Shown here: in pieces, positions 1-64,000 of the stretch
Position numbering within the stretch: position 1 is the first letter of the stretch
How the letters are laid out: the number at the start of each line of letters is the position of its first letter
Made by a program: the position numbers and the translations under genes
Assembly (NCBI GenBank): GCA_001600695.1
Contig: BCKQ01000002.1
Location: 1,902,258 to 1,966,257, forward strand
Direction of reading: 5' to 3'
DNA length: 64,000 nucleotides
From: Ascoidea asiatica JCM 7603
Taxonomy: Eukaryota; Fungi; Ascomycota
Notes under the pieces: generated by a model
Told to the model about the DNA's origin: nothing
The model's database searches: none
The model's input: the letters and a program-made list of their open reading frames with translations, nothing else

Positions 1-829
1 ATTGAATATTTCAATTGATGGTGGCAATACTTGGATATGGCGGATATATGAAAATCCGAATAGATCCAAGCCAGGAAGCAAAGGGCATTATACGAGCTGC
101 TATCCGTAAAAGGAAATGCGGAATAAGGACGGTTTCAAAAATTTGATTTAATTTCCGCAGTTACCCTCCCGTTTCTAAGCCAGAATGCTTACGTCATCAG
201 CTTTTCACCTACCGTAGAAAAGAAGAAGAAAATGAGATCTCGGAAGAGAATGCATTCCGTGAAACCAACCAGAAAGCACTTGACCAAACCCTGGGAAAAG
301 AGCGCGCGACAGCAGCAAACGCAGTGACGAACAAACGAACCAGAGTAAAAAAGAATAAAAACACGCAAAACGCCAACAATGCAGGGCTGAAGACCCCGGG
401 GAAGGGGAACAAAACACCACTGCCGATTGCTATGGCTGGCACTTTTGGCCTTTGGTAGGAATCTGAATAAGAAATAAGAAAAGAAGAAAGAAATCAGAAA
501 TCAGATGCAAATACCTCCAAAAGAAGTTGGAACAACAATTACTTTTCAAAAAACAACTAATCATCAATCTCAGAGTCTTCAGATCACTCAAGAAGATAGA
601 ACAGTTATATTCATTCTGCTCTTTTCAGAGATTTAAAACTCTTAAAACTTCAATGGACAGCTACTGTGTTGTTTTTTTCAAAGTGAATCAAAGAACAGTT
701 TCTATTGCTTTTATTTCTAAAGTAAACAGAATCTAATTGAAATACTTCAATGAAATCAAATTAAAATCAAACAATCAAACAATAAAACAATTAATTGTAT
801 CAATAATAAGTCAATTAATCAATTTCAAA

Positions 830-2104
830 ATGATGAATACACCTCAGATAAATATAACTCATTCTCAACCAGATTTAATTAAGTCGAATTCTTCAAATAC
901 AACTCCAAAGAAATCTGTTAATTTAAATAAATCACCATCTGGTAAAAAAGCCTTTCTTGGAATTTTTTCAAATAATAATAATAAGAATAATAACATTACT
1001 ATTGATACAGATAAGAAAAATACATCTCCTTTACATGATATTCAAATATCACCAACTAGATCTAGATCAAGATCAATATCAATATCAAGATCAATATCCA
1101 AAAACAGAAACAGATCAAAATCAATATCTCAATCTTCAATAGGTGAAAACACAAGTAAAAATATAATAAGCAATTCAAATAATAATTCAAATAATAATTC
1201 AAATAATGAACATAATGATTCAATTTCTTTAAATTCAAATAATTCAAATAATTCAAGTAATTCCTTTACTTCTTCCGATTCCGAAAGTTTTAATCCAATC
1301 AATGAATCAAATATATCCACTCCTTCCCGTTTCAACAAATCTACAAAAAATAAAAATATTATCGATAAAAAACACATAAATAATAACATAAATAATATAA
1401 TAAATAATAATCCATTATCTCCTTCAATATCAAAATTTTCTAATAATAATAATAATAATAATAATAATCAAGATTATCCTCAAAATCCTTTATCTTATCC
1501 ATCTCATTCTCAATCTCAATCTCAAATTCAAATTCAAACTCCAAATCAACTTCTGCTGAATATACATCAGAAATTGAATTCAATGGAAAGTCATTTCTCA
1601 AATAGATTAGATTTTAATTCTGATATATATAATTCAAATTATAATTCAAATTCAAATTCAAATTTCGATTCAAATCAATTAGATTTAGATAGTTTAAATT
1701 TAAATTCAAATTTTAATAGTCAATATTTATCTGATAATAATATAGATTTATATCAATTATTAGTACAACCAAAATATTTAAGATTATTTACAAAATCAAA
1801 ATCAAAAAATTATTTAAATTATTCAAATCATTTATTCTTAGCTCAACAATTAAATATTCAAAATAATTTAAATTTAAATCATTTTTTATCAAATAATCAA
1901 AATTTTGATCAAACAAATTTAAATATTGTAAATAATACTATAACTCCTCATACTCAATTAACTTTAATTAATAAATTTAAATCTTTTGATAATATTGAAA
2001 ATAATTCAATTCTTGAAAATAAATCAAATAAATCAAATAAATCAATTTATTCAAGATCAAATTCAATTAATAATAATATTAATAATCTTAATACAACAAC
2101 TACA

Positions 2105-2139
<35 letters not shown>

Positions 2140-4372
2140 AAGTTTAAATAATGATATTGATAAAAATCATAAAATAAAACCAAAAAATGGTGCTATATGG
2201 TCTCTTCAATTTAATCATGATGGAAAATATTTAGCCGCTGCAGGTCAAGATGCTATAATAAGAATATGGAAAGTAATATCTTCTCCATTAGATAGACTTG
2301 AATATCAACATAATAATAGTAATAATAATAATAATAATATTACTATCAATACTAATAGTATAATTAATAATATTAATAATAATAATTTAAATAATAATAA
2401 TTTAAATAATGTAAACAATATTAATAATATAAATAATTTTGATCCAACTTCTCCAAATTCATTATCTGAACAAAGTGAATATGATACTATACTGCAAAAT
2501 TCAAATTCTTCAAAAAAACCTGTTTATGCACCTGTATTTCATGATACTCCATATAAAGAATTTTTTGGACATTCATTAGATATTTTATCTTTAACTTGGA
2601 GTAAAAATAATTTTTTATTATCAGCTTCAAAAGATGGTACTGTTAGATTATGGCATATAGATAGAAATAATTGTCTTGGAGTTTTCAATCATCCAGAAGG
2701 TGTAACTTCAGTTTGTTTTCATCCAAATGATGATAGATTTTTTTTAAGTGGAGCTTTAGATAATGGTTTAAGATTATGGTCAATTTTAGATAAAGAAGTT
2801 AGTTATGTTGAAATTTTACCAAGTTTAATAACTGCAATTTGTTTTTCACCTGATGGTTCAACAACTTATGCAGGAACTTTTAATGGTATGTGTTTTTGTT
2901 TTGAAGCAAAAGGTTTAGAATTAAAATATCAATTTGAAGTACGTAATACATATGGTAAAAATTCTCGTGGTACAAAAATTTCTGGTATTCAATGTTATGA
3001 TATTGAAAAAAATTCAATAATAAATTCTCCAATAAATTCTACAAATAATTTTTTAAATAATAAAATTATTAAAGATACAAGAATTATTATTACAACAAAT
3101 GATTCAAGAATTAGAATATATTCATCACTTACAAAAACTTTAGTTACAAAATTTAGAGGTTTAGAAAATAAATCATCACAAGCAGTTGCATCAATTTCAG
3201 ATGATAAAGATTATCTTATATGTGGATCAGAAGATAATTATATATATATGTGGAAAATTAATGATGAAGAATTATTAGAAAAATATGATAAAAAAAATAG
3301 AAGAAATTTAATACATAATTCTAAATTAAAAAAAAAATATATTGATTTTATTGATGAAATTCCAAAAAAATTAAAAAATGGAAATTATATTGCATTTCAT
3401 GCACATAAATCACCAGTTACATGTGCAATATTTGCACCAAATTCAACAAAGAAATATTTATCATTATCAAATGATCCAATTTATGAATTATTTTCAATTT
3501 GGGAAGATGTAATGAAAAATAATTTAGAATTAGAAAATATTGGATCACCAAAATCATTTAAATCTAAAACAGAATCAGAAAATTCAGAAAAATTAAAAAA
3601 AATTAAAAGTTCATTAAGTCAATTTATTGATATTGAACCAATTTTAGATCCAATAATTGTTAGTGCAGATAGAGATGGTATAATTAGAATTTTTAGACAA
3701 GATTCTGGACAAGAATTAAGAAAAGTTTTATTAGAACATTTTATTAATAAACCAGGTAATGAAAAATTAGCAGAAAAAAAAAAAAAATTAATTGTTACAA
3801 AACTTACAAAAAAAGCTAAACCAAAAACATTAAGACATTTTGGAAATAGATCAAGATCACCATCAATGGATAAAAGAGTTATTGGAATGAAAACAATTGG
3901 AGAAAATAATATTAATAATATAGGAGGAATAGGAGGATCATCATTAAAACAAGTTTCATCTAGTAAATATGGAGAAGATAAGAAATCCAGTCCTGATAGA
4001 ATATCCAATAATAATAATAATAATGATGATATTATAGGTTATAATAATATAAATAATAATAATAATAATGATGGTAATAATAGTAATTATAATAATAATA
4101 GTAATAATATTATAAATGATAATAATTATAGTTATAATGATTTAAATAATACAGATTTTTTAACATTACCACCAAAACTTAAAAGTTCTGGATCATTTTA
4201 TTCATTACATAATGGATCTAAAGGTAGTTTATTTTCAAGAGGACGTAAAAAAAGTGAAGTTGGTAAAAGAATTTGTGATATATGTAGTGGTATAAAATTT
4301 GCATTTAAAGTTATTGATAATAGGGAAACATTAATTTGTACAGATTGTGGAAATCAAGTAAATACTGTTTGA
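830..4372 (+). CDS. WD40-repeat protein, Dgr2/Laf1(YMR102C)/WDR44 family, with C-terminal CxxC..CxxC zinc ribbon
   Basis: WD repeats GAIWSLQFNHDGKYLAAAGQDAIIRIW, GHSLDILSLTWSKNNFLLSASKDGTVRLW and VTSVCFHPNDDRFFLSGALDNGLRLW; C-terminal CDIC...CTDC. The ORF track starts at TTG 737; the first ATG (AAAATG context) is at 830. Confidence 0.88.
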
Positions 4373-4384
4373 ATAGGTGATGAA

Positions 4385-4415
<31 letters not shown>

Positions 4416-4518
4416 ATAGATAAATAATAGAATTAGCGTTATATTTGAAAAGACAAAAAAGATTAATATTGTACAAATTATATAATTTTATATTATATAT
4501 AAGTTTATATGATATAAA

Positions 4519-5028
4519 TTAGAGAACACTTCTAATGATTGTTTCATTTGGTAAATTAGTTGAATTAATATCATCACCATTTTGAAAATCTTGATGTTTT
4601 AAATAAGATAAAAAATAACAAATTGAAGATATTAAAGTTAAAATTGCAATAACAATTAATGAAGTTGCAGAAGTTATAATTGAAAGCCATTGAATTATAG
4701 ACATTAATAAATAAAAACCAGATCTTGGTAAATTTTGATTAAATTTATTCATAAAATTTGTAAATTCAATTGTAAATGGACAAATTTTTAATAAAAATGG
4801 AATTTCAACAAATAAAATTAAAAAAGATTGTAAGATTGCAAATATTGAAAAAATTATAACTAAAGAAAAATGAAAAATATTTGCAATACCTAAAGCAAGA
4901 CATAAAATTGAAGTTAAAATACCTATCCATTTACCATAAGTACCATAATTTCTACTTTTCATATCTTTATTAAATTTTGAAAGACCATTATTAAAAAAAG
5001 TTTTTGCAACTTCTAAACCAAGTGCCAT
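4519..5028 (-). CDS. TVP18: Golgi membrane protein Tvp18
   Basis: 169 aa with 4 hydrophobic segments; motifs YGKWIGIL..LCLALGIANIFHF and FVEIPFLLKICP are typical of Tvp18. Confidence 0.9.
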   Translation of the reverse strand: MALGLEVAKTFFNNGLSKFNKDMKSRNYGTYGKWIGILTSILCLALGIANIFHFSLVIIFSIFAILQSFLILFVEIPFLLKICPFTIEFTNFMNKFNQNLPRSGFYLLMSIIQWLSIITSATSLIVIAILTLISSICYFLSYLKHQDFQNGDDINSTNLPNETIIRSVL

Positions 5029-5570
5029 TTTTAGTTAGTTATTGATTATTATATAACAGATTTAAGATCTTAGATTATTGAATTGAGCAAATGAATTGAT
5101 TGACTGATTGATTGAAGAGAATTGTATTGAAGAATTGTATTGAATAGAATACTTGATTGATTTACAGATATATATAAATATATATAATTGATTAATTGAT
5201 TAATTGATTGATTGATTAATATGATTATTGATTAGCTGTTTAAATAAAGGTTTAATAATAATTGAATTGATAATAAGACAAAGACAAAGACAAAGAAGAC
5301 AAAGAAGACAAAGAGAATGAGAAGATGAGGACAATGAATGATCTGAAGCTGGCTTTGCGTCTCTGGAGCTTTGGAGCTTTGCAGTTTTGCAGCTTTGCTC
5401 GTTCGTTTCCTCGCAAACTTCAACAGCAGCAGTAAACACGTAACGAGAACAGCAGCAGCATCAGCCACACTTCAGGAATCAGGACAAGTGCGAGGACAAG
5501 GAGTGTCCTGAGATGATGTATAAATAAACCAAAAATAAATACACAGAAATAAATAAAAAAAAAAAAAATA

Positions 5571-5644
5571 TGGTCCCTAGCAGGATCGAACTGCTGATCC
5601 CCGCGTTATTAGCACGATGCCTTAACCAACTGGGCCAAGGGACC
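5571..5644 (-). tRNA. tRNA-Ile, anticodon AAT
   Basis: Reverse complement GGTCCCTTGGCCCAGTTGGTTAAGGCATCGTGCTAATAACGCGGGGATCAGCAGTTCGATCCTGCTAGGGACCA: cloverleaf with A/B boxes and a downstream T-run terminator. Confidence 0.97.
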
Positions 5645-5903
5645 AGATAATTTAATCATAGATATTCATAATCGCAAAATTGAGAACTGGATTATTTTTC
5701 ATTAATCCTTAGATATGGGAAAACTAGTGGTAAATCTTAAGATAATAAGGTTAATAAGGTTACTGGTCCATATACTACAGTTTAAATCAGTATAAATATC
5801 GATATATAATTATTGAAATGTTTGATAATGATAATTTTTCCATTTTTTTTTGCTTTTTTTGCTTTTTTTGCTTTTATTGGTGGCTTGAAACAATTGAGAA
5901 AAT

Positions 5904-5954
5904 ATGGAGATTGATTTTAGAACAGTGAGTGTATTTGAATACGAATATTAATAT

Positions 5955-5985
<31 letters not shown>

Positions 5986-6453
5986 TAAATAATGAGATTG
6001 AAAAGTTATTAATTATACTAACTGTATGATTATTATTATTATAATTATTATTATGTCAAGTCCGTTTATGGAGAAAGTAGAGGTGGACATCATTATTGTA
6101 TTGAATTTAAAAGAAATCCAATAAGAATAGTTGCATATTATTCACAATTTTTAAATGGACTTGAATTTCATTTTAGAGATTTTGCAAAACAAGAATTTGG
6201 TAATTTAACTGGTAAAACTTCAATATTTAATTTACAAGAAGATGAATTAATAACTTCAGTAAATTTAAATTTTGGTTTATTCATAGATTCAATTCAATTT
6301 TTTACAAATAAAAAAAGATGTTCAAAAAGATTTGGTGGTACTGGTGGTGGTAATACAACTGTTGAATTTAATGGTAAATTAGTTAAACTTTTTGGTAAAT
6401 GTGGTGGTTTAGTTGATTGTATGTGTTTTGGAACTATTGATGAAAAATTGTGA
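5904..6453 (+). CDS. Stand-alone jacalin-like (beta-prism I) lectin, 137 aa, two exons (5904-5924, 6061-6453)
   Basis: Exon 1 MEIDFRT; intron 5925-6060 with GTGAGT donor, TACTAAC branch at 6016-6022 and AAG acceptor; exon 2 open in phase 0: SVYGESRGG...FNLQEDELITSVNLNFGLFIDSIQFFTNKKRCSKRFGGTGGG...NGKLVKLFGKCGGLVDCMCFG. Not in the ORF track. Confidence 0.85.
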
Positions 6454-6559
6454 CCATAATAACAATAACTTGTTAATGAGAATTAACTATCAAGTAACTG
6501 TTAACCAAATAGAAATAGAAATAGAAATAGAAACAAAAATAATAATAATAATAATAATA

Positions 6560-6970
6560 ATAAATGTGACTTACGGGGTATCACACGGGGTATTTTTTAT
6601 AATTCATTCCGAGTTTCGACCTACTAGACATCATAATGCGGCAAACACCGCTAACGCACAGATACTTTTATTACCACTTTTGCGGTACTGCGTTTGCTTA
6701 GCCACATTGAACTATTTTTTATTATCACCATCCTCGTCAGTGGCTTTTAGCCCCGATGTCTTTTGACAGTGTGGCGCGCCCTGGTCCACTGACGTCAAGA
6801 ACGCGAGTGACGTAAAGCGGTACAGGATCCACTGCGAGTCTCAGTCCCAGTCCCAGCTATTTCTGCTTCTTCTGCTTCCTCTGCTTCCTCTGCTCTTGTT
6901 CTTCGTTTCAGTCCACCAACCACCGCATTTCTACCGCATTTCTACCGCATATCTACCGCATATCCACTGC
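6560..6970 (+). promoter_or_regulatory. GC-rich promoter island of the RCK kinase gene with ATF/CREB (Sko1/Atf1-type) sites
   Basis: TGACGTCA at 6790-6797 and TGACGTAA at 6808-6815, inside a GC-rich block about 0.7-1 kb upstream of ATG 7635. Confidence 0.55.
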
Positions 6971-7634
6971 TTCACTACTTCACTACTTCACTTATCAACA
7001 GTTCTTAGATTTCAATCTCATTTCAATCTCATTTCATAAAACATTATTTATTCAAATTTCAATTCAACTCATTTCAATTCATTTCAATTAATCTTTAAAT
7101 TATTAAAAGGTTTAAATACAAAACTTCTTCTCAAATTATTCATAAAATAAAGAAACTAGCATTTATTCATTTATTCATTTATTCATTAGATTTTATTACT
7201 AAAAAAGTATAGAAAGATACAAATATTTGTACCTTTTTCCTCAAATACTCATCTTATCAATAATATTTTCTCAATTTTATTTATTATATAATTTTTTTTT
7301 CTTAAATTCATCATAAAACATTCATTAAAACATATTAATCTGAAATTTTTATTTATTTATTATTTTAAAAATATTTAAATTTTTAAACATTTAAAAGTAT
7401 TTACTTTCAAACATCTAAATACAAAATACATCTCATTCTTAATAATCTATTAATAATACAATAATAATATAATCATTTATTTCATTTCATTTACTCTCTT
7501 TATATTTATAATCATATATAGACTTAAATTTATTTATTTATCTATTTAGTCATTTCCTCTTCTTTTTTTTTGTAAATCTTTTTTTATAACATATTACATT
7601 CATATATATTAATTTAATTTAATTTAATTTAAAA

Positions 7635-9701
7635 ATGATTCAAGGATTTAAAAAATTATTTCATAATAAAGATAATAAAGAAAACAAGGATGATAAACAT
7701 ATTAAAGATAATAAACTCAATAGAGATAATAAAGAAAATAAAGATATAATTATAAATTCTGAAAAGGAAAATATAATAAATAGTAACTCAAATAATAATT
7801 CAAATGATACTTTAAATAATACTTCAATGGAAAATCAAATTCCAATCAAAAAATCAAAAAGTTTAAGATTTAAAAATAAAATTAAAAGAGATAAAACTAT
7901 TAAAAAATCAACTACTAATAATTCAAATTCTAATAACAATAATAATAACAATAATAACAATAATAATAAAATACCTAATAATAATTCAAATAACAATTCA
8001 AATAACAATTCAAATAAAATTCCTATAAGGAAAAATCCATATGATATATTAACTCAAAATGGTTATAGAATAATTTCTCAATTAGGTGAAGGTGCTTTCT
8101 CAAAAGTTTATAAAGGTGTTTTAATAAATAAAAATAATAATAATAATGAAGAATTTGTTGCAATAAAAATTATTGAAAAAAGTAATTTAGATTCAAATCA
8201 AAATTCTTCAATTTTAAAAGAAGTTTCAATTTTATCAAAATTAAATCATAAAAATATTGTAAAATTTAAAAAATTTTTTTCAAATAAATATTTTTATTTT
8301 ATTATACAAGAATTATGTAATGGTGGTGAAATTTTTAATCAAATTATTAATTATACTTATCTTAGTGAAAATTTATCAAGACATATAATTATTCAAATTG
8401 CAGAAAGTTTAAAATATTTACATAATGAAATTGGTATTGTTCATAGAGATTTAAAACCAGAAAATTTATTATTTAATAAAATTCCATTTAATTTTCATGA
8501 AAATTTTAATGATAAATTTTTTAAAAAAAAAATTTTAAGAAAAAGTGATGATCCTGAAAATAAAAAATATGAAGGTAAATTTATTTATGGTTATGGTGGT
8601 GGTACAATTGGTATTGTAAAATTAGCAGATTTTGGTTTAAGTAAACAAATTTGGGAATTAAAAACAAAAACTCCATGTGGTACAGTTGGTTATGTTGCTC
8701 CAGAAATTGTTAAAGATGAAAATTATAGTAAAAAAGTTGATTTATGGGGTTTAGGTTGTGTATTATATACATTATTATGTGGATTTCCACCATTTTATGA
8801 TGATAAAATTGATCAATTAACAATAAAAATTTCAAAAGGTCAATTTGAATTTTTATCACCATGGTGGGATGAAATTTCAATTGGTGCAAAAAATTGTATA
8901 AAAAATTTATTATGTGTTAATCCAAAATTTAGATATGATATTAATGAATTTTTTGAAGATGAATGGATTAAAGAATTTTTAAATAAATTACCAAAAGATT
9001 CAAATAATAATTATATTTATGCAATTGATAATGATGGTGATTTATCAAGTAGTTCATTAAATTATGAAATTGAAAAATCTAAATTTTTACATGATAAACA
9101 TATAAGAGATCATAAATTAAATAATAAAAATGAAATTAAAGATAAAGATTTAACAAAAGAAACTATATTATATGCACCTAAAATACCAAGAGATTCATGT
9201 TATACTCCACCTTCAGCATATTCACCTTCAGCTATGATGTTAAGAGATGCATTTGATATATCATCAGCAGTTCATAGAATGAATGAAGAAAAAATATTTA
9301 GTAAAAAACAAGGAAATAATGAGATTATCGAAGAACAAGATGAAGAAGAAGAAGAAGAAGAAGATTATGATGAAAATAAGAATAAGAATAAAAATAAAAA
9401 TAGGAATAGAAGTAGAAGTAGGAGTAAGAGTGAAAGTAAAAGTAAGAGTAGAAATAAAGGAAATAGAAATGGAAATATATTAAATAATGTAATAATTGAG
9501 AACTCTATTGATGGATCATCAGGTACATTTGATTTAAAAATTGAATCATCAAGTATATTTGAAAGAAGAAGACAAAAAAGAGATAAAATTGAAAAAGAAA
9601 ATAGTAATACTAATAGTAATAGTAAAAGTAATAATAAAGGTAATAATGTCAATGTTAATGTTAAATCTAAATTATCTTTAAAACCAATTACTGCAATTTA
9701 A
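7635..9701 (+). CDS. RCK2: Rck1/Rck2 (Srk1)-type MAPK-activated CaMK-like protein kinase
   Basis: LGEGAFSKV, VAIKII, HRDLKPENLLF, the family-specific insert LRKSDDP...EGKF..G.GGG.IG.VKLADFGLSKQIW, KTPCGTVGY and EFLSPWWDEIS. Confidence 0.9.
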   Translation: MIQGFKKLFHNKDNKENKDDKHIKDNKLNRDNKENKDIIINSEKENIINSNSNNNSNDTLNNTSMENQIPIKKSKSLRFKNKIKRDKTIKKSTTNNSNSNNNNNNNNNNNNKIPNNNSNNNSNNNSNKIPIRKNPYDILTQNGYRIISQLGEGAFSKVYKGVLINKNNNNNEEFVAIKIIEKSNLDSNQNSSILKEVSILSKLNHKNIVKFKKFFSNKYFYFIIQELCNGGEIFNQIINYTYLSENLSRHIIIQIAESLKYLHNEIGIVHRDLKPENLLFNKIPFNFHENFNDKFFKKKILRKSDDPENKKYEGKFIYGYGGGTIGIVKLADFGLSKQIWELKTKTPCGTVGYVAPEIVKDENYSKKVDLWGLGCVLYTLLCGFPPFYDDKIDQLTIKISKGQFEFLSPWWDEISIGAKNCIKNLLCVNPKFRYDINEFFEDEWIKEFLNKLPKDSNNNYIYAIDNDGDLSSSSLNYEIEKSKFLHDKHIRDHKLNNKNEIKDKDLTKETILYAPKIPRDSCYTPPSAYSPSAMMLRDAFDISSAVHRMNEEKIFSKKQGNNEIIEEQDEEEEEEEDYDENKNKNKNKNRNRSRSRSKSESKSKSRNKGNRNGNILNNVIIENSIDGSSGTFDLKIESSSIFERRRQKRDKIEKENSNTNSNSKSNNKGNNVNVNVKSKLSLKPITAI

Positions 9702-10009
9702 ATCAAACTATACAGTATAATCAAAGTTATGATTTTATTGGTTTCTTTTCTAAACTTCAATTCGGTATTTTATATTTCATTCTTCTTTTCTTTTTTTTTA
9801 TCTAATTAGTTATTTATGTTTCTCATTTAATGATTATTATTTATTCAGTCTTTTTACATATCAATTCATGATATATTTCAATTTGCAATAGCATAGTTAA
9901 GATAAAAGCATAAAAAAAGAATTTATTGTATATATGTGGATCCACACATTGCATGCAATACACTGTCTTCCAGTGTCCCCTTGCATTGAAACACAGTAAA
10001 ATACAGAAA

Positions 10010-10325
10010 TCATTCACGTGACATTTTTTTTTCTAAATTTTCAAGCCAGCGCCAAGTTCATGGTAATTCTCGCCTTGTTGAGTTTAGAAGTGGTGGCGGT
10101 GGTGGCGGGTGTGTCCCGACATGCAGCCTGCCCGGCCCACGTTGGCGTGCGCACGGAGCTCACGCGTTGCCCGTTGTCTCTGGCGCTGTTCTCGTGTCCC
10201 GGCGCTGTGCCCATGTGCGAGCCCAACTCAGCAATTCCTCTGCCAGCAATTCTGCTCGCAGCTTCCTCGACCCCAGCGATAAAAGAAGAAATCAAACTCG
10301 TTGCTCGCTTCTGCCTTTATCAGAT
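10010..10325 (+). promoter_or_regulatory. GC-rich promoter island upstream of KCS1 with E-boxes
   Basis: TCACGTGAC at 10014-10022 (Cbf1/Tye7-type) and CACGTT at 10138-10143 (Pho4-type); GC-rich block followed by an AT-rich leader of about 850 nt. Confidence 0.45.
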
Positions 10326-11165
10326 CTTAGATTTTTTATTGTTATCACCAATCCATTAGTAATTCTTATTCTATTTCTATTTATCTTTCTATCTTTCTAT
10401 CTTTATCTTTATCTTTATATTCCATATTCTAATTCATATTCTTATTCATATACTTATTGAAATTGAGGTTTGAATTGAATTTGAGATTATATTCAATCAG
10501 ATCATACCAAAAACTACTTTCATATTCTTATTTTTATATTCTTATTTCAATTTCATAAATTTATCAGTATTTGAGAAATCAAAGCAAAAAAAAAACGAAA
10601 GAAAACGAAAAGAAGCACATAATTTCAACTAAAATTTTTTTTTTTTTTTTTTGAAAAACGGTTTAAATTTAAGAAAAACCTTTTCGAATTCAAGAAAATT
10701 TATACAACTTTATTTATTTATTTTTATTCGATAAAGAATTTAATAAAGAGACTATTTAATAATCATTTGATATTAATATATTTTAATAAATATTCAAAGT
10801 TTTCAAATATTTATTATTATTGTAACGTTTTTTACTTTATTTATTTATTTCAAATGATTTATAAAAAAATTATATAAATAATAATCAAAATCATAATAAT
10901 ATTAAAAATAATATCTAAAAAAAAGTTAAAGAATATTCCATTTTCAAAAAATTATATATTTTCAATAAATTTATCAAATTTTATCAACTTTTTTCAAATA
11001 AATATTCCTTAATATTCATCAATATTCATTCATTTATTCATTCATTAATTTATATAAAATATATATAAAATATATATAAACTATATATATATATATTATC
11101 TTTCTTTTCTTGTATTATATCTAATCCATAAATATAAAATCATTTCAAAAAATTATAATCTAATA

Positions 11166-14100
11166 ATGTCAGTACGAAGAAATAATTCAATAAATGATAA
11201 TCATAACAATAATATCAATAAGGATTCAAATACTTCAATAAAATCTTCTAATTTAAAAGGTAGAAAAGCTGCTTTATCTTTCAAATTATTCAATGATAAT
11301 GATCAACAATTAATTAAGTCAAATGATTCAAATATCATTAATACTATCAATAATAATAATAATAATAATAATAACAAGGATACTATCACAACTGATAATA
11401 AATCTATCAAACAAGATAACTTTGATGATAATAATAATACCAATAATGATTCTAAAAAAGATAATCTATTAAAAAAAGACCTTATTCAAAATAAAATTAT
11501 TAATAATTTAAAAGATGATTTAAAAAAACATTATTATATAGTTAGACGCTCTTCAACTTCTATTTCAGCATCTGATTTATCTTCTTCACCTTCTTCTTCA
11601 TCATCATCTTATTCATCAAATACATCTTCATCTGCTTCAGATACTTCATCTATTTCATCACATTCTTCATGCATAAACTCTAATAAAATATTATCAAGAT
11701 CAAAATCTTTATCAAAAGCTTCAACTTTACCTTCAAATTTATATAATAATACACTAATATCAAAAAATAATTTTCTTAATAATCCCCTAAATAACAATAA
11801 TGCTCATCATATTCATAATCATAATCATTTGCATAATCATAATCATAATCATAATCATAATCATAATCATAATCATAATCATAATCGTAATCATTTTGAG
11901 AATTTATCAATAGATCCAAATATAAAGAATTTTGAAAATAAGAAAAATAATATTCACAATAATTCAAATAATAATAACAAGGATAAAAATGAAAATGATA
12001 AAAAAAAATTAATAAAAATTAAAAATCCTTTAACTTTACAACCTTTATCTTCAGCAACTTATATTCCACATACTCCAATTAATTCAAATTTTCAATTAAA
12101 GAAAAAAAAATTATCCGCTGATACAAAGAATAATGATATAAATGATATTAATGATAATAATAATGATAATACTCTTATAGCGCTTACTGATAATGAAAAA
12201 ATCAATAATAATAAAAATATTGATATTCAAAGTAATAAAATTGATGTTAATATACTGAGTGATAAATTCATTCGTCGAATTCATAAACATGCTATTGATG
12301 ATAGCATTGATGAGAGTATTGATGAAAGCATTAGTGAAAGTATTGATGATGATGAACCTGAACTTATAGAAGAAGATTTAGGTGATATTAATACTTTAGA
12401 AATTGTTGAAACTTTAGGTACTGATGATATTCAAAATGATGTCAATAATAATGATAATAATATAAATATTAATAAATTAGATAAAATCAATAATATTTTA
12501 GATAATAATAATGAATTTGATAATATTAATATCAATAAAACAAATATTTCAAAAAATTTTAATAATTTAAATACAGTAGAAAAAAATGAAATTATTAAAA
12601 AAAAAAATAGTCTTACTTTATCAACTTTATCTTTATCTACTGATCCATTAATTCTCAATAGAAATAATAATATTAATAATATAACTAATATCAATACATT
12701 AAAACAAAATCAATCAAAAAATATTATCCAAAATAATGATAACTATAATAATAATAATAATAATAATAAAAATATTATCAATAAATCAAAATCAAGTGAT
12801 TTAAATAATCAAATTGATTTCAGTGATCATGATTCAAATGAAAATTATCCATTGGCGGTTGAATTACAACCTTTTAAAAATAAAGTTGGTGGTCATACTG
12901 CAATTTTTAAATTTTCAAAAAGAGCAATTTGTAAAGCTTTAGTTAATAGAGAAAATAAATGGTATGAATCAATTGAAAGTTCTCATCCAGAATTATTAAA
13001 TTATATGCCAAAATATATTGGTGTATTAAATGTTAGATATAAATATTTAGAAACTATAGATTTTGATTCTCCATTAAATTCAAATCAAAATTCTTTTTTA
13101 AATTCTCAAACTTTAGATAATTCAAAAGTAAATAATAATAATTCTTTTCTAGAAATTGGTAATGATAACAATGATAATAATGTAAATGGTTATAATATTA
13201 AGGATCAACATAATAATAATTTTATCTATAGTAATAATAATAGTAATAATGGAACTGAAAATTTAAACAACAAAAAAGAAAGTTCAAATTCAATGGATAA
13301 TACTAATAATAATAATGACGAAATTTATAAAATTATAAATCAAAATGAATTAAATAATATTGCTCCGAATTTTAAAATTAATGGAAAAAATGATAATTAT
13401 GAATTACCCCCAGAAGTTGTATTAGATGATAATAAACATATTATCCCAGAGTCATTTTGGAATAATTATTCTTTAATAAATAGTACGGATAATAGTAAAA
13501 ATAATAGTCAACTGTTTAATTTTAATAATCAAAAAGTTAAAAATATAAATAATGCAACTTGTATAAATACTAAATTACAAGAATTAGTAATTCAAGAAGT
13601 TTTTGCACCAATAAAAATACATGCAGAAAATGCAAGAAGAAGATTAAAAAATAAAAGAAAATTAAAAAAACAAGATCATTTAAAATCAATTTTAGATGAT
13701 TCTATTATAGACAATAAATCAAAATTATTAATTGGAAATTCTTCAGAACCATCATCAACAACAACTTCAAAATATATAATAGATAAAGAAAAAAAAATTG
13801 GAAATGAGTTAAATAAAGTCAATCCTAATGAAGTAAGTAATAATCGGCAAAAGCAAGATAAAATCAATAAATCTTTCCTTGAAGTGAATATAAATACTCT
13901 ACCATTAAATGAGAATCAATTTGATATTAATAGTCAAAAGAATAACTTAAGTTTAATCAAAAGTAGAGATAAAAATAATACAACTTTGGATTTCACAGAA
14001 ACTGAGAGAAAACATCGTCATAACCGTCATAATAGCTCTAATAATAGTAGTAATAGTGACAAGAATAATAGATCGGATGAAAGTTTAAATATTTTCTCTT

Positions 14101-15593
14101 CTCATCATTCTTTGATGGAATTATCATCATTGGATAATACTGATTCATTTCCTTCTAGAGAAGTTATTATTAATTCAGTTAAGGCAATAAGAGAACCATT
14201 TGAAGAATGTCCAAGTAGAGCAAAATTCTCATTGCATGATGATGCTGAAGGTGATGAAGAAGAAGAAGAGGAAGAAGAAAATAATAGCAATGGATATAAT
14301 AAGTTATCTTTCAAAAAGGAAACATCCACCAATACTGGTTCTGAAAATGTCTTAGATAATAATCAAAATAATAAAACTTGTGATATTGAAGAGGAAAGTA
14401 GTATAAAATCAAGTGAAAAATCTAATATAAGTAGTTGCTCTATGTGTAATAATACTTATGGATCACTGATATCATCATCAAATAGTATTACTTTAAATGG
14501 AGAAGCCATCCCTCTTCCAAAAATAATAAATCCGAAATCAACTTCTAATGATACAGTTACTGATACTAACTCTAATTCAAATTCAAATTTAAATTCAAAT
14601 TCAAATTCAAATGATAAATTAGAACCTAAAACAAATATTGACCCAAATAATAGTTCAGTTAAATCTAATGTGAATATAGACAATAATAATAGTAATGGAG
14701 ATAATAATAGTAATAAAATTCATTATAAAGGGACTCATTTAAAACAAATTACAAGAATTGAAAAATTTATTCTATTAGAAGATTTAACAATTGGTATGAA
14801 AAGACCATGTGTAATGGATTTAAAAATGGGAACAAGACAATATGGAATTGAAGCCACTAGTAAAAAACAAAAATCTCAAAGGAAAAAATGTCATTATACT
14901 ACAAGTTTTAAACTTGGAGTTAGAATTTGTGGATTACAAGTTTATAATTTAGATAAAAAAAGATATATTAAAAGAGATAAATATTTTGGTAGAAGAATTA
15001 AAGTTGGAGAAGAATTTTTAAGATGTTTAATGACATTTTTATATGATGGTATTGATATTAATAGTATATTAATTTATATACCGAAAATAATTAAGAAATT
15101 GAAAGAATTAAAGAATATATTTATGAAATTAAAAGGATATAGAATGTATGGATCAAGTATATTAATAATGTATGATGGAGGAAATAAATTAGATAAAGAA
15201 AATGAAGAAGAAAATAAAAATGGAAATGATATTTTAATTAGAATGATTGATTTTTCACAATGTATCATATATGATGAATTAGAAATGAAAAAAGATAAAT
15301 ATTCATATTTACCAAGATTTAAAAATGATATTGATAAAGGATATATTAGAGGATTAAATTCATTAATTAATTATTTTGAATTAATTGAAGAGATTATAAA
15401 GACTTATAATAATAAATTTAATGATAATGAATTAAAAGAAATTCAAGAATTATTAGATTCATTTGAAGAAGATACAATTGAAGATGAAAATGATGATAAA
15501 TATGGAAATGGTAAAGGATTTAAAAATCATTTTGATAAAAAATTATATAAAGATATTTTAAGTGAATTTAATGATGATGAATTATCTGATTAA
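11166..15593 (+). CDS. KCS1: Inositol hexakisphosphate kinase
   Basis: PLAVELQPFKNKVGGHTAIFKFSKRAICKALVNRENKWYE, FILLEDLT, PCVMDLKMGTRQYG (PxxxDxKxG), YGSSILIMYDG and IRMIDF motifs; long Asn-rich inserts. Confidence 0.93.
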   Translation: MSVRRNNSINDNHNNNINKDSNTSIKSSNLKGRKAALSFKLFNDNDQQLIKSNDSNIINTINNNNNNNNNKDTITTDNKSIKQDNFDDNNNTNNDSKKDNLLKKDLIQNKIINNLKDDLKKHYYIVRRSSTSISASDLSSSPSSSSSSYSSNTSSSASDTSSISSHSSCINSNKILSRSKSLSKASTLPSNLYNNTLISKNNFLNNPLNNNNAHHIHNHNHLHNHNHNHNHNHNHNHNHNRNHFENLSIDPNIKNFENKKNNIHNNSNNNNKDKNENDKKKLIKIKNPLTLQPLSSATYIPHTPINSNFQLKKKKLSADTKNNDINDINDNNNDNTLIALTDNEKINNNKNIDIQSNKIDVNILSDKFIRRIHKHAIDDSIDESIDESISESIDDDEPELIEEDLGDINTLEIVETLGTDDIQNDVNNNDNNININKLDKINNILDNNNEFDNININKTNISKNFNNLNTVEKNEIIKKKNSLTLSTLSLSTDPLILNRNNNINNITNINTLKQNQSKNIIQNNDNYNNNNNNNKNIINKSKSSDLNNQIDFSDHDSNENYPLAVELQPFKNKVGGHTAIFKFSKRAICKALVNRENKWYESIESSHPELLNYMPKYIGVLNVRYKYLETIDFDSPLNSNQNSFLNSQTLDNSKVNNNNSFLEIGNDNNDNNVNGYNIKDQHNNNFIYSNNNSNNGTENLNNKKESSNSMDNTNNNNDEIYKIINQNELNNIAPNFKINGKNDNYELPPEVVLDDNKHIIPESFWNNYSLINSTDNSKNNSQLFNFNNQKVKNINNATCINTKLQELVIQEVFAPIKIHAENARRRLKNKRKLKKQDHLKSILDDSIIDNKSKLLIGNSSEPSSTTTSKYIIDKEKKIGNELNKVNPNEVSNNRQKQDKINKSFLEVNINTLPLNENQFDINSQKNNLSLIKSRDKNNTTLDFTETERKHRHNRHNSSNNSSNSDKNNRSDESLNIFSSHHSLMELSSLDNTDSFPSREVIINSVKAIREPFEECPSRAKFSLHDDAEGDEEEEEEEENNSNGYNKLSFKKETSTNTGSENVLDNNQNNKTCDIEEESSIKSSEKSNISSCSMCNNTYGSLISSSNSITLNGEAIPLPKIINPKSTSNDTVTDTNSNSNSNLNSNSNSNDKLEPKTNIDPNNSSVKSNVNIDNNNSNGDNNSNKIHYKGTHLKQITRIEKFILLEDLTIGMKRPCVMDLKMGTRQYGIEATSKKQKSQRKKCHYTTSFKLGVRICGLQVYNLDKKRYIKRDKYFGRRIKVGEEFLRCLMTFLYDGIDINSILIYIPKIIKKLKELKNIFMKLKGYRMYGSSILIMYDGGNKLDKENEEENKNGNDILIRMIDFSQCIIYDELEMKKDKYSYLPRFKNDIDKGYIRGLNSLINYFELIEEIIKTYNNKFNDNELKEIQELLDSFEEDTIEDENDDKYGNGKGFKNHFDKKLYKDILSEFNDDELSD
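11815..11886 (+). repeat. (CATAAT)n coding microsatellite encoding a His-Asn repeat
   Basis: HNHNHLHNHNHNHNHNHNHNHNHN in Kcs1. Confidence 0.9.
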
Positions 15594-16344
15594 GTGATTA
15601 AGTGAATGATTGATTGATTGAATGATTGATTGATTAAGTAATTAGTTAGTTAATTAAACCTGTATAATATAGATTTATAGTATAATGAATAAATAAATAA
15701 AACAAATAAATAAGTAAAATCGATTAAAATTGAATAATTCAAATAAATCTACAAATATATAATAAAAGTAATGATTAAATGATAATATTTATTAATTTTG
15801 TTTAAGTTTTTATTTTTTTAAGCGCCGATAAATAAATTTATTAAAATGTATATATAAAATGTAAATTTTAAATTAGAGATAAATTTTGATTTAAAAAAAA
15901 TAGATAGATATAAAAAGAAAAATAAAGAGATATATGAATATGAGAGAGAGATTAATGTACATTTTAAGAATAGAGAATAAAGAGTAAAAAAAAAAGGGTA
16001 AAAATAAAGAGTAAATATAAAGGGTAAATAAAGGATAAAAGATAAAGCATTATTAGCAATAGATTGATATTAGTTGAAAAAAAAAGGGCAAATGAAGTGA
16101 AATGAAATGATTTAAGATGATTTGTAGAATTGATTTAGAATTGTATTTAGGATTTAGAATTGATTTAGAATTGATTTAGAATTGTATTTAGGATAAATGA
16201 AGTTTTGAATGGATGAAAGGATGTCATAATCATTAGCATATAATAAAGGATAAATAGAATAGATAAAGAGAATAGAGTAAGAAATAAATTGAATTAAATG
16301 GATTAATGAGAAAATGAAGATGAAGATGAAGATGAAGATAAAGA

Positions 16345-16509
16345 TTATTTTTGAGGAATATCGAAACGAATTGAGGTTATACCATTTGGATGATTATAAT
16401 TTAAATTATTTGAAGCATTTGATTGTTGCCTTTGTCTTCTTAAATTGCAACGTTTCATATAATCAGATTTTTCATCAAAAAATGGAGTTTGATCATTTTT
16501 ATTAAACAT
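16345..16509 (-). CDS. Putative 54-aa small protein
   Basis: AAAATG context; MFNKNDQTPFFDEKSDYMKRCNLRRQRQQSNASNNLNYNHPNGITSIRFDIPQK*. The only complex-sequence ORF in a 2-kb low-complexity tract downstream of the 17.7-18.9 kb GC island. Confidence 0.55.
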   Translation of the reverse strand: MFNKNDQTPFFDEKSDYMKRCNLRRQRQQSNASNNLNYNHPNGITSIRFDIPQK

Positions 16510-17699
16510 TTTTAAGTTCATATATGTAAATATATAAATATATAAATATAATTGATTTGATTTGATTTGATTAAGATGATGATAATAAAAGGTTATTGTG
16601 GTTTGAAGATATGATTTAATAAGTTATTATTATTAAAATTTAAAATATTATTTATATTTAAATTTATTAATAAATTTATTAATAAATTTATTATTATAAT
16701 ATTGAATAAAGTATTGAATATGATATTGAAAGAGAAATTAAAGATGAATTTGAGAATTGTAATTAAATTTGAATTTAAAGATAATATTGAAAATAACATT
16801 AAATTCTTTTTTAGATTAAAGAAAATAAGATATTAATAAGTATATATTATAATAATAATAATAATAATAATACTATAATATTATAATATTATAATATTAA
16901 TATGAGTTAGATTTTTATATTGAAGTAATTTAGTAAGTGATTAAGTTATTAAGTAAGTAGTATTATATTATATTATATGATATTATTCGATAATACAATA
17001 ATACAAAGTATGTAAAAAATATATAAATAAATATAAATTTATATAATAAGTAAAAATAAAAGTAAAAGTAAAAGTAAAAGTAAAATGAAATAATGAAAAA
17101 ATTAAAAGGAAATAAAGAGAATTTATATCAAAAAAAACATATTATGATATAATTTAAAATAATATAAAAGTAATAGGTAAAGTATTGTAAATATTTATTG
17201 ATAATAAAGATAATTATGGTAATAAAGATTATTTGAATAGATTAAAATGAGATAGAGAGAGAGAGTTAAAAAGTAAGAAATCAATAAATAAATAATGTAA
17301 TGTAATGAATGAATGAATGAATGAATGAATGAATGAATGAATGAATGAATGAAATAAAATAAAATAAATTATCACTAGGTAAATTGGTATACTTTTAAGG
17401 AATATTTATTCATAGTAAATTCAAAATAAAATTTGCGTATTGAAAGTTTTAAAAGTATTGAAAATATTAAAAGTTTTGAAGCTTTGTAAAGCTTAACTTA
17501 CTTTTGGATACAGTTGCTGTAGAATTACAGTAATTAATTATTGATTGATTCAAATATTATTCAAATATTATTCAAATATTATTTGATGATTATTTGATAA
17601 ATAATAAAAGCTTTAATAAAATCTAAAAGTTTTAATTTTTTTCATAGTTTTAAAAGTATTGAAAGTTGAGATTTTTTAAGACAGAATGAAAAAATAAAA

Positions 17700-18870
17700 G
17701 AAAGAAAGAGGTGTGAACTCTTAGCGCGGGTTGTACCCTGGGCTGTGCGGGTCTCAATGGCCTACCAAAAATAGTTTCGGGGTGGCCAGGGCTCTCTAAA
17801 ACAGGGCTCTGGAGGTCATGAGCGAGCCCACTCGAGTTGCCAACGACGTAATCAGCGAGCTCTCGGGGAGATTGCAGCATCGGGGCGCTGGAGCGCGTCG
17901 GAGAACGCAGTCGCAGCGCTCGACGGTCTGACTGGCAGCAGGAGAGTTCATTGTCGGCTGTTGCTGAGAATCGAATCAGAACTGATCCGCCTTCAAAAAG
18001 GCGAAAGGAGAGCACTCTGGGCTTTATTTACTACCCAACTTCAGACTTTCTCAGACTTTCTCAGACTCTTGTGAAATAAATGCTCAAGTTTAAACTGAGC
18101 AGTTCCACTGGTGTATTCGGGTGTCTTTCTCTAGTACAATAGTGTATTTTCTGTTTCTCCCCCTGGGTTTATTCTGGTAAAGAGTGGATGGTGAGAATAT
18201 TTGCTTTGCGTTTGTGTGTGAAAGTGTTGTGATTCATGGGAGTTGAAACCGTTTTGGTTTTGGGTTTGCTGTTTATTCTACCGCTTGAACTTTTATATTA
18301 TTATGGGATATTATTATTACTATTGGAGAGGAGAAGAGAATTCAATTTCCGTTTTACAGAGTGACAGTGGTTACTGAAAGAACAAAGTGCAAAGTGCAAA
18401 CTGGTGGCGGCTGGAGCAGTGGCGGCCGATAGCGCACTGTGCGTGGCGCTGCACTTTCGACCATGGGAAGAACACCAAAAGGAAGCGTTACGTAATGATG
18501 CACAAATAAGACCGGGTAGCCTGCACTGGAATATTGTTTTGATGGGCGGACGAGAGTCTGGAACCCACCGGACCCCACTGGCAATAGCTGGTGCTAGCTG
18601 GCACCAGCTGGTTTTTTGCAGAATTCCCAAGTAGCAGTTCCACATTTCTGGTTTCACGCCCGAATTTCTGCTTGCCGCGTGGTGAGCACTGGTAAATTTG
18701 TTACATTTTTATTGAATTTGTTAATTTTGTTCCTGAGTCCGGTTGTGAGCCGATTGTGAGCCGGTTGTGAGCCGGTTGCGAGCTCTTCGCAGTTCTCAGA
18801 AAAAATTCCTGATTGCGGCAGTCGAATGAGAAAATGCCAGCACCAGTCACGTGCTCCAGGGCGAATAATA
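17700..18870. promoter_or_regulatory. Large GC-rich regulatory island
   Basis: Abrupt GC rise; TTACGTAA near 18488, CAGCTG pair near 18600, 11-bp GAGCCGGTTGT repeats at about 18735-18780, GTCACGTG near 18846. Its ORFs have no recognisable protein character. Confidence 0.5.
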
Positions 18871-19735
18871 TCTCAATCTTCACAACACACAACTTTTGAG
18901 ACAATTTTATTAGCTTTTGTTATTTTGTGTTATTCTCCTTGTTTTCTTTGTTCTCTTTGATTTTACTTTTATTTTTGTTCAATTTTAGTCAATTAAATTC
19001 ACTTTAAGTCAATTCAATTCATTTTTAGTCAATTTTAGTTAATTTTAGTCAATTTTAGTCAATTTTAATCACTTTCAGTCAATTTTAACCAAAATTTGTC
19101 AAAGATAATCAAAAATTGTTAATATTTATCAATATTTGTTAAAAAAATTCGTTAAAAATTGTCGAAAAATTCAATAATGATCTCTTTTTATTATTATTTT
19201 TATTATTATTCATATTTATTTAAAGTCATAGACATTTGTTAAACTATTGGTATCACTTACCGATAATACTAATACTATAAAGTTATTTTATTTAGTCTTT
19301 AATCTTTAAGTTAATCATTAATCACTTTAAGGGCATTAAATCCAGAGTAATGATTTTAAATATATTGATCTTATTATAAATTTTTTTTTCGTAAATTTTT
19401 AAATTTATCATAATTTGTCTAAAACTACAAAAAGTAAAAGTAATCAGAAAAAAAAACTTGAAAACGTTTAAAATGTAAATGATTTAACAATACAATATAA
19501 ATATATATTTCATAAAGTTTATATATAAATATGAGAGAGTCTATCATTAAATTACATCATTATAAATATAGTCTATCATTTATAATTACCGCTAATAGAG
19601 ATATTACATATTAGAAATTGAAATTTAGAAATTAAATATTAGATATTAAATTTTAAAGATTAAAGATTAAAGATTAGATATATGAACAAGGATAATTAAT
19701 GAAAATAATAAAAAAGAATAAATATGATTAAACCA

Positions 19736-20563
19736 TCACATAACTGTACAACATTTCATTAAATCTTTTTTACTTTCTTCTTCTGCTCCTTCAACTACTT
19801 CATTTGCTTCAACTTTACTTTGTTTATTTCTAGCTGTGATGGCTTCATCTTTAACAATTTCTGCTTCAACAATTGATTCTTGAATTGGTTCTTGAATTGA
19901 TTCTTGAATTGGTTCTTGAACTGATTCTTCTTTTAATTCATTAAATTCAGAAATACCAAAAAATTTACAAACTGTTTTATAAAATTCAATACCTTGAATT
20001 TCACAAATTTTTAATTCTAATTCACTTGCAATTCTTGATCCATCACCTCCTGCAAATGTTCCTGATCCCCATGGTGAACCTCCATGAATTTCTTCTAAAT
20101 TAGATAATTCTTTAAATGAATTTTTATAACCTAATGGTATATAAATCATACCATGATGAACAATACTTGATAATGAATTTCTAATTGTAATTTCTTGTCC
20201 ACCTCCAATTGTACCTGTACTTGTAAAAAATCCAATAAATTTACCATGTAATGTTCCTTCACTCCATAATCCACCTGTTTGTCCCCAAAAATCAACCCAT
20301 TGATAAGGTAAATTACCAAATCTTGTTGGTATACCAAATAAAAATCCATCATATTCTTTTAATTTTTCAATTGTTATTATTGGAATTTCTTCATTTAATT
20401 TATTTACTCCCATTTTTTTTAAAATTTCTTCATTTAAAATTTCTGGAATTTGATAAATATCAACTTTACCACCAATTGATTTAATTCCTTTTTCAATTGA
20501 TTTACTCATATTATTAATATGTCCATACATAGAATAATAAATAATTGCAATTTTTGGAGCCAT
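19736..20563 (-). CDS. YCP4: Flavodoxin-like NAD(P)H:quinone oxidoreductase (WrbA family) with C-terminal CCTVM lipidation motif
   Basis: KIAIIYYSMYGH, FGIPTRFGN, FWGQTGGLW, GGGQE, HHGMIYIPLGY, HGGSPWGSGTFAGGDGSR. The C-terminal extension ending CCTVM distinguishes Ycp4 from Pst2/Rfs1. Confidence 0.92.
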   Translation of the reverse strand: MAPKIAIIYYSMYGHINNMSKSIEKGIKSIGGKVDIYQIPEILNEEILKKMGVNKLNEEIPIITIEKLKEYDGFLFGIPTRFGNLPYQWVDFWGQTGGLWSEGTLHGKFIGFFTSTGTIGGGQEITIRNSLSSIVHHGMIYIPLGYKNSFKELSNLEEIHGGSPWGSGTFAGGDGSRIASELELKICEIQGIEFYKTVCKFFGISEFNELKEESVQEPIQESIQEPIQESIVEAEIVKDEAITARNKQSKVEANEVVEGAEEESKKDLMKCCTVM

Positions 20564-20860
20564 TTTTATTTATATTAATTAATTAATTATCTAACTTTTT
20601 TATATTTCAATTTCAATTTCAATTTCAATTTCAATTTCAATTTCTAAATCTATATCTCAATTAAATTAATTATTAAATATTTCAATTAATAAATAAAAGA
20701 TAAATACTTTTTTATATCAAATTATATAAATTCATTGTTTATTATATTCATTTATTAATCATATATTCATTTATCATTTAATTTTCCAGAATCTTTCAAA
20801 ACTTACTTTTCTCACTGTAAAACGGCCTTGTATTTATCTATTTAACTAATTAACCATGTA

Positions 20861-21092
20861 TTACTAATTTTTACAAAGCATTACGTTAAAATTACTACTC
20901 GAGCTCTTCTCTTTTTTTCCATTTCATAACATTCCTTCCAGCTTTTCGATTTTCCAATTTCAATTTATCCTTACCAGAACAATAGTAATCCGGAGTGCGG
21001 GTTTACACGGAAAGTATTTTAAACGGATTGAAAAAAATAAAAATAAAGTCACATGACAATTGAAGCACGTGCTTTGAAGGAAACCCACAGTT
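20861..21092 (-). promoter_or_regulatory. YCP4 promoter: Yap1-type and E-box sites
   Basis: TTACTAA 20861-20867, TTACAAA 20871-20877, GTCACATGAC 21048-21057, CACGTG 21066-21071, and AACTGTGG (minus strand) 21085-21092. Confidence 0.4.
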
Positions 21093-21185
21093 CTGGGGTC
21101 AACATTAGTTCAATTTCAACTTCAATAAAGTAGTAATTCATTTATCAAAAATATCATTTATCAATTGTTATTTATTATTTATCAT

Positions 21186-21276
21186 TTACCAATTACCAAT
21201 TACCAATTACCAATTACCAATTACCAATTACCAATTACCAATTACCAATTACCAATTACCAATTACCAATTACCAA
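21186..21276. repeat. Perfect heptamer tandem array (TTACCAA)13
   Basis: 91 nt, 13 exact copies read directly. Confidence 0.95.
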
Positions 21277-24219
21277 TTAACAGTAGTTTATTATCAATCA
21301 AATTATCAAATATCAATCATCATTCATCATTTAGTTTTAGTCCCATCAGCTATATTGAATCTGCTTTAATATATTCAAGTTAATTTCCAAATTCAGAACC
21401 GCAAGGATTCCGAAATGCTAAATATTCACAATCATAACTAACTACATTGCAGAAAAATATTGACTCAGTTTAAATTATATTTCATCTAATCAAATTTCAA
21501 ATTTCAGAAAAAGTCAGATACAATACTATATTACATATAAATTTCAACTCTGATTATAATATTTCTCCAATTTAAATCTAATATTGATATTTAGTTTGAA
21601 CTGATCTACTTTCATAAATACTTTGGGTAAAATATGAAATTTGAATACTATGGTGATAACATTATCAGTATACTATAAGGTTATTATAAATTATATTAAT
21701 TGATATTAATTAATATTAACTACTCTACAATACTTGATTGATAAACATTATTTTTAATTTCTTTAAAGTTAATAATTCAAAATATCTTAAACAAAACTCG
21801 CATGTAGGTTTTCATCTTATTTATTTTTATTTTATTTTATTCAAATTTATTTTTACAAACTTATGGTAAAAATATTAAAATCTCACCCGATATTTGTTTC
21901 AAATTATTTATCTTCTCAAAATTTTTACTAATTTACTACCTTAGTTGCTCACTCGTTCAAAATTTTAATTTCGTTTAAATTATTCGCTACTAGAACTGTG
22001 TGACTTAATAATTGAGATATTTTATTATGAAAAAAATCTAATATAATTATTACTGTACTATTACAGTTCTTACCTCATTCTAAGACTTTTATTACATTAC
22101 ATTATCCAGTATATTGTTTTTGCGACAAATTATCCCTAAAAGTTTTATGAATTTTCCAATCATTTTAAATCTCTATTTCAATCTCAAATTTCATTAAAAA
22201 ATTTATTTTGAAATCAGGTTATTTTATCTTTTACAAATATCTCAATATTATAATCAAGTTTTTTTTTCCGATGGAATAACTCTTTAATATTTGAGACTTC
22301 TTTGAAAATTATTATCTCCTGAAAAAAATGCATCTGTTTTCAGAGTATCTTTCAATAATAATGCTTTAAAACTTATAAAGTTATAAATTTTACTTTTGCG
22401 CTCAAGAAACAAATTCAAAGATCAAAAACAGAAATTTAAAAAGAAAAACAAAAAGGAACTATTCAATGGATAGGCAAACTAGTCCCTATTGAACTCTAGA
22501 ATATTCTTTAATCATTCAACTGTTTTTTCACTTAAAAATCCTTAATCAATTCAACTGAACTAAAATTTAAGAAAATAAAAAAGTAAAATCATTTAATTCA
22601 ATATTTTAATCTTAGAATCTCTTAGAATAGTTTTAAAATTACCGCATTGTACATTTATTATATCTAAGACAAATGAAATCATTAAAAACCAAATTCTCAA
22701 TAAGAGGATAATACAACAATAAGTTCATAATCGTATATGATTAATTTTTTTTTTTTTTTCTTAATTTCAATTACTTAACTTTCATGACTGATTTTTTTGT
22801 TTTTATAATGATTTTTTCTCCATTGATTACTCCAAAACTTAATTTTTTTTGTTATTAAGTATTAAAATTTTCTCCTCAGTGAATTATTACTTCTTTACAT
22901 AATTCAATAATGCCAATACTCTCCATTCATCATTAATAACAGTAAATTAGATTATACTAGTACAGTGCTATAAGAATAATAAAAAAAAGTATTAAAGCTT
23001 ATTAGAATTTTGTATAAATTAAAAAATTTAAAATTATTATCAATAAATTAAAATATTCAATAATAAATGTTTATGCTAAAAGAAAACTTACAATAGAAAA
23101 TAAGTCAAAAAGAATTTAATCAAATTAGTAAACGGTAAGTTTAAATCTTTTTTCAACCATAATTTAAAATAAAATAGCATCTAGTTGAATTTAGTTTATT
23201 ATTAGTATTTAATAAAAAAAAATAAAATATAAAATATTCAAAAAATAAGTACGACATGTTTTCAGTCTAAGTTTACGGTCTGAAATTTACTATATACATG
23301 GTATTCGGAAATATTCATACCTTCATCTAAAATAATGTCTTGGTTTCGATGTTCAATAAAAAGTTTTGGTAAATATTGAAAAAAAAATTAAAATATATAT
23401 CTTCAATTGTCAAGTTATTAAAAATAGATTATATAGGCATAACCGACAAAACAAATATTGCAATACTACTTTTTTTATCTTCCAAAACCTGAAAATATTA
23501 TTCGTCTTTCAATTTCGCTACAAAATGTTTTAAAAGACAAATTTTTCTCTGAATTGCATTAAAAGGGATATTTCTTTATTATCAACCACTGTGAATCCCC
23601 AAACTCAGGGCAAAATAAAATTCAACTTAAATGGAAATAACTCTTTTAATTTATAATTTCATATAGTGATGTGTGATGAACAATAATGAACACAATAAAT
23701 TCACTGACTTCAAATTGAAATAAAAGAAAGAAAATGTGCTTTTGAATTATTTCACTAAAAACTGTAAGTTGAAAAACAGAGAAACCGACCCACCTCACTG
23801 GTTTTAAATGTTACTGCATCTAAAGGTATTTAAATGTATATATGGTTAAATTACGTAATATTCTTTGGATAATACCATATTTGTGGTTCCAATCGATTTT
23901 TCTTTTTTTAAGTTGGCACTAACATTCAAAAAAAAAAATAGGCCTGAGTTTTTACAAAGAAACATTAAATAATGCAAAATTCAACCTTTGAGTCTCTCAA
24001 AATTTCCAACTTGCACAAGAATTCTCGATATTTATTTTTTTTTCGAAAACTTGGCCGATTATTTTTTTCCAAGCAATAAAAATATGGATCTGATTTAATT
24101 TTTAAGTATTTAATGAATGAAAAAGGATTTAGAAGTGATTATCCTTATCGAGTTCATTAATTTATATATTTCAATTTCATTCTGAAATATTTTCATTTCA
24201 AAATATTTTTATTAGAAGA

Positions 24220-26022
24220 ATGAAGAATTTTGGTGAAAGACCTCATGTTTTTAAAAACACATTTCATGAATTATGTGTGGTTTTCTTAATTTGTATGATT
24301 CAATTATTGACTCAATGTGGGACTGGACAAACATTACCTATAATGAATATTATAGCGGATTCCTTTGGAAATAAAGTTACTTCAGGTGATAAAGTTTGGT
24401 TCATGGCTTCATATCCATTAACTGTTGGTACTTTTATTTTAATATCTGGAAGATTAGGAGATATATTAGGCTTGAAAAAAATATTTATCATTGGTTGTCT
24501 TTTTTCTGCAATTTGGTCTTTGATTGCAGGATTTTCTTCATACTCTAAAAGTACTGTTTTTTTCATAGTTTGTAGAGCATTTCAAGGTGTTGGTTGTGCT
24601 TTTGCAATGCCTTGTGGATTAGGTATTTTAGGATTGGTTTATAAAAATGGTACAGTTAGAAAAAACTTTGTTTTTGCTACATTTGGAGTATTCGCTCCTA
24701 TTGGTGCTTACATGGGCTATTTAATGTCACCAGTTGTTAGTCAACTATATAAATGGGCTTTATCTTTTTATCTTTACTCCATTGTTTGCTTTCTTATCGG
24801 AATCATTTCTCTTTTTGTTTTACCTAATCCAACTCCTCAATCAATGCTTTTATTTCAAGAAAATCAGAATAATGAACAAGAAAAACAAAAAGAAAAACAG
24901 AAAGAAACAAAAGAGACTGAAGATAACCGAGAGAATCCAGAAAATGAATTAAACTTAAAAATTGTGGATAATAAAAATTCAAATGATTTTCCTAAGAATA
25001 GAAATAATGATAATAATTTAGATATCAGGAAAGAAGAAAGTATAAATGAACAAGTCGAGAATTTTGTTCAAGAAGCAAATGTAAATGATGAAAATCAAAA
25101 TGATATGACGTTTCAAAAATCAATCACTCATTCTTTAACCAGAGTTTCAACAACAGCTTCAGTTGTTTTAACTGATTTACAGAAATTGGATTTCATTGGA
25201 AGTTCATTAGGTGTTCTTGGATTAATCTTATTCAATTTTTCATGGAATCAAGCTCCTGTTGTTGGTTGGGATAGTCCTTATATTATTGTATTATTAATAA
25301 TTTCTATTATTTCTCTCATATCATTTTTCATTTATGAAAAAAATTATTCAGTTTATCCTTTAATTCCAAAGAATGTTTTAAATTTTAAAACTACATTAAT
25401 TTTAGCATGTATTGCATTTGGTTGGGGCTCATTCGGAGTTTACTTATATTATTTTTGGTCATTTATTTTGAATGAAAAACATTACACTCCTATTCAAGGT
25501 GGATTTTGTATGTTACCTTTTATGTTTTTTGGGGTAATTGCAGCAATTTTAGTTGGATTATTGATTGATTTAATTGATGCTTCTTTTTTAATATTTGCTG
25601 CTATGTGTGCTTTTTTATTTGGAATTGCAATGTTAGCTTGGACTCCAGTTCATCAATCATATTGGAAAATGCTTTTTCCACAATCAATTATCTCATTTGG
25701 AATGGATTTGAGTTTTCCTGCAGGTGCTATATTACTTTCAAATAAATTACCTAAAAAACATCAAGGTATGGCTGGCTCTTTAGTCTCAACTATGGTAAGT
25801 TATTCAACCTCAATTTTTTTAGGAGTTGGATCAACTGCAGAAACATATTACCTTAAAAATAATTCTAATAAATCTCAGTTAGATGGTTATAGAGCAGGAA
25901 TGTATGCAGGCGTTGGAATTGCATCTTTAGGTGTAGTTACTTCTGTTGTATTGATTATTGAAAGTATGGTACATAAATCTCCAAAAGATTTTAAAAATTC
26001 AGAAGATATAGAGAAGAAATAA
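24220..26022 (+). CDS. DHA2-family MFS drug:H+ antiporter, Atr1/Amf1-like
   Basis: WFMASYPLTVGTFILISGRLGDILG, RAFQGVG, LILFNFSWNQAPVVGW, GMDLSFPA...LP..HQGMAGSLV; about 14 TM segments. Confidence 0.9.
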   Translation: MKNFGERPHVFKNTFHELCVVFLICMIQLLTQCGTGQTLPIMNIIADSFGNKVTSGDKVWFMASYPLTVGTFILISGRLGDILGLKKIFIIGCLFSAIWSLIAGFSSYSKSTVFFIVCRAFQGVGCAFAMPCGLGILGLVYKNGTVRKNFVFATFGVFAPIGAYMGYLMSPVVSQLYKWALSFYLYSIVCFLIGIISLFVLPNPTPQSMLLFQENQNNEQEKQKEKQKETKETEDNRENPENELNLKIVDNKNSNDFPKNRNNDNNLDIRKEESINEQVENFVQEANVNDENQNDMTFQKSITHSLTRVSTTASVVLTDLQKLDFIGSSLGVLGLILFNFSWNQAPVVGWDSPYIIVLLIISIISLISFFIYEKNYSVYPLIPKNVLNFKTTLILACIAFGWGSFGVYLYYFWSFILNEKHYTPIQGGFCMLPFMFFGVIAAILVGLLIDLIDASFLIFAAMCAFLFGIAMLAWTPVHQSYWKMLFPQSIISFGMDLSFPAGAILLSNKLPKKHQGMAGSLVSTMVSYSTSIFLGVGSTAETYYLKNNSNKSQLDGYRAGMYAGVGIASLGVVTSVVLIIESMVHKSPKDFKNSEDIEKK

Positions 26023-27139
26023 TCTGTTCATTAAACAATTTACTAAATTCTCTGCTTAATTCTCTAATGATTGTTGTCATTCCCCATAGGTTATTTTCTG
26101 AAAAACGGAGAAAAATGGTTCATTTATCTGGTGAGCTGAAAACTCTAATAAAAGCTCCGATTGTTTCTAGATATAAATATTTGCCATCTATTTTTCGTGA
26201 CATTAATTTTTTACAAAAGTTTTAATCTATGAGAAGGAAAAGTAATGATTTTATAAAAGATGCAGTATCAAATGAAATATATTACTTTTCTGAGGTATTA
26301 AAATTTTAGATCTAGGGTTATTTTAGTCACTTCAAAAACAAGGGCTTTTTAATATTAGAAGCATATTTTCCTTTTCTCGACAACTTAATATCAAGTCTAA
26401 TGTTCTTTGTTTAATATATGATACATATTTCTTTCAATATAATATCAATCATTATAATTTTAGTTAAATAAAGGACCTGAACCTGCCTGAGAATGTTTTG
26501 TTTTTAAATATTCAACTTTTAAGATATGCTTTAAATAAAGCCTAAGTAATTCACAATAATGATAATTTATATTCATATTAGTAGCTTTAATTCAATAACG
26601 ATCAATCATGAAGCCACTCGAAACACATGATCTAACAAGTTTTTTTTCAATAATGTGGATCAATGTTTTCAAAAAATATTTTAAATTTCAACTGAATTTG
26701 TGAATGACTTTCAGTATCATCAAAATTATTGACCTGATCAAATCATTGCCATACTGATTTGAAAATTTTCAATTTAAAATTCCATATTTGAGTGTGGTTA
26801 TTGGGCTTGATAAATAGAATGATAATTATTTAACAAAATAGAGTTTCTGATTTTAGAAAAAAGATTTCACTTTATCAAGAGTTGTTGAACAGTTTTTCCT
26901 TAGACATTTGCCTAATAGTTTATAACTTTATTAATATTTTTATCAAACATGGTTTCTATTAACCCCGTCAAATAAACTATAACTAGTTCTGTTATTCCTT
27001 TTGCCTTTATGGTTGTAGTCTCAAAAAAAAAACTCCTATATTATAAATTGTCTCTTCTCTCTCTGGTTGGCCTGATGACCACTCTCAGTTTCTTCAATCT
27101 ATTTCGAAATAAAGGGAAAGGCTAAAAATTCAAGGAAAA

Positions 27140-27211
27140 TCCGTGATAGTTTAGTGGCTAGAATTGCCGCTTGTCGCGTGGCAGACCGGGGTTCAATTCC
27201 CCGTCGCGGAG
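27140..27211 (+). tRNA. tRNA-Asp, anticodon GTC
   Basis: TCCGTGATAGTTTAGTGGCTAGAATTGCCGCTTGTCGCGTGGCAGACCGGGGTTCAATTCCCCGTCGCGGAG followed by a T-run. Confidence 0.97.
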
Positions 27212-27644
27212 TTAATTTTTTTCTAAAATTTCAGTACTTTTTTTCAAATTTTGTTACACTTTTTCTTTTTTTATTGCTTTTTTTTCTCTTTTATTACTTT
27301 TTATTTCCATGAACAATGGATCAAATCAACTATTGAAAATAGCCTCGATTCACTTATTTTTCTTATTGTTCTTGATATAATGAAAAAATTATGAACAAAA
27401 AATCTTATTAGATAGAATAGAATCAAACTGATTAGATTAAACATTTGAAAGAAATGTGTAAGCGATATTGAATCAAATTAAACTATTTTTTTTCTCGAAC
27501 GATTCGAAGTAAATTGAGAAAATAAAAAGCTACTTTTGAATTATTTAATGATTTTTCAATAGATAATGTATTTCATATAGGTAATTATAAACTAAAAATG
27601 ATATATATATTGAATATATAAATTAAAATGAAAAATTATAGTAA

Positions 27645-28700
27645 TTATTGATTTAAATGCTCTGGAGAATTAACTAAATCATAAAATTCTTTATAATCAT
27701 AATAATCAGGTCTGAAAGTTTTTGCATTTTTAGATTTTTTAATTAAAATATTAAATTTATTACCTTTTAATAAAATTCCAGGATAAAAAGGTAAAGTTAA
27801 AAGTAAAATTGCAGCAGATATCATTGCAGCATCTAAAATTAATAAATAAATTTCATGAGTTGCTAAATAACCTTTTAAAGTTTCTTTTAATTCAACAACT
27901 CTATAAATACAACGAATATAAATTAAAATAATTGAAAAAGAAATAAGTAAAGGTAATAAATTAAAAAATTTTCCAATTCTAATTTTTTGAAATTTTGGAT
28001 CAAATAAATGATCTTTTTCTTTTAAAGTAAAATGATGTTTTTTTAAATTTTTATTTTCTTGAAGTAAATTATCAGTTTTAAAATAAATTGAATAAATAAA
28101 ATGAGACCAAAAAAATAAAAAAATAGTCATGGTAATAATTTGAATAATTATTCCAGCTAAAGCAATATGAGAACCAGTTTTTGGAGATTGACCTTGAGTG
28201 ATTTTTTTAGCAGCAATTCCACCACCAAGAGCTTGAACAAATAAACAAATTACATCAGTAGTTATGAAGAAAATTGAATAAATTTTTGGATTTAAAATTG
28301 AATAATAATCACCATAAATTACAACTAATTGAGCTAAAAGATAATAAATTCCAGCCATAATAAAAGCAGGAGCAAAAGTTAAACAAATTATTTGAATTTT
28401 ATAATAAGTTGATTGAGAAGTATTAAAATGAGCTAATAATCTTGAAATATAACCAATAATTTCAGCAATTGAACCTAAAGTAATTGTAATTTGAAACCAT
28501 TTTTGTTTGAATAAAAATCCTAAAATTAATTGAGAAATTATAATAAAACCAAAAATTATTGTAAAAACCAAATTTGCTGGTAATGAAGGAGTATATCCAA
28601 AAGGATTTTCAACTATTGCAGCAAGTGATTCAGCTTCCAATTCACTTATTGAAGTAGTAGAAAAAGAAGCTAAGGTATCAGTAGTTATTGTTGTAGACAT
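27645..28700 (-). CDS. RTA1/Rsb1-family 7-TM lipid translocase
   Basis: FGYTPSL, EIIGYISR, QIICLTFAPAFIMAGIY, DVICLFVQALGGG, IRCIYRVVEL..G...HEIY...LD. First ATG at 28700; the track start at 28730 is TTG. Confidence 0.9.
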   Translation of the reverse strand: MSTTITTDTLASFSTTSISELEAESLAAIVENPFGYTPSLPANLVFTIIFGFIIISQLILGFLFKQKWFQITITLGSIAEIIGYISRLLAHFNTSQSTYYKIQIICLTFAPAFIMAGIYYLLAQLVVIYGDYYSILNPKIYSIFFITTDVICLFVQALGGGIAAKKITQGQSPKTGSHIALAGIIIQIITMTIFLFFWSHFIYSIYFKTDNLLQENKNLKKHHFTLKEKDHLFDPKFQKIRIGKFFNLLPLLISFSIILIYIRCIYRVVELKETLKGYLATHEIYLLILDAAMISAAILLLTLPFYPGILLKGNKFNILIKKSKNAKTFRPDYYDYKEFYDLVNSPEHLNQ

Positions 28701-29582
28701 TTTTAAAAAGATAAAGACACAAGAAAGCAAAAGAAAAAGTTTAAAATTGATTGAGAGAAGATCAAATTCTAATAAACAATGATTTTAAATTTAATTAAAT
28801 TAAATTAAATTAAATTGAATTGAATTGAATTGAATTGAATTGAATTGAATTGAATTGAATTGATAGATCAAAAAACTTATCAATTTAGAGAAAAAATGGC
28901 AGTTATTTATACAAAAAAAAGAGAAATCATTTTGAGATTACATTGAATAAGCATGAAAATAATGAAAGAAGATTTTTGCAAACAATTATTTCTGTTCCTT
29001 TGATGGTTTCACTAAGATTAAAAACAATTGTTTTGTTTATATTTAATACAAAACAAAGTGAATTTTTTTTTTTTTCAAAGAATAGATTGAATTTTAATAA
29101 ATTTAGGTATCGAACTCCAAATTCTGGGTTGTATTGAAGTAAATTTAAAGTCTGAGCCTGGTTAAAGACAGCCGTGATCCGGGCCGTTAGCCGTTAAATA
29201 TGTAAAGGATTCATACGCCACAAACAAAAATTTGAAAAAATTAATCAAACAAAAGCACCGCCACGCATTTTCAAGCTTCAGAAACAGAAGCCAGAATTGC
29301 GGTACTGTGCTGCATCAGTATTACACTGGCAGCGTGTAACTTTATGCGAAAAGGAAAATCTAGATTTTAAGTTATTTTTTTTGTATGGCTGGAATTTAGT
29401 ATACGATAGAAAGAATAATATTTATTAAAATAGAAAATAGTTGGTTTGAAAGTTATGGAAAGTATAATAAGTCATAAAATTTCACGATAATAAAAATAAG
29501 ATATTTATTGTAAAGTTATAAATATATAATTTGAAAGTATTGATGCATAGTAAGCTTAAAACCAGAAAAAAAAAAAAAAAAC

Positions 29583-29879
29583 TCATAAAACAGCTTGTTT
29601 TTTTTTCAAAATCTTATTTAATGGTTTGAATAAATATGAAGACAGCTTGTAAATAGATATGATAATTTTACTTAAATATGATGGTTCTTCTGGAAAATAA
29701 CCACCATTTGATGAAACTGTAACTTTTCTTGTAAACTTATTTTTGGTAAATTCTGGTAGTTTATCATTACAAAACTCGCATTCTTTAATTTCTAAAGTAT
29801 TTATACCGCCACAAGAACAAACCCACCGATTTTGTTTATAAGCTTCTTTTACAGTTGGAAGTCTGAATTTAGTTTTCAT
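29583..29879 (-). CDS. 98-aa orphan protein with RanBP2-like C4 zinc finger
   Basis: WVCSCGGINTLEIKECEFC (W-x-C-x-C-x3-N-x6-C-x2-C); AAAATG context; TATATAAA about 145 nt upstream; GTCACGTGAC at 30185-30194. Confidence 0.7.
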   Translation of the reverse strand: MKTKFRLPTVKEAYKQNRWVCSCGGINTLEIKECEFCNDKLPEFTKNKFTRKVTVSSNGGYFPEEPSYLSKIIISIYKLSSYLFKPLNKILKKKQAVL

Positions 29880-30474
29880 TTTATAAAGTTATTTAAGTTT
29901 TTATAGTCAATTTTATAATAGTTTTATTGAAAAAAAAAAGAAAAACTATTTAAGTTAAAAAGAGATATTCGCCGATTTTCAAATAATTATTTTCAAAAGT
30001 TGTGGAAAAACAATAGTATTTATATAAAATTGCATAAATTATAATTTCTATACTGCGCAACTACGAGGTAATTTTAACATTTAATTTTACGAACAGCTAT
30101 ATATTTTGTTGCCTTTTTTTCTATGTGTACCGCGGTCCAAATTTAAAAGTCTCAAAATACCTATTCTATCCACCTTACTTTAAAGTCACGTGACTGTGTT
30201 TTAAACTGATTTTAAAGCTTAGTTCTAATGTTCTTTATTTTAGGACTTTTCTACGGAAATAAATAATAAAAGTAAATTAGTGAATGAAGTTAAAATTGGT
30301 AAAAAAAAACCTTTTTATTGGAATCTGTTAAAAATATATGATAATTTTATTAAAAACCGAATTAAATGAGATTGATAAAAACAATCAAACAAGGTTTAAT
30401 CAACAAAATTAATGATTAAAAATATTGATGTAAAAAAAAAAAATTGATTTACAATATACTGTATTATATTTATT

Positions 30475-30600
30475 TAAAAGATAAAAGATAAAAGATAAAA
30501 GATAAAAGATAAAAGATAAAAGATAAAAGATAAAAGATAAAAGATAAAAGATAAAAGATAAAAGATAAAAGATAAAAGATAAAAGATAAAAGATAAAAGA
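30475..30600. repeat. Perfect heptamer tandem array (TAAAAGA)18, followed by degenerate 9-mer ATAGAAAGT repeats to about 30750
   Basis: Read directly; lies downstream of the DUR3 stop codon. Confidence 0.95.
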
Positions 30601-30858
30601 TAAAAAGTTAGTAATAAATATATATTGATAAATATGAAAAGATAAAAATTGAAAAGAAATATAAGAAAATCATAGAAAATCATAGAAAGTATAGAAAGTA
30701 TAGAAAGTATAGAAAGTATAGAAATTATAGAAATTATAAAAATTATAAAAACAAAAAAAACAAAAAAAACAAAAAATTTAATTTAAGAAAATGTTAAAAA
30801 TTCAGTAAATTCCAAAATTCAAAAGTTAATGTTTTAAACTAAAAAATAATTAGATTAA

Positions 30859-32988
30859 TTAACTTGATGATTCTTTTTCTAAAACAGGCTTAGACTTAAT
30901 TGATCTTAATTCATTTTCAACTTGAGTTTGAACAATATGCATTTGTTCTGGATTTTCATTTTGCCATTCTCTTAATTTATAAGTTTGTCCAGTTAAATCC
31001 CAATATAATCCTCTAATAGTTGTATAAATATCATAATATCCTTCAATAATTGGATAAACACAAACAACCATTCCACAAAAAAAAATCCAAAGAAATCCAA
31101 CAACAATCCATCCAGTAAAAAATTTTTTACTAAAAACATATCCACTTCCATACATTGGCATTGGCCATAATATTAATAAAGCTAATGTTAAAAATATGAC
31201 AATATATAAACCTCTTTTTGCATCTCTTGCAAGCATTAAAGATTCTTTTTCAAGAAAATTTTCATCAATTTTTTTTAATGCAATTTCTTTTGAAATACTT
31301 GTAATTGAAGTTATAGTATTAATTTTATTTTCTTCATCATTTTTATTATTAATATTTGTTGCTTCAATAATTTCTTCAGTTTCATCAACTTTTTTAATAT
31401 TAGTTTTTAATAAATCCCAATTAAAATTTTGTTTACCAAATACATATGTAAAAAATGGAACAAAAATTATTGGTGATAATAATGCAACTACATTTCCTGT
31501 TAACATTGGATTATCTTCAAATGTTGTATCTACAGTTAATTTTCCAAATTGTTGTTTTGTACAAACTAACCAACCAATAAGTGCAAACATTAAACCTAAA
31601 AATGGTGAACAAACAACTGCAATTGTATTTTGATCTTTCCATAATAATGTTAAAGCTGCTGGTAATACATTACTACCAATTATTATACCCATAAGTTCAT
31701 ATAAATAACCCATTGAAATTCCTGCATAATATAATCCAACACCAAAACCAGCCATAATTATTGCAAAAATTACAACAGTTGTATGTGACATATAAATTAA
31801 ATTTTTTGGTTTTGCATTTGGATTAATATAAGTTTTATAAATATCAAAAGTAAAAATTGTTGAAACTGCAATTAATTCTGCAGACATTGCAGATGTCACT
31901 GCCATAAAAATTATAAGTAAAGAAGCATAAGCACCACCTTTACCTAATAAAGCAGTTGCAGCAGAAGGTAAAGCTAAACCTGCATTAATTTGAGAAGTAC
32001 TTAATGGATTTGGATAAGTTGGAAAACTTGGATCAGATTCTAAAGCTCTTGCAATTAAACCCATTAAACTAACAAAAAATGGAATTGAAAACCATGCTAA
32101 ACCACTTATAACATAAGCAGATAAAGCATGATCAGGTCTACAAGCAATTGCTTTATTCCAATAACCATTATCAAGAAATACAGTACCAAAATTTCCAACA
32201 ATATTTATAACAAAAAAAATTCCACCAGATCTTGATTTCATTGTTAAAAATGAACCTTGAGAATTACCATCAATTGGATTTTCTTCACCAATTTTAGTTA
32301 TAATATCATAAATTTTATCAGGAGAACCTAAAGTTTTTGAAGTTGCAAAAGCAGTGAAACCAAATACAAGAGCTATAATTACAATTACACAAGTATGTAA
32401 ATAATCAGTAATTAAAGTACTTTTTAAACCTCCAACAATTGTATATAAAACAACACCAACAGGTAATAAAAAACAAGCAGCAGCAGTTGGCATACCAGTT
32501 AATTCATTTACAACTGCAGAACCACCAGTTACTAACATTGAAGTAACTAAAATATTTGTTGCTAAAGCAAAAAATAAAAAAACACAATGACCATAAGTAC
32601 CATATCTAACTTTTATAACTTCTAAATAAGTATGAGCATCAGGAGCACGTTGTTTTAATTTTATTGCAAGAGTTGCAAATAAACAAATTTGAATTGAAGC
32701 ACCAGAAGCATAATAAAATCCACCAGAAATACCATTTTTATAAACTTGAGTTGTTGAAGTTAATAAAGTTGCAGCCCAAGTCCAAGAACTTACAACACCT
32801 GCACAAATTAAACCAAAACTAACATTTCTACCTGCAGTTGAAAATTCTTCTGCAGTCATTATTTGTTTTTGATAACGTTTTAACATTAAAGTAATTGCAA
32901 TCATTATAAAAGCAAAAGCAAAACCTAAGCCAATAACTATACCATAACCAGCACCACCACTAAGTGGTTGATAAGTAACATCAGCCAT
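30859..32988 (-). CDS. DUR3: Urea/polyamine active transporter (sodium:solute symporter family)
   Basis: GAGYGIVIGLG, EEFSTAGR, VVSSWTWAATLL, AHTYLEVIKVRYG, GNFGTVFLDNGYWNKAIA, LWPMPMYGSGYVFSKKFFTGW. GATAAG (nitrogen-regulation GATA) sites upstream at 33462 and 33727. Confidence 0.95.
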   Translation of the reverse strand: MADVTYQPLSGGAGYGIVIGLGFAFAFIMIAITLMLKRYQKQIMTAEEFSTAGRNVSFGLICAGVVSSWTWAATLLTSTTQVYKNGISGGFYYASGASIQICLFATLAIKLKQRAPDAHTYLEVIKVRYGTYGHCVFLFFALATNILVTSMLVTGGSAVVNELTGMPTAAACFLLPVGVVLYTIVGGLKSTLITDYLHTCVIVIIALVFGFTAFATSKTLGSPDKIYDIITKIGEENPIDGNSQGSFLTMKSRSGGIFFVINIVGNFGTVFLDNGYWNKAIACRPDHALSAYVISGLAWFSIPFFVSLMGLIARALESDPSFPTYPNPLSTSQINAGLALPSAATALLGKGGAYASLLIIFMAVTSAMSAELIAVSTIFTFDIYKTYINPNAKPKNLIYMSHTTVVIFAIIMAGFGVGLYYAGISMGYLYELMGIIIGSNVLPAALTLLWKDQNTIAVVCSPFLGLMFALIGWLVCTKQQFGKLTVDTTFEDNPMLTGNVVALLSPIIFVPFFTYVFGKQNFNWDLLKTNIKKVDETEEIIEATNINNKNDEENKINTITSITSISKEIALKKIDENFLEKESLMLARDAKRGLYIVIFLTLALLILWPMPMYGSGYVFSKKFFTGWIVVGFLWIFFCGMVVCVYPIIEGYYDIYTTIRGLYWDLTGQTYKLREWQNENPEQMHIVQTQVENELRSIKSKPVLEKESSS

Positions 32989-34664
32989 TTGTATTTGTAT
33001 TTGTATTTGTATTTGTAATTGTGATCGTGATCGTGATTGCTATTTTTATTGAAGAGTGTTTATGTATTTGTTGTTACTGTTGTAATATAATATTGAATAT
33101 TGAATATTGAATATGGATAATAATAATTATAAATTAGAATAAATTAAATTAAAAAACCGTTTAAAGTGGAAATTTTAAACATATTTATATTATAACTAAG
33201 ATTAATTGAATTGAGTTGAATTAAATTGAATTGTAATTGAAATCAAATTTGAAATATAAAATTTTTTTTTTCTTTTATTGTTTGAGAGATTAAATCAATC
33301 AATTTAGGATCATTTCTATAGAGAAAAAGTAAGTTTAGTTGAGAAATAAACTATTATAGTACTGTACAGTATATTACTACCATAGTAGTATTACTAGTAT
33401 TACTAGTATTACTAGTATTAGTTGTAATAAGTAATAAAGTATTATGAGACTAAAATAGTATGATAAGTAAATTAAACGTCACAAATTTTAATTAACTAAA
33501 GTAATATTAATACTATTAAAGATAAAGAAAATGAAAAAAAAGCCATACGAAATTGAATTTTAGTTATAAATTTGAATCTGCCGAAAAATTGAATTGAAAT
33601 TGTGAAATATTTAAAAGTATTTAAAAGTATTTAAGGTGTAAAAAGAAAAGTAGCTTAATTACATAAGAAATATAAGAATAAAGTGAAATAATAAAATAAT
33701 ATATGAAAGAAGCATATAAAGTTACTGATAAGGATGGCTCATACTCTGACAGCGGCGAAAATCAGAACTCAAACAGCGCACATGTATAATAACTATAAAT
33801 GGGATATATCTTTACAAAAAAGTATACTTGTTCACTAAACACCCGCTGTAGCTGAACTAGTTTTAAGAAAATGCATTTTTTGGTTCTGGTGAAAGTGAAG
33901 TGTCTGCATGGTGGGCATGTGGCATGAGCCGGGGTGAAAATGGTTTGGCGTGAAAAACGCAGGTTTTTGGTAACTCGAACAGCAAAAAGATCCCAAAGAA
34001 AAATCAGCCATTTTTAAAATGTGAATATGCAATTCCAAGAGCTCACAGTTCTTAAAGCTGTTCTTGGATTTCTGAAGTTCTTAGTAGGTTTGAAGCTTTT
34101 TTCAATTTCAGCCGAAATGGAAGTGCAATTTCTCTGATCAATTTCAGATAAACCTCGAAAATTGGATTACAAGAACCAATTTAGTTATTGGTTATCTTTA
34201 TAAGGGGTTTAGATATGCATTTGTGTGAAAATGCATAAAAAGGGTTGATGACTGACACATCAGAAAGAAAACAAAAACAAAAAAACGTTCAAAAGAAGGA
34301 TCAACTCGGTACCTTCGACTTTCAAAAGAATTGTAAATTCCAGAAGCCAATACCAGAGAAGAAGAAATGAAATGAGGCCTGGGACTGCTGGGATTTCAAA
34401 GATTTCAAAGATTTCAAAGATTTCTGGATTTTCGGCGAGCCACAAACACAGACAGCATGCGGACTGCGGCCAGGCAGCGCATGAGATAGCACTAGGAGCA
34501 GGAGCGCGCAACCAACGACGAATCAAGCAAAAAAGAGCGTGGAGAAATCTGCTGACAGAAAAAAAAATGCAACCTCAAAAGACATGTGATAATGGTTAAA
34601 GCCATTAATTTTCAGCAAATAGATGGTATCATATATGCTCACTAGAAAAGCAACTAACGTTTTA

Positions 34665-34744
34665 GGCAACGTGGCCGAGTGGTTAAGGCGAAAGATTAGA
34701 AATCTTTTGGGTTTACCCGCGCAGGTTCGAGTCCTGCCGTTGTC

Positions 34745-34745
<1 letters not shown>
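34665..34745 (+). tRNA. tRNA-Ser, anticodon AGA
   Basis: GGCAACGTGGCCGAGTGGTTAAGGCGAAAGATTAGAAATCTTTTGGGTTTACCCGCGCAGGTTCGAGTCCTGCCGTTGTCG: long variable arm, poly-T terminator. Confidence 0.97.
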
Positions 34746-34775
<30 letters not shown>

Positions 34776-34903
34776 TCTTTCTTTTTTCTTTCCTTTTTTA
34801 TTCATGATTAAATAATTGAAACTTTTCTTTATTTACTTAATGTATATTTATTATTATTTACAGAATGCATTATTTATAGAGAAAAATATTAGATTCCAAG
34901 AAT

Positions 34904-35670
34904 TCAATTAATGAGATTTATACCTGGTTTAGTTCCTTTAACAACTCCAATTAAATATTTTTTACCAATTTTTTTGATCATTTCATCATCATGTAACATT
35001 GAAAAAGTTTTTGTTGCATCTCTTCCACCATATGATAATAATGCTTCTTTCCCACCAGGATGTAAATTAAAAAATTTATTAACTTCAAAAACAAAATTTT
35101 TAATGATTATCCAGCAACTTTCTTCTTTTGAATGTTTATAAATTTCTTCAATTGAAATTTCATTTTTTAAAATTTTATTTAAAATTTCATTTTCTTCATT
35201 TGAAATTTTTTCTTTAGAAATAATAATATTTTTATTTTCTAAATTTGATTTTGTTTTAACTTTTTCATTTTTTTCATTAATTTCATCATTATCATTATGG
35301 TTATCATTATGGTTATCATTATGGTTATCATTATGGTTATCATTATCATACATTGATAATCTTTCTAATAAATATTTAGTTGCTGATTTTCCTGCAATTC
35401 TTCCAAAACAAACACATGTTAATAATCCTGATCCACCTAATCTATTCTCACCATGAATATTTCCAATTATTTCACCTGCTGCAAATATTCCATTCATTAT
35501 TTTCTCATTTTCTTTTAAAATAACTCTTGAATTTTCATCAATTTTAATACCTCCCATTGTATAATGAATAACTCGAGTAATTATTGAAACATCAAATTCA
35601 TCATCAATACTAAATTTCTCAGGAAATATACTTTTACCAAATTTATCAATTGTTCTTATCTTTTTATTCC

Positions 35671-35709
<39 letters not shown>

Positions 35710-36250
35710 AAGTTATTTTTTTCTTTTCATTTAATGAATATTCATAACATTTATTATAATTTTTAAATTCTTTTTTTAAAATTTCTAAATCACATCCAAT
35801 ATATTTACTTAATTCTTTACCATTTTTAAAATTTTTCATTAAAAATTTATTTTTATAATTTTTTATATGATATGGTAATTTATTTGAAATTTTTTTATTT
35901 AAAATTAAATAAATTTTACCTAACTTTTCAAAATTCTTCATTTTCTCACAAATATAATCTCTTGTACCTAATTCATTAACAAATCTTTTTCCTTTATAAT
36001 TTAAAATTATTGCTCCTTCTCCTCTTAATGCTTCTCCTGCTAAAAATTTAAATTTACAATTTATATTATTTGGATCAATTAATCCTGTTGGATGAATTTG
36101 AACTTTATCTAAATCAATTCCAATTCCACCAGCTTTTAATATTAATTTATGTCCATCTCCTGTAGCATGTTTTCCATTACTTGTAGATAAATTTAAAAGA
36201 TCTGGTCTATATTTATTTAATAACGATTCATAATTATTTTTTTCTTCTTT

Positions 36251-36300
<50 letters not shown>

Positions 36301-36999
36301 AATCTGCTGCATATCCACCTGTAGCTAAAATAACCGGTCCAATTAATTTAATTTCTTTACCAAATCTTTCAAATATAACTCCTGGATTTGGTAATGTTAA
36401 TAATTCAATTACTTTTGAATTTGTTAAAATTAAACATTTTTCATAATTTTCTTCAGAAATTTGAATTAATTTTTCATATAATGTATATGTAATTTCCATT
36501 CCAGGAAATTTTAAATTATTTGAACGATGTGTTCTTGGTACTGAATGTCCACCTAAAATTGATAATTTATTTAAATTTAAATTAAAATTTTCTTCTAACC
36601 AATTTAAATTCTTATTACTATTACACACTAATTTATATAATAATTTAAAATCATTTTTACCCTTTGAAGATTTCAATGAATCTTTTAAAAAAATTTTATT
36701 TGAATCTTTTAAATTTAAATCTAATTGATATTTTGATCCTGATGCATTTATTCCTGATGTCGCTTTTATTGAATTTCCTCCAAAAAATGAACTTTTATCT
36801 AAAATAATTATATTTGAACCATTCATTAAACATTGATGAGCTGCTACAATTCCTGCTAAACCACCTCCAACGATTATAATCTATTAAAAAACAAAATTAA
36901 AGTTAGATATTTGAAATTTTCCAATAAAATATATTTGAATGTAAGAAAATAATTACATACTGGATTCTTCGGAAATTTTATATTCTCTTCAATTGTCAT
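34904..36999 (-). CDS. Soluble fumarate reductase (Frd1/Osm1-like flavoprotein) with C-terminal cytochrome b5 domain; exons 36999-36961 and 36880-34904 (about 671 aa)
   Basis: Exon 1 MTIEENIKFPKNP; intron 36960-36881 (GTATGT...ATCTAAC...TAG). Exon 2 restores IIIVGGGLAG (FAD-binding GxGxxG), then GGNSIKATSGIN, GGHSVPRTH, QIHPTG, EALRGEG, HYTMGG, HGENRLGG. The b5 domain is CWIII...HPGG...GRDAT..F..LH. Confidence 0.9.
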
Positions 37000-38026
37000 T
37001 ATAATGTAGATTATAGTATATTTAAAGTTAAAATAATTGATATATTTATAATATAATTGAATTGATTAACATATTTCTATTATTGCTGAATAATTGAAGG
37101 AATCTCAATGCTTTTAAAACTCGTATCAAAAAACATTTTGGAAGAAAATCATTTGAATAAAAATTGTAAGAACTCTAGAAAAAATTATCATTAGAAATTT
37201 CATTGAAAATATTAACTAGAAAATTTTATGTTTTTGTATTTACCAATAGCCAATACTCAAAAAGACAGTTAAACAGGTTAAAATATTCAAGAATAGAAAT
37301 ATTCTATTAAAACCCTCCCTTGTGAGCAAATATTTAAAAGAATAAGCTTAAAATGGGATGAAAAGTCAGATGAATTGTATGCTTTTGAAGAATTAATCGT
37401 TGAATTTTGGTATACTTTGGAATATTTTCATATTTCTATACAAGAATATTATAATTTTAGAATAATATTTATTTGCAGAAAGCAGAAAGGAAACCCTCAT
37501 TTCTGGCTTTGAACTACAAAAAAAAAAAAGCTTTTATGCAGGTATACATATTAATGCAGTAACAAGCAGACAAAAACAGAAAATCCGTGTTTGTGGTACT
37601 GATTATGTAATCCATTAGCTAATGGCATTTTTTTAATCGGGAATTCGGGTAAACAACGGCTTTGAACGGGTTTTAGCGCTTTTTTATTTTATTGAAGAGA
37701 ATTTGGATAAAAAGAGCAAATCTGATTACAATTTGAAAAAAATATTTCAATCTTTACCTTTACAGTAGTACTTAAAATAGAGTAATATAAAACTGACTAA
37801 GAATGAATTCTCTGATTAAGTTAAAATTGACTATATTATCAGGAATATCATTAGCTCACTACTATCTAAATCAAGTAATTTTAATATCTTCAATGGAAAA
37901 TCAGCATTTTACAAGTTAATATTTTAAACAGTACCGTTTTCAAAATTTTTTTATCAATTTTTTTTTAATCAATTTGAAAAAGACATTAATAATTTTTTTG
38001 AATTTCTTCCAAAAAGGTAGAAAAAC

Positions 38027-41000
38027 ATGTCTTCGATTGATAGTTCAAACAAGAATGATTTCAGAAATAATATAATTCATAATGATCAGATATTGGTTAC
38101 TGAATTCAATTTATCTAATATAATTAAGTTTTTGAATTTCAAAAATGACATAGATTCAAATATTATTGCAAGTTCAAACTCAATAATAGATTCAACTTCT
38201 TCATCATATTATACAAATAATAATATAATTCCGGATAAAAGTATTCAAAATAATAATAATTCAATTAATAATGAGAATAAGGAAAATATTAATATTATAG
38301 ATTACAATATAAATTCCAATTTTGGTTTCAAATTACTTAAACATCATGTAAAGATATATGAAAGTTTAAAAAAATTAATTTCAGATTATGATTTCAATAA
38401 TCCTTTAAACAGTGTTGAAATCAATGAAAATGATGATATACAGAATTCTGAAACTGAATTAGATATCTCAAACCCAAATGATCTCAGATCAGAAATAAAG
38501 AATGAACTTGAAGATTTACGATTTAGCCGATATAACCGTAATGGGAGTTCCAATAAAAATAATAATAAAACTAAAATTTTTAATCAAAAGGACTATAACA
38601 AAAAAAACAGTAATAATGAAATTGATTTTAATAATGTAAATATAAATAATCTTCATGAAAATGATTCTGAAATCACTAATAATAACATTTTGGATACGGT
38701 AGATAACAATGATGCTCAACAAATAAAAGTTGAAGATGTTGATATTGAGAGTTTAAGTAGTGGCAATTTAAAGGGTGATGTTTTTGATAATGATACTCCT
38801 GATATCGATGACCAGGAAACTATTACTAATATCACCAGTTCAAGATCCTCGAATAATATGAATATGTCCAACAATAATAGCCAAAATATAATTGAAAAGC
38901 TGAAGTTATCAGAAAAGGTTAACTTCTTTTTCGATGATGATTTTATTATGAAACCGATTGATCTTAAAAATTTAAAGCCTTCAATTAATATTAAAGGTAG
39001 AAAAAGGAAAGCTTCAATCAAAGCTAAGAATCAAAAGCCAGATAAAAATAAGAATAGAAATGTGAAAAGTATCCAGCCGAGTACCACCACTTCGAACAAG
39101 AAAAGAAAATTCACCAGTAAAACCTCGAAAACCATTAATAGTACTATAATTTTTAAGGAACCCGAATTAAAAAATAAAGAAGAGAGGCAAATCTCAGAAA
39201 ATATCGAAAGTGTCAGTGAAATTGAACAGACAGATAATATCATACCTATTGAATATGATGAATCAGATTTGGAAGATATTTGCGAGATTGAGAATAAGTT
39301 TCCAATACAAACTATTTCCACAAACCAAGGGTTTGAATTGGATCAACAATCTAATAATCTACAAGAAATTGACTCAACTAATTTTTTAATAGAAGTTCAT
39401 TCCAAAGTTTTGAAATATAGAAAAAAAATTAATAATAAAAATTTAAAGACTTTTACTTTAGAGTCTTTAAGATTATTCTCTTTTGAAATAAACAAGGAAA
39501 ATTATAATCAAATTTCTAATCATCTATCTTTGATTAATTCGGACTTAAAGTTTCGTTCTCAATCACAATCCAGGAATCAAAATCCCAATGAACTGAATAG
39601 CACCAGTAGTAATACTTTAAATATAGAATCATTGCTTGATTTTTTTCCTCCTACTTTGAATTTATCCTTAACAGAATTAAGTAATGATTATCATAATGAT
39701 AAAGAAAATGAGAATGATGAAAATGATGTTAATTCATTTCAAATCAATATAAGTATAAATTATAAGATTAACTTGATTGTAAACAATAATTTTAATAATC
39801 TAATTTCAAATTCAAACAATTTTATAAAAATAGATACTTTGTTCAATTTATATTCTGTTTTCGAGAAAAATAATTTTATTTCTTATAATGATGCTAATCT
39901 GAAAATAGATAATTTTAGCAATTTGGTTGAAGATATATCATGTAACTTGTATTATATTTATCCTTTTTTGAATTATTTGAGCAAAAGCTCATATAACCGG
40001 ATTCTTTTGGATCTCAAAAAATCTTTGACCGAAAAATCAAAAAATAGTTCAATATTCTCAAATTTAAATAAAAAAAAAGCTTCCTTTATCACTCCTCATT
40101 ACTTTTATACTTTAATAACAGAATATACAAGGAATTTAAATTTCAATGCGAATGATAATAACTTCAAAAGATATTTTACAAAATTAATTCAGAATTTAGA
40201 GCAAGATTCGTTAGTATTAGATTTGGATGCAGATTTATTCAATTTTCAAAAAAGGACTTTATTGTGGCTATTAAATAATGAAAATATGCTTTACAATTTT
40301 AATACAAATAAAATTGAATCCTCTAAATTCTTCAAGGATGATTTCTTCAAGATTAAAAAAAAAATAAGCTCACACTCTTTTACAAAACAACTACTGAAAA
40401 AAGAGCAAGTTCATTTTGAAAATACTAAACCGTCAAAAAAGCAAGTTCATGTGGAAAAAGTTTATTATAATTATCATTATATTCTTTACTTATTAAACAA
40501 AATTTCTTTTGGCTGGATTCGGCTAAATTTTGATATATTAGATAAAAGATTAACTATACCACCGCAAAATAATTTAGCTGAGCCTTCATTTTTAGATCCA
40601 TTCCCACCCTATAGATACTATTGGTACAATAAATTTACTGGAAATTTGTTCAGCTCTGAGACAATATTGGCATTTTTGACTGGAACTTATAATACTACTT
40701 TAAACCTTCAAAATGACCAATATAGTGGCTTTTTGAGGCCTGGATTGTATGCTCAAAATTTATTATCCGAAGAAATGGGGTTAGGTAAAACTCTTGAATT
40801 AATTTCTCTAATTTCGTTAAACAAAAGATTGGACTTACCCATTTACGAATACAAGGATTATCACAATTTAACAATAAATTATAATTTGGAATCAAATAAC
40901 GATAATTTTGAAGGAAATGAAAGATATGCCTATGATTCAACCTTGGGTAGATTTGTCTTAAAGTCCAAAACAACTTTGATTATCTGTCCAGAATCAATTT

Positions 41001-44000
41001 TGTCGCAATGGGTTGAGGAAATTTTCAAATACTCCACCAACTTGAAAGTTTTAAACTATGAGGGCTTGAAAGAATTCTACAAACAGCTATTGGAACAAGA
41101 TTTGTTGAATAAAAAAAAAAAATCTAACAAAAATTGTAATGCAAATAGTTCACATACTCATCATAGCAATACAGAACTGGATGCAGAGAATAAAACCGAA
41201 TGTAATGATATTACTACTCAAAAATATCTAATCAATCATTTAGAAACTCTTGACAAAAATCGCGTTGCTTATGAGCTTGCCCAGTATGATATTGCTATAA
41301 CTTCATATCAATGTGTTTCAAAAGAACTTCACTTTGCTTTGTATAATCCAAATTTAAGAAATACTAGAAGTAGAACTAATAACGAAGAATCCTATAATTA
41401 TTTCTCGCCTTTGGTGCTTCTTCAATTTTGGAGACTTATTTTAGATGAAGTTCAAATGGTTTCTTCCAAATCTTCAAATCCCTCTAGAATAACTAAGATT
41501 ATCTCAAGATGTCACTCTTGGGGAGTTTCAGGTACACCAATAAAAAAGAATCTTCATGATTTATCACATTACCTTACTTTTTTAAGAAAAGAGCCTTTCT
41601 TGTCGAACGAAAAAGTTTGGGATCTTTTGATCAGTAATGCTGATGATTTTAGAAATCTCTCCATGAATCTAGCAATCAGACATGATAAAGCAATGGTTAG
41701 ATATGATATCTCATTACCTGTCCAAGAAAGAATATTATTAACAGTTTCTTTTTCTCCGATCGAGCAAAATAATTATGAACATTTATATAAGCAATTCTTG
41801 ACTTCGGTTTCTTTGAATATTAAAGGAGAACCTATTGTCGATGACTGGGAGCCAAATTCAATTATCCATTCTCGAATGTCTGAGTGGTTAGTACGATTGA
41901 GGCAAACTTGTTGTCATGCAAATATGGGAAGAAATAAGCAGACTAAATCTTCAAGTATTAAAACTCTCGATCAACTTCTTGTGGATCTTCTAGATGATGT
42001 AAGAAGTAAGGTCAACACATTAGAAAGAGATGAAATCAATTTAGTTTTTGAAAGAGCATGTATAAAAGAGTTCTTGAATAAATCTATGGAGTTCAAAAAT
42101 ATTGTAATGGAATATTATAGTTCTATAAAAAGGAAAATTGAGAAGACCACTAAAGAACTTTCTATCTTGGAAAAGTGGAAACAGGAGAGAGAGGAATTAG
42201 ATGTTTCTTTGGAAGAATCTAATTCCTCTCGTGATGTAGAAATTGATGAGGATGACTACATTGTCAGGTCAAAAGCAAGGTTAAGATCATGGTATGAGGC
42301 TTTACACAAATATTATTTTATGATAGGTTCTGCTCATTTCCAAATAGCGAATGATATTGCTAAAAAGGGCAAGTTTGAGGCAAAAGATTTAGAAGATCTA
42401 GTTAAATGTAGTATTCCCGTATCTGAAGCTGATGAAAATGATGATCAATCGATTTCTAAGAACAATTATGTCAGAAATAAAAAACTCGAAAATTTATATT
42501 ATAGCAAAGCTGAAATGATTAGAGATGATTTGCTTTTAGAGCAAACGAATCTAGTAGAAGAAGGGATAAAAAAACTCAAGAAAAAGAATTTGAAAATAGA
42601 CTTTCCACAAATTGATGTCACGCTCTTTGCAACAGCAAATATACCGAAAATAACGAACTTAAATCTTAGAATCCACTTCAATTATGTTTTTAGAGTTATT
42701 GATGAACTGAATATACAAGGAAAAAAAATAACTGAATGGATCAAAGAATTAAAAACTATCTTAATGACTGGAGCTCTTGACTATAAAAGTAAAGGTGATG
42801 AATATGCTGAATCATTAATCGATCAAGATAAGTCTTTTTATTTATTCAAAGTTATTGAAAAAGCGATTATGCATAGAAGTGTATTGATTCAAGGTAGATC
42901 GCAGTTTTTGCCCTCTAGTTTTGCAGGGACGCTTTTTAATGAGCCCATAATGCTTGATATTAAAGTGAAAAAAGCAGAAGATGAAAATGATATAATTAAT
43001 ACCTTCAAAGAGAATTTAGAAAAATCTTTGAAAAAGATCACTCCTTCTATTTGTTTATCTAACGACTTTTTAAATTTATCAGTAAAGGCATTAATTATTA
43101 AATCCAAATCTTTTGAAAATAGGGATAATCATGAAGTTTTAACAAAAACAGAAATTAAGGAAGTAAGCTTATTATATACCAAATTAAATAAATTCTATCG
43201 GCAAGAGAACTCAGTTTTAGAAAGTTTTAAAAAGCAAGTTTTTCAAAGCTTCAATACTTTGCATAATATAAAAGCTCAATATTATGCTCAATTACAAGTA
43301 ATATCGGACAGTGTTCAAGACGCTGATATGAATAAATATAAGGGAAGATTTGTAAAAGACGATATAAAGGATATGAAAATTGAGGATAAATTATCTATTC
43401 TTGATAAAGCAGAAGAAAATATAGTTCAAAAAATAGAGCATATAAAAACTAAAATTTCTAAAAACAAAGGTAGAGTTCAATATTTAGAAACATTGAGCGA
43501 GAAGCATTTAGCTGTTTCAGAATCAAGAAAAGAAAACAAAGAAACAGAAAATGAAAGAATTTGTATTATATGCCGAAGTAGTATTACTATTGGTGTTTTA
43601 ACTGAATGTGGTCATCAATATTGTAATGATTGTTTAGATTTATGGTTAAAAAATCATAGAACCTGTCCAATTTGTAAACGACAAATAATCAAAAGTAATA
43701 TTTATAATTTTACATTCCCAAGGCGAAGTTTGAAAGTTAATTTAATCCCTAATTCAAATGTTACTGCTGATGAAAATCATAGTAGTCAAAATTTCAATAT
43801 TAATGGTACTAAAAATTCTAATGATAAAACAAGTCAGTTAACTTTATATAATAGAGTGGAAGATGAAAAATTAAAAGAAATCAATAATTTAAGTCTTAAT
43901 TCCAAATATAGATATGGATCAAAAGTTGATATAATAATTAAATTGATATTATATTTGAAATCTAAAGATGAAAATGTTCAAATTGTCATTTTTTCTCAAT

Positions 44001-44632
44001 GGGAAGAATTCCTAACAATAATTTCAAACGGATTAAGGCATAATAAGATAAAATTTTTAGGATCAAAGTTTCTAGGTAATATCAATGGATTTAAAAGAGG
44101 AAAAAATTCAATGACATCTTCCAATATAAGTCTATTCAAAAATGATTCTTCCATTACATGTTTTCTATTGAATGCAAAAGCCCAGTCATCAGGATTAACG
44201 TTGGTTAATGCTACTCATGTATTTTTATGTGAGCCTTTAGTTAATACTTCTTTAGAATTACAGGCAATTAATAGAATTCATAGAATTGGACAAGAAAAAC
44301 GTACTACAGTTTGGATGTTTGCAATTGCTGGAAGTGTTGAAGAATCTATTGTTAAATTGTCAACTAAAAAAAGATTGATGACTTTAAGTAAGTCCACTAA
44401 AGAAAAAAGTAAGGGAAAAAGTGAGGAACCTTTACTTGAAGAATACGAAGAAACTGAAGAAAGTGATGACAGCTTAAATGAAAACAGCAATGATGATTCT
44501 GAGAAGGAAATGTTTAAAGACTTAATTGAAAGTGAAGAAATGATGGAAAGCACCAACAACATGCTCGAGAAATCAGTCAAGGGAGGTGAAATTGTTCCTT
44601 CTGGAGATCTTTGGGAAGCTTTTTTTCTGTGA
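38027..44632 (+). CDS. IRC20: SNF2-family ATPase / RING E3 ligase (Irc20/SHPRH-like)
   Basis: LSEEMGLGKTLE, TTLIICPESILSQW..EI, FWRLILDEVQMV, WGVSGTP, LVRLRQTCCH, RING CIIC...CGHQYCNDC..W....TCPIC, HELICc SGLTLVNATHVFLCEPLVN..LELQAINRIHRIGQ. Confidence 0.9.
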   Translation: MSSIDSSNKNDFRNNIIHNDQILVTEFNLSNIIKFLNFKNDIDSNIIASSNSIIDSTSSSYYTNNNIIPDKSIQNNNNSINNENKENINIIDYNINSNFGFKLLKHHVKIYESLKKLISDYDFNNPLNSVEINENDDIQNSETELDISNPNDLRSEIKNELEDLRFSRYNRNGSSNKNNNKTKIFNQKDYNKKNSNNEIDFNNVNINNLHENDSEITNNNILDTVDNNDAQQIKVEDVDIESLSSGNLKGDVFDNDTPDIDDQETITNITSSRSSNNMNMSNNNSQNIIEKLKLSEKVNFFFDDDFIMKPIDLKNLKPSINIKGRKRKASIKAKNQKPDKNKNRNVKSIQPSTTTSNKKRKFTSKTSKTINSTIIFKEPELKNKEERQISENIESVSEIEQTDNIIPIEYDESDLEDICEIENKFPIQTISTNQGFELDQQSNNLQEIDSTNFLIEVHSKVLKYRKKINNKNLKTFTLESLRLFSFEINKENYNQISNHLSLINSDLKFRSQSQSRNQNPNELNSTSSNTLNIESLLDFFPPTLNLSLTELSNDYHNDKENENDENDVNSFQINISINYKINLIVNNNFNNLISNSNNFIKIDTLFNLYSVFEKNNFISYNDANLKIDNFSNLVEDISCNLYYIYPFLNYLSKSSYNRILLDLKKSLTEKSKNSSIFSNLNKKKASFITPHYFYTLITEYTRNLNFNANDNNFKRYFTKLIQNLEQDSLVLDLDADLFNFQKRTLLWLLNNENMLYNFNTNKIESSKFFKDDFFKIKKKISSHSFTKQLLKKEQVHFENTKPSKKQVHVEKVYYNYHYILYLLNKISFGWIRLNFDILDKRLTIPPQNNLAEPSFLDPFPPYRYYWYNKFTGNLFSSETILAFLTGTYNTTLNLQNDQYSGFLRPGLYAQNLLSEEMGLGKTLELISLISLNKRLDLPIYEYKDYHNLTINYNLESNNDNFEGNERYAYDSTLGRFVLKSKTTLIICPESILSQWVEEIFKYSTNLKVLNYEGLKEFYKQLLEQDLLNKKKKSNKNCNANSSHTHHSNTELDAENKTECNDITTQKYLINHLETLDKNRVAYELAQYDIAITSYQCVSKELHFALYNPNLRNTRSRTNNEESYNYFSPLVLLQFWRLILDEVQMVSSKSSNPSRITKIISRCHSWGVSGTPIKKNLHDLSHYLTFLRKEPFLSNEKVWDLLISNADDFRNLSMNLAIRHDKAMVRYDISLPVQERILLTVSFSPIEQNNYEHLYKQFLTSVSLNIKGEPIVDDWEPNSIIHSRMSEWLVRLRQTCCHANMGRNKQTKSSSIKTLDQLLVDLLDDVRSKVNTLERDEINLVFERACIKEFLNKSMEFKNIVMEYYSSIKRKIEKTTKELSILEKWKQEREELDVSLEESNSSRDVEIDEDDYIVRSKARLRSWYEALHKYYFMIGSAHFQIANDIAKKGKFEAKDLEDLVKCSIPVSEADENDDQSISKNNYVRNKKLENLYYSKAEMIRDDLLLEQTNLVEEGIKKLKKKNLKIDFPQIDVTLFATANIPKITNLNLRIHFNYVFRVIDELNIQGKKITEWIKELKTILMTGALDYKSKGDEYAESLIDQDKSFYLFKVIEKAIMHRSVLIQGRSQFLPSSFAGTLFNEPIMLDIKVKKAEDENDIINTFKENLEKSLKKITPSICLSNDFLNLSVKALIIKSKSFENRDNHEVLTKTEIKEVSLLYTKLNKFYRQENSVLESFKKQVFQSFNTLHNIKAQYYAQLQVISDSVQDADMNKYKGRFVKDDIKDMKIEDKLSILDKAEENIVQKIEHIKTKISKNKGRVQYLETLSEKHLAVSESRKENKETENERICIICRSSITIGVLTECGHQYCNDCLDLWLKNHRTCPICKRQIIKSNIYNFTFPRRSLKVNLIPNSNVTADENHSSQNFNINGTKNSNDKTSQLTLYNRVEDEKLKEINNLSLNSKYRYGSKVDIIIKLILYLKSKDENVQIVIFSQWEEFLTIISNGLRHNKIKFLGSKFLGNINGFKRGKNSMTSSNISLFKNDSSITCFLLNAKAQSSGLTLVNATHVFLCEPLVNTSLELQAINRIHRIGQEKRTTVWMFAIAGSVEESIVKLSTKKRLMTLSKSTKEKSKGKSEEPLLEEYEETEESDDSLNENSNDDSEKEMFKDLIESEEMMESTNNMLEKSVKGGEIVPSGDLWEAFFL

Positions 44633-44933
44633 CACCAGTGTTTGCGATGAAAATATGAACGGACAAATGCCTGCATTACAGGGATATTTTTATAGATATA
44701 AATTAATTTACGCTATTTTGTTTATCTAATTACCCGCTAGTTTTGAAATACATCGAAGTTTTGATTCTTGTTTGATCTAGAATATTCGCACGGTTTTCCG
44801 CTGTCTGTAAAAAGCTTTTTGTTTGTTTTTAAGCAGATTGAATTTTTATGTTCTAAATTAGCAAATATTTACAATCTTTATTCGAAAAGAAAACAATTGG
44901 TTTGCTTTTATTAATAGCTATTAAATAAATGAA

Positions 44934-45578
44934 ATGAATGTGCCCAAAGTCATTTTCAGAGAAACTTTGTTGCGAAGCTCATTTAAAAGATTTACTTTCA
45001 ATAGACTTAATGTAGGAATTATTTCGGTTATAAATCATAGACCTCAACTTTCTCAAAGTTGTTTGAATGAAGTGAGTAATTACTATGTTGGTGGAGGCCA
45101 GAACCGAAAGTTTTCTTCAAATTCTAGGATTCTAAATCAAGAAAATGATGAACTTAAAAATAATAAAATCAAAGGGAGTAAATTTGAGATTCCAAATCAA
45201 GAATTAATGTTAGCTTTTACCTGTAAAAAATGTTCTAAACGATCAAGCCATATTATCTCAAAACAAGGATATACCAAAGGCACTGTATTAGTTGAATGTC
45301 CTGGTTGCCATAATAGACATATAATTGCGGATCATTTAAAGATATTCAATGATAATCATATTACAATTGAAGATATTTTAAAAGTAAAAGGTGAAACTGT
45401 TTCAAAAAATACAAATGATTTAGTATTTGAAGAAATACCAGAAAGATTGAAGGGAATTTTAGGTAGATATGCAAATGATTCTCCTGAAAATATGAATAAG
45501 GTCAAAAATTTTCTTGAGAATGAAAAAGAATTTGGTGTGGATAAAAAATTTTTACCAAGTAATAAAAAAAAAATTTAA
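44934..45578 (+). CDS. ZIM17: Mitochondrial Hsp70 escort protein, DNL zinc finger
   Basis: Basic N-terminal presequence; LMLAFTCKKC..RSSHIISKQGYTKGTVLVECPGCHNRHIIADHLKIF. Confidence 0.93.
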   Translation: MNVPKVIFRETLLRSSFKRFTFNRLNVGIISVINHRPQLSQSCLNEVSNYYVGGGQNRKFSSNSRILNQENDELKNNKIKGSKFEIPNQELMLAFTCKKCSKRSSHIISKQGYTKGTVLVECPGCHNRHIIADHLKIFNDNHITIEDILKVKGETVSKNTNDLVFEEIPERLKGILGRYANDSPENMNKVKNFLENEKEFGVDKKFLPSNKKKI

Positions 45579-45951
45579 TTTAGCAAAATTTTCATTAAGA
45601 ATAGTTTCATCAAACGTAAATTACTTATAAGTATAAAAGTGACAAAAGTTTTGAAATCAGTAATTTCTACACCTAAAATTGAAAGAATGGGCTTTAATTT
45701 TTTTATTTTTTTGATTATCTGAAGCTCTTCAATGATTTATTAATATTTGAAAAAGTAAAGAATTTGATATTATAAATTAACAATATATAAAAATAAGATA
45801 AAAAATAAAATCATTTTGTAAATTTATAATATAAGTCATAGGAAAAGTAGAAATATGTTTAAGCCAAAATATAGCATAATTATTAGTGGATAAATATCAA
45901 AAAATCTATTCATATTCTTTATCTTCGCGATCTTCACTTTAAAGGTGACTA

Positions 45952-46071
45952 TCATTCATTTTCTCTCCCACATCCTTCACATAATGGAATATTTAATCCA
46001 TTGATTTTACCACAATAACAGGTCCAGAAATTATCTTTAGGTCTAGGAACGCTAGCATGACGATAACCCAT
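45952..46071 (-). CDS. 39-aa micro-protein (or truncated paralog) consisting of one RanBP2-like zinc finger
   Basis: MGYRHASVPRPKDNFWTCYCGKINGLNIPLCEGCGRENE*; same W-x-C-x-C-G-x-I-N-x6-C-E-x-C pattern as 29583-29879. Below the ORF-track length cutoff. Confidence 0.55.
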   Translation of the reverse strand: MGYRHASVPRPKDNFWTCYCGKINGLNIPLCEGCGRENE

Positions 46072-47452
46072 TTCTAAAAGTTTTTTTTCTCTTTTTAATA
46101 CAAGAAGATATAGTTAGTTTAAAAATATAGGATACCAGATCAAAGTATTAAAGAAATTAACAAATGCAAAAATATAAAACCGTTTGAAGCAAATTATAAC
46201 TTAAACCTAATTTAAAGTAAAATTGAAGATGATTGTCAATGATATTTTATAAATTTTTTTCTTTTCTTATTAAATAATCAAATAAAAATAAAACCATGAA
46301 AAGCAAAGCTATTTATATTAAAATTTTGCCTTTACTAAAAAAAAAATGAATAGTTTCTTACTTTTGCTTTCATTGATTAAGTTCATAATGTTAAGAAATT
46401 GTTAGTTATCATAGATACCTCATAGAAGAGACACTGACTTGGTAAAACAACTATATAATTTATAATAATACTAGATGTGATATGCAATAACAGGATTCTA
46501 TGAAGGAAAAAACAAGCGAGTTAAATTTTTATAATCTTCACTGTTTTTGATTGAGACTGAGACTGAGACTGAATTGTACTGGGTAAAAAGAATATCCAGT
46601 AAATTAACACTATTATAGCTTAAAAGTAGAAGAATTCTTAACATTGAATTTCAGCACCGTTGAAAAGGAGAAAAATATCCTAATAAATCCGTTAAATTTT
46701 AGGTAAATCCTTAAAATATACTCTGATGTTACAAATGAAAGCAAAAAAAGAGAAAAGAAGATAAAGACGAATTTTATTCATTTACCAATTTGAAAGTGCT
46801 TGCAGGATTGAAAAGACATACTTAAATCTTCGCAAAAAGAATTTGAATAGAGATAAAAGATTAAAAAAAAAGTTCTTGAAATAACATTTATTGATGATTA
46901 ACTATCATTTTAAATTTTAATACTTGTTTACAAATTAAGTATGATTTTTTATAACCCACCACAAAGTTTTTTCTTCACTGAAAATATGAAAAGCATATAA
47001 TCAGAAATTTCAATGAAGTTTTAAAAAAATTATCAATTGAAGATTTAATGGAATTTAAATGCAATTGAAAAATCAATCAAAAAGAATTCTAAACAAATAA
47101 TTAAAAAAAGGATAATTTGTTTTTAATTTATACCTCAGAGAAGACAGTGAAGAACTTATTATAAATTAAGAGATCCAGAAATTAGTATAACAAATCAGCC
47201 TTATTCTTGTTTACCAAACGAAAAAGAGAAACTGAGCCTGCAATAAGGAACTCTTTCAAAAGACCCACAAAAACGGCGATTTATTTTTTTTGCTGAGTCA
47301 GCAGAAATTCCAGAAATCTGGTCTCGAAGTTGCGAAAATTCCAGATTCATAAATTTATAGCAAAAGAAGAGGAACAAAAAAATATAATTTATGTAAAAAA
47401 GAGTTTATCAGAAGAAGATTTTATATACTGTACAAGGAAAATCAGAGTACAA

Positions 47453-48760
47453 TCAGTAAGGAGCATAATTGAATCCTAACTCATCAATTTCATCTCCATC
47501 TTGACCATAGAATCCAACAATTTGAAATCCTGATGGTGCTGTAAATGTGGTACAAGTACCGGATGTCTTACCTGCTGAGACAGTGTTGCCATCTGAAGTG
47601 GTTAATTTCAAATAGAATACTCTGGTGTGACTACTATATGTATCAACACAAGCATAAGCTCCAGTTAAATATTCACCATCTGTTAATGTTAAAGAATATG
47701 CATCACCTCCAGTACCACCATGAGAAAATACAGTTCCATCTTCAAGAGTAAGAGATACAGCATCTAATCTATTGGCTCCTCTTAAGGTTACAGACGAAGT
47801 CATAGAACCTTCAGCAATATCATCAAGATCATTGAACCAGGTACCATGGAATCCACCAACAATATCACTTTGTTTGAAGGTAGAGGATAAGGTATAGGTG
47901 AAATTGACTAGAACTGGGTTATGATCAGATAAAGTACTACCTTCATATTCAAACAAAGTACTTTCATAATTGAAAGCATTGGCAGTAAGAGTGATGGCCT
48001 TACTACCTCTGTAAAGGACTTTGTCAACGGTTTCACAGGTATTGTTGGCAGCAGGATTGTCACATACCAAAGCATCTGCTCCTTGGGCTGGAGCTGAACC
48101 ATCTCTGATCAATTCAACCCATGCATCAGTCATATCATTTTGGGTGCCGAATAAACGAATAACATCAGCAGTTCTGGTGTAACGAGAATTGGTGTCACCG
48201 AACACAATAACAGCATCTCCATCGGCATTTGCATCAATCCAATCAGCAACTTGTTCAATGTTATCTGCTCTGGCCTCGTTGTCGCCATCCTCACTTCCTG
48301 CATCCGTATGGAGATTGATGAAATCAATATAAACTCCATCTTCTAATCTGACCTTCATATATGTGAACCCCTTTGGAGTCAAACAATCATTTTCAGAAGC
48401 ATCAGAACAGTCATCCCATTTGGTTCTACCGAAATTGATCCAAGGATAATTGGATAATGAATTCAACCCAGAACCAATAGCTGCACCTCCAGAAGTAGCG
48501 GTTCTGTATGTATGGTCATCATATTCATATAAAGTTGAATGGTAGTTGAAATCCTCTTGAACATGAATAACATCTAATTGATCCTTATATGTTGAAAATA
48601 AGGATCCGATTTGGGTGGTGGCAGTAGTTTTATCTAAACTTTCATCATTACTTTGAAGAACTTCAGGTAACCCAGCTACATTGAATGAAAGAACATTGAA
48701 AGCACCATCAGCAGCAATTAAACCTGCGGAATAAAATGCGTATAAAATTGAAGTAAGCAT
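47453..48760 (-). CDS. Secreted endonuclease/exonuclease/phosphatase (EEP) domain + C-terminal jacalin domain protein
   Basis: Signal peptide; EEP motifs LSFNVAGLP, VIHVQEDF, NLHTDAG, FGDTNSRY, VDKVLYRG, LSDHNPV; jacalin motifs GGFHG..FND, LRGANRLDAV, HGGTGG, LTDGEYL, IVGFYG.DGDEIDELG. Confidence 0.88.
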   Translation of the reverse strand: MLTSILYAFYSAGLIAADGAFNVLSFNVAGLPEVLQSNDESLDKTTATTQIGSLFSTYKDQLDVIHVQEDFNYHSTLYEYDDHTYRTATSGGAAIGSGLNSLSNYPWINFGRTKWDDCSDASENDCLTPKGFTYMKVRLEDGVYIDFINLHTDAGSEDGDNEARADNIEQVADWIDANADGDAVIVFGDTNSRYTRTADVIRLFGTQNDMTDAWVELIRDGSAPAQGADALVCDNPAANNTCETVDKVLYRGSKAITLTANAFNYESTLFEYEGSTLSDHNPVLVNFTYTLSSTFKQSDIVGGFHGTWFNDLDDIAEGSMTSSVTLRGANRLDAVSLTLEDGTVFSHGGTGGDAYSLTLTDGEYLTGAYACVDTYSSHTRVFYLKLTTSDGNTVSAGKTSGTCTTFTAPSGFQIVGFYGQDGDEIDELGFNYAPY

Positions 48761-50389
48761 TGTATAAAAGGCTACTCTTTTTTTTGAGCTAAAGAAAAAA
48801 TTTCAAAATATTTGTTAATTCAATTATTTGAGATATTTATTTGTGGAGTTGATTGTTTTAGATATTTTAGTTGGCTCAAATCTTTGGAAAAGTCTAGTCT
48901 TTTTTATACCATTTTTTTGATTTATTGAATTTCATTCAATTTTGGTATTTATACAATACTTTCAGCAAAATTTATTCTGACCTAGGAACATTCTGCCAAT
49001 CAAAAATAATAGATTTCAATAAGTGAATTTTAGGTGGTTTAGACTATTCAATAAAAGTAATTCAACAATATTTTGTGTAGGTACATTATACAAGAGTATG
49101 CATTAAATTTTTCCTAAAAAGATGATAATCTTCTTATTCGTCACTTTTCACTGTTACTTGAATTTTTTTTCTGGATTTATAGTTAAAATTAGTCTCGAAG
49201 TTTCACAACGATATGCTTCTCTGTTTTCTTCAAAATAAATAAAGGATTTTTAATTTCTAGTAACATATACTGTATTTCGTAGTAATTTTATAAGTAACAT
49301 TTTTATTATTTACCACTATAGCAAAATCCTTATATGAAAAGTGTTTTGTAATTTGAGAGTCATATTCTTTTATAAAAAAAAAAAGATTTATTTTTATTTA
49401 TAGGAATCCATTTCCGAGAGTAGTTTCTTTTATACAGGGTTGAATACCGAAATATCCACATGAAACCAATGGATAAATGATATTTTCAAAAGCCATCTCT
49501 TTTAAACAAGGTATTGCTTGAATATATAATTAATTTAGTTCTAACCAAAAGAAAAATAGTATTAGAGCATCTTTTCTCACCTATTACTGGTTGGTTATTA
49601 GAGCTGTATTGATACTGTACTATTTGAATTCCCATGCTGAGTTATGTATTATTGCATATCACTCAAACCCTTTTTTGTTCAAAGAAAAAATGCTTTAAGC
49701 TTTTAGGTAAGAAAAACGTTTTTACTAAAAAAATTTGGCTGTCAATTTGACAATAATCTGGATAATCAAATTGGCAACGTGGGTGTTTATTTGGATTTTG
49801 CTGCTCACTATTAGTACATATTTATTTCCAAAAGGGGATTAACTTAAAATCAGTATTACATTTGAACGTCAATCCAAATGAATTCGAGACAAGAGTAAAA
49901 TGATTCAATCAATTAACATTGGCAGGTTAGCTGAATTTGCTCGGCCTAGAAAAATCTCGTTAGGATTAAAAGAGAAAGGAAATTTTTCATAGCTGAATTA
50001 AAGACAATTTGATGAATTCACATTCAATTTATTGTGATTGTTTTTACAAAATTCAATGTTCGGAAAGCCTCTTATTTTGGAGTAGTTTGTGAGATGTATA
50101 CCAAGTGATTTCAGTCAACAATGAAATCTCATGTTTATTGAGTAAACTCAATTAATAATGAAATTTTCAATTGCTGCAGAACATCATGATAATTTCAGAT
50201 ATAAATATTATCCAATTTATCTCCTTGAAAATATAATTTGAAAGAAAACAGATATTCCAATTTAATAACTTCTTGGATTTATTCTTAATCAAATATTTAT
50301 CTCACATTCGTTTATTTTCTTTATATAATCTCTTCAATTTTTTTATAAAAAAAAAGATTTTTAAATAACATACTAATATATTATTAAGA

Positions 50390-51778
50390 ATGTTTTTTTC
50401 AAGTTCTGTTTTACAAATTTTAGTATTGGCTTTAGGTGTTTCAGCCTTCCCTTCATTCAATTACAAACCATACCCTCAAGACTCAGATGAACAGTACAAT
50501 AAATTAAGATATTTAGGTACAACTGGTCCATACATTTCAAATCGTGGATATGGAATTTCACCAGAGGTTCCACCACAATGTACAGTCACGCAAGCTCATT
50601 CATTTATGAGACATGGTGAAAGATTTCCAACTACCGGTACTGCAAAGTCACAATCAGCTTTAATCAAAAGAATGCAAAACTCAAATGTTACCAATTTTAA
50701 AGGCCCATTAGCATTTATTGAAGATTATGAGTTCTATGTTAAAGATAATAATGATTTGGAAACCGAATCCACCAGTGGATTTTATGCAGGTTTGAAAGAT
50801 GCTTATGATTTAGGTGTTACTTTACGAGAAAGATATAGTGATTTATGGGATGGAGAAACCCTTATGCCAGTTTTCACTAGTGGTCAAGCTAGAGTTGTAA
50901 ATACAGCTAGATATTTTGCTAAAGGTTTTTTCCAAGATAGTTATTCTAATTTATCATCAATTCAAGTTATTCCTGAAAAAGAAACCCAAGGTGCAAATAC
51001 TTTAACAAGTCACGATGCTTGTGCCAATTATAATTCCTCTTTTAATGACGCAATTACTAATTCATTTTCTTCTGATTACCTTGATGTAGCAGCTGATAGA
51101 TTAAATGAATTAAGTCCAGGATTTGATTTAGATGGTGATGATGTTTATGTATTAATGGGACATTGTGGTTTTGAATTGAATGTTGTTGGAAACTCTCCAT
51201 TTTGTGAAATTTTCACTCAAGAAGAATTGATTAATTTTGCATACTCCAAGGATTTAGGTTTCTATTATGAAAATGGAGCTGGTTATAATTTATCTGTTCC
51301 ATTGGGATCCGTATATGCCAATAATACTTATACCTTATTAAGTGATGATTCTTTAAATCTTACTTTTTCATTTTCTCATGATACAGATATTGTAACATTT
51401 GTAACTGCTTTAGGATTATTTAAACCTGAGAAAGATTTAAGTGCAGATAAAATTGATTTTGGATCAGTCTTTAGAAGTTCAGAAATTGCTCCAATGGGTG
51501 CTAGAATTATTCATGAACGTTTAGAATGTAATGAAAGTTATAATGAAACTGAATCGACAATTGAAACTTATGTAAGAGTTATTGTCAATGATGCAGTTAT
51601 TCCAATTCCAGATTGTCAAGATGGACCTGGTTTTTCATGTTCATTAGAGGGTTACAAAGAAAATTTTGAAGATTTATTAAATGGTTCTAATTATCTAGAT
51701 GCATGTGGAGTTAATTCAACATATCCTCAATATTCTAAATTTTATTGGGATTGGACACCTACTTTTGAAAATAATTAA
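50390..51778 (+). CDS. Secreted histidine acid phosphatase / phytase (Pho5/Pho3-like)
   Basis: Signal peptide, RHGERFP catalytic motif, FSHDTD, PMGAR..ERL.C, YVRVIVNDAVIPIPDC.DGPGFSC; many NxS/T sites. Confidence 0.93.
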   Translation: MFFSSSVLQILVLALGVSAFPSFNYKPYPQDSDEQYNKLRYLGTTGPYISNRGYGISPEVPPQCTVTQAHSFMRHGERFPTTGTAKSQSALIKRMQNSNVTNFKGPLAFIEDYEFYVKDNNDLETESTSGFYAGLKDAYDLGVTLRERYSDLWDGETLMPVFTSGQARVVNTARYFAKGFFQDSYSNLSSIQVIPEKETQGANTLTSHDACANYNSSFNDAITNSFSSDYLDVAADRLNELSPGFDLDGDDVYVLMGHCGFELNVVGNSPFCEIFTQEELINFAYSKDLGFYYENGAGYNLSVPLGSVYANNTYTLLSDDSLNLTFSFSHDTDIVTFVTALGLFKPEKDLSADKIDFGSVFRSSEIAPMGARIIHERLECNESYNETESTIETYVRVIVNDAVIPIPDCQDGPGFSCSLEGYKENFEDLLNGSNYLDACGVNSTYPQYSKFYWDWTPTFENN

Positions 51779-52279
51779 TTTTTTCTAAATATCATATATT
51801 TACTCTTTTTACTTTATTATTTCTTATATTTTCTAGTGTTAATTTTATAATTTAATTTCCTTTTTTTTTAAACATTTTGTTTGATTATCTATACTTTTAT
51901 AAAAATACCAATTGTTTCAATATATGAAATGAAATCAGTTTACAATTAATACTAACTATGAAAGTTGTTGAGAGGTTATCTAAAAGCTCTTATAAAGTCC
52001 ATATATTCTCAATGATAATTGAGTATTACGAGTTTAGTAATAGGAACCTTTAAATTTAAAAGAATTAGCTTTATAAATAGTCAAATTTTGTTTTTAATGA
52101 GAGATACTTAATTTTTCTAAATTTTATTGACTTTTGTAAAAATAAACTGCATATAAATTTTGAAACAAGCTCCTAAAATAGTTTTTTTATTACAGCTTAA
52201 ATGATACTTGAAAGATATATTTTTTTCAAAAAAACTTAAGTGATTGAAATAATAATAAAATAATTTTCAATAGATTTCA

Positions 52280-53755
52280 TTATACAAAAGCTAATCTTTT
52301 AATAATCATATGTAAACATTTTGCAACAAAAATAAAATAAATAATTAAAATTAAAATAAAAGCAGAAGTAAAAAGAAAATTATATTTTGGATTAATTTTT
52401 TGTTTAAGTATATCAGAAATACCAATAATTAAAACAAAAATAAATTCATAAATTAAGAAAAAAAAAGTAATTAATAAAGCATCTTTTGTTGAAGATCTTA
52501 ATTGAAAATTTTTAAATTTTAACTTATTTGTAAAACCTCTATGAATTGGAATTTTATTATAAGATAAATTAACAATTTTTAAATTTTTTAAATTTTTTAT
52601 ATTTTTAATTTTTTTAATTGAATTATTATTTAAATTTAATTTTTTTAAATTTATTAAAAAACTTAATTCTATTGACATTAAATTAATTGAATTAAAACTT
52701 AAATCTAAGAAAATTAAATTTTTTAAAAATTTTAAATTTTTAATTTCTTTAATAAAATTATATGATAAATTTAATTTTTTTAAATTAATTAAATTATTTA
52801 AATTTTCTATAATTAATAATTGATTTTTAGATAAATCTAAAAAAATTAAATTTTTTAAAAATTTTAAATTTTCAATTTTTTTTATAAGATTATTTGATAA
52901 TTTTAAAAATTTTAAATTATTAAAAAGATTAAAATTTAATGGAATTTTAATTAAATTACATGAATTTAAATTTAAATATTTTAAATTTAATAAATAATTA
53001 AAATTATTAAAATTTTTAAAATTATAAATTAAATCAATTGAAGATTGATTATTATTATTATTATTATTATCATTTGAAGGAGGAGGTAATAAATTATTTT
53101 TATATAAATTTAAATAATTTAAATTTATACAAAATTTTAAAAATTTTAAATCTTGATAATTAAAATTATTTTTTGATAAATTTAAAAATTTTAAATTATA
53201 CCAAAATTTTAAATTAAAATTTATTATTGAATTTAAATTTAAATTTGAAATATTATAAGAACATGAATTTAAATTTAAAAATTTTAAATTTTTTTTTGAA
53301 TTTAAATATAATAATAAAATTAAATTTGGAGATAATTTTAATGGAAAATATGAAAAATTATTAAAAAATTGAATTGAGATTAAATTTAAACAAAATGGAG
53401 TTGAAATATTATCAATTATTGATAATATATTATTATTTATAATATTATTATTAAATGGAATTATAAATAAGAATTTAGTATAAATTTTAAAAAAATGAAT
53501 AAATTTTTTAATTTTAAAAAATTGAATTAATTTTTGATTTAATTTTATATAATTTTTAAATTTTTTTTTATTTAATTCATTAATAATTAAAATACTTTTA
53601 AAATTTGTTGATAATATAATTTTTTTAAATAATTTTTTATATGATTTTTTAATAATTATTAAATTATTTGATAAAGTTAATAACCAAACTTTATCAAATG
53701 GTAAATAATTTATAATTTTTTCAATAATTTGAGGTGATAAATGATTATTTAACAT
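52280..53755 (-). CDS. F-box-like N-terminus + about 10 SDS22-type leucine-rich repeats + two C-terminal TM helices
   Basis: N-terminal LSPQIIEKIINYLP; repeats such as LKFLKLSNNLIKKIENL, LIFLDLSKNQLLIIENL and LKKLNLSYNFIKEIKNL; hydrophobic ALLITFFFLIYEFIFVLIIGI and FLFTSAFILILIIYFIFVA. Confidence 0.75.
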   Translation of the reverse strand: MLNNHLSPQIIEKIINYLPFDKVWLLTLSNNLIIIKKSYKKLFKKIILSTNFKSILIINELNKKKFKNYIKLNQKLIQFFKIKKFIHFFKIYTKFLFIIPFNNNIINNNILSIIDNISTPFCLNLISIQFFNNFSYFPLKLSPNLILLLYLNSKKNLKFLNLNSCSYNISNLNLNSIINFNLKFWYNLKFLNLSKNNFNYQDLKFLKFCINLNYLNLYKNNLLPPPSNDNNNNNNNQSSIDLIYNFKNFNNFNYLLNLKYLNLNSCNLIKIPLNFNLFNNLKFLKLSNNLIKKIENLKFLKNLIFLDLSKNQLLIIENLNNLINLKKLNLSYNFIKEIKNLKFLKNLIFLDLSFNSINLMSIELSFLINLKKLNLNNNSIKKIKNIKNLKNLKIVNLSYNKIPIHRGFTNKLKFKNFQLRSSTKDALLITFFFLIYEFIFVLIIGISDILKQKINPKYNFLFTSAFILILIIYFIFVAKCLHMIIKRLAFV

Positions 53756-54461
53756 TATGTATAATGAATATTTTTTTTTTTAAAATTAGAATTTAAAAAT
53801 ATCTTTTATTTTTAACAATTTTTTAATTGAATTCTTTAAATGATCAATTGATATATTGTTTTACTGTTTGATTCAAGACTTCATCTTTTAAGAATAAGTG
53901 AATGAATGAATCAATGAATGAATGAAGTGTTGTTTGTTGTTTTTGTGTTGGATAAATTGAGGTTCTTTTGAAGACTGAGAGAAGAGTTCAGTTCTTGAGA
54001 TGAATAAGATCATTGTGCATAGATAAAGAGTGTTTTGTTCTTGATTTCTTCTTGATTTCTTCTTCATTTCTTCTTGATTTCTTCTTTTGTGATTGATGTG
54101 TGTGAGTGAAGATTGTTTCCATTGTGGTGTTTGAATGTGTATTTATTAAACATTGAACCATTCAATTTATTGTCCATTGTTTATATCTTCTTTCTTTGTT
54201 TATTTCTTTGTTTATATCTTTGTTTATATCTTTGTTTATATCTTCTTTTTTTGTTCTTTGTTCTTTGAATGCGGTAATTGAACATCCGTTGTCAGGAAGT
54301 TGATCGGGAGAACTAATCCGCCCACGTGAATATTTAAACTTAAAGACCAATTATACGGTACTTCTTATTTCATTTCAATTATTATATTAATATATTATTA
54401 TAATATATTATTATAAAGTATATAAAGTAATATTATAGTAATATTATAGTAATATTATAAA

Positions 54462-54973
54462 TTAATCTTCATTTGAACCAAAACTGATAGCATCAATGAA
54501 ACCACCTTTTCTAGCAGTGATTTGAACTAATTTACCATTTAAATCAATTTCATGTTCAATACCACCATTATCATTACCAAAATAAATTGATTCATTATTT
54601 TTATTTGTAAAAAATTTAATTGCATCAACATAATCACCAGATCTTAAAATAATTTTATTAATATATTCATTATCATCAAGATCTAATTCAAATTCACCTT
54701 TTTCACCATTATTATTACCAATTAATTGATTATGATCATCATCTTCATAAATTAATTCAATTCCATTAATAAATTCTTCATAATAAACATTAATTTGTTT
54801 TAAATCATCATTAATTTCAATAGATTGTTCATCTCCACCTTCTCCACCATATTCAATCTAACATATAAAAAAAAAAAGAATGTTAATATAAATTAAGTTA
54901 TATTACTAAAGATAACTTTAATAACTTATATATATAACTTATATATATAACTTACTGTTTGTAAATCAACCAT
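54462..54973 (-). CDS. Stand-alone jacalin/griffithsin-like lectin, 137 aa, two exons (54973-54956, 54857-54462)
   Basis: Exon 1 MVDLQT; intron 54955-54858 (GTAAGT...TATTAAC...TAG); exon 2 IEYGGEGGDEQSIE...LDLDDNEYINKIILRSGDYVDAIKFFTNK...FGNDNGG...NGKLVQITARKGGFIDAISFGSNED*. Not in the ORF track. Confidence 0.88.
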
Positions 54974-56217
54974 TGTTTTAAGATTATAAATTTGTTATTT
55001 AATATAATTAGTAATTCAGTTTATACTTATTACTTTTATATAATTGTTAATTTATTCAATAACCTCAAAAGATGAATAAATCTCTCTTTATTTATACCAT
55101 TTCTTTACATTATCAATTATAATCATTTGATAAATGAATATATGAATAAGTTGAATTGAATTGAATTAAATATTAATAATCTAAGACATTTAATATAATA
55201 TATTAGAAAGTATTGGATTTTGAATAAATTGGAAAACCAAGATTTTGATATTTGATATAAAACACCAAAGCCACGAAATTTAACGAATTAACTTGTTTGT
55301 TACTTGTTTGTTACTTGTTTGTTAACTTGTTTAATAACTTGTTTAATAACTACTTCATTGACCACTTCATTGACCACTTCATTAATCTTCTCGTCTTTTA
55401 CACGTTTTGAAGTCGATGATTGAAAAAAGACTCCGGCGTTTCTTCACTTTCCTCACTTCTTCACTTTCTTCACTTCTTCAACGCCACCGCCACCGCCATT
55501 TCCGCAACACTCTCAACAGAACAAAGAACACAAACACAAACACAAAGAAGAAGAAGAAGAATTAAACAAGAAGTTCTTCAGTTCTTCATTCTTCATTCTT
55601 CAACCATTGCAGTTGAAATGACTCTGAGAAGGATCAACAGACAAGAATCAAGACAAGAAAGTAAAGTTCACACTGTTCAAGTCTGTTTAGACTCTACAAT
55701 TAAAAACCATTGTTTAAGTACTGTGATACAGTAAGAGAATCGTCAAATATATAAAATAAAATAAAGTAATAAAGTAAAGTAATAAAGTAATAAAATGTAT
55801 CCTGTCATCAGCATTTGAATTCATCGCCTTAATCTAATAAAACACTTCGAATACCAAACTTCCTATCGGGGATATTATATAATATATTATAAAATATAAT
55901 TTAATCTGGGAAATTAAAATATCAATCTTTTGAATGATATTATGGCAATGTAATTTAGTAAATACTCAAATTCCATCGTGGCAAATATTTCCTGTACTTT
56001 TTGATTAATTAAAAGAAAAATAATTAATATAAAATAAAACAAGTGAGAAATTGCTGTTTTTATATTAAATTTAAATTTAAATTTAAATTTGAATTTGAAA
56101 TTATTCTCGGAAGGGTAACTTCATTCACACACTTTTTCAACCTTTTTAATGAAATAATTTGTTTATTTTTTAAGGGTTATTTATAACAATTTAATTTATT
56201 AATTTATTATAAATCAT

Positions 56218-57108
56218 TTATTCAATTCTTCTTGGAATATAATGTGGAATTTCAGGATAAACTTTACTCCAAGTTTTATTTAAATAATTTGTTAAAATAG
56301 CTTTTTTTAAATAAAAATTTTTATTAACTAATTTTTTTTTATTATCTTCATAATAATATAATAATTTAAAATTTTTTATTTCATTTTTATTCTTTATTCT
56401 TTTATAATAATATTGTAATTCATCTGATTCATAAAAATGTTCTAATAATCCTTTTCTAAAGATTTGTATACCTTTATCTTCACTTTCATCTTCACTTTCT
56501 TTTACTTTTTCTTTTTCTTTTTCTTTTTCTTTTTCTTTTTTAATTATTGATTCTAATATATTAAATTCAAATCCTCCAATTTGTGGAATTTCTTCCGTTA
56601 ATTTTGAAAGTTGATTAAAATTTTCTTTTTCCATTATTGGTATTCTTTCATTATTTGGATTTAATGGTGATGGTAATTTTAATGATATAATATTTAATAT
56701 TCTTTTATAATTAAAATTCTTATTATTATTATTATTATTATTAATAATATTAATATTATATTTTGATTGACTTAAATCAATTTCAATAACATTTAAATTA
56801 CTTTTTCCATTTTTTCTTTTTTTATATTTATTTGAATCATTTTTTCTTAATTTTATAAAATCTTTTAAAATTTTAATTGACATTGAAAAATTATATTTTA
56901 AAATTTTAAATAAAAATATTGGATATCTATAAATTATAATATGTAAAAAAATTTCTTCAACTAAATTTTCAACTCCTTCTCTAAATATTATTTCTCCATC
57001 TTTTTTATCTAATAAATCCATCCAATATATTCTTCTACTTCCTTGATTTATACTTCTATTTATTATTCTAAATCTATCTTCATTTTCTTCATTTTCTTCA
57101 TTCTCCAT
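56218..57108 (-). CDS. Orphan hypothetical protein (296 aa), possibly the 3' part of a gene frameshifted at an A12 run
   Basis: Long open frame with genome-typical codon usage; overlaps upstream ORF 57098-57379 at a homopolymer. Confidence 0.55.
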   Translation of the reverse strand: MENEENEENEDRFRIINRSINQGSRRIYWMDLLDKKDGEIIFREGVENLVEEIFLHIIIYRYPIFLFKILKYNFSMSIKILKDFIKLRKNDSNKYKKRKNGKSNLNVIEIDLSQSKYNINIINNNNNNNKNFNYKRILNIISLKLPSPLNPNNERIPIMEKENFNQLSKLTEEIPQIGGFEFNILESIIKKEKEKEKEKEKVKESEDESEDKGIQIFRKGLLEHFYESDELQYYYKRIKNKNEIKNFKLLYYYEDNKKKLVNKNFYLKKAILTNYLNKTWSKVYPEIPHYIPRRIE

Positions 57109-57813
57109 TTTTTTTTTTTAATAAAATATAGAATCCATGAATTTTAATTATAATTTTGAGATTTTTTTTACTTAAAATATTAAAATACCTATAAAGAAAG
57201 ATAAAATGTTCTAATAAAATTAAATTTTTGATTAAATTTATTGACTTATTATTGTTATTAGTTCTTATGTTACAGTTTTTATTTTCTTTATTAAATTTGG
57301 AGCGCAAAGCTAGCTCAGACGTTTGAATGTCAAAAACGGCAACTATATGTCGGTTAAAAGCCATTGGAGGCGTCTTCATGCACCAAAAATTCCAGATTCT
57401 ATTTTATGCAGTCCAAAGCGGGTCTGCTTTTTAATTTAATAGGAATTACTCTTAAAAATTAAAAAAGAATTTTCAAATAAATTTCTTTGATAATAATTAA
57501 TTTCAATTGTTTTAAATATTATATTTACAACTTCTTTTAAATTCAATTAAAACAAGATATACATCAATGATTTCATTTTATAATATAAAATATAAATAGG
57601 CATATGCATTAAGAAACTTAAAATTTGAAAAAATAAAAATAAAAATAAAAATAAAAATAAATAAACCACAAAAAAGAGCAGAGAAAATAAAAAAATAACA
57701 AAGCACAAAATCAAAATCAACATCAAAATCAAAATCAAAATCAAAAAAAAAAAACTTTTAATTAGACAACCACAAAATTAAAACACAATTCAAATTCATA
57801 AAATCAAAATAAT

Positions 57814-59313
57814 TCAAACTTTGCATATTTTAAATCCAGCACATGCAATTCTGGAAAGACATAAGGAAAAAGTACATACTATACTAACTACTGCTGCAAA
57901 TATAACTAAATTTGAATATCCATTAGAAGTTCCTGAATTTCCAATTATAGCTCCTCCAATTGGTAATCCAATTAATCCTCCAAAACTAGAAACACTATAT
58001 GCTGTACCATATCTTTTACCAAAATCTTTTGTATTACTTATTTGTCCACAACATGATGCTCCTAAACTTAATACTGCTCCTCCAAAAAATCCCCATAAAC
58101 CTGAAAAAACATATAAACAATTTAAATTTGATCCAAATGGTAACCAAATTATAAAAATTAATATTGATGAAAAAAAGGAAACAATACTTAAAACATTAAA
58201 TCTACCAAATTTATCTGCATAATATCCTGGTATAAATCTACCTGGAATTCCAGTTAAATTTATAATTGTAATTAAAAGTAAACTTTTTGAATCTGATATT
58301 CCTTTTGCAACTGCATATGATGAAATATATGATAAAACAAGAAATGTATATAATTGAATAAAAAATAATCCTAATACAAAAAATGAATATCTTGCTTCTT
58401 TAAAATACGTAAAGTTAAAACTACCTTTAAATATATCTTTAATAATTTCTGAATAAAATTTTAATTTCTTTTTAGATTCAATATTTGAAGTTTTAACTTT
58501 TCTTGGTAATCTATCTTTCATTAAAATTGTAGATAAAGTTTGAGTAAATAATAAAATAAATCCTAAAATTCTCATTGACCATGTAAAACCAACTTTTGGA
58601 TATAAATATCTTAATAATAATGGAATTAATCCACCTCCAAGAGATGCTCCAGAAGTTGCAGCTGCAATTGCTAAAGCTCTATTTTTTGAAAACCAATGAG
58701 AAATTACACTTACATTTGTAGTAAATGTTAAAGAATTTCCAATTCCATTTAATATACCAAAACATAAAATAAATTGATAATATTTTGTACAATTTCCTAA
58801 AGCAAAAAAAGATCCACTCATCATTATAGTTCCTGAAATCATTGGAAATTTAGAACCTTTTGTATCAAACATATATCCTGCAATATTACTTAATGCAGAA
58901 AATAAAAATGAATATATTGAAAAAATCCAAGAAATATCTGATGTAGAATATTCAGTTAAAATATTATATTGAATATAAGATTGTATTGATCCATATGAAT
59001 TTGATATACCACCAGAAGTGATTAATCCAATAAAAGCTCCAAGTACAACAATCCATGCTCTTAAACCTCCATCTGGAAAATCTAATCCACCATCAAGATC
59101 ATTTTTAATAACAATTTCATTTTTTTCAAAATTATCACTTGGAATAACATTTAAAGTAGATTCAGAAGAATTTGATTCAAGATCAATTATTTTTTTTGGT
59201 TCTTCTTCTTTATTTGAAAATTTTTTTTCAATAGAATTATTTAAATCAGTTAAAGTCTTAACTGAATTTTGAGATTTTTTGAAATGAGATAAAAAAGGTC
59301 TTGAATTTAACAT
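57814..59313 (-). CDS. Monocarboxylate-porter-like MFS transporter (Mch4/Mch5-like)
   Basis: FPDGGLRAWIVVLGAF, ISWIFSI, HWFSKNRALA, GFTWSMRILGF, GRFIPGYYADKFGRFN, QIS...FGKRYGT. First ATG at 59313; the track start is TTG 59409. Confidence 0.9.
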   Translation of the reverse strand: MLNSRPFLSHFKKSQNSVKTLTDLNNSIEKKFSNKEEEPKKIIDLESNSSESTLNVIPSDNFEKNEIVIKNDLDGGLDFPDGGLRAWIVVLGAFIGLITSGGISNSYGSIQSYIQYNILTEYSTSDISWIFSIYSFLFSALSNIAGYMFDTKGSKFPMISGTIMMSGSFFALGNCTKYYQFILCFGILNGIGNSLTFTTNVSVISHWFSKNRALAIAAATSGASLGGGLIPLLLRYLYPKVGFTWSMRILGFILLFTQTLSTILMKDRLPRKVKTSNIESKKKLKFYSEIIKDIFKGSFNFTYFKEARYSFFVLGLFFIQLYTFLVLSYISSYAVAKGISDSKSLLLITIINLTGIPGRFIPGYYADKFGRFNVLSIVSFFSSILIFIIWLPFGSNLNCLYVFSGLWGFFGGAVLSLGASCCGQISNTKDFGKRYGTAYSVSSFGGLIGLPIGGAIIGNSGTSNGYSNLVIFAAVVSIVCTFSLCLSRIACAGFKICKV

Positions 59314-61139
59314 TTGAATTATATTTAATTGTATTAATACTTTTATTTTTTTTAATACTTTTAAAAATTTATAAAAAACTTTTATCTGAAATTTATGAAT
59401 AAAATTCAATCATTTTTATATAAATTCGTTAATATGGGGAGTTCAAAAAACCAGAAGTAAGAAATATCTCTTTCAGTAGTTCAAAATTAGTATTATAACT
59501 AACATTGTTGATGCTAAGGTAGTATAAAGACACTCTAGAAAATTTTTCAGAGAAATCACTTGAATTGTAATGAACTATAATTAGCGAAAGAAAAATTTCT
59601 TTTTTATAAAAATTGCTACAGTTAACTCTGCTTTGTTTTATTTGACAAAAGTTTTCGATTCTTAGAAACGTTTTCATATTTTCTCATGAATTGTTCTGGA
59701 TTGAATCAAAAAAATAAGTCGAGGTTATTCTTTCAAAAGAAAATTTGAATCACGCAGTCAATTGAAAAAAACAACTCCAATAATGAAATCTGTCAAATAT
59801 TCTTCAAATTCTCTTTCAATTAAAGTTCGGATAAATTATAAAAAATTGAATTGATTTGGAAATAAAATAAAGCAACTAATAGAAGAATTTAAGAACAAAA
59901 TTCGACTAAATTAGAATTGTACCATTGTTTTAGTTATTTTTAGGAAATAGAACCCCGTCAAGAGCATTATTTTTCGAAAAAAAAAGTATAAACGGAACCT
60001 TAATCTTTCTTATTTCTTCTTAACCAGTACCCATAAAATTTTTTATAGCTGTCACTTATTAAATATCGAGAATTTCGACAATATTGAAATTCTTTCATTC
60101 TTTTACACACCTTCATTTTAATGACCAAGTATTAAAATATTTTTTCTGCTTTAATAATAGAATTAAGCAATAATGAATGATTCAATGAAATGACTCTTTC
60201 CTATAAATAGACATAACACTTTAGAATCATTCAAAACTTCAAATAATCATGAATCCACAAAAAAATATTTCATTCCATTTAACAGCACTTAACACCCGAA
60301 GGACAATATTTTTAAAAATATTTCTCGACTGTTAAACCATCCAGAGTTATCTTTTTTTTTTCAAAAAAAAATTATTTGAAAGTACTCCTATTTCCGCCTA
60401 AGTATACTGAAATTAAATTAGAAAAATCAACATAGTCGCTCCACTAGTAGCTGTACTAAGGAATGTACATTAATAAATTCTGGAAGATAGGATCACACAA
60501 TTGCAAAAACATTCAATAATCTTTGACATTTCCAACAGACATAGTTTATGAATAAAATTAGCGATGAACAATGAACTATGAATTTGAACAATGTTAATAG
60601 CAGAATCGAATAAATATGCTGGGGTCTTGCAGCGCAATTTATGCGCAATTTTTTAAATGCAACTAGCTGCAACAGGAGCACTATGTTGTCAAGCTCAAAA
60701 ATAGCTAAAGAACACTCCAAATCGAAACGCGCTTGCTTCAAAAAAGATCCCCAAAACTGGTCTCCGTCTGGAATTTTGAAGTTTTTCCTGAAATTTTTTG
60801 ACGGAAAAACTGAAAATATTGGAAAATCTGAAAAAGCACAATCGGAAAAACTTCTTGGAGCCAGGTGCACATGACTATCTTCGGGATCTGAGAAAGGGAG
60901 AAATGTGGGGGTGAGAATAAGAATCAAAAATCAACAATAACTTAATATCGTTAGTGTAGAAAAGTACCAAATTTTTGAATTTGAATAGACCTTAGCTTTC
61001 TTTTATTCGAATTGCCAAATATACCATCAATCACTCACATAAAAACTTTGGAAACATTTGTTCATGGATTTTCCTAATCTAATACTCATCATCTATTAAA
61101 AAACTTCAAGGAAGAAGCTCAATTGGTCGTTTTTTAACA

Positions 61140-62447
61140 ATGAAATTATTCAACTTTTTTCTGATTTTAATATCAATTCTTCTATATTTAAATATATGCT
61201 CATCAAAGATATTAAATTCAGGTGTAATTGAAGTTGATGAATCCAATTTTGAGGATATAATAAATCAAAAGGGTAAAATATCTTTAATAAATTTTTATTC
61301 TCAATCTTGTATACATTGTTCAAAATTAAAACCAAAATTTCATTTTTTACCAAAATTATATAAAAATGATAATGATAAATTTCAAATTATTCAAATAAAT
61401 GCTCCAAAAAATAAAAAATTTATTAAAAGATATGATTTAAATAAATATCCAACTTTAAAATTAATTTTAAATGATGGTTCAATAATTTCAAATTTCAATG
61501 GTCCAAGAACTTTAAATCATTTGATAGATTATATTAAAGATAATATTGGAATTTTTCCAAAATGGCCTGAATCAAATGTGAAAGATTTAATTTTAAATGA
61601 AAATGATAATATTTTATTTGATTTTTTTACAAATTTAATCAATGAAATTAATATAAATGAAAATTTTACTCTTGATATAAATAATCAAAATAATTTTTTC
61701 AAACTTTTATTAAATGAAAATATTAACAATCATAAATCTATCTTAATTTCATTTATAACTCCTTGGTTAAGTGATTGGCATGAAAGAACTTCATTTTATG
61801 AAGAAATTGCAACTGAATATATTAAAAAAAATAACAATAGAAATATTATATTTATTAAAGTTGATTCAACTTTACCCGAAAATAAAAATTTAATTTCTTT
61901 ATTCAAAATTAATAAATTTCCAGCCTTGATTTATTTTCAATCCAAATATCCAAATGAAATTTCAGCTTCTAATACTATTGGAAACAAGTTTTTTAATTCA
62001 TTAAATTTTATCAAATATCATATTTTTGATCATTTCTTATATAATGATTCAACTAAAATTAATAGTTCAAATGATCAAATTAATAATTCTAATTCCAATT
62101 CAATAAACCCTTGGCTAGATTTAACATTCAAACTTTTCACTTTAGATGATTTTCAGGAAGGAAGAATGTCAAAAGATGTTATAAAATCTATTGTTGATAA
62201 TAAGTTCAATGATTTGAAAAAAAATTTCAAGTTTCTTGATTTTTTTGATATTTCAAAAAATAATGAATTACAAAAAGAAATTGAAAATGATATTTTTATC
62301 AAAAATAAACCAACTAAAAAAAAAGGTTTTACTGTTCAACAAGGTTCTTTTAATAATTTCCAGGAAGAAAATGAAGAAGAAGAAGAAGAAGAAGAAGAAA
62401 ATAATGATGATGATGATGAATATTTTAAAAAATTAAGAGAATTTTAA
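61140..62447 (+). CDS. ER thioredoxin/protein-disulfide-isomerase-family protein
   Basis: Signal peptide; INFYSQSCIHCSKLKP active-site-like CxHC and YPTLKL; a second redox-inactive Trx-like domain (FITPW...FPALIYF); acidic tail ending KLREF. Confidence 0.75.
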   Translation: MKLFNFFLILISILLYLNICSSKILNSGVIEVDESNFEDIINQKGKISLINFYSQSCIHCSKLKPKFHFLPKLYKNDNDKFQIIQINAPKNKKFIKRYDLNKYPTLKLILNDGSIISNFNGPRTLNHLIDYIKDNIGIFPKWPESNVKDLILNENDNILFDFFTNLINEININENFTLDINNQNNFFKLLLNENINNHKSILISFITPWLSDWHERTSFYEEIATEYIKKNNNRNIIFIKVDSTLPENKNLISLFKINKFPALIYFQSKYPNEISASNTIGNKFFNSLNFIKYHIFDHFLYNDSTKINSSNDQINNSNSNSINPWLDLTFKLFTLDDFQEGRMSKDVIKSIVDNKFNDLKKNFKFLDFFDISKNNELQKEIENDIFIKNKPTKKKGFTVQQGSFNNFQEENEEEEEEEEENNDDDDEYFKKLREF

Positions 62448-62691
62448 TCATAAATTAAATAACTTATATTGTTAATATAATTTGTATTATGTGAGTGTAC
62501 ATATTTCATTAGATATAAATTTTTAAACGTACTTGTAGAAATTTCATATTTTGATTTATTATAGAATTGACTCAGATCGGTTAATAGTTGAATTTGAAAC
62601 TTTCTACAAATAGTACATTGAAAATAAAATAGAATACTTTTTTATTTAATTAACTTTATTATCCATATCCATATCTATATCCATATCTATA

Positions 62692-63180
62692 TTAATTTGA
62701 ATTGGAATCTGTGTGTGAAAATTGTATTTCAAATTTAAACTTGAACCTGATATCATGAAACTTTACAAAATCTTTTATATTCTTAATAAAATTATGTTTG
62801 AATACAATATCAAAGTAAATGATTATTAATATGATTACTTTAAGAAGCCTTTTTATCTACTAATGAGTACATATACATTCATCAAATAGGCTTTTTTTTT
62901 TTTTTTGGGAATTATTTGCTACTTATTGAGGAGTTTCTTCTGGTTTATTTGTTTCAATAATACATTGAACCAAATGTCGATTTTGATTCTGAGATATTAT
63001 AGGAATATTATTGATATTATTTTCAGTATTACTATTTGAATTGATGGAACCATTTTTTCACTTCTATAAAGTTCAAATTTAAAATTGTTGAAGAATACTA
63101 AAGAAACAAAATCTTTAAAAATTTCAAAATTGAGTAAGTGATAATAATTTATAATTTTCTGGATTATCAAATTCTTCAAT
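62692..63180 (-). pseudogene. Degraded coding remnant
   Basis: Protein-like segments (FEIFKDFVSL..FKFEL, RHLVQCIIE, FIKNIKDFVKF..FKFKFEI) broken by stops and frameshifts. Confidence 0.3.
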
Positions 63181-63667
63181 TTCTAAAAAAATTAAACGTA
63201 TTAAAAGAAAAAAAAAAAAACGTGCGAAACGTAAAAGGGATAAAAAAAGACTTAAAAAAGCCAAATATAATTCAAAAAAGTATGTTCCTTCAAATATAAA
63301 TAGTTGGTCGCATTTAGATAAAGAAGGAAGTTATTCAACTAAAAGATTTGAAGGCAGCGATACTTCAGATGAATCTGAAGATGATGATAGAGATTACGAT
63401 GCTTTAGATGATTACTACCCTGATGATTCTGATGATGATGACAGTGACAGTGATAGCGATAGTAATATTGATAGTGATATTGATAGTGATGAGTTCAGTG
63501 ATGAGAATAGTAATTCTTTAGATGATGAAGAAGATGAAGAAGATGATGAAGATGACAATGACTACGATAATTATCATAGTGATGACAATGACAATGACAA
63601 TGACAATGATTATGATAATTATGATAACAATGATGGTGATAATGATTATGATAGTGATTCTTGGTGA
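63155..63667 (+). pseudogene. ATG-less open frame: basic NLS-like block followed by a long Asp/Glu/Ser tail ending DSDSW*
   Basis: About 170 codons open (SKKIKRIKRKKKKRAKRKRDKKRLKK...SWSHLDKEGSYSTKRFEG...DDDD); in-frame stop at 63152-63154; no ATG and no clear splice acceptor. Confidence 0.45.
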
Positions 63668-64000
63668 AAGGAATCATCATGGTATCTAACTATATTGAAT
63701 CAAATCTGAGAAATTTTTATCTTTTATCAATTATTCATCATTAAATAATATTTTCTATACAACTATCTATTAACTTTTATAAATATACTTATTCATTTCA
63801 TATAACTAAATCACAGTATTCTCTTTGAATTCATTAAATATTATTGAAAAGGCATATTTTTTTAATGAAATGACTAAAAACAAGTATCCAAATAAGAGTT
63901 CATTATTTTGATTCAATTATGATTTGACGAATATAATAAAAAATATCTTTTTAAAAATAATTTTGAGACAAATTTCTTTTACAAAGAGTGAATCCAAGAA

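What the first reader, a model, noticed from the sequence alone, without database searches (positions are those of the whole stretch)
5904..54973. Candidate jacalin-lectin defence/recognition system in a budding yeast: two hidden paralogous lectins plus an EEP-jacalin
Seen: two genes about 48 kb apart (5904-6453 + and 54462-54973 -) each splice to exactly 137 aa. Both have a phase-0 intron after a 6-7-codon first exon (MEIDFRT | MVDLQT). They align colinearly (YYSQFLNGLE/YYEEFINGIE, GLFIDSIQFFTNK/GDYVDAIKFFTNK, NGKLVKL..KCGGLVD..FG/NGKLVQI..RKGGFID..FG) and lack signal peptides. A third jacalin domain is on the secreted EEP protein at 47453-48760. The two lectins differ strongly in charge (about 15 acidic/17 basic residues and 5 Cys versus about 32 acidic/9 basic). 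Established: beta-prism-I jacalins bind mannose/galactose glycans, and leaderless cytoplasmic lectins are anti-nematode/anti-insect effectors in mushrooms. I know of no stand-alone jacalin in model budding yeasts. Inference: a lineage-specific, diversifying cytoplasmic lectin family acting against grazers, competitors or viruses, missed by ORF callers because of the micro-exon.
Basis: partly seen in the sequence, partly recalled or inferred. Interest (0 to 1): 0.82.

Follow-up and report, generated by a model that had tools for sequence, protein, structure and literature searches.

The report
Small leaderless jacalin lectins in yeast
A very AT-rich budding yeast, very probably Ascoidea asiatica, carries three small sugar-binding (jacalin-type) proteins whose genes are hidden behind a tiny first exon; the genes look real, but nothing ties them to the nearby enzyme-lectin gene as a defence system.

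Summary
Genes at 5904-6453 (+) and 54462-54973 (-) each have a 7- or 6-codon first exon, a phase-0 intron and a second exon. Each second exon is a complete Jacalin domain (Pfam E 4.8e-12 and 1e-16) and has no usable start codon. Each gene encodes 137 aa. The charge and Cys counts are as stated.

A third paralog with the same micro-exon lies on another contig, and the genome has exactly three. The model of B is a confident beta-prism I (pLDDT 95). Its best structural matches are griffithsin, PPL3, banana lectin and ZG16. Two of the three GxxxD sugar loops are kept in A and B.

The "system" reading fails:
- About 15 unrelated genes lie between A and B.
- The three paralogs share no neighbour families apart from the ubiquitous MFS transporters.
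- The EEP-jacalin belongs to a widespread fungal family (2590 homologs, 55-64% identity). Its jacalin domain forms a separate clade.

No orthologs appeared in the protein libraries, but these Met-less exons would escape most gene callers, so the blank is weak evidence. No RNA runs exist, so splicing rests on sequence signals, conserved intron position and the same signal style in this genome's actin gene. A defence role is untested.

Other notes of this scan cover the same stretch and the third paralog, all in this genome. Verdict: a new member of a known kind, of modest interest.

The parts
5904..5924 (+). Lectin A, exon 1 (7 codons, MEIDFRT)
   Evidence: The ATG is followed by GTGAGT at 5925. 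Exon 2 has no usable Met, so this exon is needed for a start.
5925..6060 (+). Lectin A, phase-0 intron (136 nt, 13% GC)
   Evidence: GTGAGT 5' site, TACTAAC 39 nt before the 3' AG, 12 in-frame stops. The actin gene of this genome uses the same signal style.
6061..6453 (+). Lectin A, exon 2 (130 codons plus TGA): full Jacalin domain, 5 Cys, near-neutral charge
   Evidence: Pfam PF01419 E 4.8e-12, 46.9 bits against a cut-off of 22. 36% identical to B.
54956..54973 (-). Lectin B, exon 1 (6 codons, MVDLQT)
   Evidence: The ATG at 54973-54971 is followed by GTAAGT at 54955. Exon 2 has no Met at all.
54858..54955 (-). Lectin B, phase-0 intron (98 nt, 12% GC)
   Evidence: GTAAGT, a TATTAAC branch-like site 25 nt before the 3' AG, a T-rich tract, and a TAG at the 3' end that closes the frame.
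54462..54857 (-). Lectin B, exon 2 (131 codons plus TAA): full Jacalin domain, very acidic (32 D/E against 9 K/R)
   Evidence: Pfam PF01419 E 1e-16. AlphaFold model pLDDT 95.2. Best Foldseek matches are griffithsin, PPL3, banana lectin and ZG16. The motifs containing GDYVD and GGFID align to the griffithsin motifs containing GDYID and GDYLD.
47453..48760 (-). EEP-jacalin gene (435 aa, hydrophobic N-terminus). Listed because the finding includes it; judged not to belong to the small-lectin family or to any system with it.
   Evidence: Exo_endo_phos2 plus Jacalin. 2590 homologs, 55-64% identical across Ascomycota and Basidiomycota. Its jacalin domain forms a separate clade, SH-aLRT 100.

Best explanation
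A and B are two of exactly three paralogous genes in this genome. The third is on contig 15. The genome is very probably Ascoidea asiatica. Each gene encodes a leaderless, single-domain beta-prism-I lectin of the mannose-binding jacalin-related type (C carries an extra tail). Each has a 5-7-codon first exon ending in [R/Q]-T, a phase-0 intron of about 100-140 nt with GTRAGT and a TACTAAC-like branch site, and a second exon that carries the whole domain.

Shown: the gene structure from sequence, Pfam membership of A, B and C, the fold of B, retention of the GxxxD Asp loops in Greek keys 2 and 3 of A and B, and native AT-rich composition.

Inferred: the proteins stay in the cytosol and bind terminal mannose/glucose-type glycans at two sites per domain, as banana lectin does. 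Because cytosolic proteins meet few such glycans at home, the likeliest targets are glycans met after cell damage, ingestion or contact with other microbes. That is a storage or defence-type role, which I put at roughly 25-30%. An endogenous stress or glycoprotein-handling role is about as likely.

The secreted EEP-jacalin is a separate, widely conserved fungal enzyme-lectin fusion. The three genes in the window are not a functional system.
For: Gene structure:
- Exon and intron coordinates and signals are given.
- Exon 2 of A has no usable Met (its only one is residue 121) and exon 2 of B has none at all.
- The intron sits at the same place in all three paralogs.
- ACT1 of the same genome uses micro-exons with GTACGT/GTAAGT and TACTAAC.

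Family and fold:
- Pfam Jacalin is above cut-off for A, B and C.
- The A/B/C profile finds exactly three loci at 199-216 bits; the next hit is the Metallopep-jacalin at 63.9 bits.
- The model of B has pLDDT 95.2 and pTM 0.88.
- The best Foldseek matches are mannose-type jacalin-related lectins: griffithsin, PPL3, BanLec, ZG16 and artocarpin.
- The GxxxD motifs align to those of griffithsin.

Not a system:
- A, B and C form a clade with SH-aLRT 83; the EEP jacalin domains form a separate clade with support 100.
- GC3 is 2-6% in A, B and C, like the neighbouring genes.
- The EEP-jacalin has 2590 homologs.
- The neighbours of the three paralogs share no gene families other than MFS transporters.

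Organism: 71 contigs matches BCKQ01000001-71 in PMC6041473.
Against: - There is no RNA or protein evidence that A or B is expressed or spliced.
- Sugar binding is inferred from motifs only. Greek key 1 has lost the Asp (N in A and B, S in C), and C also has N in key 3.
- Only B was folded.
- Three of the six jacalin loci lie within 49 kb, which is unlikely by chance (p about 3.5e-4). Some historical or functional link between A, B and perhaps the EEP gene cannot be fully excluded.
- The tree support for the A+B+C clade is modest.
Confidence: 0.7

Rival explanations
1. One reading: a lineage-specific, diversifying family of cytoplasmic lectins acts as toxins or recognition factors against grazers (nematodes, mites, insect larvae), competitors or viruses. 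It forms a defence system with the EEP-jacalin.
For: The proteins are leaderless, like the cytoplasmic lectins of mushrooms that act as nematotoxic and entomotoxic defence proteins (PMC8227253; PMC2798750, listed). No orthologs were found in the protein libraries. The paralogs differ strongly in charge. Some of the nearer sequence relatives are jacalin-aerolysin fusions, in which the lectin aims a pore-forming module (P0136). Three jacalin loci lie within 49 kb.
Against: Nothing links the genes functionally. About 15 unrelated genes lie between them and no neighbourhood is conserved among the paralogs. The EEP jacalin domain is a distant branch of a pan-fungal family. There are no expression, toxicity or binding data. 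The lack of orthologs is weak evidence, because Met-less exons escape ORF callers and fungal genomes could not be scanned.
Confidence: 0.15
2. An endogenous role: the small lectins act inside the cell, for example in stress response or in handling mannosylated glycoproteins exposed to the cytosol. They may derive from the same fungal jacalin lineage as the C-terminal domain of the conserved Metallopep-jacalin protein.
For: The jacalin domain of the Metallopep protein on contig 5 is the closest in-genome relative. It is 31% identical to B (E 3e-14) and scores 63.9 bits with the A/B/C profile. It falls in the same weakly supported tree neighbourhood. Among the solved relatives matched are a plant 'salt stress-induced protein' and ZG16, a secretory-granule protein. 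The composition is fully native, so these are old residents.
Against: The tree neighbourhood has only 58-61% support. No functional data exist. An extreme charge difference between paralogs is not expected for a single conserved housekeeping role.
Confidence: 0.3
3. A and B are decaying or unexpressed gene relics. The apparent micro-exons and introns are chance signals in AT-rich DNA.
For: There is no RNA evidence. GTAAGT-like and TA-rich motifs are common in DNA of about 22% GC. A degraded jacalin fragment does exist elsewhere in the genome (L003).
Against: All three paralogs keep intact 130-231-codon frames with above-threshold Jacalin scores. They have an ATG-led micro-exon with a homologous ending ([R/Q]-T), the same intron phase and position, and branch-site-like motifs 25-39 nt from the 3' AG. 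The actin gene of this genome is built the same way. The model of B is very confident.
Confidence: 0.05

Closest known systems
Mannose-binding jacalin-related lectins (griffithsin, banana lectin, PPL3 of the pearl oyster, ZG16, artocarpin/Heltuba type)
   Same: A single beta-prism-I domain of about 120-150 aa. Foldseek TM-scores are 0.72-0.84 with probability 1.00. The profile E-values against griffithsin and banana lectin are 1e-9 to 4e-10. The Gly-rich loops and GxxxD motifs align: in B, the motifs containing GDYVD and GGFID align to the griffithsin motifs containing GDYID and GDYLD.
   Different: Sequence identity is only 20-28%. The first Greek key has lost the Asp (N or S), so at most two sites remain, against three in griffithsin. 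The host is a budding yeast and the gene carries a micro-exon. B is extremely acidic and A carries 5 Cys. No binding data exist.
Cytoplasmic defence lectins of mushroom-forming fungi (for example CGL2; the jacalin-related lectin of Grifola frondosa is the known fungal jacalin)
   Same: Small, leaderless fungal lectins. The jacalin class is already recorded in Agaricomycetes (PMC8227253).
   Different: Those proteins have shown toxicity or binding and are abundant in fruiting bodies. Here nothing is known about expression or activity, and the host is an Ascoideales yeast. No sequence relative at ortholog level was found.
Fungal Metallopep (PF12044) plus C-terminal Jacalin proteins (the gene on contig 5 of this genome; 'metallopeptidase' of Pyricularia oryzae; from memory, S. 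cerevisiae YIL108W has this architecture)
   Same: Closest jacalin domain within the genome (31% identity; 63.9 bits). Same weakly supported tree neighbourhood.
   Different: There the jacalin domain is the tail of a 530-800-aa peptidase-like protein. A, B and C are stand-alone, and C has an acidic repeat tail.
Fungal secreted EEP-jacalin family (sources name members 'endonuclease/exonuclease/phosphatase family protein', 'mannose-binding lectin' or 'Rv0888-like')
   Same: The window gene 47453-48760 is a plain member. It has the same two Pfam domains and is 55-64% identical to proteins of Cyberlindnera, Wickerhamomyces, Dipodascopsis, Aspergillus, Penicillium, Rhizoctonia and Trametes.
   Different: It is unrelated to A and B beyond the shared domain type. 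Its GC (0.39) and GC3 (0.25) are the highest in the window, although the Rad5-like gene has a GC3 of 0.23.

Membership tests
Jacalin-like lectin domain (Pfam PF01419) | Score above the curated gathering cut-off (22 bits) over most of the 136-position profile | tested here: met
   A exon 2: 46.9 bits, profile positions 10-133. B exon 2: 62 bits, positions 4-134. EEP C-terminus: 71.4 bits. Paralog C: 58.2 bits.
Jacalin-like lectin domain (Pfam PF01419) | Beta-prism I fold (three four-stranded Greek keys) | tested here: met
   The model of B exon 2 has pLDDT 95.2 and is all beta. 134 PDB matches reach E <= 0.001, and the best-ranked ones listed are jacalin-related lectins. A and C were not folded.
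Mannose-type jacalin-related lectins | Gly-rich loop plus a GxxxD loop forming the sugar site | tested here: met
   A and B keep G...D in Greek keys 2 and 3 and keep the N-terminal Gly-rich (GG) loop. Key 1 has N instead of D. C keeps only key 2. The check used motif alignment only, not geometry.
Mannose-type jacalin-related lectins | Measured binding of mannose/glucose-type glycans | not testable with these tools
   Needs recombinant protein and glycan arrays or ITC.
Fungal cytoplasmic defence lectins (functional class) | No signal peptide, so the protein is made in the cytosol | tested here: inconclusive
   The N-termini (MEIDFRT + SVYGESRGG; MVDLQT + IEYGGEGG) are hydrophilic with no hydrophobic core. 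No predictor was run and there are no localisation data.
Fungal cytoplasmic defence lectins (functional class) | Toxicity to, or binding of, grazer glycans; expression induced or specific to a tissue | not testable with these tools
   No RNA run holds this DNA.
Gene cluster / defence system | Members adjacent, or a neighbourhood conserved among paralogs | tested here: not met
   A and B are 48 kb apart with about 15 unrelated genes between them (kinase, IPK, MFS, SSF, fumarate reductase, Rad5-like and others). Paralog C sits among a GPCR, an ADH, a SET-domain protein, a GH28 and an MFS.
Gene cluster / defence system | The three jacalin domains share recent common ancestry | tested here: not met
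   A and B do share ancestry (E 9e-24; clade with C). The EEP domain does not: best local E 0.007, a separate clade with support 100, and no hit by the A/B/C profile at E <= 0.1.
Fungal EEP-jacalin family | N-terminal Exo_endo_phos2 plus C-terminal Jacalin, about 435-450 aa, high identity to fungal members | tested here: met

The most novel reading that the evidence does not exclude
The three small lectins are an Ascoideales-restricted family of cytoplasmic effector lectins. They would act against grazers in beetle galleries, or in recognising the mannan of other yeasts (the sister genus Saccharomycopsis preys on yeasts). This would be the first lectin-based defence or predation factor described in budding yeasts.
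Probability: 0.15. Interest if true: 0.6.

Novelty: new member of a known kind. Interest (0 to 1): 0.3.

Why it matters
If these genes are expressed, they extend stand-alone jacalin-related lectins to the budding-yeast subphylum. The literature search here found no report of one: only one paper held both 'jacalin' and 'Saccharomycotina', and it was unrelated. They also show concretely how a Met-less main exon behind a 5-7-codon micro-exon hides a whole small gene family from ORF-based annotation in an intron-poor yeast. The proteins are small, and B is predicted with high confidence. They resemble griffithsin and banana lectin, so they could interest people who look for new mannose-binding lectins. 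Biologically this is an ordinary small paralog family with an unknown role, not a new kind of system.

Tried and rejected
1. Word-indexed homolog searches with B exon 2 and with the A/B/C alignment found nothing at E <= 0.001.
2. An exhaustive HMMER search of 1.84 billion representatives gave 1564 jacalin hits but none at ortholog level. Single-domain hits scored 87 bits or less, against 199-216 bits for self. Their sources were metagenomes, protists, a few fungi and a bacterium.
3. The ESM Atlas returned only generic jacalin clusters.
4. The RNA evidence search found only DNA runs; DNA contigs cannot show splicing.
5. dN/dS between paralogs was not computed. At 35-44% identity and GC3 of 2-6% the synonymous sites are saturated and constrained by composition.
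6. The idea that the small lectins arose from the EEP jacalin domain was rejected.
7. Horizontal transfer of the small lectins was rejected because their composition is native.
8. Literature searches for YIL108W plus jacalin and for jacalin plus sphingomyelinase gave nothing useful.
9. All searches used exon 2 by reference, and residue counts were taken exon by exon and summed.
10. tBLASTn across other Saccharomycotina was not possible. The genome collections on hand hold bacteria and archaea only.
Full report
**Observation**

The coordinates and the gene models are right.

- Gene A starts at ATG 5904 with seven codons (MEIDFRT). GTGAGT follows, then a TACTAAC box 39 nt before an AG at 6059-6060. 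A 130-codon frame runs from 6061 to 6450 and ends in TGA.
- Gene B, on the minus strand, starts at 54973 with six codons (MVDLQT). GTAAGT follows, then a TATTAAC box 25 nt before the AG, a T-rich tract, and a 131-codon frame from 54857 to 54465 that ends in TAA.
- Both genes give 137 aa and both introns are phase 0.
- Exon 2 of B has no Met. Exon 2 of A has one only at residue 121. Neither domain can therefore be translated without the upstream micro-exon.
- Every search and the fold used exon 2 by reference.

**What the proteins are**

- Both second exons pass the Pfam Jacalin gathering score: A at 46.9 bits (E 4.8e-12) and B at 62 bits (E 1e-16).
- The two exon-2 products are 36% identical (E 9e-24).
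- A profile of the family matches solved mannose-type jacalin-related lectins: Parkia lectin, banana lectin, griffithsin, PPL3, ZG16 and Horcolin.
- An AlphaFold model of B exon 2, built on a 17-row alignment, has mean pLDDT 95.2 and pTM 0.88 and is all beta.
- Foldseek against the PDB puts griffithsin, PPL3, banana lectin, ZG16 and artocarpin first, at probability 1.00 and TM 0.72-0.84.
- In B, the motif containing GDYVD aligns residue for residue with the griffithsin motif containing GDYID, and the motif containing GGFID aligns with the one containing GDYLD.
- From general knowledge of this family, the final Asp of GxxxD and the Gly-rich loops form the sugar site.
- A and B keep G...D in Greek keys 2 and 3. 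In key 1 the Asp is replaced by Asn. Two sites per domain, as in banana lectin, is therefore the most likely arrangement.
- This is motif-level inference. No binding was or could be measured.

**Family size and intron conservation**

- A Pfam Jacalin scan of the whole 20.3-Mb assembly found six loci: A, B and the EEP-jacalin in the window, plus three elsewhere.
- The first of the three others is a third small lectin on contig 15 (L004).
- The second is a degraded fragment of the EEP-jacalin C-terminus on contig 10, with two in-frame TAA codons (L003).
- The third is a Metallopep (PF12044) protein with a C-terminal Jacalin on contig 5 (L006).
- The contig-15 gene has the same build: five codons (MDYQT), GTAAGT, TACTAAT, CAG, then a frame starting REYGSGNGG. 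Its exon 2 has 231 codons, a jacalin domain followed by an acidic repeat tail.
- The three micro-exons end alike ([R/Q]-T) and the introns sit at the homologous position.
- A profile of A, B and C finds exactly those three loci at 199-216 bits. The Metallopep jacalin follows at 63.9 bits, and the EEP jacalin is not found at all at E <= 0.1.
- As a control for splice signals I looked at the actin gene of the same genome. It has a 10-nt first exon with GTACGT, a 14-nt second exon with GTAAGT, and two TACTAAC boxes shortly before TAG. Micro-exons and this signal style are therefore normal in this genome.
- No RNA run holds this DNA; only three DNA runs from two studies do. Splicing is therefore inferred, not observed.

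**Organism**

- The window has long intron-poor ORFs, an RTA1-family protein and TACTAAC branch sites.
- GC is about 22%.
- The assembly has 71 contigs. This equals the accession range BCKQ01000001-BCKQ01000071 given for Ascoidea asiatica NRRL Y-17576 in PMC6041473.
- Earlier notes of this scan reached the same species from the tRNA-CAG genes. I did not re-test those.
- None of the lectin exons contains a CTG codon, so the ambiguous CUG reading does not affect them.

**The EEP-jacalin**

- The 435-aa ORF at 47453-48760 (-) has a hydrophobic N-terminus, an Exo_endo_phos2 domain (E 7.5e-22) and a Jacalin domain (E 1.3e-19).
- It has 2590 homologs among the 8000 candidates scored. The best 120 share the same architecture and are 54-64% identical.
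- These homologs span budding yeasts (Cyberlindnera fabianii, Wickerhamomyces ciferrii, Dipodascopsis tothii), Aspergillus, Penicillium, Xylariales, Rhizoctonia, Trametes and Mycena.
- It is therefore a plain member of a pan-fungal family. Some sources label members as Rv0888-like. Rv0888 of M. tuberculosis is described as an extracellular nuclease and sphingomyelinase (PMC4733049 and PMC5893642).
- Its jacalin domain barely aligns with B (best local E 0.007).
- In a tree of 155 jacalin domains, the EEP domains form their own clade with SH-aLRT 100. A, B and C form a separate clade with support 83, in a weakly supported (58-61) neighbourhood with fungal tandem-jacalin proteins and the Metallopep jacalins.

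**Is it a system?**

- About 15 unrelated genes lie between A and B. They include a protein kinase, an inositol polyphosphate kinase, MFS and SSF transporters, a flavodoxin-like protein, RTA1, a fumarate reductase with a cytochrome b5 domain, a Rad5-like SNF2/RING protein, a zf-DNL protein, the EEP-jacalin, a histidine acid phosphatase and an LRR protein.
- The third paralog sits among a Git3-type GPCR, an alcohol dehydrogenase, a SET-domain protein, a GH28 polygalacturonase and an MFS transporter.
- No partner family apart from the ubiquitous MFS transporters recurs next to the paralogs.
- Three of six jacalin loci within 49 kb is unlikely by chance (p about 3.5e-4). Two of the three small lectins within 49 kb has p about 0.014. 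An unrelated-architecture locus falling between them has p about 0.007.
- The simplest account is an old local duplication for A and B, plus a coincidence or weak regional effect for the EEP gene.
- This residual oddity is recorded. It does not amount to a system.

**Distribution**

- Word-indexed searches found no relative of 72-229 aa.
- The exhaustive profile search of 1.84 billion representatives found many jacalin proteins but none at ortholog level. The best single-domain hits score 87 bits or less.
- Where a source is known, those hits come from metagenomes and protist transcriptomes. Some fungal multi-domain proteins also appear (Tilletia, Aspergillus aculeatus, Xylaria, Pyricularia, Acaulospora).
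- This fits lineage restriction but is weak evidence. Exon 2 of B is bounded by a stop and has no ATG, GTG or TTG start, so ORF callers would miss orthologs too. No fungal genome collection could be scanned at the DNA level.

**Function**

- What can be said with fair confidence: these are leaderless, mannose-type beta-prism-I lectins with two probable sugar sites.
- Their composition is native to the genome (GC3 2-6%).
- They have diverged to 35-44% identity and very different charges.
- The defence reading borrows from mushroom cytoplasmic lectins (PMC8227253). It gains a little from the fact that some nearer relatives are jacalin-aerolysin fusions (P0136). Nothing here tests it.
- An endogenous role is about as likely.
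These are separate estimates. The role readings sit inside the molecular reading, so the numbers are not meant to add up to one.

**Verdict**

These are new members of a known kind, namely stand-alone jacalin-related lectins, apparently not reported before from budding yeasts. The annotation lesson, whole domains hidden behind micro-exons, is useful. Interest is modest.

Noticed in passing
L004:1373-2181 (G000:C15, about 102347-103155): This is the third small jacalin lectin. It has the same micro-exon (MDYQT) and phase-0 intron, but exon 2 has 231 codons. The jacalin domain is followed by a roughly 95-aa, very acidic, Asn/Glu/Tyr-rich tail with an 11-residue-like periodicity. The tail gives a weak, below-cut-off Pfam hit to CTD11 of ABC-3C systems (E 0.0016).
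   Followed up: partly
L003:1500-1840 (G000:C10:171384-171704): This is a degraded copy of only the jacalin C-terminus of the EEP-jacalin gene. Its last 52 aa closely match those of the window gene, and it has two in-frame TAA codons. It is a pseudogene fragment.
   Followed up: partly
L006:232-1836 (G000:C5, about 220311-221915): This is a Metallopep (PF12044, E 1.9e-127) protein with an HEIGH motif and a C-terminal Jacalin domain. It is the closest in-genome relative of the small lectins' domain. The open frame extends further upstream (690 aa), so the true start may lie before the first ATG listed.
   Followed up: partly
window 17650-18900: This is a GC-rich island (0.43) in a genome of about 22% GC. 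It has no convincing ORF and no Rfam family at gathering score. It could be an uncatalogued non-coding RNA gene or a foreign or repeat remnant.
   Followed up: no
window 47453-48760: The EEP-jacalin gene has the highest GC (0.39) and GC3 (0.25) of the genes checked in the window. Most neighbours have a GC3 of 0.02-0.16, and only the Rad5-like gene comes close (0.23). Its best hits are spread over Ascomycota and Basidiomycota at a nearly flat 54-64% identity. Horizontal transfer or unusually strong conservation were not resolved.
   Followed up: partly
window 52280-53755: The LRR-domain ORF next to lectin B has only 9% GC (GC3 2%). That is extreme even for this genome.
   Followed up: no
window 5570-5645: ARAGORN calls a 76-nt tRNA-Ile (AAT) about 260 bp upstream of lectin A. 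Rfam's tRNA model at gathering score did not list it, although it listed the other two tRNAs of the window.
   Followed up: no
L009:2600-3085 (G000:C1, actin gene): The actin gene of this genome starts with a 10-nt first exon and a 14-nt second exon. Each is followed by an intron with a TACTAAC box close to the 3' TAG. It is a useful reference for splice signals in this genome.
   Followed up: partly
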